Positions 1 to 63,127 are shown, counted from the first letter of the whole stretch. The stretch: 63,127 nt of DNA, filler included, from Asterionella formosa (GCA_002256025.1; 13 parts of 13 records of this genome joined end to end with filler, not necessarily neighbours in it), one strand, 5' to 3'. Program-made: numbers and translations. The notes: generated by a model from the sequence alone, not told the origin.

Positions 1-396
1 ATTACCATAGTCTACAGGTAGTGTGATAGATTGTCGTTTGCAATACATGACTTTGCAATACAAAAGTAATATGTGTTAAAAGCATTAGATTCTTCTCCTG
101 ATGATATCTTTTCCGAGTCAATGATCTGTACAACCAACTACTACAAATGTGCTCCATTGACAGAGACTGTGTCTCTGAGGTGATGATTGAACATCTAACT
201 AGCACAACTCATATTAACGCATTTTTCAATTCATAGAAGAAGGATGCTTGGTGTCACCATTTTCGAGTCCGCCAAAGTCTAAACCAGTTTCAGTAGTGCG
301 ATTTCCCATCCTCATCTTAACTCAGGAATTGCTTCCAGCCAGGGTCGGGTTATGCGATCACGTTCCTCACTGGCATTGCCAATTTTTGGCTATTAA

Positions 397-1314
397 CTAT
401 ACAAAAATGGCCTTTTCTCCCTCTTCTTCAATAAACCCTCTATATTCGTGGTCAGAAAGGTCACTCATTTCATCACCTGTATCTCGTCCAGAATAAGTTG
501 ATACTGATGTATGGTCGGACACTTGTTCTCTATATATTTCCAGCAGTTTTTCATAAAAATCAAAAGGGGCATCATTGGAAGGAGGTTCCGTTTGGGGGGC
601 CACTTTCTTTGTTTTGATCTTGGTTTTCTTCGTCTTCTTGCTAGCTGGTTTGGGTTCGTCAGAGTCCAAGAAAGCAGCCGTGATCCCGGCTTCACATGGT
701 CGGTTGGAACGCACAGCCTGTTGACTCACTTTGGGAGGTTTGTCATTCGAGTCTTTCAGTGATGGATCTGTCTGTTTCGAAGCTGCGTAGTCGCGAGAGC
801 GATGTTCGGCTCGCCGAATGAGCGTCAGCCGAGGTTCGTGGACCCGTTGAGGGACTTGCAGTCCTTGCTCCGCTGCACACTTTCGTTCCTTACGTTCCGT
901 GGCACGAGACTTTCGCTTGCGCTGTTTCTTCTGAAGGCCATCGGGGTCCTGCTTGAGCATAGCGTCTCGAATGACTTGCCCCACCTTTTCACGAGCAGCC
1001 TCGTCGCCGATTTCATACCATCGGCCCGCCAGTAAATCCGATCTGACGAAGCCTCCCCAGCTGCTGCAACCGCTTCGGACAATGGCGACAATCTCATTCA
1101 CAATGGCAGACTTGTCTAATTTGTTGGGAACGGATTGGTACCGCTGGAGGTTGGCATCAACAATGGCACGGAACCGACGGTTGCCGGGATGGTTGAAACA
1201 GGTTTTGCCTTTGCCGCACAAGACATCGTTGGCGGTAACATCGCAATTCACTGGGAACCATCGACGTTTGTCTGCATCTGTCTGGGAAGAAGGAGAAGGA
1301 GACGTGGTCTCCAT
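397..1314 (-). CDS. DUF6824-domain protein (diatom-expanded family, putative nucleic-acid-binding)
   Basis: 305-aa ORF with the family signature DVLCGKGKTCFNHPGNRRFRAIV...KSAIVNEIV...GGFV...WYEIGDEAAREKVGQ, followed by a basic NLS-like stretch (KKQRKRKSR) and a low-complexity tail. Confidence 0.8.
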   Translation of the reverse strand: METTSPSPSSQTDADKRRWFPVNCDVTANDVLCGKGKTCFNHPGNRRFRAIVDANLQRYQSVPNKLDKSAIVNEIVAIVRSGCSSWGGFVRSDLLAGRWYEIGDEAAREKVGQVIRDAMLKQDPDGLQKKQRKRKSRATERKERKCAAEQGLQVPQRVHEPRLTLIRRAEHRSRDYAASKQTDPSLKDSNDKPPKVSQQAVRSNRPCEAGITAAFLDSDEPKPASKKTKKTKIKTKKVAPQTEPPSNDAPFDFYEKLLEIYREQVSDHTSVSTYSGRDTGDEMSDLSDHEYRGFIEEEGEKAIFV

Positions 1315-1418
1315 GGAAGCTCTAGCACAATGGATAATTGGTCTTGCAATTGCAATGTTCTGATCTACAGCCAGGATCGTTAGCTTTGCTACTCTTTTGC
1401 AGGTTTGCTTGACGTTGC

Positions 1419-1702
1419 TACCGGTACCAGGTATGTGTTGTTGTTCCTATAATTTATATAAATGACCCTGTGAACGATTCTTTGCTTAACCGGCATATCA
1501 TTGTTGATCAGGGCCAGGAATTCATACAAGAAAATGTATTGTGTATAGTTTTGGTTTTAGCATCATATAATGTATTAGTAGATATAAATATTATCTGTGC
1601 ATAAGAATACTTATATTCATACCTCCTCAGCAGCATTCTGAGCAAGCAAGGACGGTACCGGTATGTAGACTACCAGGTACCTGCCCGGTACGACTACTGT
1701 AG
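1419..1702. repeat. Cluster of TACC(W)GGTA/GGTACC palindromic micro-repeats in a divergent intergenic region
   Basis: TACCGGTACCAGGTA at 1419; dense run 1654-1702. Confidence 0.8.
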
Positions 1703-1876
1703 TACCCGGTACCTGGTACCGGCAATCATGTGGGCTGCAGGTCATCCACACATCATGTCTAGAGACCATGGGAAACAGCCATCATGGATTCTGATACTAC
1801 CGTGCGTATTACAATACACTGGAACAATAAAAAGTATTCACGTTCATGTTCCCACACCCCACCTCACCCCCATCCA

Positions 1877-3007
1877 ATGCCATGCCTCATCTTGACAGGA
1901 CACCCGTGTGTCGGGAAGACTACAGTCGCTCATTTACTAGCCGAACGAGCCAAGGCTCATCCATCCAAGCTAATTCAAGATGTGGTAATTGTCAATGAGG
2001 AATCTGTGTGTGTCGACAAGTCCAAACGTGAGTGCTACATCACGTCGCATGCTGAAAAATCCACCCGATCATCCATCAAGGCCCAAGTGGATCGATATAT
2101 GAACCATTCGCATCGACTGGTCATTTGTGATTCGTTAAATTACATCAAAGGATATCGATACGAGTTGCATTGTTTGAGCAAGGCTGCCACACAACGGCAT
2201 GGAGTTATATGGGTATTGAATGCGCCGGCCGTGGCGCAAGTATGGAACGAAGAGCGGTCTGTCAACGACAAGAAAGAATATTACTATACCGATCAGCAAA
2301 TGCAGGAGTTGATTCAGCGGTATGAACCTCCGGATGCACGGAATCGATGGGATAAGCCCTTGTATCGCATTGATTTGACTCCGACTTCTGGAGCGAATAC
2401 GACCAATCAGGCTGCGGAAGCTGCCCTCAGTCAATCAGTCTACAATATGCACGATTTGAGCAAGGTTATTACTACGGACGCTGCTGTAGCCCCAACGAAA
2501 CATGGTGTCGTCAAGAAGAAGAGTAGTGCGTTTCGACCCAAGAAAAAGGCTTCTGAAGGCTACGAACCTGACTCAACAGCCACAGTCTCAGCAGATCCTG
2601 ACATTTCTCATTGTCAGAAACCACAAGAGACTATCAAATCATTGGAAGAACAATTGGATGATATTTTGGACTCATTTCTGGGCACAGATGTGGCTCAACT
2701 CAAGGAGGGAATCAGTACTCGGCAAAATCTTAATGCTGAATCCAATGTTTTGCACGAGGTAGATTCACTCACACAGCAAGTTTGCAATGCAATTGAACGT
2801 TCACAAAGTCAAGGGCTGATGCGAATATCAATATCAGATTATGGTGATCCAGCAATTGTAATGGAAAGCACCCGAAAGTTACCGCTATCCGAGTTGAAGC
2901 GAATGAGGAAGCAATACATTCGATGGGTCAATACTCATCCACCAGATGATTCGACACAGCGGGGAATCGTGATATCTTTTTCCCAGTATGTAGAAGCACA
3001 GCTGTAG
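1877..3007 (+). CDS. KTI12: KTI12 / Elongator-associated P-loop protein
   Basis: MPCLILTGHPCVGKTT (Walker A), DSLNYIKGYRYELHC and RYEPPDARNRWDKPL are KTI12 motifs; start placed at ATG 1877 rather than the ORF-track start 1784. Confidence 0.92.
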   Translation: MPCLILTGHPCVGKTTVAHLLAERAKAHPSKLIQDVVIVNEESVCVDKSKRECYITSHAEKSTRSSIKAQVDRYMNHSHRLVICDSLNYIKGYRYELHCLSKAATQRHGVIWVLNAPAVAQVWNEERSVNDKKEYYYTDQQMQELIQRYEPPDARNRWDKPLYRIDLTPTSGANTTNQAAEAALSQSVYNMHDLSKVITTDAAVAPTKHGVVKKKSSAFRPKKKASEGYEPDSTATVSADPDISHCQKPQETIKSLEEQLDDILDSFLGTDVAQLKEGISTRQNLNAESNVLHEVDSLTQQVCNAIERSQSQGLMRISISDYGDPAIVMESTRKLPLSELKRMRKQYIRWVNTHPPDDSTQRGIVISFSQYVEAQL

Positions 3008-3848
3008 ATATAGATTTTCTAACGAGTGCACACTTGCCCTGCATTTATCATGGCACCATGTATATGCTAGATATAAAACTTCCAGCATTACACTCAAACT
3101 GCACAGTAAGATGTAGATCTTCAGGACTCTTGAGGGAAGCATTGCCATCATGTGTTCCATAAAATGAATTGGCTGGTTTCAGCATCAATAATCATATTTT
3201 GGTGTCCATCATTGGCACACTCCAAAAACTCTTGCACAAGCGCACTTCCGACCCCTTGGTGATGATATTGTGGGACACAGAGCGAAGCCAATTCTGAATA
3301 CTTATCATCCTAAGGACGGCTCTGGAAAAACTCAAGAATGCCATGATTCATTGCTTCTTAACAACACTGTAGACTATATAGCAGTATTATGATCAACTTT
3401 ATGTCTTTTGTAGACTGGTGGTATGTGAAAGATATTTTACCGGTATTATTGCATGCAATTCAAGAAAGCGATATTTTTGTGAATTTCATAGTATGCATGT
3501 CTATTAATAATATCATCATTCGATGCAGCCTCTGGGTGCTAAAAGTAGTGTTACCATCAGGTAGTACAAAATAACAAGCTTCATGGTGAATATGTATAGA
3601 GATAATTCTTCCTAGTTTTTGCTGATAATCATATAGATGCTTTGGAGTAGTAGATTTATAAAAGGGGGTGACCACAGCAAAGAAATGAGCTGGAGTACCA
3701 ACTATTTGCTTTCTAGTTCCAGATTAACCATAATAAACCAATAGGAATCTGGTAAACCTAATTCTAGCTCCTGGCATAGTCGTCGTTTCGTTTACAGTAC
3801 ATTAGAGTTTGGTGAACACCAATAAACTCAAATACGCAGAGAAGCTGT

Positions 3849-4858
3849 CTAGTTCCCAGCCTCTGATCTTATTCTTACATTTGCATGAAGCAGAGAAATT
3901 TCATCATTCGATGGTGCATAATGATAGCGTCGAAAGGATTTATGACATGGGATAAAAGTGTCCCCATCCCAAGTCCCCTCAGGGTAAAATCCCTTGTGCA
4001 AAGCCAAACATACGGACCGAATTTCCGCATTACCTGCCAACCTGTGCAAAACTTTCTGGTCTCGACTATCAACTTGGTCACCAAAGGACCAAAAGAGGTG
4101 TTTTAACCAACTGGAGTGAGTCACAACAGCCATTTCTTTTTCCGGACGGGTCGCGAGCCACTTCATCAAATTAACTCCACGTTGGGTAAGAATGTCGGAA
4201 GGCTCCCGATTTTCGTTCCAGTTCATGTCGTCTTCTGTGCAATAGCTACTTTATGGAAAGGACGGTGAGACGGGACTAGTACAAACCTTGATATGTAATC
4301 GCACTGCTACCAAACTCCAACCTTTCATCTGGTGAGTACTTACCCAAAGCTTTCAAAATCAATTTGATCATTTGTGTGTTCATAAATAGGTGCAAAGTCT
4401 GCAATAATTTCTGTTTTGGATCTACGCTTGTCGCAGGTGAAAAATCCAGAGCGTTCCCGACAAAGATCATGCACTACGAAAGGAATTCCTTTCCCCGCAA
4501 ACATAATATGTGCGGTCTGCAATGTACGCGAGAAGGGACTTACAACAATCAATTGCGGGTGTACGTCATGTAACAATGTGGTCCTAGCCTCCACACATTG
4601 TTGAATCCCATTGTCGGTCAATCTGGCGTCAATATATTTCCAAGATCCTTCTGTTGAAAATGTCACGGGAGTATCATCGCCATGGACACGGTTGGCCGCA
4701 TTGTGTGTTCCTTCCGCATGACGAATAAAATGAATGGTCTTGGTTCGTTTGGCCAAAAAGAGTGAGAAGCCATCGTCAGGCTGAAACAAATAGGCGTCGG
4801 TCTTTTCGCCAATGTTGTCCAAGATGCGACCATTGTTCTTGACCTCTTTATCAATCAT
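3849..4858 (-). CDS. Histidine phosphatase / phosphoglycerate-mutase-like protein, 2 exons (intron 4246-4343)
   Basis: IHFIRHAEGTHN (RHx motif), VSPFSRTLQTA, CDKRR, VVTHSSWL; the GTAAGT...TAG intron joins the two ORFs in frame (FG|YCTEDDMNW). Confidence 0.88.
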
Positions 4859-5076
4859 TGTGATAAATAGATTTTGGAATATTTGTGAAAGGATGAGAGA
4901 AGCAAATGAGGAAAGTTTCTCGCGGATTTGGATTGCAAAACGGCCAGGAGATCAACGTGTTTTGTGAAAGTAAATGTACTAGCAATTGAATCTCGGTCTC
5001 TATGAAATTATTCTGAGATGTCAAGATGAGGCTCTTTCTTGTGAGCGAATCATGACACCGTGCCGGCACTGCTTAC

Positions 5077-5235
5077 AGTACCTGGTACCTGGTACCACTG
5101 GAGTACCAGTACGCAATTAACAAGACGGTACCTGGTACGGTCCTGGTACCAGGTACCAGGTACCTGTATGCTTGTTTACCAGGAGGTATGAGGTATGAGC
5201 TACGGAGTACCTGGTACCAGGGTACCATACCGGCA
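5077..5235. repeat. Dense GGTACC(A/T) micro-repeat array in a divergent intergenic region
   Basis: gtacctggtacctggtacc...cctggtaccaggtaccaggtacc...gtacctggtaccagggtacc. Confidence 0.88.
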
Positions 5236-5464
5236 ACCTGAATACCTGCTGGTGAGGAGCAGACAACACAACAGCACCCCCAAGCAGAAATTTAAAACAA
5301 AACTTCCAAAATGACACCAGCTGAAAACGTCGACGTGTACCATGATGATCAGAATATTTCTCACTCCTTCCTCACCTTTTTAGGCTGCCTATTGATCTTA
5401 ATGATTGTTGGGCCTACGCTTTGCGGTAGACGACAATTTGACAAAGAGAAAGACGCTTAGCGCG

Positions 5465-6379
5465 ATGGCTACCCAGCTCGACTACACCAGTTCCTACCCA
5501 TCATGGCACAATGCTGTAGCCGGTGCAATTTCTGGAGCTGGTGCTCGATTGGTGGTTGCCCCCCTGGATCTGATTCGGATAAGAATGCAGCTTCAGACAG
5601 ATGGAACTAGAAGTATGTTGGATCATATCAAAGAGGTTCTACATATGGAAGGTGGATTACAAAGTCTCTTTCGAGGAAACCTGTCGGCCACTTATCTCTG
5701 GGTCGCCTACTCAGCTGTTCAGTTTGGAGTCTACGCGCAATTGTCCGAAACTTTCCAAAATAGTGACTTTATTCCTGAAGCGGGAGTGGCCTTTTGTGCT
5801 GGAGCTGGAGGAGGAGTTTGTGCGACGCTTGTGACATATCCCCTTGACATGTGTCGAACCACATTTGCTGCACGAGGGTTGAGTGCCACAACTGAGTCGA
5901 CGACTGGTCGACCACCCAGGACGATTGGGGAATTCACAGTCAGCCTCTATCGTAAGAAAGGGATACTCGGTTTCCTTGCTGGGTCTCGGCCGGCTATACT
6001 CGGCATCATTCCATACATGGGACTTAACTTTGGAGTGTACGACTTACTTATGAAGTATCAAACAAATGATGCCGCTGTGTTCAACTCAGGATTAGCGGGA
6101 GCAATTTCTGGAAGTTTGAGTAAGCTTGTCGTTTATCCTCTGGATACAGTCAAGAAACGTCTCCAGGCGCAGGCATTCTTTCAAGGGCGAGGGCAATACA
6201 AGGGTATGTGGGACTGTTTTCACACGATGGTGAGGACTGAAGGTCCAAAATCGCTTTACAAAGGTTTGGTGCCGTCGGTCTTGAAGAATGCTGTGGCCAC
6301 AAGTCTGTCATTCGCATTTTTCACATGGTCCAAGGAACTTCTAGAGCGAATTCATAGACAAAATAAAGGGAACTCGTGA
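5465..6379 (+). CDS. TPC1: Mitochondrial carrier, thiamine-pyrophosphate carrier-like (SLC25A19/TPC1)
   Basis: Three PxD/ExxK/R repeats (PLDLIRIR, PLDMCRT, PLDTVKKR); LFRGNLSATYLWVAYSAVQFGVY resembles the TPC subfamily; first ATG at 5465. Family is certain, subfamily is inferred. Confidence 0.75.
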   Translation: MATQLDYTSSYPSWHNAVAGAISGAGARLVVAPLDLIRIRMQLQTDGTRSMLDHIKEVLHMEGGLQSLFRGNLSATYLWVAYSAVQFGVYAQLSETFQNSDFIPEAGVAFCAGAGGGVCATLVTYPLDMCRTTFAARGLSATTESTTGRPPRTIGEFTVSLYRKKGILGFLAGSRPAILGIIPYMGLNFGVYDLLMKYQTNDAAVFNSGLAGAISGSLSKLVVYPLDTVKKRLQAQAFFQGRGQYKGMWDCFHTMVRTEGPKSLYKGLVPSVLKNAVATSLSFAFFTWSKELLERIHRQNKGNS

Positions 6380-6587
6380 TGTCGAAAACAACACAGTTAC
6401 ATCTCCATTCCAGTTTGCATCATACAGATGCCAACAATAAAACGAATCTTTCAAAGAACTGCAGGAGAAATGTATACAATCGACGAGGTCGTTGCCAGAT
6501 CAATTAGCTAAAGTGCAATTATATCGAATCATTTCTTTTCAATGAAGAAAGCGTGCTCAAAACAAACTACCTAGAATTCACTTAAAA

Positions 6588-7963
6588 TCAATAAACCTGG
6601 ATGTTCCAGCCAAACTTGTCTTCTTCATCACCACTTTGAATCGCTCGCACTCGGTCATATAGACGTCGCGTTGTTGGTCCAACTTCTTTGCTTGCTCCAA
6701 ATTCATACTTGACTTCTTCGCCCTGGTCATTATGCATTGTTATACTGCCCACAGGAGTCACAACCACGGCAGTGCCAACGGCCAAGACTTCGTCAAAAGT
6801 GGTCAGCTCCTCCACCGGTATATCTCGAGCTTCGACAGTCAATCCTTCATCCTTTGCCAGTTGCATTAAGGATTTGTTGGTGATACTAGGAAGCACAGAT
6901 GACGAACTTGGCGTCACATACTTTTTGTGCTTATTGTCGATTCCCACAAAGTTGGAGGTACTGAATTCTTCCACGTACGACTGTGTCTTGGAATCCAAAT
7001 ACAGTCCGATAGGATATCCCTTTTTCTTACTCATCATGTTCGGCAACATATCGGCCGCATAATTTCCAGCCACCTTGACATTGCCAACCCCCCGGGGTGC
7101 GGCTCGGTCGTAGTCTTGAATTAACAAGCCAGCCACGGGGGAGGCCAATCCTCCCTTATAGTAATCCCCGACGGGAATAACCATAACTAAGAAAGTGTAT
7201 TCGTCGGATGGTGCCAATCCAATGCGAGGGCCAGATCCAAACAAGAGTGGGCGAACGTACAGTGCTCCGCCAGTTCCATAGGGTGGAACGTATTCGATAT
7301 TGTCGCGGACGGCTTCGTTGACAGCCTTCAAAAATAAATCGTGGGGTGGATATTGCATCATAGTACGCTCGCAACTTGCTTGCATTCTAGAAAGTGATCG
7401 TAGTACAAAGATGTGAGCGAGTTCGCTTCCAGACGCACGGATCACCGAACACGTCTGGCAGTGAGAATGCTGTGCACGTACCTCTTGGCGTTTTCGTCGG
7501 CACGAAAGAGATTGACGGTTCCATCTTCGTGTGCAAATGCTTTGAGTCCTTCAAAGCAAGCTTGACCATAATGGAGAGCCGTAGCTCCAATGTGTAACTT
7601 GATTGTGTCTTCCTAACGTGAGAAAACGTGGAGGTAGTAACATGGAATTGAGTTCAATCACAGGCATAGGCAATAAATAATGTAAGAAAGAGCTCGTCAC
7701 ATAGTACGTACATGCACAAGTTCCATTTCCCCCCATTCCCCATTTTTGAACACAACGCGGACGTGGCTCTTGGTAGGACGGAATTCAAATCCAAGCTCCT
7801 CCCAAGCGACATCCAATTTGGCAGTTCCCGGAGTGCCGAGAGCTCGTGTTTCTGTGCTGGCGGTCATGTCGCGAGACGAAACAGTGCGTCGGCTCTGAAT
7901 TGTGAAGGAACATGCCTTGTGATGAAACGCCGCAATGGCTATGACAATGGTGGATATTTTCAT
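6588..7963 (-). CDS. BCAT: Branched-chain amino acid aminotransferase, likely plastid-targeted, 3 exons (introns 7613-7711 and 7387-7481)
   Basis: Spliced translation gives [39 protein letters not shown] (PLP lysine), [26 protein letters not shown]; both introns are GT..AG; signal peptide ends ACS-F (ASAFAP-like). Confidence 0.92.
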
Positions 7964-8076
7964 GGTTGCTTGATTGGGAAGTGGCGGTTGCTTATAATAG
8001 ACAGTGCGATCGACGGAGAAAACAAACAAACAAAAAGTTACTTTTAAATACCTGGAAAGTCGGAGCCATCAAACAT

Positions 8077-8800
8077 TACCGGTACTTAGGTTTAGTGTCA
8101 GAACGTACGATTGACAGGCCAGATGTGAAATTACGTGAGCACAAGGTCGTCAAACATATGTACGTACTGTACATTTTCGTTGGGTTGATCGGAACACAAA
8201 CCACGTACCTGGTAGGTACCTCGGTAGTAAATGTTTATGAGTACCGGTACAACATGATGTAACGACATGCAGACTACATACTGGTACCAGGTACCTGTTA
8301 CCAGCACGTGGTCCAATACCGGTACGCCAGCACAAGCGTCTGGCAGAGTACCAGTACCCTGGTACCTGATACCATGTACCAGGGGGAGTTTCTGTGCTAC
8401 GGTGTACCTGGTAGCCAGGTGGTCCGAAGGATCGTCTGGGATATGGCATACCGGTACCAGTAGGGGCAGATCCTGCCCATGTTACGTTTCAAAAAGATGT
8501 CAAGTTAAAACTTACTTATTTGTTGTTTGCAGATGTCATTAATCATACTACATACAGCAAAATAAAAAAATACCTGGTATCAGTCGTACTGGTAGCATAT
8601 TTACCGTAGTGCTTCATGACTGACAATATGCATGTACTAGTAGTAGTGCATACCTGGTAGTGCTGCCAAACCTCATGACTTGTGTTGAGATGGTTCATGA
8701 TTGGACTCAATTGGACTACTGGTATGTACCACTACCACCAGGTACCTACCAGTGGTGCGAATCATACAGTGATGATACCAGTGGAGCTAGTACTGGAAGC
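8077..8800. repeat. Extended TACCGGTA / TACCWGGTA / TACTGGTA micro-repeat field upstream of BCAT
   Basis: TACCGGTA at 8077, 8242, 8317 and 8449, plus many ggtacc/cctggta units. Confidence 0.85.
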
Positions 8801-9765
8801 TAGTAGTAGATATAAAACAACCTAAAAATAAATGGATGAGATTTAATAAAATATTAGTACTTACAATCCAGGTAGAAGAGACAAAGGACTTCTTATACTT
8901 GCTACCTGTGTGATATTATTGGGTTTGCATACATCATATAGATTTTAAGATTCATTACCTTATGAACTACTAAACTGAGTAAAAAATGAAGAAAATATCA
9001 TCATGTTTTCTTTCAATCACCAGTCCTGAGTATGGGGAACTGAATGCTGGTAGTCCAGTAAGTCTAGCTTAATTGCTTGCATTGCCTCCCAACTGCCCGT
9101 CCTCATTGAGAAGACTGGTGGGTGTTGTTTTAAAATGTGGGGAGTATATAGGTATGTACTGGCACATCGAGAGAAGAAGATGTCATCACTAAGTGAAATT
9201 GAGAACACTGGACAAAACGTTCACAAGAAAGACTTTTCTCGAGGTCAAGGGAAATGTGAACAAGACCAAAATTATTATTGAATAGTATTAATATGGAAGG
9301 ATTGAATATACAGAGGAAGGTCATGAACTGAGCATCAGCTCTTGACCAATGGTTAGCTATCAAAGCAGAATTGGCAAGGTTGCTTGCTTAGCAAGGATGT
9401 AATCTGCCCATCGGCCTCATACATACCGTACACTACGAATCATGGATGGTCTTTAAAATACAAAATTACTTTTCCTATACGACTATATATTGAATACCGA
9501 TATTAATACTCTAAAGAAAAACAGGGAGGAACCAGCGTACGTACGTATAAATAAGCAGCAGGTTGCGGTCACAGCACACAAACATCAAAATTAGCTGATT
9601 ACCAGGTAACGAGGGTAGCCTAAAAATTATCGGAGTGATGGTCGTTGGCACTTTGTAGTGGTTGCTTGCATGGGGTGGCTTCAAGTACCGGTAATCATTA
9701 TCCACTCCGCCATTGACTATCAACAAATTCTATTCAATCAAAGAACTGAATAAGTGCGATAAGCC

Positions 9766-11456
9766 ATGACAACATCCCATCTGCGTTCTAACAAATTCGT
9801 CCTTCTCGCGGCTTCAGTTGCGCTGCTGAGCCATCAGGTGGCCACTGCCTTTGCTTCGCCTTCCTTGTCCATCCGCTCCCATGTCCTCACTAGCCCATCA
9901 CCCTTGATATCCGATCTCAGCAACAAGCGCATCGATAGCTTGCGCATGGCCATGATTCCTCGAGGAGGTGACATTGCATCCTGTGTTGCGGCCAAACTGA
10001 CCGCTGTCACCAACACGCCTTCCAATCTGTTTAACACAGCCCTGCTTACACTGGCCCTATCCACCGCTGTCTTCAAGGTGATACAGAAATCTCAGCCAAA
10101 GGACACTTCCATCGTCATAAAGGAAAAGCCAGCTACCGTCAAGTCACTCCAATTTCGCTTCCTAGCTGTGTTTTGGCTGCTCCGATGCGCCGATTGGTTG
10201 CAGGGCCCATATTTCTATGAAGTCTATGCCTCAAAAGTATTCAATGGTGCACAAGCATCCTTGGGACTTGTTTCGAAGCTCTTCTTGACTGGATTTGCAT
10301 CAACTGCCTTGTTCGGACCCTTGGTTGGACGAGCGTCAGATGCATATGGTCGCAAAAAGGGAACTCTTGCGTTTGCACTAATTTACGCGGTGGGAGCATT
10401 GAGTACCAAGTCTCCCCTGTTGACGGTGTTAATGTTGGGCCGTGTATTTTCAGGTATTGGAACGTCGCTTCTATTTAGCGCTCCAGAATCATGGTTGGTG
10501 GGAGAGTCGCAAAAGAATGGAGATGATCCAGATGGATCCTATCTGGGAGAAACGTTTGGATTAGTGAGTTTGATCACTGCATATACCTCAGTCTCCGTTG
10601 TTTATGAGCTTTCGCCACTGACTGTCATATCTTACCTCTCTAATTATCTCAGGCATATGCTGGTGATGCCATTGTTGCCATTCTGGCCGGTCAGTTCGCT
10701 TCCATCGCTGCTGCTAGCCGTGGTCCTACTGGACCCTTTGAGTTGTCAACAGGATTTTTAGCCATTGGAGCCGTGTTGGCTGCCTTCTTGTGGAAAGAAA
10801 ATACTGCAGGAAACTCAGGAGGTTCATCCAAACCGACGATTATCGAAGCTGTCAATGTCGTTAGGGCAGATCCGAAAATTATGTTGGTCGGTGCGTCGCA
10901 ATCATTGTTCGAGGCAGCCATGTACATTTTCGTATTGCAGTGGCCTCCTGCCATTAGTGGAGCGGTTACCAAATACTTTGGGTCTGGAGCAGCAACTCCG
11001 TATGGAACAGTGTTTTCATGCTTCATGGCTTCCTGTCTCTTTGGGTCTACCCTATTTGGACAGTTGGGCAAAATGGGAGTGCCAACAGAAAAGTCAACTT
11101 CAAACATGCTAACAGTAGCGACACTTGCAATGGGAGGGGCAACCATTGCGGCGTATTCAGCAGCAACGCCTCTTTGGACTTTGATTGCTGGATTTTTTGC
11201 CTTTGAAGCATGCGTTGGAATGTACTTTCCATCAATCGGTACTCTGAGAAGTAAATATGTGCCTGATTCGCACCGTTCCGTTATCATGAACTTATTTGGT
11301 ATTCCATTGAATGTCTTGGTGGTCAGTGTCTTCCTCTCTATCAAGCGTCTTGGTGTAACCGGTGCATTGAGTATTTCTACAGGAGCCTTGGGAGTTGCGG
11401 CTGCTTGTATGTTTGCCTTGCGTCGGTTGAATGCCAAGGAGGTTGCAACCGCATAG
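9766..11456 (+). CDS. MFS molybdate-anion-transporter family protein (MOT2/MFSD5-like), 2 exons (intron 10564-10652)
   Basis: ADWLQGPYFYEVY, GRVFSGIGTSLLFSAPESWLV, QSLFEAAMYIFVLQW, FEACVGMYFPSIGTLRSKYVPDSHRSVIMNLFGIPLN; GTGAG..CAG intron; signal peptide followed by ATA-FASP. Confidence 0.85.
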
Positions 11457-11567
11457 TACTTTTAAGAGGAAAATACAGCGATTTTAGTTTACAAGCATTA
11501 AAGTACCATGCTTGGAACTCTTCATCGACTTGATCGGAAATTAACTTGCTATGTAGATACAATAAAG

Positions 11568-13361
11568 CTAGCCAACTGTTTTGGGGTGAGCGTCGAGATC
11601 CCTTCTTGGCGCCACGCGAAAGAAGTGGGTAATGTTGCCCTTGGAAGAAACTTTTCGTAATGAAGCATTTTCACACTCCGATTCGCTCCTTTTCTGGTCG
11701 TCATCTTCCATTGGCTTGTGCTTTTTAGCCTTTGGTTGTAGAAGCATGTTAGAAATTGAGGTTGTTTGGCTATTTATTGTCAGCAGAGCCTGTTTTGCTT
11801 CAACAAAGCCAGCAGGTCCAGTCCGGTACGCTGAGGCCCACTTTTTGGAGATTGCGCCGGAACCATCTTTTGGTTTATCACCCCAACCTAAACACCACAG
11901 TAATCCAGCATAGCTAGGAGGTGAAAGACCATCTAACGCAAACCGATCATTCAAGTAACATATTTGTTCCAAAAGGTCATTAATTTCCAATCCATTTTTT
12001 TGCCAGTGAACCATTGTCTTTCCCCAGGTCATACGAGCATTATTGTGAAGTTCTCCTGTTGATATCAGATATTCTTGCATGGCATTCCAATTTTTGTCTG
12101 AAGTTGTTCCCGTCTCAAGTTGCTCCACTGACATGGGTCGACATGTACCTTGGTTTCTGTATCGGGTCATGTATTGTCTTGCCCAAGATGGTACTGCCAA
12201 TTCTCGATTGTAAAAGTCTGGACACGCAAAGGCATGGGCATACGAGATCTCGCGCCACTTGATGATTTCATCTTCAAACTTTTGCTTTCCTCCAGCGTTC
12301 GATTGCCATAAATCATGGACGATGGAAAATATGGAAACAACCCCAAGATTGAGATAACAAGACATACGACTAACCGAATGAGGATGCATGATGTTGTTTC
12401 TTGTCCTCGCATACGATCGGAGACCATTTTGTTTGAATCTAGACCACCTTTCCATACCGGATGTTTTGGATCCGTGCGTTTGCTGACAAGGGGGTACGGT
12501 GGTGTCAATGCCCGGCCATGACATGGACCACCGTTTCAAATCAGAAATGGACGCTAAATCTGTCACTGTCCAGGGTCGCTTTCCTGGACATGAGTTATCT
12601 TGTGAGCACCATTCTTTTGGGAGAGATTCTTTTATTGTTACGTTTGCTGTAGTTAAAAAGAATCCTGGTTCCAGTCTGACTAATAGTTCCGGTGCATCCA
12701 ATTGTCCTTCGTTGACAGCAGCTTTCACTTGCACATGTCGCTGATCTGCTATGATTTTAAGCCATGCCCACGCCTTGGTCGGTACCCCCTTGTAACTCTC
12801 ACCATGCTCAATTTTATGCAATTTGCTCAAAGGAGGCACAATTGTGCTTCCATCCACTCGGAAGGTGGCAATCTTTGCTAACCGACAGGTTCTCTCCACG
12901 ACTTGGGTCAATCTGAGATATGGATGTACAAAGGGTTCATCGAACACCACAACGGCAGATTTTTGCGCCAAAGTCAAGTGATGAGGGGTCCGACATGCAG
13001 GCCCGTGGACTCGAATGGCAACCCCAGCTCCCATGGACTCCCATTCCTGGGCGGCGTACTGAATGGCCTCAAGTGTAAAGGCGACTTTTCGCGCAGTAAA
13101 GGCTACAGGTTTGTGTTTCGGGTCGGTTTGAGGCATGTGCGAGTCATCCAAAACAATTGCCACGATCAGTAAGGGAATTTTTAGGTGATTGGCGATTCTA
13201 GCGGCCAATGCAAGGGCTGGATTGTGTTTCTTTCTCAGTACCACTGTTGGTAAATAAAGGACAAATGCGCCATTCGGGTTAGGTTTCTCATCGCTACTCG
13301 TTTTGATTCTCTGCTTGAGCGCCGCAGGCAAATCAAGAGCCATCAGTATTGAACCCGACAT
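11568..13361 (-). CDS. Class II CPD photolyase-like protein
   Basis: 597 aa; LRKKHNPAL, VDGSTIVP, YARTRN, SRMSCYLNLG, WNAMQEYLISTGELHNNARMTWGK and LNDRFALDG...SYAGLLWC match class II photolyase FAD-binding-domain motifs. Confidence 0.8.
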   Translation of the reverse strand: MSGSILMALDLPAALKQRIKTSSDEKPNPNGAFVLYLPTVVLRKKHNPALALAARIANHLKIPLLIVAIVLDDSHMPQTDPKHKPVAFTARKVAFTLEAIQYAAQEWESMGAGVAIRVHGPACRTPHHLTLAQKSAVVVFDEPFVHPYLRLTQVVERTCRLAKIATFRVDGSTIVPPLSKLHKIEHGESYKGVPTKAWAWLKIIADQRHVQVKAAVNEGQLDAPELLVRLEPGFFLTTANVTIKESLPKEWCSQDNSCPGKRPWTVTDLASISDLKRWSMSWPGIDTTVPPCQQTHGSKTSGMERWSRFKQNGLRSYARTRNNIMHPHSVSRMSCYLNLGVVSIFSIVHDLWQSNAGGKQKFEDEIIKWREISYAHAFACPDFYNRELAVPSWARQYMTRYRNQGTCRPMSVEQLETGTTSDKNWNAMQEYLISTGELHNNARMTWGKTMVHWQKNGLEINDLLEQICYLNDRFALDGLSPPSYAGLLWCLGWGDKPKDGSGAISKKWASAYRTGPAGFVEAKQALLTINSQTTSISNMLLQPKAKKHKPMEDDDQKRSESECENASLRKVSSKGNITHFFRVAPRRDLDAHPKTVG

Positions 13362-13802
13362 GGTGAACAGGGCAGTGTGTGGGATGACTTAAGGCATAAC
13401 AAGAAAGAGACGAATGACTCACAACAGAGACAAATAATGAGGAAAACGCTATATTATTTTTACATATACCGCGGTACAATTGATATTTAATTTGCTTATA
13501 ATAAAATAGAACTGATGTATGCATCATTTTTGATATCATATGGATATTCATGTATGTTGTAATTTATGTTAATAAAAAATAGAAGCAAGTACCGGTCGTG
13601 CGTATACTGACACTTACTACCGGGACAGTAGATCATGATGGGATGTGAAGCCATAAAATAAAATCCTGTCATTACAATACACGTGACACCTCCAAATTGA
13701 TTATTGGCTGCTTCGCTCATATAGCGACAATAAAGCAGTTCTTGTCGGATTGCTCTAGGGCTTCGTTCTGACACTCGCGTGCTTGCTCGTCTAAGTTCAA
13801 GA

Positions 13803-15300
13803 ATGAGGAGCTTCTCTACCCTTCTCATTCTGGTGTATTGTCTATCGGGAGCTTTTGGCAACAACTCGTTCCATCCAAAACAGATGAGCGTCCGTCCAAC
13901 GACTCAGCCATCAGCACGTGATCTCCAAGAGCAGGAAGCCCTGCTAGAGATTCGCGGTGGAGCCAAGAAGCAAGAGGAAGTCGCCGCAATTATCGGAGGC
14001 AAGGCGTCAATTCCAGCATCCATATTCAATTTGGTAAACAATGTTGCTGGCGCTGGGATTCTTACGCTGTCGTCGGGGATGGCGACAGGCACTGGCTGGG
14101 TCCCTGCCATTTTGATTTGCTCAGTTCTCGGTCTGCTGAGTTCTCATACATTTGCTATTATTGGAGAAGCATGTGAATTGACTGGAGAAGTGGATTTCAA
14201 GGTACATACGTTTCTGCTGTTGCCAGTTCTTCATATCGTACTGTTAACTCACAAGCGTTTCACAGGGTCTCTGGGCTCGAACAATCGGCAAGAAATCGAC
14301 CTATATTGTGGATGGAGTCATTGCCACCATGTGCCTCGCCTGTGCTGTCATTTACTCTGGTATCCTGGGGGACGTGTTCACACCTCTGCTTGACTCGGCA
14401 GGAGTTCCTTCACAATTTAATGGACGTACCTCCAACATTCTCATCATCACCATCGCTTTGCTGTTCCCCATGAGTTTGATCAAGAACCTGTCGGCGCTCG
14501 CGTTTACTTCAATTCTTGGTTTCTGTGCCATCATGTATACGGTCCTCTTTATTGTCATACGCGCCTTGGATGGGACCTACACCTTGGGATCTGGCAAATT
14601 TGTCACCGATGGAGTACTTGCCACTTTGCCCAAGTTTGCCAAGTCCTCCCTGTGGAATTTCGATTTCACATCGTTGGTACTCATTTCAAATCTGGGCCTA
14701 GCCTACATTGCTCATTACAATGCACCTGCATTCTATCGCGAACTTTCAAATACCAACAGCAAAAGATTTGCCAAAATGGTCAATATCTCCTTTGTCGTTT
14801 TGACCTTGCTTTACATCGTCACCATGTCTGCTGGATATTCTACATTTGGAGATGTCTGCCAGGGCAACATTCTCCTGAACTATCATCCTTCCGATATCTT
14901 GAGCACCTTGGGACGAGTGGCAACTGGCTTCAGCATCTTGTTCGGATTTCCTTTAGTGGCAGCAGGGGCGAGAGAAGGAGTGGCTGGATTTTGTAGTGGA
15001 CTTGGATACAATGCGGTAGGAGAAGACAAGAACCATGCCTTGCTTGTAGCAGGTATTCTTGCCTTTGTCACTGCCATTTCGTGCACCATAACGGACGTTT
15101 CCCTTGTGGTGGGCTTGACGGGAGCAGCCATGGGATCAACCATCGTTTACATCATTCCCCCCATTATCTACCAACGAGCGGTTGGCTTAATCAAGGGAAT
15201 CAATAGCAACGAGCACAATTTGTCAAAGAGGAACATGGCATTGATTCCATTTGGACTGGCTATTGGAGGTTTGGGCGTTTTCATGACACTCAAGAAGTAG
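13803..15300 (+). CDS. Amino acid permease (AAAP/Aa_trans family) with N-terminal signal peptide, 2 exons (intron 14202-14265)
   Basis: SIFNLVNNVAGAGILTL, LAYIAHYNAPAFY, GYSTFG..CQGNILLNY; many TM segments; the GTAC..CAG intron gives DFK|GLWART. Confidence 0.88.
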
Positions 15301-15457
15301 TGGAAAACTTCTGAAGTTGAAACGTAATCGTGCTAGCTAGTATCTAGGTCTGCCTCAATTACATCATGACCACCATGCAATTTTGGACCCTGCGCTACAT
15401 GTGCACAAATACGAGTTTTTAGAACATTTGTCTGTTTAGCTAGCTAGGCCATTTTAT

Positions 15458-16547
15458 CTAATGTAATGACATGAAATCGTCAAACGACGAGTACCTGGGA
15501 TTCCACTTCAATGCTTCGTTGGTGAATGATCCATCATAAATCTTGCCCAGCATACCACCTTCACCATGATCACCAGCGAATTCCGGTCTTTTCATACCGT
15601 TATACAACTTTGCCTTCAGTGCGGACTCAATAATGCCCTGTCGAGTGGTGGGATTCCCGTCACTCACTAAAAACACTTTGCTCGCAGTCACAATGGGTCC
15701 GGCCTTCAAGGCCGCCAAACATGCACCTGCTGCATCATCATAGTGTAGTAAATTGATGATACCATCTTTTCTTCCTGCAATTTCTTTTCCGGACTTTAAC
15801 CAAAAGCTGTGTGCTCCTCGCTCCAGTGTATACAAGCCCGCCAATCGTAAGCAACCACCGCCATTCTTTAGGCATGCCGCTTCCGCGTTAAGCAATTTAG
15901 CTGCACGGGGACTAGTTTCAGGGTCATCTGTTGGGGATGATTCTGTAACAGTAGCACCATCAAGACCAGCATAGCTAAAGTTTTGATGTGATCATTAGCA
16001 TTCGTCAAGATCAAGTGACTAAGTAATTTGAAAACGTGGTGTATATATGTTGACTCACATTCCTCCACTAGAAGTGAAAATAAACGATCCACCAGCTTCT
16101 GTTCCAGCCCATACTTTGCAAATGGCTTCTTCCACAGCTCCCGGGTAGTCTTCAAAACCAGAGGGAGGAGCACAAAATACGACATGTTGAAATTTCTTTC
16201 CGTTGATGGCATCGGATGTTTGAACGGAAAATCGATTGGAACCCACAGTTTCGAGAATGGATTCATGTCTCGTCGTGGTCTTGGTAATTCCAGTGACTGA
16301 TAAAAGGTAAGAAGACATAGACGCTAAAGTCATCCAAGATAGCCATCCAATGCCTAGTAATCACAGACTCACCTGATGCAGCAGAAAATTCAGGCGCTTC
16401 GATCAGTTGCTTGCAGAGGCTCGTGCCGAGGACACCACATCCAATCACAGCTATTTCACCATTCAAAACCATACCAGCGGATGATAGAGCCAGACAAGAA
16501 GGAAACAGACTGAGAAGAAAATTGGAGCGCTGTAGGAGCAACACCAT
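15458..16547 (-). CDS. NAD(P)-dependent epimerase/dehydratase-like Rossmann protein, 3 exons (introns 16297-16372 and 15975-16058)
   Basis: IAVIGCGVLG nucleotide-binding motif, VVFCAPPSG, FIFTSSGGIY, LRLAGLY, NLLHYDDAA; canonical splice sites join three ORFs; hydrophobic N-terminus. Confidence 0.82.
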
Positions 16548-16629
16548 GATGCCAATGGACGACGTTGAAAACAAGGCAAATCCTCAAAATATAAAATCTG
16601 TGAAGACTAGATACGAGGTGACAACGAGT

Positions 16630-16740
16630 TACCAGGTACCTGGTACCATACCAGGAGCTAAGTAATGATCAAAATGACCCGACCTTCCTTGCCTTCCCCA
16701 GTGTACCCGAAGTATGTTTCGGTACGTACCTGGTACCAAT
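16630..16740. repeat. GGTACC micro-repeat cluster including a perfect 16-bp palindrome
   Basis: TACCAGGTACCTGGTA at 16630-16645; gtacgtacctggtacc near 16722. Confidence 0.85.
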
Positions 16741-16932
16741 GATGATGTACATATATATGAACGAAAGAATATCAAATTTGACGTCAGCAGGCAGTGACTG
16801 ATTACGAGAGCACACAAAAATCCAAACCCAAAAATTACACACAGGTATTGGTTCCTTCGTCTCCAAAAAACAACGGATCTCTCTGATCCAATATTGTTGT
16901 TACCCGTAGTCAATACCAGGAACAGTCTCACC

Positions 16933-17547
16933 ATGGCGCTCGTCATTCTTTTCTTATTTCTGCTTTTGCGAAATTCGCTCGCACTCAACGTAGTCATTGC
17001 CGGTGGCACAGGAACATTGGGCAAAATGGTCGCCTCCAGACTGGACGGCCATCAGGTTACGATTTTGTGTAGGAATTCCTTTCTTGCAGCTGCTCCCAAC
17101 AAGGTCACAGAAGCATTTGGTTGGGTTGGAGCATCCTTTCTGGAACTTAATCCCCATGTGCAGCTAAGAGATTGGGATGGTGGGGATTTGTTGGACATTG
17201 TCGGAAAAGATTGGGTTGGTTGGCAAGAGGACACCTTGGCCAAGGCAGACGTGATCGTGAATATGTGTGGAGGCTATACACAGCAGAGGAACATGGCCAC
17301 CGAGCGTATCGTCAGAGAGTCTTTGCGGGTAAATCCGAAGGCTCTTCAGGTGGCAGTAGCTCCAGCTGAAGAAGATATCAAGGTTTTGACTCCAGGCATG
17401 CTCACCATGAAGATCAAGCGACTAGTTGAGTGCGAAGAAATGGTCAAAAAAAATTGTCTCAATTCAAAGTGCCTGCGATTGGAAGCTTATAATTTGCAGG
17501 GGAGTTGTCAGCGAATCATTGATGCCATTCAATCAGCCAAGGTGTGA
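16933..17547 (+). CDS. Short NAD(P)-binding Rossmann-fold protein with signal peptide
   Basis: Hydrophobic leader then NVVIAGGTGTLG, DWDGGD, ADVIVNMCGG. Confidence 0.75.
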   Translation: MALVILFLFLLLRNSLALNVVIAGGTGTLGKMVASRLDGHQVTILCRNSFLAAAPNKVTEAFGWVGASFLELNPHVQLRDWDGGDLLDIVGKDWVGWQEDTLAKADVIVNMCGGYTQQRNMATERIVRESLRVNPKALQVAVAPAEEDIKVLTPGMLTMKIKRLVECEEMVKKNCLNSKCLRLEAYNLQGSCQRIIDAIQSAKV

Positions 17548-17798
17548 GCAGGATTGTAAAGTATCGGTGTTTTTCTAGTCGACGACGAACCCGCGAATAT
17601 TTCCTTAGGGTATTTTCTTTTCTCTGCAGCCCTTGACTAATATTACAGTTGTATAGATAGACTATAGATTAGGAGTACATTCTTCTGGCCTCCTCGTTGG
17701 TTACTATGATATGCAATATGCAAATAATGGTCGTGCATATGTTAGCTACTTGTAACATATTCCCGGTGTACACTATTTACTGGATACTCCGTACGTAC

Positions 17799-18302
17799 TA
17801 CCGGTAGGTAATTCCTTGCACTGACTGTACCACTCTCTCTTGTCGTATTGTTTACTGGCACATGATAGCAAACGAAATCCAAAACACTTGTTGACGCAAT
17901 CACGACGAAAGCAAATGCCGACGGACCCGAAGAACGTTTTTACCATACGATAATATTCTTGTACCTGGTACCTAGTAGTGTAAGTTCTTTACTAAAATAC
18001 TCCACTGCAAGTTATAAATCGATCCCATCACATACTTGCGTACCAGGTGCACATCTGAACTTCAATACCAGTATGCGTACACCTGTAGTATGTATGCAAC
18101 GCTTGTCCTTACAGTCAATATTCGCTCCATGATGAAGATGACTGCCCAGGTACCAGGTACCAGGTACCGGTATTTTCTGCTAGTCTACTCGGCCAGGAGT
18201 ATACAGTGTACCTGGTACCTGGAACCAGGGTACCAGGTACTGTATCTTTGTATCATAAGAACAAGAACAGAATATTAGCTATCGGTACACACATACCGGG
18301 TA
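17799..18302. repeat. GGTACC micro-repeat field upstream of the sulfotransferase
   Basis: (CCAGGTA)3 followed by CCGGTA at 18146-18172; gtacctggtacctggaaccaggggtaccaggtac at ~18208-18240. Confidence 0.85.
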
Positions 18303-18715
18303 CATTCTTTTTTGATTGCAATATTGGCTAATTTTTACTGCCGGTTGTTCATATTCAACATAGTTACATATGTACCCGTTAATTAAGTAAAACTACCCAA
18401 TAAGGACCATCATCGTTCTGGTACGTAGATACATGTGGAACACTGGTCGGGTGCGCGACGAGCTATCAGCATGAGTCGTACTCCACACATTATGCAGAAA
18501 GTGATTTCATAGTATTCCGGTATAGATATTGCAATGATCTCAACGGTACAAATATACATCATTTTAATATGTATGAATACATGAATGAACGACAAACATG
18601 CACATTACATAAAGTATACAGTAGTTTTAAATATACTTCCTCATCTATTATTGACACATTCTCATCGTTAAGTTTGTCCTGGCGGCGTGTTGCTCGATGG
18701 CGTTTGAAAGCGAAC

Positions 18716-19909
18716 ATGTCACCTTTCAACAAGGCGGGCTCCAAAGAATTGCTTCTGTTCCTCGCAGTTGTAGTTCTCCGTTTCGTCTCATTCGAATTCT
18801 ATCCAGACTCATTTAATGACGTCAGCACTGCTTCTAGCAACAGCACTAAAACATCGATTCGGCTTATTAGCGGTAACTACAGTAACATCTCAAAGGGTGA
18901 CTTCGCCAATCGAAATCATGCTGTATCTGCCGATGATTGGCCCAGCCTAGACAATCAGACTTGCATCGAACAGGGCATGCCAACATACCCGCAACCCCAA
19001 GACGTTTCAGATTGGCAAACTCGAGGGCCCTACGTCTTAATCATTGGTGCCATGAAGGCTGGGACGACCGCCCTGAACTGGCATCTCAGTAATCACCCCC
19101 TTGTTGCGACCGTCTGTGTCAGGATAAAAGAAATGCATTTTTTTGATTATCGTTTTGAACCATACCGAACTAATCAGGGCATTCTTAGGGCCGATGCTCG
19201 CAACGCCTATCGAGAGCTTGTTGATCGAGTGTTCAATGCAAGTGAAACCTTGGGTAAAAACCCCAAAATGATTGCATTTGATGATTCACCAAGGTATCTT
19301 TTTTCGTCTGACCTTATCCCAGCAAGCGTCTTGTGTGTTGCACCCTGGGTAAAGGTCATTGCGCTTTTGAGAAATCCTGTAGATCGAGCGTATAGTCATT
19401 TCACAATGGCAAAGAACGGTGAAAACAATAGGAACGTCGAAATAACCGTTGAAGAATGGTTTCAGAGGGATTTGGATGACTTGAGACGGGTCGGAGTTAT
19501 CCAAGACAAGATTCCACTTTCTCAATTTAGTGGCTCGGATGAGGAATTGAAAGCCTGGAGGGCATATACTAGATTGGGAACACATGCGCCGATCGGTCGA
19601 GGTCTCTACGCTATTCAGCTCCGTCACTGGTTCAAGGCATTTGATGATTTTGGCAAGTCGAGGAGTGATGTTTTCGTTATCAATTCTGAGCTCATGAAAG
19701 AGAAGACAGAAATGGTCTATGAACAAGTACTCAACTTTTTACAATTGCCAGCTTTTCAATTAGTTGAAGAAGATATTTTTCATGGGAATTATTCCGCGCC
19801 CCTCAACAATGAGACAAGAAGGAAATTAAATGAATTTTTCGCTCCTTATAATCATGAGCTGTATGCTCTATTGGGCCCAGAATGGGATGGTGTTTGGGAC
19901 CAGAAATGA
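18716..19909 (+). CDS. Golgi-type sulfotransferase (heparan-sulfate 3-O-sulfotransferase-like family)
   Basis: N-terminal TM anchor; PAPS-binding IIGAMKAGTTAL, KEMHFFD, LLRNPVDRAYSH, RGLYAIQL, EFFAPYN. Confidence 0.88.
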   Translation: MSPFNKAGSKELLLFLAVVVLRFVSFEFYPDSFNDVSTASSNSTKTSIRLISGNYSNISKGDFANRNHAVSADDWPSLDNQTCIEQGMPTYPQPQDVSDWQTRGPYVLIIGAMKAGTTALNWHLSNHPLVATVCVRIKEMHFFDYRFEPYRTNQGILRADARNAYRELVDRVFNASETLGKNPKMIAFDDSPRYLFSSDLIPASVLCVAPWVKVIALLRNPVDRAYSHFTMAKNGENNRNVEITVEEWFQRDLDDLRRVGVIQDKIPLSQFSGSDEELKAWRAYTRLGTHAPIGRGLYAIQLRHWFKAFDDFGKSRSDVFVINSELMKEKTEMVYEQVLNFLQLPAFQLVEEDIFHGNYSAPLNNETRRKLNEFFAPYNHELYALLGPEWDGVWDQK

Positions 19910-20090
19910 CAAGCAGAGTTCTTCTAGTTTTTGAGGAATTCACTAATCACTTCTCTTTAAGACACCACGTTGACCCAATACAATAATCCGCACAGAGCAA
20001 AGAATGTGTAAATGTTGTACAAGCACTGGAAATCAGTTGAAATGATGCAATCGGAGTCAAAATATGGCAATTACTGTCCTTAAGTTATTC

Positions 20091-21258
20091 CTATATCCTT
20101 CCGGTCCACCACGCTCTCCCCATCATTGCAAGCATAACGAGTTGTCCGTCGTTGGATGTCAACTTTGGATTCCATAAGTCAAAATTGGCTTCTTGGAGTT
20201 TTCGAAGGTAGAAAGTGGTCGGTATAGCATGCAGCAACACAGATTTACCAGTTTTTGGAACATCACCCTGCATTTCTCTCGCTTTGCTTAATTGCTGCGA
20301 TGCCGTAAACGCCATATTCTGGATCGACTCCTTGAGTGTATTTTCTACCTCTGGTTTTGGCTCAAAATTTTCGTCTAAGCGTGCAATCAAATATTGTGGA
20401 CGAATTTTGGTTGACTCTAGAAGATCTGCCGGAATTGAAATTTCGCCATTATGGGCCCGAAAGATCGTGGATCGAATCGCCGTCGTTATCCCCCAAGCAA
20501 CCCCCATCATTCCAGCAACATCATCGGCGCCTTCGTCTCTGACACCAACACATTCTAATGAAAGATACAACAGGCTCGAGCATGAATCTTCGCAATATGC
20601 CATCAAGTCTTCCATTGTAGCAATGTGTAGGATATCCAAGTCTGCTTCCCTGGCATCCACCAAACGCTCTAAAAATCGTCTCGTGAGTTGTTTTTCTTCC
20701 ACCGCTCGGAATAGAGCTCTCACGACGGGACTGCGCCACAAGGACGCCGCAGGCTGATGTTCTGAACCATAGAGTTGGTTCAACACGTCGCGCCACCAGG
20801 CCATCCGCACCTTCATGGCAATCGTCGAATACGACGCGTCAACTGTGCTCGTTCGGCGCTCATTCCCATCCTTGACGGATGCTAGCTCAATATTGAAGGC
20901 TCTCAGAGCAAAGTAGGCCCTTTGGGCAGACGAAGGCATAAGAAGACCACATACTTTTGAATCGAGTTTTTAACAGGGAATACATGAGGTGAGCAATAGT
21001 GTAGGAACAAAATACGTTCGTTGATGCTGAATGGTACATTCACACTGAAGGTTTAAGTTAGCAAAGTAGCTGCTCGCACTTACGGTATCCTTCTCGATCC
21101 CGAGATTGTACCAAGGCGACACAATGTGCATGATCTGCCTTCACTTGCTGCGCCGACGAGTTAATAGCGCGTGCCATCGCCGGTATTGTCGTGGCGCTTC
21201 CTCGGATGGAATATATGGTATTCCATTGTTGGAATACCTTCACTAATGATAACATCAT
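20091..21258 (-). CDS. NDUFAF6: Complex I assembly factor 6 (squalene/phytoene synthase fold), 2 exons (intron 20954-21083)
   Basis: HCVALVQSRDREGY|LCGLLMP..RAYFALRAFNIELASVKD..RMAWWRD..RLVDAREADL; GTAAG..AAG intron; mitochondrial-type leader. Confidence 0.85.
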
Positions 21259-21927
21259 GAGGCTTGCGCGTTGTACCTATTCCGCTTCTATCACACGCAG
21301 CAAATAGATCGCTAAAGAAAGGGACGAGATATCGATGATTAAGAGAAGCAGTAACAGCTGGCAAAAGAGAACGGCAACAGCTCATTCGATGAAGGTACCT
21401 GCTTGTGAAGTAATGTGCAAGATCTAAAACCTTTTATCTACATGCTTGCACTACTTGAGTTGCATCGCTCGTTATTTCACATGGACTGTTTTACGTGCTA
21501 CCTCAACATAATTACCGGTAGTCACTTCTGGGGTTGCTTCATTTAGTTTACGTATTGCAAGCTACATACTGGTACACGTTTTGACTCAGCACAAGCAACA
21601 TCATCCATATGTAGTATGATAGGCGTCTTTAATTCCCTTTTCATCCTAGCCATAGTAATCTTAAACTATAACTGTTGACACAGAAGACCCAACCTTGTCA
21701 GCAGTAGCTAGTACTAAAGGGAAGAACATACAAGAGAGTACCTGCAAGCGGGAAGAATTACCATGATATGTTGTGTTATAAAGTCTATAGTGATTTTGGT
21801 TAGCTAGTTGAGTTAGTAACCACAACATCACATCAAGACAATGTGTGCAGCACATCCACCTACGTAAATTGCAAAAAAGGACCCATTTGCTTTGGACACT
21901 CTTCTAGCTACCACTTTGGAGTTCTTT

Positions 21928-21978
21928 GGGGGGGGGGGGGGGGGGGCGGGGGGGGGGTGGGGGGGGGGGGGGGGGGGG
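21928..21978. repeat. Poly-G tract (~50 nt, two interruptions)
   Basis: Seen directly; marks the end of the gene-dense part of contig 1. Confidence 0.8.
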
Positions 21979-21989
21979 CGTACCAGGGT

Positions 21990-22900
21990 ACATAGCACCC
22001 AATTGTGATGCGAAGGAGCTACATAGACTGAGTACGGTGTTAGGGGTGTTGTAGATAATTAATGAGATATTGGCAGAGCCCTGAAGTTGTTAGCTATCTC
22101 GCGTAATTTGAGAGAATTGGTGTTGATTGAATATAGTTAATCAAGCCTCCACTGATGTGGGAGAATGCATGAAGTAATCTTCCTCAGCGTAAAGGTACTA
22201 GATCAAACTGATGGTTCCCATTGTCAGGAATGACTGACTGAGTCTTGGTTTTAGTAACAAGATATGGTATTATCACAGAAACAGTTAACCTCATTCATTA
22301 TGCGCTTTAAGACTACTCTATTGCTGGTAGTAGTGGAACCCGCATAGTAGCGCCTCCTGGTGTTGCCAGCCGAGGCGGTTTAGAAAACTCACCAACCCAA
22401 TATCAACCCAACATACGTGGTGATTTCAGGCGCTGGAACGTGGGTTTATTTGAGTCAGATGATTGAAGATTAGAATTCAGAAAGGGACAGGTCCGATCTT
22501 GAGCAGGGTAAAGAAGCTTTGTTTATTGTAAACTTAAAGCTATAGCTATGAGCATGTAAGGCTTTCTTGTTACAACCAATCAGAGGCTCTGAAGGTGAAA
22601 TGCTTTGTAGCAGTAGGCATTATATGTGACCAAAGCGTCAGTGTGAATATGTTACAGGAGATTCCAAGTGGAGTGAGTCCAATTCACCGTTCTCCCATGC
22701 CTGTATCTCAAATTCTAGCCCACTTTTTAGCTCGAAAGGTTTGAGATTGGGGGCAAGTGAGGACAAGATTGTAGGTCACCAGAGATTCCTGGCATTGGGG
22801 ACAGAGAGGTGATTCGCATTGTTGGTATCAGCGGTGATGCTTCGCTGGCTGATGCACAGTCATTTTGCGAGTTTATATATCTTTGCTTATTGGATAATTC
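21990..22900 (-). mobile_element. Decayed 3' portion of a non-LTR retrotransposon (Ambal-like)
   Basis: Minus-strand pieces HR*YQQCESPLCPQCQESLVTYNLVLTCPQ (CCHC-type knuckle) and DIGLVSFLNRLGWQHQE resemble the C-terminal region of diatom LINE ORFs; many stops and frameshifts. Confidence 0.35.
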
Positions 22901-23175
22901 ATTTGCGATGCACCCCGTCATTTATAAAAAAGTAACAATATATATGATTTCTAGTTTCATGCATCATCTCAGCCGCGAAATACGCCACTTTTCGAAATTT
23001 TGTCTACGTATGAGTGTTAATTATGTGGTACTTCACATGCATTAATGCCACTCTTCACGTAAAAAAGATTACTTTTAACGGTTTCATGTGAAGTTTTAAC
23101 TGTTTCATGTGAAGTTTTCACAATGAATTTTGAACGCGAGACTGAATTAGTTGATGTTTCAAATAATTCATTTGA

Positions 23176-23275
23176 NNNNNNNNNNNNNNNNNNNNNNNNN
23201 NNNNNNNNNNNNNNNNNNNTTAATTAATTAANNNNNNNNNNNNNNNNNNNNNNNNNNNNNNNNNNNNNNNNNNNN
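23176..23275. other. Artificial contig spacer (44N + TTAATTAATTAA + 44N); also at 46433, 47952, 49471, 50990, 52508, 54033, 55550, 57066, 58582, 60098 and 61613
   Basis: Identical 100-bp spacer with stops in all six frames; the contigs after 46533 are all 1415-1425 bp, consistent with size-ordered concatenation. Confidence 0.97.
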
Positions 23276-23930
23276 AACAATCTGTAAAGACCGAATCGTA
23301 TGCAGGATTACCAGATCTAAGTAGAGCAGGATGACCCTTGTGGGTACTGCATCCCTTATACCACTCATCAAAGGGCATATCACGACAGTCTTGACAAGCC
23401 TGAATGTAGTTACCAGTTTGATTGTGAGCCTTATGAATGCACCATACTGTAGTACGAAATCCCTTACCGGTACGCTTTTCAGGGGCATTCCAATCCCCAC
23501 GACATTTTATATGATGCCCCATGACATCATAAACTTCCTTTCCACCAAGATCCAATAATGTCATACTTGATGCAATTTATTTCCACCATACATACATTAC
23601 AAGGGATTCTACCTTCATCGATGGACAGTTTGCAGGACATTTGTCCCTAAGCATCAACAGTGACTCATAATCACCAATCAACTTAAAGAATTTTGTAAGA
23701 CCACGAAAGTGAACCTCATAGCTTAGCTCTGTACGATACCGGAGTGCACTTGTACCAGTCAATTTTGCCAAGCGTCGGTCAACAGATGTCTTTTTCAATT
23801 TGTCCAAAGCATTCAGAATTCCTTGGGCTACTTTATCTTCAATATCTGCTGGTATATCCTTGGCATATAAGACATCCCGAGGTAGATTGACAAGCTTTTT
23901 AGTCTCACCGCGTGTATTCTTCTTAATCAT
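23276..23930 (-). pseudogene. 5' part of a putative Crypton-like / tyrosine-recombinase transposon gene, with an internal stop, truncated by the contig end
   Basis: Two consecutive ORFs in one frame: HFRGLTKFFKLIGDYESLLML..CPSM and GDWNAP..H..Q.G.Y..ACQDC..GCSTHKGHPALLRSGNP (CxxC..CxxH). The resemblance to stramenopile TE proteins is from memory; no catalytic RHRY residues are visible. Confidence 0.4.
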
Positions 23931-25392
23931 TCTGACAATTCAAGTATATGGATGCGAAATTGGCAAGTTATGTGAACAAATTATTCATCAAATGTTGGCG
24001 GGCTGTAATTTTGAGGATCACATGTATTCCTATACAGTTATGTATATTTATATAGTTGCACGGATTTGATATAGTCTGGTGCAATTCAGGTTACTCTAAG
24101 TAAAGTGGTGCTATTGGTGGTGCAATTGTGGTGCAATGGTGGTGCAAATGCCAATGGGCAGTTGAATTTACGAATAGTTTTTCCAGTTTCATCCCGTTTT
24201 GGGAAAAGTCCCGGTATACCAATAGCACATAATCCTGGTTCATTATGATGGAAGACATGATGAAACTAGTACCGTAACTGAATTTACCTACCCGTAAAAA
24301 AGCAACATCTAATAAGTGAGCTTCAAATGTTGCTGGCTTTGATTTTGCAAGACAGGAACAATACTTCAGCAAATCTGGAGCAGGTGTGAGTAAATTCAAT
24401 TCAACCAATCAGAATATGTTTATTGACATGGCTACCGGTAATTACCCAGGAGTCTTTTCGGAAAAAGAATGATTCAGCAAAACATAGCTAGCTACCGCTA
24501 CCAGTGAAAAATGCAGTGACCCACTGAGTTCTCCAATTCGTTTAATTAGTTCGATGAAACCAAATCCATGCTTTGCGTGAATCAAACTTCCAGGTTTCTC
24601 TTTGAAGGTTGAGGTGCTGAGATACAAACCCTTTAATTTGAACATAATTTTCCGGTAATGGGTCACTGCAGTACTTCAATTTTTATCTATAATTGTAAAT
24701 AATTTTATATACCATTATGATCACGGATTACCCTTTTTGGTTTTCGCAACATTATTTTTAAAAATCTTCGTATCCAGATTGTTAACATGAGTATATATGT
24801 CGCAGTTACACACAAATCTACTGGTACATGTGGCAAAGCATTCAGCCACATTAAATGCCTGCACCTGTAAACATTTCCTTTGCAGCTGCGTATGGGTGAT
24901 GATGGTATGTGGGTCTACCTTGGCGCACCCGTTTATCAATGCTTAAGTTAATTAGGCAATAAGAGGTGATAGGGACAGGAATAAGACACGAATCTGACAC
25001 AAACTAAATAGAATGCGATATTTTTGTATATACTAGCTGCGCATATCATATAACAATGAATTCTCAAAACATGGCTGGGGTAATCCATGTGTTGGCAATA
25101 TTTTCGTCGATTGCACTTTTCAACCAATATTTTAGGACAAACAAATTGCTATATACTTATATCTAATGGCATAGCCTTAAAGCATACATGATGCTCCAGG
25201 TCGAAGTTTTAAAATTAAATATCGGCATTTGATGCTGGGGGCCAACCATGTTTTCCTCCTGTTTGCCCAGTGAGAATGTTTTTGAACATACAAAATCCGA
25301 TTCTTTTATTTTTTTAGCAACCACTTTTGAAAAAGCCAGCAATCATGCCACAATGACAGCAATAAAATAATCATAATATTGTATTTCACCTC

Positions 25393-27511
25393 TGTTAATG
25401 ACAGGGTTCCCCTCAACAGAGCTACAATATCTGTTTCTTCTTCATCCCTTTGTCTCCCATGACGTTGTGACTTTCCACACTTAACAGTTGCGCCAAACCC
25501 ACAGTGCAACCACGCATTGACACACACACACGGTTCTCCGCAATCGCCATTCCCTGCTGCAACCGCTGAACCGCTCTTTCTCCGCTTCCTCTGTCCTCAT
25601 GACAGCTCCTCCTGTGGCTTCGTCCGCCTTTCCTTTTCCGCATCCACTATTAACACTGATCTCCGGAAAGCCCACAGTCGTCACTGTTACTCAATTAAAA
25701 AAGGAACTCTTAGCGAATGCTAGATCAGTACACTGCACTGGTGGTGGTGGTGGTGCCAATGGTTTCTTGGGCATTATCATGGCATCTGATCCTTATCTTC
25801 TTTGTGCTGGGGAAGCTTTTGGTCCCACCCACCCACCATCCCGGCTCCCAGCCCAATTACCCTGTTACCGCAACCCAATCACAAATCACTGCAGCCAACC
25901 GACACTATGATACTCTTCTTGAGTCCTTTCGTCGTTACACTCAAGTCCGTGAGGCTCTCTGCCAACAAATTCTACTTGCCATTGAGCCAAATTACTACAA
26001 AGTTCTTGAAGATGATATTTTTGGTTATGGTGATGTCACTATCATTGCCCTCCTTGCCCATTTGGATGCAACTTATGTTGCTTTGAGTGCCGATGACTTC
26101 GAATTGAACCGTATGCGCCTTGCTTCTGCATGGACTCCTGATGAACCCTTAGAAACTTTATGGTTACGCATTAAACACCACCGTGCTATTGCTGCTGCAG
26201 GTGGTGAACCTTTATTGGACAGCACTGTCATACACTTAATTCTGTCTGCTTTGGATCAGGCTGGGGTTTATACAGATAGTATTTGAACCTGGCGTGATCG
26301 CCCTGATCATGAGCGCATTTGGCTCAACTTTGTTTCACATATCATGCATGGCAAAAGGGAATGTCTTCGAGTCTTAACAGCCAAAACTGCAAGCTATCAT
26401 GGTGCCCATCACGCTTTTCTTCACTCTGGGTCCCCCTCCTCCTCCTCTCTTATCCCTGGTATTTCTGGACAACCTTACTCTGTCAACGGTTTTCCTGCTG
26501 CTGTTACCACCAGCCACACTACGTATTCCTACAACAATGTTCAACTGGGTTACTGTTGGACGCATGGACTCACTAAAAATCAGAACACTCTAGTGTTACA
26601 TATTCTCATCCTGCCACAGGACATCAGGCCGCTGCCACACTCAACAAACGCATGGGTGGCAGTGCATGCATGTTATAGTACTTGGCCTACACAGTGCAAT
26701 CGTCTTCCTGGTCCAACCCCTTTACCTGGAAACCCCAATCCACCTGGTGATTGACCAGGGGAGGAGCAAGTCATAGTAGATAATACTTCTAATCTTGGTT
26801 TATCTAGTATGCCAACTTGTCCCCCCATCACATTAATTGCTGATTCTGCTAGTTCCGGAAACTATGCCACTTTCGACTTCCCTGTTGTTAATCAATTACG
26901 TACCAGATGCCCTATTACAATTCAACTTCCCAATGGGGAACATGTCGTTTCTACCCTTGAGGCAGAACTTGATCTACCAATGCTCCTTCCTGCTGCATAA
27001 CTGCTCGTTATTGTCCATTGGACAACTTTGTGACTCTGGATATTAGGTCACATTCACACATACTCTTATGACTGTGTTCTTAGCTGGCCAATGCATTCTA
27101 CAAGGCCATCACTCCGAATCCACCAGATTATGGCATCTAACATCCACATGATTTCCTAACCTCCCGCCTGTAAGCATACCAACACATTTTGCTGCATCTG
27201 CTATTAGCACTCCCTAAGCTGCTGACCTTGTGGCATTTGCCCATGCAGCATTGTTCTCTCCTGCATTGTCAACATTGGCAAACGCGCTTGCAGATAGGTT
27301 ACTCATCAATTTACCTGGATTAACATGAGCAACTCTTTGCCAACACCCCCCACATTCCATTGCAGAAATCGATGGCCATTTAGACCAAACACGTCAAAAC
27401 TTACATTCCACCCAAAAAGTCCCAACAATAACCCCTAATGATGCACTTGCCATATCCAGCTTAGGGTGCTGCCAATCATCTCCAACCGCTCGGTATTGAT
27501 ACACCCACCAA
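25393..27511 (+). mobile_element. Ty1/copia (CoDi-like) LTR retrotransposon, 5' half: short LTR, gag, protease, pre-integrase region; degraded
   Basis: TGTTAA...TTAACA LTR-like unit 25393-25486; gag FPHPLLTLISGKPT..LKKELLANARSV..GGGANGFLG, YCWTHG; protease IADSASSGNY, IQLPNG, SLLSIGQLCDSG; AHAALFSPALST..GHLDQTRQN; stops and frameshifts. Confidence 0.88.
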
Positions 27512-28289
27512 CATCTGCAAATAAAAACCATCATATTCCTATGATGCATCATAGGATTGTGATCATCTGATCATAATTTTTCGTTATATCATCTAATAAT
27601 TTTGATAAATGCCCTAGTAATTTATATAGTAACCCTTTTGACTATGAAAATGTAATCATTATATGTATTGTTTCTTTTAGGTTCCTTTATTTAAATTTCT
27701 TGGTAGGATAATGTACCAGTTACAGTAAGGTAGTTGGGCTCATCATCCTCACCAGTCCTTACTCTGATTCTTGCAACAACAACAAAGCCGCCTTGTCAAG
27801 AGGAACGAGTTTTTGTGATAAAATCTTCATTTGTCATCCAAGTCATCATATGTCTTCGATGAATCATCATCTACATTTCACAGTATGTTTGTATGCACTG
27901 AAAGAAGACATCCAATGAAAACGAAATGGCTCATCACACAAGATGAATATTTCTGGACAGTCTGTCACCAGAACATCAATCAGTGTTACAACCTCAATCA
28001 TAGCTAAACAACATCCATTATAGAACAGCACAATACTAGCATCCAGTATAGAAGAGCACAATCTACTTCTCCGTAACATCGTCTCTCTAACAAGAATGTA
28101 ATACATCTAGAATTGAAACACAGCATAGCAGGCAATATGCACAAAGAAGAATTAGACTGTGCCGTCTATTTATAGTAACAGAGTGATTCTGGTTTCGTAA
28201 TTTTCATGTCTCATTAGATTTTCGTTGTCATCGTATTAGTTCCTTACCTTTGAAGACAGGAGCGTATTCTTTGATGTATCTGGAAAATT

Positions 28290-29420
28290 TCAATGGATGG
28301 CAGCAGTTGGATTTAGACACAAACCTCGGCAAAAGCACTAGTACTTTGTAGATGTTCATGAAAAGTGAGACACTTTGGCCTATCAAACACCAGCCAGTCT
28401 ATACTGCAAAAATGCAAGAAGCACAAGTTGAATGCCCATTTATGGATTCAAGTTTCAGTAGTGCAACAATGTAAAATATTAGAAACCGGAAGTCACATTT
28501 CATCTAATTACGGTTTTCATTAGCTATACTAGCTAGTATTGATTGAGAGGAAGCAATTGTAGAAATGCCGAACGAGCCGGGGCAAACACAGAGAATCCTA
28601 CTAATTTTTCTCCCCAATGATCCCAGACCCTTCTTGAATGTCACTTGCTACAGAAAATGTAGAACAGCCGCCATGATCTGTTGATTGTTGCTGTATGGTG
28701 CCACAGAGGACCAAAACCTGGTCCAGAAATCGCAATGAGTTGCTTGTTTCTTGACTTGAGTGCAAAATGGATCGAAACCATTGGAAAAATCAACAGGGAA
28801 ATAAAAATGCTCTGCAAACATCAGGACAATTGTGAAAAAGAAATGAAGGTTCTTGGGAGGAGAAGTAAAGGGATAATTGCTTTTGGTCTTGCAGGAACAA
28901 GAATGGATTGACCCAAACAATGTTGACAAATAGGTACCTACGGGAAAAGGAAGCAATGCTTTCGGCATCAATCTATACACAAGCCTGCGCCACCTGACGT
29001 CAATATAGCTAACTTGACTTCATCAATGAAGAAGTCAATGGGTGGAGCATGTGAGGAAAATCGGGTTTGAGGTTTTCTTGATGCCAATGTGGGCCTGCTT
29101 GGCTGAACTTGCAGATGAAGGCATTGAGTAACCTGGGCCTTTGAAGCCAAAGGATAAAGAAAAATCTATGACAGAAAGGAGGGGGGTGAGATAGTGTCGT
29201 ATAGAAGGGGGGAGCAAAAGTTATCATAGCTGAACGCAGTGGAAACTCATACAGACAATAAATAGTGGAATACCATGGCTGCTCTTGCTTGGCTGACAGT
29301 TGCCAAGTCAAGTGCAAACAACGAGCGAGGGTGCACAAAAGACAGTCCAATTTTAATCGACTGGCTGATACTTAGTTGTGAGACTCACCATTCTGCAATG
29401 GGGTGGACTTTGATCATTGC
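28290..29420 (+). pseudogene. Decayed IS630/Tc1-mariner-like DDE transposase
   Basis: Pieces WMAAVGFRHKPRQKH*YFVDVHEK, GWIDPNNVDK (preceded by KGLLLVLWEQ in the copy at 47400-47951), SLRHL, DFINE and AELADEGIE (cf. ELAGEGIEY); internally deleted. Confidence 0.65.
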
Positions 29421-30603
29421 TTCATTCGAAGCACAATCAATTCGAATGCTGTCCAGTGAAACAGCATATGAAACTTTTTCAAGAGATTTCATAGGAATTA
29501 AAATAACAGGGCAAATATGATGCACTGTTCCTTGTGTAGACTAGCTATATTTGATCATTTCCATATTTCATACTACACAGGTGCAGCATGGATGACTCCT
29601 CCCGCCCTTTCATTTGATATGCAGCCATGTTGCGATAATTCTACTGGACCAATAGGATTGGTAGTCTGGTGGTCATCATTTCCGCATTCTATGTACCAGT
29701 AGGAGTCATGTATGCATGCATGCTGCGATAATTCTTACAAGACATAAAAATTTGGTAGCTTGGGGGTTATCACTTCCGTACTGTATACATGAGGGGGAAG
29801 GGGTTGAATGCATGAGCAACTACTCCGGTATAAACTATGATCTTTAAACAATAAATATTGATTCTTTCATCCTATACCTTTGATCATAACATATTGATCA
29901 TATGATAATGTCTGCAAATAAAAACTATCGTATTTCCATGATGCATCATAGGATTGTGATCATCTGATCATAATTTTTCGTTATATCATCTAATAATTTT
30001 GATAAATGCCCTTGTAATTTTGATAGTAACCCTTTTGACTACATATATTTAATTTTTATATCAATTGTTTCTATTAGATTCCTGTATTCGAATTTCTTGT
30101 TAGGATAATGTACCAGCTGAAGTAATGTAATTTGGCTCGTCATCCGTCATCACTCTGATTTTTGCAACAACAACAAAATACTAGTGATGAAACGTGGAAT
30201 GATTTTTTGCGATAACAACGTCTTCAATTGTTGGTCAAGTGATCATTATATCTTTGAGTAATCATCATGTGCAGTGAACCTTTGTTCATAATCAGAGAAG
30301 AAATCATTTGAACTCGGAATGGTTCCGCACACAGCGCAAATAGTAAATCCGTTTCATCGACCACCAGCATTATAATTTTGCCAATCAACCCGTAAACAAA
30401 CACATGATTCTACTTGTTCTTTTTGACATTTTCAATTCTCACATGATACTGCATCTACTATTGAGATTCAGCATAGAAGGAGATACGAAAATGTGCGTAA
30501 CAGACTACTGTCCACATAGCTATAGTTATAGAATGATTCTGATTACAATTTCTTTTTCATGTCGCTCGTTTCTGCATTTGGCATGCTGTACTTGTATTTA
30601 AAA

Positions 30604-31050
30604 TTGAACTTGTCAGCATCTATGATACCATCAAGAGAGGAAAAGCAAGTGGCTCTCTTCATTGTTGTTTGCTCGTAGGAAAAATTTGATATCCGTATCG
30701 TCATTTGCTTGTTGGAACTGTCTGTTGCCTCAAACCTGCTTGGTGTGTGCGTACACACACTGCCGACTTGTTTTCATTGGTATGTTGTTCTTTTATTCAC
30801 TGTTGAACTTGTCCGCATCTTTGTTACCATCAATAGATCGACAAGTGGCCTGGCTTTCTTCATTGTTGTTTGCTCCTGGAAAAATCGGTGTCCATGTCAT
30901 CCTCATCAATAGAGGGAAAAGTGTCCTTCATCATTGTGGTTTGCCGCTGGAAAAAATGGTACCTGTGGTATCGTCATTCGCTCGTTGGAACCACTACTGT
31001 TGCCTCAAACCTGATAAGCATGTGTGTATGTGCACTATCGACTTGTTAAC
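30604..31050. repeat. Degenerate ~200-bp tandem duplication inside the inner element; also present inverted at 62700-63127
   Basis: ttgaacttgtc(a/c)gcatct..cttcattgttgtttgctc..tgttgcctcaaacctg occurs twice. Confidence 0.75.
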
Positions 31051-34000
31051 ATTACAAGAGTGACTTAGCTACTAAAGTGCGTGTTATAATATCATACTCC
31101 GTAGTACGATGCAGAATACTACAGTTCCCAATCATCTCATCATGATTGATAAGATGATAATGTGATATCACGATATGGTTACATTGATGCATACATCACC
31201 AAAGTATGATCCATAATATTGAATAAAGTATATCACATAGCTATGATGCATTGATCATAGAACTATGATGATTTTATAAAATGTTTATGATATAATTTTG
31301 ATCGAAATATGATCATGTTAAAATAGTACAATGACAATAAAATACGACAAAATATGTACGCAAGCGTTATCGATACATCACAGAAAATAAATAAATAAAT
31401 CATAATTATGTTACTTAATATATAAATTCGACTTTTAATGTATACAGTGAAAGCCAACAGTTAATATGATAGTATTATATGGTGGATAGGATCTAAGTGT
31501 ACGGATGCGTTGATATGTACATCACTATAATATCATTTGTGATATGGATTGATGCATATCACATACCGGTATCCTCAACAACCAGCCATCACGTTCATTG
31601 TCATGTCGTCTTTCCTTGTTTTAGCTATATACCGGTATATGCCAGCATGTGTATTGTGTAAACACTACGCTGGCGGAACATGCATATTACACTGTGCTCT
31701 GTTCAACAATTACTTCAAAGTAAACTGGTGGAAGGTAATTCTTGTTAAGGAATAACATGAGTTTTTATTCGATTGGATGCATGTTTAGGGAATGTTTACT
31801 TGGAAGTTGAAATTGAGGAGGAAGGGGCATTTCCATTGCATTTACAGGGAGAAAGCTGGTGTGATCTTGGAAATCTGAATATTGCATGGTCTCTGAATTC
31901 AATCCTTGGAGAGTTTTTAGTCTCAATTGTTTGTCTTGTTGTAACTGAATATTGTTATAAACTGAATCGGCTTTGTCGTCATTAACTGGATGATTGTGGC
32001 CACTTGATTCAAGGAAAGGACACATAATCTCTTCTTGTTGTCTACTCTCCGTAAATGCTGCAGCAGTTACACTGCTATTAAATTCTTTCCTTGAATGATT
32101 CGATGCACTACCGCAATACATAGTTTCATTATGTATTCCAGGAACTCGATGTTCGTGCATGCAATGTCGACAGTGACTATATGCATAGAAAACACGGTTG
32201 CTACAATTTCGGTTGTGAGACTCAGATGGGGATTAGTTCTTCCGAAATTTGTAGTTACACAGATAACATCATTGCAATGTCCGCAAAGACATTGCAAATT
32301 TCAAATGATGACAAAGTCAGGATATGAAAAGGATAGAATGAAAATGAATTATTAATAATAAATTTAGCATCACTCCAATCATGCTGTGCTGGACAATACA
32401 GGGTCATGAAATTATCACTCCACCATAGTAGTAAAAATGGAGGTATACCGCTACATACAGTACAGGCGCCACTACTAGTAGTATAGAGCAGCATCAATGC
32501 TTTCCTAACATCTATGATATGACTTGTGCATTGTAGAAGTCTCACACTAACTATAATTATTATGTAACTACTTAGCATGCATTGGATTCTATTAGATCCA
32601 TTCAAAATCAACATCGTCATCAATGTCCCGTTGATTAATGCGTTCATTGTAATCAATATTCTTCTCAGGAACATTTGGTTGAAGTGCTTCAACATATTGA
32701 TGCATATCTTCTTCACTTACATTGGGAAATGAGAAGTATGAGTGTAGGTAGATGATATTTGTGGTGGAAGTAGCAGTTCCACTAGGATTCCTTCCATATT
32801 CAGATCGATTTTTTTGTGAAAGTCCAGTGTAGATTTCCTTATAATAAACGAGTATATCGTTCATCAGTGAGACCACTTGAAACTGAACTTTCTTCCATTG
32901 CTCACACTTTTTTGATAAGTGGTTTTTCACTAATGTCGACAAAATCAGTAGAATGACGAATATCGTTCCTTCTCTAAAGTTTCCTGCATATCTGGATTGA
33001 AACCCAAATATTTTTGTTGCAATCGGAATTTTCCTTTCAGCACCAAGAAGCAAAAGGCTAATGTACTGGCATTGATCAGCGAAGCAACAAAACGTGATTA
33101 CAATTCACACTGTGCCCGAAGACTGAGTTAAAATTTGGTCACACCAGAATTGTCTCCTGTTAAAAATGCATGATTCTCCACGGCTTGTCCTGCCTATAAA
33201 ATATAAAATACACTGGAGCAAGAACGTCACGCCAGACTTGGTATCCTTGGCTTCCCCTGTCAATGTCCTTTGACTGGTGCGCAAAACGATAAAGTGTGAA
33301 CGCCCACCTAATGAAGTCATCAATATCCATAGTCTGGAAGTTATATTCTGTTAGACCAGCTGGTGTGTCATGAATTATCTTAGCATTTTTAAATTAAAAC
33401 AGATTTGATAAAAATATACAATCACCAACTCAAAACATCGTGCTTTCAGAGCATCTGCCGCCCTGCAAGAACTTACCTAAGATTCAGAACCATTCCATAT
33501 GAAATCGGCAAGCTCTGGGTTACTCTCCAATTCTTTGCCTACTAATTCTGTTTTCTCTGTGTATAGCCGAGTTAGGCAACATTGGGTAAACCAATTCTGT
33601 TTGTGATTGGAAATACTTTTCATACTACTTGGACCAGATAGGGTGGGATGTTTGATTCTCTTTTGGGACCAGAAAAAAGCATATTACGTTGATATTCATT
33701 TTTACAGTACCTGCAATTCTCGAAATATAACCTCAAACTTACATGTTCACAGCAAAACTTCGTGGTCTTGAAAGCAAAAAAAAACTCACAACCTTTGTTA
33801 CAATTGATGAATCGGTTCAATTTTAGCCAAGAAGGAACGACGTTCTGATAAGGCTGCTGAAATTGAAGATTCATGATAACCTCGTATGGACGAGTTTTGA
33901 ACCGAATTACGACACAGCTTTGTAGTGATTGAGTTCATTGACCAATTGATAATATCCTTTGGCAAGTGCAAAATGTTTGTCCCTCAGTTTGTCGTGTACT

Positions 34001-34558
34001 TGTTGGTCCGTGAAATTAGAAAATTTATGATATGGTACAATGTTGTTCATCTGCATCCGGGAGTTATTAATGGTATCATTGACAGGAGCCATTTTTCTTG
34101 TATCAACAACTGAAAAAGAAATGTCATCATCGCTTTCAGTATCAATTACGGGATGTCCTCCCCATCAATGATGACTGGGGTAGTACCGCCACTAACTCCC
34201 TGTTGCCGATTGCTAGGTTGCTTTGGATAATCGCCTATTCGCTTTTTCTTTGTAAACTCATTTTGGTACTTGCTTCTTTGTTCCATACCGGCAGTATTTG
34301 CCACATGTCGGTTGTTTCCATGAACCTCTTTATGGTTTTTTGAAGACAATGCTTGAACTACTAGATAACTGTTGTCGTTGTCTTCCTTAAAGTTTGATGA
34401 TCTTAAAATCAGGTGTTGCAACCTACAATGAAATGAATCATCAGCCAGCACTACAATTAATATTTTACGATGTCTAGTTATGATACCATAAAACCAACAG
34501 TGCTATTTACATTATCATATACAAAATCAGAACTGAGTTTGAGTAACAGCATATTTTG

Positions 34559-34880
34559 TTTTCAATTATACGATTCTACAATCCTAAAAGTATGATGATT
34601 TACTTTCCCGCTGCAGTAGCAGCAGTGGTGTTCTGTTGCTCACATACTACTCCGACTGCCCTCTTTCAGTTTTACAATCATACAATCCTGAAACTATGAT
34701 GATTTACTGTCCCGCTGCAGTAGCAGCAGTCATGAACATATGGTGCTCTGTTGCTCGCTTACTACTCCGACTATTCTTTTTCAATTTTATGATCATACGA
34801 TCCTTAAACTATGATGATTTACTGTCCCACTGCGGTAGCAACAGTCATAAACATATGGTGTTCTGTTTGGTACTCTGACT
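34559..34880. repeat. Three tandem ~105-116-bp repeats
   Basis: Core tatgatgatttact(t/g)tccc(g/a)ctgc(a/g)gtagca repeated three times. Confidence 0.85.
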
Positions 34881-36375
34881 ACCCCCAGTTTATCACTTCC
34901 TACCTGCTACCACTGGTACTCTGTATGTATATATGATAAAATGTTATTGTTGTATGATGAACCGGTACAATTGAAGAACTCCCGCCAAAAAAAGGGGCAT
35001 AAACAATTTGCTACCAAAATCCTCGCGTCTAAATAATGATACAAATGTGTTATGACTTAATACAGCAATTGAATGGTCTAAATAATTAGTTCCAACGGAC
35101 GTAGAAAATATTGATGCAAACAAATTTCCAAAAAACAGGACCGGTACACGAAGTCATGGAAAACAATGGACATATCGTGCATTGAATATTTTCGAATTAT
35201 CTATATTAGAATATGATTATCTCAACAATACCAGACGTTCCAAAATTGAGAGTGCCTTTGATTTTTATAAATGTACGACACTTTATATATTTATGTATTT
35301 ACAAATTTTATAACTATATACATGGCAAATAATTTTGAAATCGTTCTGACATGTAAACAAATAATGCCTGCTTCATGAAAATAAATATTGGAGTAAAGCA
35401 CATGACAAGAAAGGAAAGTTTGCGCAATAACGAAAAACATTTTGGCTTCGACACATTGCGCTTTCGAACAAAAATGAATCGGTAAGTTTTATTCGGCAAC
35501 ATTGGAAACCTGAAACTTACTTATTCAAGAATTAACTGACAATTTACTATTACAGACTTGTGCATCACTTGCTTTGATTTGGCTGTGGTAAGTGCAGCAA
35601 GCAAGAGGATATGATGGAATGGCGTGATGACATGTCAGTGTAACATATCTAGCTAACAAGTCGTTCCTTCTCATTGTTACTGCAACTGCATAGGACAATA
35701 AAACCGATAAAACGGAATAGACGGCGAGCTCAGAATAACACTAACAGCAGGGAGAGAGACGCAACATTAGTAAGGCATTGCTTGGCACAAGACTAGAGAG
35801 AAACGTTGTTGGGTCGCTGGCATGTAGAATAATAGATAGCATTGCTAAATTTGATAGTGAAATTACGATTCAATTCAATCTATTTTGAACAATGCTTGTG
35901 ATTAGAATTATGATCATGTTTTTGATAGATTTACGATGAAAAAATTCAAATGATAGTAAGAGTTGAGCTGATTTGAGGATGCGTTGTAGTAATAATTTAT
36001 CTTGGGCAATCACGAGAATTGAAAATAATATGAGAAGGTTTATGATGTTGATGAGTAATGTTGTTGATCAGTTGATATACATTGTGTGATGATGATTGTT
36101 CTTATTATCATTATACTTCAAGGTTGGTAAAATATTAATAAATCATCATAGTTATAGGATACCTTGATCATAGTTTTGATCCAAAAATTATCATATATAC
36201 GAAAATCCTGTGCCATTTAGCGTATGATACCCTTGATCCTATATGCATGATACTTTTTATTTGCAGACGAAACGGTGTCTTTGATGAGAAAATGAAAGCA
36301 TCTGTGAATAGATTTTCCATTAGATCTAATGATTTACTCAGCATACGTTAAAAAACTAATTTATTATTCAAATAA

Positions 36376-36685
36376 TTTGTTATGTTGATGATAATTTTGA
36401 TATATCAACAGCAGTGTCTGTATGATCAATAAAATTTTAACATTAGGTTAGTAGCATACACATGTTAGGTTATGCTTATATAAGAACTTGTATATATTAG
36501 TTACCAAATCTAATCGGTTAACCAAAATTGTTGATATATGAATCAAATGTTTTGTTATGTTGATGATAATTTTGATAATTTAATGACCATGTCAGTGTGG
36601 TCAATCAAATTTGTTTGTCAGATTATTTTCTTACACACGTCAGGTTATGCATAGAAAGAAGTCATATATATAAGTTATCAAATTT
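36376..36685. repeat. Degenerate ~175-bp tandem duplication, AT-rich
   Basis: tttgttatgttgatgataattttgata at 36376 and 36551; aggttatgc occurs twice. Confidence 0.7.
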
Positions 36686-37652
36686 GATATATTGATACAT
36701 TGTTTGATTGATCAATAGCTGTTGTTTTAGCAAAGTTTATGACTTTACACAGATCACCTTACGTGTATGTAAACCTTGTACCTGATGATGCTATCAGAAT
36801 GAATTCTGTGCAACAAGGGTGCGTTCCTTTTTGCCATTCCGATTTGAATGCTCTACCGGTACATGCTCTCATCCAATTCTTGTACCGGTATTATTCGTCA
36901 TTCTTATCTCTCCATTCGCATATCAGTAGTAATCGAATTTCTTACAAGCCATGTGCGTTTGTTGAACAATCCCATACAAGCTACCTTCTTGCGGGGACGA
37001 TGATGATCTCAGTCTTATAACGAAGGATATGGGTAAATGTGCTGGCGAAGTTTGATTGTTTGTTTGTTACTCGAAATCAAAAGCTTTGGTCAATTTATAC
37101 GATAGAATTGGAAAACAATGCATTGAAGGCCATACCCGATTCCAATTCCAACCGAAATCAAGAAGATAGTACCTTTTGATCATAATTCGCCCATTGCGAA
37201 CATCGATGTGTATTTCGAATCTGTTCTTCAAGATGAGATGTGGATCAAAGTGAAGATGGACCAGATGGCGGCGCAGTTTGTTGCTCATGGCCTTAATTAG
37301 CCTTGGGTCTTCCATTCTCATTGACTAGCTATTGGCAAGCGTGTTTGTATGCTGCAGAATTAGAGCCGCAACATCACTAATCAGGAAGTAGCTTCATTTC
37401 ATTCAGGAAATAGTAGCATCACATGAACCTTGAATAGCAGGGGGTTCGAAATAACAATCGTAACTTTGCTTAATAACATCATTGTACTATCCCATTGTTT
37501 TAAGAAATCTCTTTGTCGGCAACATCAGAGGCAATATGTAGGACAACCTAGCCCCATTGCCACACATATACTTTCCACAAAGTGACCGCTATATTTATAT
37601 AGCTTATATATATGTAGTGTAGCTTGTCCCACACATATGTTCTTGCCACTCC

Positions 37653-37884
37653 GAAGTGTAAAATATTTATGAGGATACCAGAACCATTATTCAATCAATA
37701 GCTGATTCCAATGTCATACAGCAACAAAGGTTGTCAAAATGAGTCCAATGATGTTGATAAAAGAAGTGTAAAATATTTATGGGGATACCAGAACCATTAT
37801 TCCATCAATAGCTGATTCCAATGTCTCCAATGTTGTACAGCCAGCAACAATGGTTGTCGAAATGAGTCCAATAATGTTGATAAA
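37653..37884. repeat. ~110-bp tandem duplication at the start of an unknown plus-strand ORF that runs to 38529
   Basis: gaagtgtaaaatatttatg(a/g)ggataccagaaccattattc..gctgattccaatgtc occurs twice. Confidence 0.8.
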
Positions 37885-40800
37885 CTTCTCCGTTATCGGG
37901 GCGTTTCAAATGATCCCTGTATTTTTACTAATATTGTTGGTGCTGGTATTGATTCAGAAGAAAAGATTAACAAGCTTCTGTTTACCATTACGGCCACATT
38001 TGAGAAGCATCCCCAAAATTGGGAAACTTTTTTTCCTGATGAGCCGATGGAATTAATCATACCTGTCATTCCAAATAAAGATCACCAACGTTGTATATTC
38101 TCCGTTTATGCATTGACACAGGCAAGTGAAAACGAAATAGTTCATGCCAGGTCATCTTCTCCCAATACCACTCCAAGAAGTAAAGATCGTGTTGCTTGTA
38201 TGCCCATGGTATATCTTGTTTCTACTTCTTCCTCAGAGCGCCTAATTGAGTCTATTGAATCTGATAGACTTGATATAAAATCTCCCCCTTCCAAAGCAAA
38301 AGCAAAATGTAAATTAATGGCAACTCCAGACATGTTTGTCAATCCGGAAGAAGCAGTCCATGACTGGTCACTAAAGAGTTCCGAAATCGTAGGAGTGATT
38401 GGGAAATTAAATTTTAAAAAACAGGTCGAAGTGGAAAGTGATTTGTTCCATTTATCCAGTAAGGAGTTGGAAATATTGAAACAGGACATGGTCGCTAGTC
38501 TGGATGTAGTTCATGGATGCATTTGGTAACATATAGTTGTCTTTCTGATGTAGTCTGAAATCTCGAGGAAAGTGAGTCTTCCATAAAATTATTGCTGGTC
38601 CTATATGATTCCGAAATTTCCTTGAAGTGTCAAATGATGTTTTGTTAAAGACTCTAGGAACACATAGAATTTTTTGAGAACAAAATCCAGGACACTGTCA
38701 TCTAGTCTCTTCTCCTTGCCTTTGGCATCATGATCAAAGTATCTAACCAGTAAGAGTTGTTCCTTACTCTTCCGTTGTCTCTTGAACAGACATGAAAAAT
38801 GCCTTAGAAACACGTTTTTCCTGATTGAAAAATCTGCGAAAAGTCTCCCCTTCACAACCAAGATTGTTCCATTCCTTGTAGCACTCAGAGCATTTGCCAT
38901 TCCAGATAACAAGTGATATATGGCACTATCGACAGCGTGCAAATGTCAAGTTGTCAAGATAAACGTGACTGTAACAGAACAAGGAAGCAGAAAGGGATAA
39001 TGGTCTGTCAACTAGCTATAGGATTAGACAGTGGTGTGTGCTGGATTGGAAGCGCTGCAGCACCAACATACTCAGTAATAGATTAGATTGGTAGCGCAAA
39101 GCTACAGTTTCATAGTACCAGCTTAGCAATAGCTAGGTACAGTTTCACAGTAGCCACGTCATGTTCCGACTGGGTATTGAGACAAGGGGAAGAAGGGAAT
39201 GCTGGTAGGGCAAACCTACAGTTTCACAGTACCAGCGTAGTAATAGGTACAGTTTCACAGTACCGGGTATTCGAATTCCTGTTAAGTCTTGTATATTTTA
39301 TCTAATCTTACATCGAAAAAGTTACTAGACATACAGTGATGTATGTAATACACACTTTTTGAAGAAGAGGAAATGTTGAGATATTGTTGTTAAAAAATTC
39401 ATGCCGGTAGTGCATTCTATTACACATAACAAACTGATGAAAGATTGGTGATAGAGAGCCTTCTACCGGTATCGAACCAACCGGTGGGAAGAGGTAAGTA
39501 ATAGGATTGTTTGCTTCTCAACTGTGGCTACCAAGGGGCTTATGATCAGTACCGTGTGAGACCCGAAGCAAACTATCAAATTGTATCGCTGTTTGTGTGC
39601 GCTGCTACCACTCAAAGTTTCTACACTTCCTCAGGACAAACGATAAAAATCAACCTAATTTTGAGATAAGAAACTGCACTTACTATGTTTGTGCACAATG
39701 CTGCAAAGGGTTTGTAGTGTCTGTGTCCGATAATTTGGATTTCGACATTAATAACATCTTTCCCTTCCATAAATGCAGATGTGAGGGTTAACAACGCTAA
39801 CCTGTCACCCATTTATCAACAGTGAGAGCATAGCTAAGTTGCTATACTCTCATTTGATGCTTGTTATGTCGATTGGAACGACGTGAAGTTACTAGTATAT
39901 AGATTGTTTATGTCATCAGTTCGTGGCACATGTGTGGCTGGAGATGCTTTAATTGTTGCAACACTTTTGCTAACATTGATATTATCTCCTCAAAATCATA
40001 CAGGAACCTTGTAGAATGTAGCTTGCTACCATTCTTAATGGAAGCAACAATCAACCATGAGATCACAGGTAAGTAATATGCACATTACCTGCTCATACGG
40101 AAATGGAGTGATGGATTGTTCATGTGATCATTTCATTGCACATATCTTCGTTTACATGCCTTGCTTACTTGATGCAACAGTTTTGCTAACATCGTTGTTA
40201 TTATCTCTTAGTACAGGAAAGTTGTACAAGAACATTGGAGAATGTGACTTGCTGCCATTTGCAATGGTAGAGGGTCGAATAAAGCATCATCAATTTCGTT
40301 TACTCTCGCATTTTAATGATCTAAACATAGATACCATAAGTGAAAATTAAGGTGCATCCACTTCCTGAAATGAAGGATCTCAAGCAACGAAAAACTGAAG
40401 TGACAATAAACCATGCGGCTAAGAACGAGTGAATATGATGGGCGGAGAAGGGCGGAATCAACAAGCTGTGTATAGTATCACAGCATGTCAAGAGCATATG
40501 CCAGGATGATCAATTATTGAGATTACAATTACGGAATGACTTGTCCCCTTTCAGTGATTCAATAGCTCCTTTTCGATTTGGTGACTGGTGGCCAACCATC
40601 AATGGCTCTGGACAAAAGAAATCGGTAAGTGCTGCCTATCAGCCATCTTTGGATCAATCTACAACTGTTAGAAAAACTGACACATATGTGTTGCTTCTTT
40701 CAGGATAATGGTAGACAAACAGTAATTGTAAGTTACAAACAGCAGTGTTGGAGCCCATTTATTGATCGATACTTTGCATCTCATTCACTCTTCGACTGAC

Positions 40801-41492
40801 ACATTCTTCTACAGAAATATGCATCAGTTACTTCCTCAAATTGTGGTAAGTAAAGATAGAAGCGAAATGAATGTTGTTGTGTAAGCAAAACATGAACAGC
40901 AAACAATGAATTGCTTCTCTTTGTTAGTATGATTGGGACAACGAAACGGATTCAATAGTAATAGGAAAATGCGTGAATGCAAACTCAGATCCGTCAGGAG
41001 TAAATGGAACAAAGCAGGCAGGGGAACAACGGCAAGGCAACCAGTACAACAACCTTCAGAATTGGATTGGGGGAGGGGGAGGTGGAAGTGAAAGCGGCAC
41101 CAACAATCATTGCAATGAGAGCATTGTAGAACATTCTGTAGCCACTCAAGATAAAGAAGCATAGAACCATTCTTAAATATAGTTCTAAATTTCGATCAAT
41201 TTCATCCTATTTTAGACAGTGATATCGATGAGATTTACGATCATGCTAAGATAGATGTATGACAAAAGTATACACATCAAATGACCATGTTTAACTAATT
41301 ATATGATGCAATGGTCTTATAAATATGATAGTATCATCATACTTCAAGCTCGGTAAAAGTTTACTGCATGATCAAATTATATGATACATTTATCATATTT
41401 TTGATCAAAAAACTATCATGTATGTAATAATCCTGTGCCACTTAGCGACGATACCCTTGATCCTATATTCATGATAGTTTTATTTACATACA

Positions 41493-42110
41493 CACTGTTC
41501 TCACTCCTACTGGTGAAATCTGCACCGATCAAAGATCAAACTGGCAAATTCCTCCTTCCCTCCAGCACAGGAAAAATTACGTAATGGTGTTATATGATTA
41601 TGATAGCAACTTCATTTTCACACAACCATTCCGCAATTGCTGCATACAAATATTTTCATCAACGCCTTTGCAAAGCTGGTCTGCGCCCCCGCCTTCAACG
41701 CTTAGACAATGAATGTTCCACTTTGCTCAAGGAATACATGGATGCTGAATCCATTGATTATCAACTGTTGCCTCCGGCTGTCCATTGACGCAATGCGGCC
41801 AAACGTGCCATCCGCACGTTTCAAAATCATTTTATTGCTGAGCTATGCAGTGTTGACAAGAATTTTCCTCTGCATCTCTGGGATCAACTGTTGGAACAGG
41901 CCGAGATCTCACTTAATCTACTTCGTGGGTCGCATATGAATCCAAAATTATCTGCATGGGCCCTGGACAATGACATTTACGATTACAATTGTCGTCATTT
42001 GGCACCTCCTGGTTGTAGGTTTCTTGTTCATACTAAACCCCAACAACGCACTACATGGTCAGCACACACCCTTGATGGCTGGTATGTAGGTCCTGCTACT
42101 GATTCTTATT
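41493..42110 (+). mobile_element. Continuation of the CoDi-like copia element: integrase core, degraded
   Basis: PTGEICTDQ(dup)TGKFLLPSSTG, YVMVLYDYDSNFI, LQRLDNECS, NAAKRAIRTFQNHF, FPLHLWDQLLEQAEISLNLLRGS, LAPPGC, DGWYVGPA. Confidence 0.88.
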
Positions 42111-45100
42111 AGGTTCTGGGTAATCATGAGCTTAATGATTAGTGTATCTATATTAGCTCCTAGTCCAAGAGGACTCACAAGGATCTTGATGAGAAGGGCA
42201 TTTACTAGGTGTCAAGAGTCCATGCTAGGTGTCATGTTTTAGCCTAGCATTGGTACGTCTATTCTAGAGATACATCTGTACCAATAGTTATCACGTTAAA
42301 TATAGCTGTGGTTACAAAATGCAATATGTACTACGAGCTACATACTAGTAACTGTGAGTATGGCATCACGTACTAATCATGATCACTCTCGTGTTAGCTA
42401 CATGTATATGTACTACATATCATGGGTTCCATGGTAGTCGTGTGCGTAATGTGAAAGGGTACCTGGTGCACCTTTCACTTATGGTTGACGTGGTATACAT
42501 ACACAGTGTGTATTGTGTAAATCTCTACAGTGAGAGTAAACAAGTATATGGTCTGTATAGAAGAGCCTATAAGGTTAACGTTATATAGGACTTATACCAT
42601 CTAATGATATAGTAGATCTAGCGTGGTACATAATGTACCATAGGTCAGACAATGCATTCAACAAGGCGCAATTCAAAAAGAAAAGAAAATGAAGCAAAAA
42701 AATATATGCAGCACAATTTGAAACAAAAGAATTACAGAGTCGAAAGGAACTAACAGAAGAACCGGATGCCAAAACTATTATCCGGAAGTCAAATGCGCAA
42801 TGCAAACATTGCGGTTGGAAGGATCATCAGCAATAAAGCAACGCACTCTGCCCATTCTTTCAAGGCAAGGTGCATTATATTAGTACTGGTATGCAGATGT
42901 TAGCAGATACAGAACCGGCAAACACCCCAAAAATGTTACATGCATATCCAGTGTAGCCGGTGTGGGTTTACAAGATCTCGTAAACCGAGCCAATTAAATG
43001 GAGGTACCGGTAAGTAATTCGTAATAGCCAGACACTTACAATGGAAGTTTTGGTACAGGAAAATTTACGACTTAATATTGCATCACAAGACTCTGATTTA
43101 GATGATGGTGTTTCGGCGAAAAGTGATGGTTCTGATTCCGATATTTTGTAGACTGTAGAAAAGGCTAATAATGTCGAATTTTTGAAGACAATAGCTCAAC
43201 ATTGGCTTGGTCTGAAGACGATTCAGATACATAGGTGGGTAAGAACCCTCGAATAGCGTCAGTATATGATAACTTCTGTCGAGAAACTGTAGAAAGGAAC
43301 TCCGGTTTTTACTATGCCAAATTAAGTGTTGATTCCCCCCATAATTTCTGGTCCTAATAGCATTGTTGAAAGACCGAAATCCTTTCTGCCGTTTCTTGTC
43401 AGATCCTATGATATCCTGACAATATATAGTGTTGACATATCTCCTCCCACCTCTGTCAGAAGACTGTAATAAGCAAGTGAAAAGAAGGGTTTATATATTG
43501 GTAAAAGCTCCATTTAGTAGTGATATACATTTACATTTTAATCGTAAGAAGTGTGTGTTTGACTACTGGTGGGACTATGAACTAAAAATATTTTTTAAAC
43601 CCTACCTCTAATCTAGGGTTGAAATGCACAAACCTTAAGAAAAATACCGTACGTCAAAATCAGTCACGGCAGAGTACCAGGTACATTGAGTGTCCGACGC
43701 AAGAAGGTTCAGTAATCGAGATATTCAGCTTTATCTTTTTCTTAAGTAAAAACGTGTTGTAATACCGGTCATTGAGCAATTTTAATTATACCACCGTTAT
43801 TTGCTCTTGCTTGAATGAGGGGCCACGAGGTAGACCCCGTAGGCCTAGTACTAGTATTAGTAAATTCCTGACCCTATGTACCAGTAATATTTTGCGCCTA
43901 AACACCCTTGTTAAAATCACATTGACCATGTCAGTATTATTCTGTTGGTTAACTCCTTAATTTTAAAACCTCCCGTGCCGTTTGATTTATCAACATAACC
44001 GTGATGATCAGCGCTTTCAGTAAACGCATCAAACAGCGCGGGAGCACACGGTTTCGTTCATATAAGACCAATGTAGTGTTGAGCATGGCATATCCACGCC
44101 TACATTACCAACCAAATCATGTGCAGCACGTGCAAAACCTCTTGAGCTTGAGGGTACTTGGAGTTGAAACTGTACAGGAATTCCTCAAATAGGGTGCTAC
44201 ACCAGTGATGACATAGCAACTTCAGCGATTTCACAACCATCGATGTGAAATGGACTTCGATTTCAAGGTCATCATGAATGAACTCAGCCATGACAACAAA
44301 GAGATTGGATGATAAAATTATTTAAATTTATACATAAAATGTATTCATGTGGATGTTATTTATGCACAAAATTTTACTGATGCTAAAATTATGTTGTACT
44401 GGTGGTAGCTACAGTGGCTAGTACCTTATGTACTAGCTAGTTTCAGGATGCAGCCAGCTATTTAAATTTTATTTTAGTGAAAACAATATTTACATCGATA
44501 AAATCTGGGCCGGGTCCTGCCATTACCGGTAACTATTTGAAATTGAATTACTTCATGGCAATGAGCAAAAATTTGAGTTATGGAGCAAATTTATTTAGCA
44601 ACTAGCAATTTCTCTGAGTGATGAACAAAAATTTCGAGTAGTGAGCAAATTGGAGGGTTTATTAAGGAGGGAATGCCAAATCACTACATACGCTTATAAT
44701 TTTATCTTACTTAAAAGGAAGAACATAGATAGGAAGCCAGTTGACTCCAATGGTCAGTCGTAATTGCAAAGCTCTGCGTGCAAGGCGGGCTGAAACCAAG
44801 AAATCGCGCAGTTGGCGCAATTCGAGCACCGTCGAGTGTAGCTCGTTCATACAAAGAGAAGCGATACATGCTCAGCTGCAAATGGACCGTTTCAGATTTG
44901 TGAAGTATCAGAAAATCATGACAAAACGTGTTAGTCTACGAATAAAGGTTCAAAGCGGTAAAAATTTCGATTCATATTGAGGTTCAAAGCAGTTTTGAGG
45001 TGGCAATTCCCGCTCCAGCTATCGTCTTGCCATTCGGGTACTTCTAAGTAATTTTTAGTCTCTAAGTAATTTCTTAAGTAATTTTTATTTAAGGGCAATA

Positions 45101-46532
45101 TGGGAGACATCGAATTTTTCGGCAATAAAATTGCCGATTTTAGCATGACAACCAAAATAACGGTAATATGCATGGAGATGGTACAACAAGCGTAAAACAC
45201 ACGAGAATGATTGTAACATGCAACATCAATGAAAATTGAACATGATGTTTGGAGCAACCAAAGTATGTAATGCGATGTAATAAATAGCATCAAATGAGAA
45301 ATAGAAAAAATTGTTTTGGTATGCATTGTACTTACACACCAGCAGGCAACATTGACTTTCCATCACCAGACAATCGAAGACCAAAATAAGAAGGGAAAAG
45401 CTGAACCCAATCTTGACCTACTACATCGTTATGTAGCGTAAATGGTCTGGTTTCTGCAACCATGTGCATCGCTGTAGTAGCCTGACACCAGTAGCAGTAT
45501 TTCCGCCATAGTCATTCCTCTCCGCTGCCCACCAAGCAAACAAGCAACCCTGATCATTCCATTCTGAGCAAGCGTGATCGCCACGCTGCTCCAGAACTAT
45601 TGACTCTCTCTAGCTGAGTATTCTTCATGTAGCTTCTGATACGAACTCGTAGTAGAATTGTAGCAAAGCGCGTTAGTACAAGAAATGCATTGCTTGGCGG
45701 CAATATTGACATCATTGTCAACGACTATACAAATCAAAAAATACGATCAACAACGGCACAATACCACATCTTCAATGAGTAGTCATTGATAAATGCATTG
45801 GTTCTCATGTAGATATGAACAATCGAAACAAAACGACAGTGCGTAACGACAAACAACGATGGAAGCGATCAAAACAAACCACGGAAGCAATCAAATCGGA
45901 AAGTCGATAAATACAATCTACAATCCACATTCAGTATTTCACTGTTGTACTCACCGATCCGCTTCAACTAGCATAACAAGCAGCAGACGATGGGATAACA
46001 GAAAGACGAACGTTGCCTATTGCAAGCCCGAATAGAGCAAAGGCAGGCAAGATAGAGTGAGAACTATATTTGTGAGGACGAAATCGGGCATACGGTACGT
46101 AAAATCAATGAATATGTGAACGATATAATTCAACATTTCAGGTCTCGTAAAAATAATACCGAGTCTACAGAGATAATATTATTACGTGTTCAAAGTAAGC
46201 GTTAAAGCATGCATGGTTGTTTTTAGTACCACGTACGTATGTAGACTAGATGACTGCCGGTACCGGTAGAATATCCGTTAAGCATCATTACATACATGAC
46301 CGGAACAAAAACTTGCCACCAACATCAGATGTATCGATATCATCGTGCGTCCGACGAAATGTGGACGATGCGACTACATGAATACCTCAAGAAGACAAGC
46401 AATCCAACAATCAACCGCATCCGTTAGGCAAANNNNNNNNNNNNNNNNNNNNNNNNNNNNNNNNNNNNNNNNNNNNTTAATTAATTAANNNNNNNNNNNN
46501 NNNNNNNNNNNNNNNNNNNNNNNNNNNNNNNN

Positions 46533-46674
46533 ACCCATGATTTTGTCTGACAATAATAAACCATCTGCAAATTGTTGATTGTTAAATCTCGCTGGATCCT
46601 GGCACCAGGTACTCCTTTGAAAAAAACAAGAGAAGCAAGCTTCTCTCCAGACATTGAAATGCCCATCAACGCCT
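46533..46674 (-). pseudogene. Pogo-like (DDE_1) transposase fragment
   Basis: ALMGISMSGEKLASLVFFKGVPGARI..YYCQTKSW fits the G.KL...IFKG...Q..AW pattern. Confidence 0.6.
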
Positions 46675-47951
46675 CAAACACTTGTTCCTCTCGACATGGC
46701 TGCTTTGTCGTTGTTGCAAGAATCATAGTGAGGACTGGAGAGGATGATGATCCAAATTACATTACTTTAGCTGGTACATTTTCCTACCAAGAAATTCAAA
46801 TACAGCAATCTAATAGAAACAATACATATAATAATTAAATATACATAGTCAAAAGGGTTACTATTTAAATTACAAGGGCATCTATCAAAATTATTAGATA
46901 ACATAACAAAAAAATATGATCAGATGATCACAATCCTATGATGCATCATGGAAATATGATGGTTTTAATTTGCAGACGATGTCTTTGATGAATCATCATC
47001 TACAGTGCACAGTATGTATGTGTGCAATCCGTTAAGAGCTTGAAAAGAAATCCTATGAAAACTAAATGGCTCATAACAAAACACGAATGTTCCAGTCTGT
47101 CACTGGAGCATCGATGAGTGTTACAACCTCAATCATAGCTAAACAACATCCAGTATAGAACAGCACAATCTACTTCTGTGTTACATCGTCTCCTCTCTAA
47201 CGAGAAAATAAAACATTTATAAATGAAACGCAGCATAGCAGGCGATATGCACAAAGAAGCAAGAGACTGTCTATGTATAGTAACAGAGTGATTCTGGTTT
47301 CGAAATATTCATGTCTCATTAGATTTCCTTTGTCATCGTACTAGTTCCTTACCTTTGACAACAGGAGCGTTCTCTTTGATGTTTCTGGACTGGAATGGTT
47401 CAATGGATGGCAGCAGTTGGATTTAGACACAAACCTCGACAAAAGCACTACTTTGTAGATTTTGATGAACAAGTTGAATTCCCATTTATGGATTCAAGTT
47501 TCAGTAGTGCAGTGTAAAACATTAGAAGCCGGAAGTAACATTTCATCTAATTACGATTTTCAGTTTACTAGCATTGATTGAGAGGAAGCAATGGTAGAAT
47601 GACAAACAGGCTGGGACAAACAACACAGAGGAGCCTAATTTTTCTCCCCAATGATCCCAGACCTTCTTGGATGTCACTTGCTACAGACAAAAAAGAGAAC
47701 AGCCGCCATGATCTGTTGATTGTTTCTGTATGCCACTGACCAAAACCTCCAGAAATCGCAATGAGCAAGTTGTTTCTTGACTTGAATGACCAAGGGATCA
47801 AAACCAGTGGAAAAAGCAAAAGTGAACTAGGAAGGAAGGTTGGGAAGGGAAGTAAAGGGATTATTGCTGGTTTTGTGGGAACAAGGATGGATTGACCCAA
47901 ACAATGTTGACAAATAGATACTTTCCGGAAAAAGGAAGCAATGCTTTCGGC
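46675..47951. mobile_element. Third left end of the CG-ended TIR family (inverted, ending 46978) abutting an internal copy equivalent to 27850-28966
   Basis: 46675-46978 is the reverse complement of ~27512-27815 and ends TTTGCAGACG; 46979 onward aligns with 27850 onward. Confidence 0.82.
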
Positions 47952-48834
47952 NNNNNNNNNNNNNNNNNNNNNNNNNNNNNNNNNNNNNNNNNNNNTTAAT
48001 TAATTAANNNNNNNNNNNNNNNNNNNNNNNNNNNNNNNNNNNNNNNNNNNNTCCAACACAAAACATGTAATCTGGCTAGCTCGGAAAACAGTTATCTTTC
48101 ATTCATGGCATGATCGTTTTGAACTTTTAGAATTTGATTTGGCAGAAACTATTTTAGGGTCAAACTCATTCCCCCAATCCAAAAAATTGGGGGGTTTTAC
48201 TGGAAAGCTAGATTTCATCAGGGTCAGCCAGATGCGGCCACAGGAGAGGGATCAAAGAACATGATAGTCGACCCCTGCCAATGAGTGCACATGTCCGGGA
48301 ATACATATAGCGGTACATGCACATACGGTTATACGTTTAATATGAATGCTCTCTGCCTACCAGTACATACTGTGTATAATTACAATCGCTCATGAATCGA
48401 ACAAACATGAGAAATTTCCCATTACCATGATTAAATGATTATAAATTTTCGATTTTGTACAACTGCTTAACACTATTATTAGTTTCTTAGATAGAATACA
48501 TGTGTTGCTAGCAAGTAGTGAAAGAAACAAACACGTAGCTTTGATATTCATTGCGAAATAGCTAACATTGAAAATCGGCAGAAGCTACATGGTGTTCGAC
48601 CGCAATGACAATATCTCCATGATTTCTTGCTGGATCAATAACCAAGTAGCTAGTTCGCACATAGTAACCGTTGTATATCAAGTAGACATATTCTATAATA
48701 TCAGAAGCTGAAAACAACTACCGGTATTGGTTTTTAATTTGTGATTTATCTGTTAACAATAGGCATATCATCATTGTCATCATGTAACCGGTACCAAACC
48801 AGCAAACATCATGTTCCTATAACATACATGCTTG

Positions 48835-49470
48835 TGAAGTATCTAACTAGAAGTAGTAGTATTTGTTGAATATATGAGCTTATTTGTTAATCCTTGTGTG
48901 TAACTCGTTCTCCAAGTCGACACCAAAGTATACAATGAGGGTTAGTCGAGTTCTCTCATTATTGAGTTCTTATTCATATATGATATAACACTAACCCTAT
49001 ATGCATCTGTATTGATGCGCAAGATCGCTCACTCTCCCACACCAAGGGAAAACCTTTTACCTTTGAAAAGGTTTGATGTAATGGATATTAATTCGTTCCG
49101 TAGTATGCATAGTTTGTTGAAAAGTAACTGGACCATTGGCATATACTTGAATAAATAGAATAAGGACCTCGTCCATGGTTATCCAAGGTAGTAGGATTAT
49201 CCGATAGGATTAAAACCTCATCAACAACCTTGTAATCGCAAGAACGACGACGGAAATTATCACGACGTAGTCATTTGTCAATTATCACTTATCGACATTG
49301 ATATCCCAATATCAATTACATATCTGTAATCAAATCATGTTGGAAAACCCATGTTCCTGGTGAAAATACACAATGTACTATAAATAGTAGCTCGAGCTGC
49401 ATATGATGCAGCAAACTGGTATCCACAATATTCTGAACTTGAAATTCCTTGATTGGAGGATGAGCCTTTA
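48835..49470 (-). mobile_element. Ty3/gypsy 3' end: integrase C-terminus, polypurine tract and probable short LTR
   Basis: ASYAARATIYSTLCISPGTWVFQHD..NFRRRSCDYKVVDEVLI..GPY..QVYANG..TERINIHYIKPF, then GGGAGAG followed by TG at 49031; far LTR end approximate. Confidence 0.7.
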
Positions 49471-49571
49471 NNNNNNNNNNNNNNNNNNNNNNNNNNNNNN
49501 NNNNNNNNNNNNNNTTAATTAATTAANNNNNNNNNNNNNNNNNNNNNNNNNNNNNNNNNNNNNNNNNNNNA

Positions 49572-49772
49572 TGCATTCCTGACGAGAAATACTGTGTTGT
49601 CGATCCGGAAAGTGGGGAACTCATTCGTCTCACAGTAGCCGAAAAGGAGCGTATCTTTCTGGACGCGCTTCAGTCCTACTATGCCACTGGAAGGCAAATG
49701 CTCAAGGATGACGAGTTTGACCTATTGAAGGAAGATTTGCAATGGAACGGATCTGACATGGTTGTCATGAAT
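49572..49772 (+). CDS. PGRL1: Fragment of PGR5-like protein 1 (not in the ORF track)
   Basis: CIPDEKYCVVDPESGELIRLTVAEKERIFLDALQSYYATGRQMLKDDEFDLLKEDLQWNGSDMVVMN matches the PGRL1 repeat motif. Confidence 0.8.
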
Positions 49773-50989
49773 GTTTCTTCCTGTTTGTGATCAATATCCC
49801 ATCGATCCATTTGTTCTCGCAAATGTTTTACTCGATGCCACCAGTCGAAACGATTGAGGTAATGAGTAGATATTGGCAGGACGCGCAGACGTTGGAGATA
49901 TATAGAAATAACATCCTCTGCAAATGCATTGTTTCATAGATACGAAATTAGTTATCATTAACTAACAGCTAGGTAAATGTGTTACGGTTAGATCTCTTCC
50001 ATTTCTCCTTCAAACTGCATCATATTTCTCCGAAAACTACTACCCATAGTAAGGTAATGTTCACAAGGTAGATGAACATTTTCTTCTCTTGCAGCAGCAT
50101 ATCTTCTGTTCAGCTCCTCAGTATGGCAAGCTCGTTCCCTTATATTGTAAGCAGAGAAATTGCCCTCAATGAAATATTTCTTGAATCTTTTTTTATCGAG
50201 TCGCCTATACTCAGGAATGTCACTGTCATGGAGATCCTCCATAGTCATCTGGTAGAATGCTTTATAGACTAGTTGTTGTTTGCCTTTAACATCTCTTGGT
50301 GTTCTTTGGGAACTGTCAGGTAATGACGTTCCTTACGTTTTGTCATGGCTTCCATAACCAGAATAGCTATCCCTAGGCGCTTACAATTCATAAAATCCTT
50401 GTCCAACGATGATTTCCATGAACTTGCACCTGGTTCAAAGTAGTGGGTGTTTTTGTCGAACTTTGTGAGCGATTCGATAAGCTTTTAATAGAACTTCCTG
50501 ACATTCCATTAAGTTCATTTTCTGATGGTGTCACATTTCCTTCCCTTGTTGGTAGCGAGGCCACATTGGGTGGCCGTGGGAAAGAACCATCAACACGAAT
50601 TGGATTTCTTAAGGGGGTGCTGCTTCTTTCAGTTGCTGGTGAAGTGCCCGAAAGATCGCTAATTGAAGAGGCTGTGGGAGGGATACTAGCGGTACTTGGA
50701 GTTTTTGCCTTCCCCAGGTCGTTTTGTACCCTAATCACTGGTGGCATATATGCAAGAACTTACCAACATTACAATTGTGATTACGTTAGTGTTAGATAGT
50801 AAATGAGAATAATACTAATATTGATAATAACAATTCATTTCTTACCTCCCATTTTGGTCACATTTGTATCCTTCTTTTGCATATTCATGAACATAGACTC
50901 CAAAGCAATGCTGTTTGCAGACTCACGTAGGTGCTCGACTTGATCATAAATTGTATTGAACCTTGCATAACCCTTTGTTTCCCACCCTC
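49773..50989 (-). pseudogene. Decayed intron-containing gene of unknown function, probably TE-associated
   Basis: Broken ORFs 50388-50747 and 49988-50248, plus EGWETKGYARFNTIYDQV at the contig end; GTAAG donor near 50845. Confidence 0.35.
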
Positions 50990-51091
50990 NNNNNNNNNNN
51001 NNNNNNNNNNNNNNNNNNNNNNNNNNNNNNNNNTTAATTAATTAANNNNNNNNNNNNNNNNNNNNNNNNNNNNNNNNNNNNNNNNNNNNGC

Positions 51092-52023
51092 AGCGAAGCG
51101 CCGTCGCGTCGCAAGAAGAAGCTCAAGAGTCTGCCCAAGCGACCGCTCTCTGCGTATAACTTTTTCTTCCAGACGGAGCGCTCCCTGTTGATGCAGGACA
51201 GGGCCATTGTGCCGTCGTTGAAAGTTGGATTCGAAGACTTGGGAAGGATCGTTGGCAAGAAGTGGAGAGAACTGTCAGAAGCGGAGCGAGAAACATACAA
51301 TAGAAAAGCGATTGGCGACAGTGAGCGATACAGGAAGGAAATGGAAGACTACAAGAAACGAGAAACGGACAAGCGGCGCGGCGTAAAGGTCAGCGAGCCA
51401 GCGAGTCCAGCATTTTCACTGCCACCGACCCCCTATCGCTTCCCGACTTTTGAGCATCCGCATGGAATGCAGTCACCACCGATGGTTCAGTCGCAGCAAT
51501 ACTTTGGAAGGGCTCCCTACACGACGACTACCTCCGGAGCCCCCTTTTCTCCTTTGCCTCTGACGCATTCATCCTCAGACCACCCCAAGCACCACGAATA
51601 CTCGGATCGGTACAAACGATTCTGTCCCCCTCCAGGAGGGCCAGGGATCTGTAAGGGACCTATTCCTTCTTCCGCCTTTCCACTTAGACCAAACCAAGAG
51701 GTGTTAATTCAAGATCAAAATGGACAGTTGCAAAAATATAGAGTCCAGTATGCTGTCATGTCCATGACGGAGGCAGCTGCCAAATCGTACATGGAAGAAA
51801 TGAACATGGCACTTCATCACACCCCTTCGTCACGGTACGTTTATCATACATTATTATCCTTGTGGTTCATTCGTGTGACGCTTGCTGTCCTGTACCTTGT
51901 GTGTGCTGGGGCTTACACATCTCTCGTTTTTCATACAATAGTGCCCCTATGCCCCCTATGTATTATAACAGCAGTCATGCACAGAATCACAGGGATAATG
52001 AAGCATCACCATATCCACTGTAG
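51092..52023 (+). CDS. HMG-box protein, 5'-partial (intron 51835-51941)
   Basis: LPKRPLSAYNFFFQTER..GFEDLGRIVGKKWRELS..DSERYRKEMEDY; the GTACGT..TAG intron gives a stop at 52021-52023. Confidence 0.88.
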
Positions 52024-52607
52024 CAAATCATATGTGTAGGTATTACATGCATATGATCTGATTGCAATATCGGTATACAGACACTTGCTCTTGCAAGTAG
52101 TAATTATTCATGTTTTGTCCGTATTCACACATTGTAAAAATGCAAAGGCATTTTATGAACATATACTAATGGAATTATAGTATGGTATTACCTCTGGTTG
52201 AAAATAATTGTGTCAAATTGCCAGCACCACTAGTGTCTTAACTGTTTGCATATGAAGGATTTCATAGCCAACATACCACCTTTCTACATGAGGGTTGGAT
52301 TACTTGAATAAATGTGATGGTTATTAGTTACATAGACATGAACATATACTCTAGGGAAGATCACTGTATTGTTGGCAGGGAGTGAGTTTCATTTTTTCAA
52401 CATAAATATTTTATTGGCACACATCACCTGTATCTTCCTTGCCCTCCTTGTCACCCTTGCTATCTCTTTTGTCTTGATTCATGTCTCACAACATCACACT
52501 GGTTGATNNNNNNNNNNNNNNNNNNNNNNNNNNNNNNNNNNNNNNNNNNNNTTAATTAATTAANNNNNNNNNNNNNNNNNNNNNNNNNNNNNNNNNNNNN
52601 NNNNNNN

Positions 52608-53335
52608 CAGGTATGACGAAGAGCAAGATCGACCCTATGTTATTTATGCACCGGAACAAGGATGGACAAATTGATGGTCTACTTGTTAATTACGTGGATG
52701 ACGGTATTGTATGTGGGACTCCAAGTGCAGTGGAGTATATGAAAAATGTTATCAAGGAAGATTTCAATATTACCGAGCAGGGTATTCTACAGAAACACCT
52801 AGGAGTGGAATATGTTTGGAAAGAGGACAAGTATGGTGAATACGTGAAGGAACAGATTCATACGAGATTGTCCGAACCAGTTCAGAGTGGAACGATGTTA
52901 CAGCCTCTTGAGCGTGGCAATGGGGAGGATGTCAAGAATATTAGCCCGAGTCACAAGGATTGTGGACTCGATTGTAATCGAACGAGTCGAATATTGCATT
53001 GCCACGTCAATCAGCTGTCTAACGAGATCAGAGATTGAAGATTTCTATGGAAATGTTAAGTGGAAACTCGAAGAGAGTCTTAGAATGACTTTGCAGGAAG
53101 CAAAGATGCGTGGAAAGGAAACATTTAGTTTAGCTTATAATTTAATTTGAGATTTAGATTATCAACCGAGGAAACAGTGTGTTAATTGACAGGAAGATCA
53201 ATTAGTCTATCTAGCAGGAAGGCTAGAAGCAGAGACAAGAGAGAAAGTGAGTGGTACTAGGTAGTACTACGATCACGTAAGAGTCTACGTGAAGAGAGAC
53301 CCAACCCGCGGGAAGGAGTACGGACCATTTCAACA
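52608..53335 (+). mobile_element. Ty1/copia 3' end with internal deletion and a 406-bp LTR (52930-53335)
   Basis: RT motif LLVNYVDDG, KHLGV; PPT GGGGAGGA then TGTCAAG...TTCAACA; near-identical to 55900-56627. Confidence 0.9.
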
Positions 53336-53348
53336 TTACCGGTAGTTA

Positions 53349-54032
53349 GAGCATCGCCACCGCATCGACCAAATACCAATCCAATTGAAGTTGCGGGTCA
53401 TTACACGTCATGATGCGTTGTGTTGGTCGAAAAAGCAAAAAAATTTTAGCCACCGCATCGACCAAGACCAAATATGCTTTGGTCTTGATCGAGGATGACC
53501 CCCTTATCGACCAAATATCAGGTAGTTGGTCGATTAGACTCCGACCGTAGCCAAATAAAAGGAGCATTTCTATTGGTTTAGATTGTGGCTCGCGCCGGCA
53601 AGCTAACGTTTATAGTTCAATGAGTGCATACATAATCACAGTACATTCACTATTGTCTCTTCATGTAGAACTCTATAGGCCAATGTGATCCTGGTGTGGT
53701 GTATACATCATAGCTATTGAGTCAACATCATAAAACAACAATCATCATTGTCAGGATGGGTTCCGGTGTCACGTGGGAGAAGGAAGAGGACGAAGCACTC
53801 TCTCGGGCCTGGGTAGCTGCAAGTGAAGACGCAATCACTGGGACTGGTCAGAAAGCAAGCAAGTTTTGGAGCAGGGTATTCGAGATTTATGTTGAGCTTA
53901 GTATCCCAGTTGGGAAGGATCGCACCTCAACAGCGTGCACTGCTCGATGGGGAACAATCAATCAAGATGTGACAAAGTTTTGCGGCCTCTATTCACAGGT
54001 TACGTCCATTGCTAAGTCAGGATGGACAGACG
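53349..54032 (+). mobile_element. PIF/Harbinger transposon 5' end with a Myb/SANT-like ORF (ATG 53757, truncated)
   Basis: TTA|GAGCATC terminus typical of PIF/Tourist; WEKEEDEALSRAWVAASED..GTGQK..FWSRV..RWGTINQDVTKFCG..KSGW is the Harbinger accessory-protein pattern. Confidence 0.75.
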
Positions 54033-54132
54033 NNNNNNNNNNNNNNNNNNNNNNNNNNNNNNNNNNNNNNNNNNNNTTAATTAATTAANNNNNNNNNNNN
54101 NNNNNNNNNNNNNNNNNNNNNNNNNNNNNNNN

Positions 54133-54890
54133 TATGGTTACTTGTCACCAGATAGTGAATACAAGCAATAGGAGTTGGAAACTCTTTTTGCTCCACAACA
54201 ACCATAGCTACGGGCTTGAACTTCTTCTCCAAGTTCTCCCTCTCTTCAATGGTAATGACAAAGTTGCCATGAAGCTTCTTCTGGAGCTGATTTGCGTATA
54301 GAGCTTGGTTGGTAACAACTGAATTCCAATCGTTACCAAAAGATTTTGACAAGAAAGTCATAATCTCATTGATCTCCAAAGGGATTTTAGAGGTGGCGAA
54401 GGTGTCAAGTGGAATTTGGGTGATCCTAGCTTTCCACTTGTACTGCCTATCATCAGCATTAGGGTCACGTACATTAATGCGACCAATGTACAATATTCCT
54501 AGAGCCTCAAGACTTTTGCTCACATGAGTGAAAAAGCAAGAAAATAGAGAAGTGGATAATCCACATGAGTCCTGTATCCCTCGCGGATCAGACTCATAGA
54601 CTCTGGACTGATGGGGACCAACCAATAGCGTTGAGGGAGAAAGGACTCATATTCTCATACGCGTTGATCAATAGAAGATAGAGTTTCTTCATGGACAATT
54701 CAGGATCTCTCTGGAAATCCTTGAACATGCCAATCTCAAGTAACTTGTCCATACTGTCGCAAGTACTCTTAAACTGGTCAGTAGTGAAAGGAACACTGAA
54801 ATTCGTCTTGATGTGGTAATGAGGATACATAGTATCATCATCACCATACTGAGCCCTGTGATCCTCGAAAGGACAGAAACCATCGCACAT
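54133..54890 (-). pseudogene. Unknown protein in two overlapping frames (frameshift near 54600), 3'-partial
   Basis: ORFs 54594-55007 and 54133-54625 overlap by ~30 nt and have protein-like composition; no family recognised. Confidence 0.35.
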
Positions 54891-55899
54891 CTTGGCTGGT
54901 CTGTTCTTGAGCGAGAAAGAAGTCTCGAAGGGAGAAAGGAAAGAGAGAAGAGGAGAGTAACGCAATTGTTGCGAAAAAGTGCAATTATTAGAGAAATATA
55001 GAGTCACGTGAGAATGGTTGGCAGTTTTTCTGTTCCAACAAACAGGCAGGAAGCCAGTAGTAGCTAGTTGGAATGTTTTTGTGTCCGAATCCTAGCACCT
55101 GCATCTAGTACCGACTAGATAAATAGTACAAGACGCACGAATACTCGGATGTACTATATACAATACCTGGTCCTTGTTTGTGCGTATAATTTCCCTGAAT
55201 TGCTGCTAGTAGCTACTAGTAGCAAGTACTTTTACTGTCGCGCCATTCAGTAACTGTTGAATTTTGAAGGTGATGATGCTTGATTATTATTAGTGTAGCA
55301 GAAAACCGGTAGACCGGTAGACCAGCAACAATGGCCATTTGCAAAGGGAAAATGTCCACTTTTGCGAATAAATGCGTGATCACCAATCAGTGATTGTTCG
55401 AGATCCAATTCCTATAAATCTCTGGCAAGCTATTTCGGATATCATGTCAAAACATATTCAGGAGCTGTCTCAGGCTGAGGCTTCCTCTGCATCCGACAGT
55501 GAAAGCGACAATGGAGTCTCTATTCCTGGAGCAGAGAACAGCGATTTCTNNNNNNNNNNNNNNNNNNNNNNNNNNNNNNNNNNNNNNNNNNNNTTAATTA
55601 ATTAANNNNNNNNNNNNNNNNNNNNNNNNNNNNNNNNNNNNNNNNNNNNTAAATGTTTAAATACTGTCTATATCCATTTAGACTTTCCTCAGACTAGATC
55701 AAGCTTCCGGACACTTGTTGACATCAACAGCCTAACAGACGTTTTCTGACATGTTGCTCTACTGCTATGATGGACTATGACAGTATGTATAATTTGTGTG
55801 TTCCAGGTACCTCGTACCATGTACCAAGGCAGGTCCGGTAATTAGCTTAATCTTTTCTTTATATTAGTTAAAAAAGTGTTTTACCTGACCTTCCAGGTA

Positions 55900-57065
55900 T
55901 GTTGAAATAGTCTGTACTCCTTCCCGCAGGTTGGGTCTCTCTTCACGTAGACTCTTACGTGATCGTAGTACTACCTAGTACCACTTACTTTCTCTCTTGT
56001 CTCTGCTTCTAGCCTTCCTGCTAGATAGAATAATTGACCTTACTGTCAATTAACACACTGTTTCCTCGGTTGATAATCTAAATCTCAAATTAAATTATAA
56101 GCTAAACTAAATGTTTCCTTTCCATGCATCTTTGCTTCCTGCAAAGTTATTCTAAGACTCTCTTCGAGTTTCCACTTAACATTTCCATAGAAATCTTCAA
56201 TCTCTGATCTCGTTAGACAGCTGATTGACGTGGCAATGCAATATTCGACTCGTTCGATTACAATCGAGTCCACAATCCTTGTGACTTGGGCTAATATTCT
56301 TGACATCCTCCCCATTGCCACGCTCAAGAGGCTGTAACATCGTTCCACTCTGACCTGGTTCGGACAATCTCGCATGAATCTGTTCCTTCACGTATTCACC
56401 ATACTTGTCCTCTTTCCAAGCATATTCCACTCCTAGGTGTTTCTGTAGAATACCCTGCTCGGTAATATTGAAATCTTCCTTGATAACATTTTTCATATAC
56501 TCCACTGCACTTGGAGTCCCACATACAATACCGTCATCCACGTAATTAACAAGTAGACCATCAATTTGTCCATCCTTGTTCCGGTGCATAAATAACATTG
56601 GGTCAATCTTGCTCTTCGTCATACCTGGTTTATTGGTGACACATTTCGCAAACGTCCTGGACCAGCATCGTGGAGCTTGTACTATCCCGTACATAGCCTT
56701 CACAAGCTTGCAAACATGTGTATCGGAATCGACTCCAATCAAACCTTGAGGGGGCTCAATATAAATGTCCTCATCGACGATGGCATTTAGAAATGCTGCT
56801 TCCACATCAATAGCCTCCGCTCGCCAACCGTTGTACATCGTCACTGCGAGTACCGTTTTGATTGTCGCATCGCTTGCAACTGGAGCAAATGTCTCAGTAA
56901 AATCGACACCTGGGATTTGCTCATATCCCTTCACGACCAATCTTGCCTTGTAAATGGTCTTCCCGGTTAACACATCTTCTTTAATTCGAAACACCCATCT
57001 CGTTTTTAGTGTTCGCTTCTTAACAGTATCACGTTTGACAACTTTCCACACTCCTCTCGACTGGA
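55900..57065 (-). mobile_element. Ty1/copia RT with the same internal deletion and a 406-bp LTR (55900-56305)
   Basis: WVFRIK..YKARLVVKGYEQIPGVDFTETFAPV, DVEAAFLN, KAMYGIVQAPRCW, YVDD; LTR nearly identical to 52930-53335. Confidence 0.92.
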
Positions 57066-57861
57066 NNNNNNNNNNNNNNNNNNNNNNNNNNNNNNNNNNN
57101 NNNNNNNNNTTAATTAATTAANNNNNNNNNNNNNNNNNNNNNNNNNNNNNNNNNNNNNNNNNNNNATACATACATACATACATACATAGCTAATGAGAGT
57201 ACAGCGAGTACCTGATACCAGGTAAGTACTCCAGTACCAAGTAGCTACCAGGACAGTAAATTACATGGAAACTCTGGAACCTTGGTGTGGTTGAAACCAC
57301 ATAACACACATACCGGTATACCTGCAGGATGCATGATCGAAATAATGTTTGCTTGTGTAACCCCACCGGCATTTTTCTGAAGATACAGGTTGTACTGGTA
57401 CGTATTCATACATACAGCTATACATATATATCATGAACATCAATAGGTGTCGTATGTACGACCTTGCTTTCAACAACAACAAGAAGTAACCCTAATAATT
57501 GGGTGTGCATTCAGTTGTTTAAAGTTCACGTGCGCACCTCAATTTTAAATGTATGGCACAGAGAGGAGGAGGAGGATCTGTTGTTCGGACTATAAATTTT
57601 TAAAAATGCTACCCGTACGTACTGGTAGTATGTGTTGTTACCTCAAGAATCTTGTGGTTTTACTCTATGCATAAATATAATCATCAGCACATCCTTTTAT
57701 TGATAAAACGCTCAGTATTTTATCAAATCTTCAAACTTGTTCATACGACGACGTTCAATCCAACATTCATTGTACCGGTATCAATCATATATATTTATAT
57801 ATATATATCATAGTGCAGTAACAAAAGAGAGAGATAGAGAGAGAGAGAGAGCGATTGAATA

Positions 57862-58581
57862 ATGATTGCAGTCGTTCTTCCCTTTCCCTTCCTGCCGTTG
57901 CTGTTGGTGCTACTTCTGTCATCGGCATTCCCGGCAGTCTCAGCCTTGACAGGTCAGTACGTTTGTATCTTGCACAGAGCTAGTGTAATGTAGTGTAGCA
58001 TTTAGAGTTTGTATTTGTACCTGTCGATCCAAAAACTAACAACCACTACTACTATTATTCCTCCTCTACAACACCTACTACTACTACTACAAAGTTCGAA
58101 CACCTGCTACAGCGGCACATTTTGCCAATTACATTAAATCAAACCCTACTGTAGCCAACAACATTGTTGCCAAGGGGGGATGGTATGCTCTAGAACAACA
58201 AGTTACGGCTCAATTGGCCAAACAAAACTACATCAAGATACGTCAAAACATGGAACATACAACAAGCTTTGATATTGTGGCAGCAGGAGGATATGACACC
58301 ACTATTGCATTGGCTGCAGACCCAAAGGGAGTGTTGGTACAGTACATTCAACAACAAAAACATGAAATTGTACCAACATCTTACTTGACTGCAATCGTTG
58401 GATTGTTACAAGCACAGGGGAAAGGATTTGAATCTGATTTAGTTGATGGAGAATGGATATCAGTGATGAATGTTTCAGGAAAAGCGTCACCCAAATTACA
58501 AAAAATTATTGCCAAAATGGAGCAATTGACGTACAGTAATTTTGATTGTCACCAAGGAATCTTTACAGGAAATGCGAAATT
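57862..58581 (+). CDS. Secreted or plastid-targeted protein, possibly PAP-fibrillin-like, 3'-partial (intron 57953-58094)
   Basis: Signal peptide MIAVVLPFPFLPLLLVLLLSSAFPAVSA; the GTCAGT..AAG intron with a CTAAC branch point joins in frame to the ORF with DLVDGEW; (AT)n and (GA)n microsatellites upstream. Confidence 0.55.
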
Positions 58582-58681
58582 NNNNNNNNNNNNNNNNNNN
58601 NNNNNNNNNNNNNNNNNNNNNNNNNTTAATTAATTAANNNNNNNNNNNNNNNNNNNNNNNNNNNNNNNNNNNNNNNNNNNN

Positions 58682-60097
58682 TCCACAACACCTTTGATAT
58701 GATGTCATCGACACCAACCAATTCTGCTTCAGTCGAACTTCTAGTGTTCACTTTCTGTTTCGTGGACATAGAACAAATAATTCCGTTTCCAAGTGACATT
58801 GTAGCTCCTGTGTGACTTTTAAAATCTTTGTGCACTGCAAACGCCGCATCAACGTACCATTTAATGCTCTGAGTGTCATCAGCACTCATAGATGCAACCT
58901 CGTTCTGAGTTGCTTTCAAGAAATTCATGATCTTGACTAATTTTGCCCAATCGCCTTCATTCGGTTCGATAGTTCGGGTTGCCAGAAATGCAATTCCTGG
59001 TTGAATGTCCTGTCTTCCTCGCTTACATAGGAACATTCCTTTCATAACAAAAGTATGAAATATTTTTGCTTTTTCATGTTCAAGCTTCTTTGATTTCGTA
59101 TCAACTGTGAACAATTTATCTGTCCATGGAAATTTTCCAACACCTTCAAGTTTCACTGGAAAATCATCAATCATTGATTTGACATATTTGGTCATGTCCA
59201 CCCTCAACACTCCTGGAATAGAGTAATCTAGCATCATAGCTAAATAATCATGCTTCTTTCCACGCATGACCTTGACTTCACCAATTTCGTCAGAAGCGTA
59301 TTTCTTTTTGAGCCATTCCAAAAATTGATCATTCACTTTGCTGTCCACGTGACTTGATTTCAAATCGTCTACGTGCCAAGTAACTGTGTGCTGTTTGCCA
59401 TTAACAATGCGATTTGCAACACATGGATCATATGGGTTTACCTTGAATCCAATTGACTCAATATCCTTCCGAAATTTCTTGTAATATAATAATGATGACT
59501 GTAACATGCCATATAATGCCTTGATCATCCTAACATATAGGACCTTGTTGTTCCCTTCATAAACAACATATTTTTCATAAGTCTTGGGGCTGAGTTCTGT
59601 CAACATATTGACAAGTAAACCTCTAATCTTCATAATGATTCGTTCCCCTTTTTCTTTCTCATCGATATCCACTTGCACAAATGCATTGGGTATATCTGCA
59701 GTCATAACATCGCGATTTTGCTTCGCATCAATTGTTGCTGTTATCATAACAGATTCAGTCATGGTAGTTGGACTAGCTGCTTCATCTCTTTCCATGTATT
59801 CACGTTGCGAACTGCCATTGGCACATGCTCTGCCTTTAATGCTCTTGTCTCTCTTTTCAACCAAAAAAATTAGACTTTCCATTGCACGTCGCTTTTCGAT
59901 ATCAGTTAGGTCTTCAATCCTAATCGGTTCAAATACAACTCTATCATGTAGTTGTTTCATTTCCTTATAAGCAGCGTCTCTTCCTTTCTGGCCAAATTTC
60001 TTGAGGCCTTTCCTTAAGCTGTATGACTGAACAAAGTGAAATGCTTCTTTATCGATACACATCTCATTCATATAACACATTGTCTTTGCGATCACTT
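58682..60097 (-). mobile_element. Ty1/copia (CoDi-like) pol: RT and RNase H, uninterrupted reading frame
   Basis: KGRACANGS, DIPNAFVQ, KALYGMLQSSLLYY, NPYDPCVAN, WHVDDLK, WYVDAAFAVH..SHTG, KQKVNTRSSTEAELV. Confidence 0.93.
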
Positions 60098-60518
60098 NNN
60101 NNNNNNNNNNNNNNNNNNNNNNNNNNNNNNNNNNNNNNNNNTTAATTAATTAANNNNNNNNNNNNNNNNNNNNNNNNNNNNNNNNNNNNNNNNNNNNTGC
60201 TATTGACTAGACTTACGGTACCTGATACCCTGGTACGAACGCAATAGCAATGAAACGATGGACCAATAGTATCGTATCGTAACGTGACGATGATTCGATG
60301 CATTTACTACGTAGTATGGGTGGCGGAGAGAAAATCTACTTACCCCGGTACTAGGTATCGTCTTTTAGATGCTACATAAAATACCGTCTGTCATAATAAA
60401 ATATCGCAGCATCCGCCATAATTTTTTACAGGTTCCATTGCAGTCCAGTCGGATATCATCCGAGGGAGTTGCGGTAGAAGACGGTTTTTACTATTAGGAA
60501 AACATAGCTAAATTTTGC

Positions 60519-61612
60519 CGAAGTAACTTCGACACAATTACCGTCTCGTCCGTTTCGTCTTTCTCCATATGTAGTCTGTGTAGTACTAGCTTTGTGGGTA
60601 CTTAGCTGCAATATATAAAATCGACCCATCAAATACTAGAATAGCGAGCCAGAAATACTAAGTAGAAGTAGCATAAATGGTTTTTGAATTCGGTGCTAAG
60701 TAAACGTGTCCCTTTTCCAAAATCCGGGTTCAAAATGCGGATCCAATCTCCGGGTTCTGCGGCAGTCGAGTTGCGCTTTGCCGTGGGAGGGACGTAGGGT
60801 GGGTGATTTTAGACTATAAATTGCGAAAGGCTTGGCGATGCTTTAGACTGCTTCTCTGAATCGTTATTCAAAGAATTGTGTGCTTCACCCTTGCACTAAT
60901 TCACTTGTTTAACCTCGCGTGGTTGCTCTTGTCTTCCCTTGTCTTAGCTGCCGACTCTTGGTTGTTCGATTCAACTCTAAAAGCTAGAACTTAATAGTCG
61001 CGTTGTCGCTATATTGAATTCTCAGCTTCGACTCCTTCGATTCGCGTCGCGTGGTTTGTATCATCCGGTGCTCGCCTGATATACTAACTCCATCGCGTCC
61101 GTCCTTGTCCGTAATATCAACGAAGTAACTTCGACACAATTACCGTCTCGTCCGTTTCGTCTTTCTCCATATGTAGTCTGTGTAGTACTAGCTTTGTGGG
61201 TACTTAGCTGCAATATATAAAATCGACCCATCAAATACTAGAATAGCGAGCCAGAAATACTAAGTAGAAGTAGCATAAATGGTTTTTGAATTCGGTGCTA
61301 AGTAAACGTGTCCCTTTTCCAAAATCCGGGTTCAAAATGCGGATCCAATCTCCGGGTTCTGCGGCAGTCGAGTTGCGCTTTGCCGATCCACTTTCTAGTC
61401 ACGACGAATTATGTTAGATGAGCCGTGGCATGCGCGTCTCGCCCTGCCATTGTCGATCGAGATGTGAATGCTATTGTATTTGCCGGCGGATGGAAGAATG
61501 TCGTTGTCGTGATCATCTTTTGGCTAACTGACTTCGTAAATTCCGCCACTTGCTTACGGATGTAAATTAGAAATGCGTCCGATTTCCAGCGACCAATTAG
61601 CATGACCATGTA
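60519..61612 (-). mobile_element. 3' end of a tyrosine-recombinase retrotransposon with split direct repeats (Ngaro/PAT-type)
   Basis: YR C-terminus GRWKSDAFLIYIR (61409-61609), followed by 265-bp direct repeats 61121-61385 and 60519-60783 separated by 337 bp. Confidence 0.82.
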
Positions 61613-61712
61613 NNNNNNNNNNNNNNNNNNNNNNNNNNNNNNNNNNNNNNNNNNNNTTAATTAATTAANNNNNNNNNNNNNNNNNNNNNNNNNNNNNNNN
61701 NNNNNNNNNNNN

Positions 61713-63127
61713 TGGTTGCTGAGGATACCGGTATGTGATATGCATCAATCCATGTCACAAATCATATTATAGTGATGTACATATCAACGCATCTGTATAC
61801 TTAGATCCTATCCACTGTATGATACTATCATATTAACTGAAAAAAGTAACAGCACCAAGAAATGATCGAACTTGTTTAAGATTGGTAGGGGAAGACATAT
61901 TAATCAATGCTCGGACTTTTTTAGACCAAGGTTTCAGTCCATTAGGAGTTGACCAATATCCTAACCAATCTGTCTCTTGGATGGCCCATTCACACTTAGA
62001 TGGATTAATTGTGAAACCCTTTGCCTGTAAACGATGTAAAATAGGGTCCAATAAATGAAAGTGATCCGAAAAATTCATTGAAAAACAACCCACATCATCA
62101 ATATAAATTTCCACATCATCTAAATCACTAAGAGTCTGTTCCACATTTTCTTGTGCAATATCAGATGATTGTTTCACCCCCATAAGGAGATGTAAATATT
62201 TATATAAACCAAATGGAGTTAAAATAACGCACAAGTTTTGACTCTCCACATCCAATGCGAAAGTATAATATTGCATGGAAACATCCAATTTGGTGAAAAA
62301 TACATATCCAGTATATTAACTGTTGACTTTAACTTTATAAATTAAACGACAAATATATATATTAATTAACATCCTTTATGATTGCTTGATTTATATTCTA
62401 TGATGTCTTGGTAACACTTGCGTACATATTTAATCGTATTTTATTGTCATTGTATTATTTTAGCATAATCATATTTTGATCAAAATTATATCATAAATAT
62501 TTTATAAAATCATCATAGTTATATGATCAATGTATAATAACTTTGTGATGTACTTTTTTCAATATTATCAATGTAGTAACCCTAACATGATATCACAGTA
62601 TCATACATGATTTGATTGGGAAGCAACTGTATTCTGCATCGTGCTACAGGGTATATTATTATATCACGATATTTAGTAGCAAAGTCACTCCGCCTGTAAT
62701 GTACTAAAGTCGACAGTGCACATACACACACGCTAATCAGGTTTGAGGCAATGGACAGTGGTTCGAACGAGCGAATGATGATACCACGGGTACCAATTTT
62801 TCCAACGAAAGAAGCAACTTGTCTCTCTATTGATGAGGATGACATGGACATCGACTTTTCCAGGAGCAAACAACAAACAACAATGAAGAGACCCACTTAT
62901 CGCTCTATTGATGTTAACAAAGATGCGGACAAGTTCAACAGTGAATACAAGAACAACATACTATTGAAAACAAGTTGACAGTGTGTGCACGCAAACGCCA
63001 AGCAAGTTTGAGGCAACGGACAATTCCAACAAGCAAATGATGATACAGATATCAAATTCTTCCTACGAGCAAACAACAATGAAAAGAGCCACTTGCTTTC
63101 GCTCTCTTGATGGTATCAAAGATGCGG
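61713..63127 (-). mobile_element. Inverted paralogue of inner TIR element segment ~30610-31585, interrupted by a gypsy RT fragment
   Basis: 61713-61839 and 62313-63127 align as reverse complement with 31584-31458 and 31467-~30615. Confidence 0.85.
61840..62312 (-). pseudogene. 473-bp internal fragment of Ty3/gypsy reverse transcriptase
   Basis: GYVFFTKLDVSMQYY..TPFGLYKY..IYIDDVG..GFTINPSKCEW..WLGYW..VRSFLGAVTF; flanked by ATATTAACTG on both sides. Confidence 0.88.

What the first reader, a model, noticed from the sequence alone, without database searches (positions are those of the whole stretch)
1419..61733. Highly iterated TA-CC(W)GG-TA palindrome family in a eukaryote
Seen: the octamer palindrome TACCGGTA occurs at least 24 times by eye (1419, 1656, 8077, 8242, 8317, 8449, 9686, 17799, 18165, 23465, 24433, 31564, 31630, 36854, 36883, 39464, 43005, 44524, 46261, 48719, 53337, 57311, 57773, 61726). 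About 1 is expected by chance in 62 kb at ~40% GC. Relatives (TACCAGGTA, TACCTGGTA, TACCAGTA, TACTGGTA, TACCCGGTA, TACCAGGGTA) chain through shared TA into arrays such as TACCAGGTACCTGGTA. I noticed none of the octamer in intact host exons. Established: cyanobacterial HIP1 is the precedent for a genome-wide iterated 8-bp palindrome. Inference: a dedicated process writes or maintains this motif.
Basis: partly seen in the sequence, partly recalled or inferred. Interest (0 to 1): 0.72.

Follow-up and report, generated by a model that had tools for sequence, protein, structure and literature searches.

The report
Mass transposon scars in a diatom
The short palindromes that litter this diatom's non-coding DNA arise as six- or seven-letter insertions at a plain TA and match the ends of cut-and-paste transposons living in the same genome, so they are most likely jump-out scars, about 55,000 of them, still differing between strains and re-used as landing sites by other transposons.

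Summary
Observation confirmed: TACCGGTA occurs 26 times in the window, 28,528 times genome-wide (control 1,718); TACCWGGTA 26,886 (control 902). It is not HIP1-like. The words are born as insertions at a TA: 9 of 28 paralogous site clusters have a clean empty TA, and two window octamers (8077, 8449) are missing as 6-bp indels in 4 of 4 wild samples at 0.4% SNP divergence. I found candidate makers for both words: pogo elements ending TA|CCGT (intact DDE_1 transposase, near-identical copies, weak flank bias like the octamer) and elements ending TA|CCAG (GG|TA flank in 13 of 15 ends, like the 9-mer). Best reading: Tc1/mariner-type excision footprints, some 100-250 per surviving element, decaying mainly by CpG transition. 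Arrays grow by re-insertion and are landing pads for two further families (a CTCCCTC mariner; a MITE duplicating CWG). No site showed element in one copy and scar in another, so excision itself is inferred. Two earlier notes of this scan reached the footprint reading on other DNA of this genome. The same octamer is published as a putative promoter motif in oomycetes, where the footprint idea was dismissed untested.

The parts
1419..61733 (.). 26 copies of TACCGGTA (TA + CCGG + TA), starts: 1419, 1656, 3438, 8077, 8242, 8317, 8449, 9686, 17799, 18165, 21513, 23465, 24433, 31564, 31630, 36854, 36883, 39464, 43005, 44524, 46261, 48719, 53337, 57311, 57773, 61726
1425..57224 (.). 25 copies of TACCWGGTA (TA + CCWGG + TA); 23 lie in the intergenic clusters of contig 1-23175
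8077..8084 (.). Octamer that is a polymorphic 6-bp insertion: plain TA in wild samples
   Evidence: table 4: 6 letters left out in 4 of 4 runs
8449..8462 (.). Octamer chained to TACCAGTA; the octamer unit is a polymorphic 6-bp insertion
   Evidence: table 4: 6 letters left out at 8449 in 4 of 4 runs
31630..31637 (.). Octamer inserted at a TA run inside a repeat; all paralogous copies lack it
   Evidence: 4 clean empty sites and 2 shorter by 8 bp, of 6 paralogs
23465..23472 (.). Octamer with a clean empty TA in a paralogous copy (L133)
   Evidence: 1 of 1 paralog
46261..46268 (.). Shared old scar in a repeat family; paralogs show CpG decay (TACCAGTA, TACTGGTA) and later insertions at its TA (7 bp in L049, 12 bp in L033)
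31564..31571 (.). Shared old scar; one paralog (L061) has the CpG transition
1419..1718 (.). Cluster of scars between two divergent genes (DUF6824 protein, KTI12)
5079..5224 (.). 9-mer arrays between two divergent genes (His-phosphatase family, mitochondrial carrier)
8206..8724 (.). Cluster of 8-, 9- and 10-mer scars upstream of the class IV aminotransferase gene
16630..16735 (.). Mixed-orientation 9-mer array and one single 9-mer between divergent genes
17799..18302 (.). Cluster including a three-unit chain at 18151-18172, upstream of a sulfotransferase gene
24499..25263 (-). Degenerate remnant of the CCAG-ended TIR element (terminus TA|CCAGT at 24499); 75-80% identical to the full copy L049:5082-7546
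45003..46400 (+). Repeat family starting with GC and a variable 2-nt flank; carries the scar at 46261; candidate source of NN-GC-NN insertions
23176..23275 (.). One of 12 artificial contig linkers (44 N, TTAATTAATTAA, 44 N); the window is a concatenation of contigs. Not part of the phenomenon

Best explanation
The words are excision footprints of TA-targeting cut-and-paste transposons. Step 1 (shown): elements insert at TA and duplicate it. Step 2 (inferred): on excision a few terminal bases of the element stay on each flank as 3' overhangs and end-joining seals them, leaving TA + core + TA. Pogo elements ending CCGT give CCGG (two bases of each end filled in, or CCG/CCG overhangs paired through CG). 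Elements ending CCAG give CCWGG (CCAG/CCAG overhangs paired C:G, A:A mismatch, G:C, resolved to A or T), with CCAG and CCAGGG as minor forms. Step 3 (shown as sequence pattern): each scar has two TAs and GGTA/TACC half-sites; the CCAG family prefers GG|TA|CC, so it re-inserts into scars and builds mixed-orientation arrays, which a CTCCCTC-ended mariner and a CWG-duplicating MITE also use as targets. Step 4 (partly shown): scars are purged from exons and decay elsewhere, fastest by CpG transition. Because every hop leaves a heritable scar while elements do not multiply, about 55,000 exact scars can stand beside a few hundred elements.
For: Birth by insertion: 9 of 28 paralogous octamer clusters have a clean +6 empty TA, some strongly polarised (L131:983, 18 of 18 paralogs empty; L119:2164, 5 of 5); 5 of 11 9-mer sites with a paralog have a clean +7 empty site, GTAC in 4 and CTAC in 1, and the core is not a copy of the flank; 8077 and 8449 are 6-bp indels in 4 of 4 wild runs; one of six MITE copies carries an extra octamer (L176). 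Makers: 93 DDE_1 matches; full elements TA|CCGT...ACGG|TA (L111, L116, L114), ten copies 99-100% alike, 433-aa DDE_1 frame, single TA at paralogous empty sites, 473 ends genome-wide against 67 control. TA|CCAGT ends: 221 against 0, full copy L049:5082-7546. Target context matches maker: GG before TA in 0 of 19 CCGT ends and 7% of single octamer flanks (background 7%); in 13 of 15 CCAG ends and 45% of single 9-mer flanks. Spectrum: CCAG+GG 24 against CCTG+GG 1. Adjacent 9-mers same orientation 16, opposite 13. All 24 one-off neighbours over-represented, CpG transition most (114 against 19). About 1.5e-4 new scars per generation would hold 28,528 in steady state at an assumed mutation rate of 5e-10. 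Precedent: 0-4-bp footprints of the pogo-superfamily Passer (PMC9976928), 2-4 bp for Tc1/mariner (PMC7913693).
Against: No site was found with the element in one copy and the scar in another among 45 element ends whose flanks were searched in the loci held, so excision is inferred. The CCAG element's protein pieces have no Pfam match, no match to a profile of this genome's pogo proteins, and a relative's model gives only sub-threshold integrase-core hits (E about 1). The CAGT-ended pogo family present here has left no enriched scar (TACATGTA 15 against 15.7), nor clearly has the CTCC mariner. A 5-bp core is longer than the 0-4 bp in the papers read. One dominant scar per family is tidier than the mixed footprints of cell-culture assays. 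In 18 of 28 clusters no clean empty paralog was seen, and the direction of their gapless differences is not established. Direction of the two polymorphic indels rests on four samples without an outgroup.
Confidence: 0.85

Rival explanations
1. Abortive transposition or transposase-linked repair writes element ends into TA sites without a stable insertion (insertion and immediate loss, or capture of end oligonucleotides at breaks). Same makers, different route.
For: Scars outnumber element ends by about 60-120 to one; no element/scar pair at one site; two gains in 20 kb at 0.37% SNP divergence is a high rate.
Against: The steady-state arithmetic needs under 1e-6 scar-leaving hops per element and generation, so no special route is required; cores match ordinary footprints.
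Confidence: 0.06
2. Break repair at TA with fold-back (templated) synthesis or slippage generates and expands the palindromes, without transposon ends.
For: 9-mers sit in palindromic GGTACC context and cluster (66% within 100 bp of another); some arrays are homogeneous, so slippage may extend some.
Against: Octamer insertions occur in unrelated flanks that cannot template CCGG; CCWGG is not in the flanks of the five empty sites; orientation of neighbours is about random, 16 to 13.
Confidence: 0.04
3. The words are selected transcription-factor or chromatin-protein sites in promoters, as proposed for oomycetes.
For: Clusters lie upstream of genes and between divergent genes; TACCGGTA and TACATGTA are reported as over-represented promoter motifs in Phytophthora and Plasmopara.
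Against: Also frequent inside transposon copies; 2 of 10 sites polymorphic within the species; unselective decay pattern. Selection does not explain birth by insertion. Secondary co-option of some scars is not excluded.
Confidence: 0.03
4. HIP1-like system: methylation-directed repair converts near-matches into the palindrome by substitution and selection keeps it.
For: Enrichment (49-fold) and density (one per 2.4 kb) are in the HIP1 range.
Against: Arises by insertion; depleted in coding DNA; commonest variant at the centre, whereas HIP1 variants avoid the centre.
Confidence: 0.02

Closest known systems
Excision footprints of IS630/Tc1/mariner/pogo transposons (Passer, ZB, Sleeping Beauty, Osmar5/Stowaway; Tc1 taCATGta)
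   Same: TA duplicated around a few bases from the element's ends; re-insertion next to an old footprint (PMC9976928, PMC7913693, PMC1925063, PMC3520976; passages). The A-or-T centre from a mismatched overhang pair is as in the Sleeping Beauty scar (recalled).
   Different: In those papers footprints are single-locus or assay products and are called rare; here about 55,000 exact copies form the most over-represented words of the genome, one core per family dominates, and the 9-mer core is 5 bp.
Cyanobacterial HIP1 (GCGATCGC)
   Same: Genome-wide 8-bp palindrome at 15-300-fold enrichment.
   Different: HIP1 is enriched and conserved in coding DNA in all frames, linked to methyltransferases and modelled as substitution-born (PMC5861425, PMC4390886). 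This word is non-coding, insertion-born, clustered and polymorphic.
Oomycete promoter motifs TACATGTA and TACCGGTA (motif-1 and motif-9 of PMC3520976; M93 and M94 of PMC3597505; streme-5 of PMC10031896)
   Same: Identical octamer, abundant, non-coding, palindromic, in another stramenopile lineage; the pair corresponds to the 2+2 scars of CAGT- and CCGT-ended elements.
   Different: Published as candidate transcription-factor sites; PMC3520976 names the Tc1 footprint and sets it aside because of abundance and conservation. I could not test oomycete genomes here.
NuwaI group of PHIS (PIF/Harbinger-related) transposons, CWG target duplication (PMC4482050)
   Same: The roughly 90-bp MITE with termini CAAGTTGCGG has CWG as a direct repeat at both ends in 6 of 6 full copies.
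   Different: Here the target is the centre of another element's scar; no transposase was identified; NuwaI is described mainly from animals.

Membership tests
Tc1/mariner/pogo excision footprint | Arises as an insertion that duplicates a target TA | tested here: met
   9 of 28 octamer clusters and 5 of 11 9-mer sites with clean empty TA; two 6-bp indels in 4 of 4 wild runs
Tc1/mariner/pogo excision footprint | Core equals the terminal bases of a resident TA-flanked TIR element | tested here: met
   CCGT-ended and CCAG-ended elements; CCAG+GG 24 against CCTG+GG 1
Tc1/mariner/pogo excision footprint | Resident element encodes a DDD/E transposase (CCGT families) | tested here: met
   PF03184 DDE_1, E 3e-20, in L116; 93 matches in the genome
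Tc1/mariner/pogo excision footprint | Resident element encodes a DDD/E transposase (CCAG family) | tested here: inconclusive
   No Pfam match; longer relatives show three acidic motifs by eye; integrase cores lead the Foldseek list but at E about 1
Tc1/mariner/pogo excision footprint | Flank bias of scar equals target bias of the element | tested here: met
   GG flank: CCGT ends 0 of 19, octamer 7%; CCAG ends 13 of 15, single 9-mers 45%; background 7%
Tc1/mariner/pogo excision footprint | Same site seen with element and with scar | tested here: inconclusive
   0 cases among 45 element ends, searched only against about 0.87 Mb of loci
Tc1/mariner/pogo excision footprint | Produced by excision in an assay | not testable with these tools
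   needs a bench assay
HIP1-type iterated palindrome | 15-fold or greater enrichment over a trinucleotide background | tested here: met
   49-fold in 503 kb
HIP1-type iterated palindrome | Abundant within coding sequence in all frames | tested here: not met
   0 of 11 in host CDS; six-fold depleted in long stop-free stretches
HIP1-type iterated palindrome | Gained by point substitution; variants avoid the central positions | tested here: not met
   gains are insertions; central CpG transition is the commonest variant
HIP1-type iterated palindrome | Sites more conserved than control palindromes | tested here: inconclusive
   2 of 10 sites absent in conspecific samples at 0.37% SNP divergence points against it; no formal control was run
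HIP1-type iterated palindrome | Cognate DNA methyltransferase; periodic spacing | not tested
   no methylation data; spacing looked at only as nearest-neighbour distance
Microsatellite (slippage) array | Neighbouring units identical and in one orientation | tested here: not met
   same 16, opposite 13
NuwaI / PHIS (for the CAAG MITE only) | CWG target duplication | tested here: met
   direct repeat in 6 of 6 full copies, not tied to internal orientation, 3 to 3; no paralogous empty site seen
NuwaI / PHIS (for the CAAG MITE only) | DDE transposase plus Myb/SANT protein in autonomous copies | not tested
   longer copies (1.4-1.7 kb) were not read
Plant-type mariner / Stowaway-like (for the CTCCCTC element only) | TIR starting CTCCCTC, flanked by TA, mariner-like transposase | tested here: inconclusive
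   TIR and TA met (consensus in PMC1925063); transposase only broken frames with a weak DDE_3 hit, E 0.005; the D-to-D spacing was not checked

The most novel reading that the evidence does not exclude
Transposon excision scars are a dominant, still-running mutational signature of stramenopile non-coding DNA. In this diatom several families each leave one palindromic scar set by self-pairing of their ends; scar-type events make up a quarter or more of polarised small insertions in repeats; the scars form self-growing landing pads shared by three or more transposon families (one of them inserting into the centre of another's scar); and the abundant oomycete 'promoter motifs' TACATGTA and TACCGGTA are the same kind of scar. 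Scar counts would then serve as an odometer of past transposition.
Probability: 0.45. Interest if true: 0.75.

Novelty: new variant of a known kind. Interest (0 to 1): 0.57.

Why it matters
Footprints are usually treated as rare curiosities. Here they appear to be the top over-represented words of a genome, outnumber living elements by two orders of magnitude and still segregate between strains, so they record cumulative cut-and-paste activity that element counts miss. They seed CpG and GTAC sites in promoters, they would mislead motif discovery (the same octamer is in print as a candidate regulatory site in oomycete pathogens), and they reveal an ecology in which one transposon's scar is another's target. 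The claim is directly testable by empty-site alignment in oomycetes and by an excision assay.

Tried and rejected
TTAATTAA excess: contig linker. DDE_3 family search: 0 of 16 candidates. First alignment of one repeat family (window 31715-33485) held no motif. I first took the MITE with ends TACCWGCAAG (857 exact ends against 0) for the maker of the 9-mer; six full copies showed that W is a direct repeat unlinked to orientation, so it duplicates CWG and inserts into the 9-mer. The CTCCCTC mariner as maker of the 9-mer: its ends cannot give CCWGG; kept as a user of the arrays. Search for element-versus-scar at one site: none. No CCGT or convincing CTCC element end lies in the window itself. Atlas search of the CCAG element's C-terminal piece gave only unnamed clusters at 0.90 or less; BLASTP against the pogo transposase, a pogo profile and PDB sequences gave nothing; the fold model was of low confidence (mean pLDDT 61) and VIA-align returned mainly coiled coils, best Z 5.3. 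The other end and target duplication of the GC-starting family were not found. A full-length 3.5-kb CCAG element could not be read, which leaves its transposase open. Paper searches listed no paper on genome-wide footprint accumulation in diatoms; the library lacks most subscription papers and no supplements were read.


Full report
Setting. The window is a concatenation of contigs joined by an artificial linker; 1-23175 is contig C2519 of a 68.4-Mb genome in 15,436 contigs. Host genes are eukaryotic, the nearest Atlas cluster of the photolyase-like protein is mostly Bacillariophyta and the holders are freshwater samples: a freshwater diatom.

All 24 listed octamers are there and two more. Genome-wide there are 28,528 TACCGGTA against 1,718 for the reversed word and 26,886 TACCWGGTA against 902. 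In a 503-kb sample (60 loci plus the window; most of the long contigs were picked from hit lists, mostly taking stretches away from the listed 14-mer hit, and the density, 200 in 503 kb, equals the genome mean) the octamer is 49-fold and the 9-mer 40-fold over a second-order Markov model. None of 11 octamers and 23 9-mers of C2519 lies in my approximate CDS set, 59% of the contig; in the sample, long stop-free stretches hold 97 octamers per Mb against 595 outside and 15 for the control, so exclusion is strong but not complete.

How the words are born. I aligned repeat copies and asked what stands at a motif's place in paralogs. Of 28 homologous octamer clusters, the script marked 10 as having an empty site; I dropped one (L049) as mislabelled, leaving 9 with a clean TA six bases shorter, among them L131:983 (18 of 18 paralogs empty), L119:2164 (5 of 5), window 31630 and 23465. 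The other 18 are shared sites with the same word, one or two substitutions, or other length changes; their direction is not established. Of 11 9-mer sites with a paralog, 5 have a clean site seven bases shorter, GTAC in four and CTAC in one, and the inserted CCWGG is not present in the flanks. Contigs of four public runs from four studies, laid on 1-20000, lack six letters at 8077 and at 8449 in 4 of 4 runs (12 of 69 indel rows were shown). In the deepest run five contigs cover 19.8 kb with 74 other letters (0.37%), and those over 1419, 1656, 9686, 17799 and 18165 have too few gap letters to remove them. So the motif is real in wild DNA, and 2 of 10 octamers differ between conspecific strains as whole insertions. 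All 24 one-off neighbours of the octamer are over-represented, the CpG transition most (114 against 19), and paralogs show that transition at shared sites: decay of an inserted word, not a ratchet towards it.

Makers. An insertion of TA plus a fixed core is what TA-targeting transposons leave. The genome has 93 DDE_1 matches. Two families end TA|CCGT...ACGG|TA (L111, L116, L110; L114); ten copies of the first are 99-100% alike and L116 has a 433-aa DDE_1 frame; paralogous empty sites have a single TA; 473 ends match against 67 control. Two bases of each end give TA-CC-GG-TA. A separate group ends TA|CCAGT at both ends: 221 exact ends against 0, with facing pairs 0.3-3.5 kb apart, a full 2.46-kb copy in L049 and a remnant in the window at 24499-25263. 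Target context links each word to its maker: GG precedes the TA in 0 of 19 CCGT ends and in 7% of single-octamer flanks (background 7%), but in 13 of 15 CCAG ends and 45% of single 9-mer flanks. The 10-mer appears as CCAG+GG 24 times and CCTG+GG once. I infer that overhangs left on the flanks pair at their tips (CCG with CCG through CG; CCAG with CCAG around an A:A mismatch), which would explain one dominant palindromic scar per family and the A-or-T centre; the cleavage offsets were not measured. TACCAGTA has intermediate flank bias (G 45%) and is probably both CpG decay of the octamer and a minor CCAG scar. The CCAG element's transposase is unproven: its pieces and 15 of their 123 relatives have no relevant Pfam match; long relatives show three acidic motifs by eye and a low-confidence model ranks integrase cores first at E about 1.

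Arrays. Neighbouring 9-mers are in the same orientation 16 times and opposite 13 times, which fits repeated insertion rather than slippage; L049 shows a 9-mer unit added at the TA of the old octamer homologous to window 46261. Two more families use the arrays. A CTCCCTC-ended mariner-like element has a 9-mer with at most one mismatch directly outside 25 of 34 ends, against 1.3% of all TAs. A MITE of about 90 bp (857 exact ends against 0) sits in the middle of the 9-mer with CWG repeated on both sides in 6 of 6 full copies, like the NuwaI duplication (PMC4482050, passages); L157 has the doubled-CWG form expected after its imprecise loss.

Numbers. About 200 CCGT and at least 110 CCAG elements stand against 28,528 and 26,886 scars. 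With an assumed mutation rate of 5e-10, about 1.5e-4 new octamers per generation hold the count steady, under 1e-6 per element: no exotic rate is needed, given that mitotic hops are inherited in a unicellular organism (inference).

Against. No site with element in one copy and scar in another was found among 45 ends searched in about 0.87 Mb. The CAGT-ended pogo family has no enriched scar (TACATGTA 15 against 15.7). A 5-bp core exceeds the 0-4 bp reported for Passer and ZB (PMC9976928, PMC7913693; passages).

Known systems. HIP1 shares only the enrichment: it is conserved in coding DNA and modelled as substitution-born with variants away from the centre (PMC5861425, PMC4390886; passages). Footprints with re-insertion at the same TA are known from Stowaway and Emigrant (PMC1925063, PMC1636448; passages). 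The identical octamer and TACATGTA are published as oomycete promoter motifs (PMC3520976, PMC3597505, PMC10031896; passages); PMC3520976 mentions the Tc1 footprint and rejects it because the motif is abundant and conserved. The diatom data remove the abundance argument; conservation in oomycetes was not tested here. Searches (listings and abstract starts) showed no paper on genome-scale footprint accumulation in diatoms; supplements were not read. Two earlier notes of this scan on other pieces of this genome reached the footprint reading; I had stated mine before opening them and tested it independently. Their short texts did not mention the makers, the strain polymorphism or the landing-pad families.

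Verdict. A known mechanism at an unusual scale, with candidate makers identified and a testable reinterpretation of published motifs: new variant of a known kind, confidence in the footprint mechanism 0.85, interest 0.57.

Noticed in passing
repeat copies across L001-L176 and window (e.g. window 28530-28535): Among 591 polarised small insertions, 3-bp (210) and 4-bp (154) events far outnumber 1-bp (90) and 2-bp (26); 80 are NN+C/G+NN and 62 NN+GC+NN with any dinucleotide duplicated; TAGCTA has 16 independent empty sites. A larger scar class, mostly invisible to word counts.
   Followed up: partly
window 45003-46400; L033:513, L078:1465, L084:1505: Repeat family whose copies start sharply with GCAATTCCC after variable dinucleotides; candidate maker of NN-GC-NN. 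Other end and duplication not found.
   Followed up: partly
L035:7035-9456, L122-L140: CTCCCTC-ended mariner-like family with strong preference for 9-mer arrays on both sides (25 of 34 ends), unusually long target bias for this superfamily.
   Followed up: partly
L171-L176: Roughly 90-bp MITE duplicating CWG in the centre of TACCWGGTA; 857 exact ends; longer 1.4-1.7-kb forms not read.
   Followed up: partly
L094-L103, L111, L116: Recently active pogo family, ten copies 99-100% alike with open transposase frames; contigs break inside it; it carries an old scar of its own kind (L116:2713, absent in L110).
   Followed up: partly
L092:297-2628: CAGT-ended pogo family with single-TA empty sites but no enriched TACATGTA scar; unexplained contrast with the CCGT families.
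   Followed up: no
window 23176-61712: Twelve artificial linkers (44 N, TTAATTAATTAA, 44 N) join unrelated contigs; they cause the TTAATTAA excess.
   Followed up: yes
window 52608-53300 and 55950-57065: Two near-identical pieces of an LTR-retrotransposon reverse-transcriptase region on separate small contigs, in opposite orientation; another such frame at 58682-60097.
   Followed up: no
window 21928-21979: A G-rich run of about 50 bases next to a 10-mer scar; similar runs occur in other loci.
   Followed up: no
window 34557-34870: Tandem repeat of about 110-bp units inside a large repeat family.
   Followed up: no
L032 near 500-807: Homogeneous (GCAGGTA)n array, partly masked, holding a CTCCCTC element; slippage may extend some arrays.
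   Followed up: no
window 11568-13388: Photolyase-like gene (weak PF00875 hit; Atlas cluster mostly diatoms).
   Followed up: no
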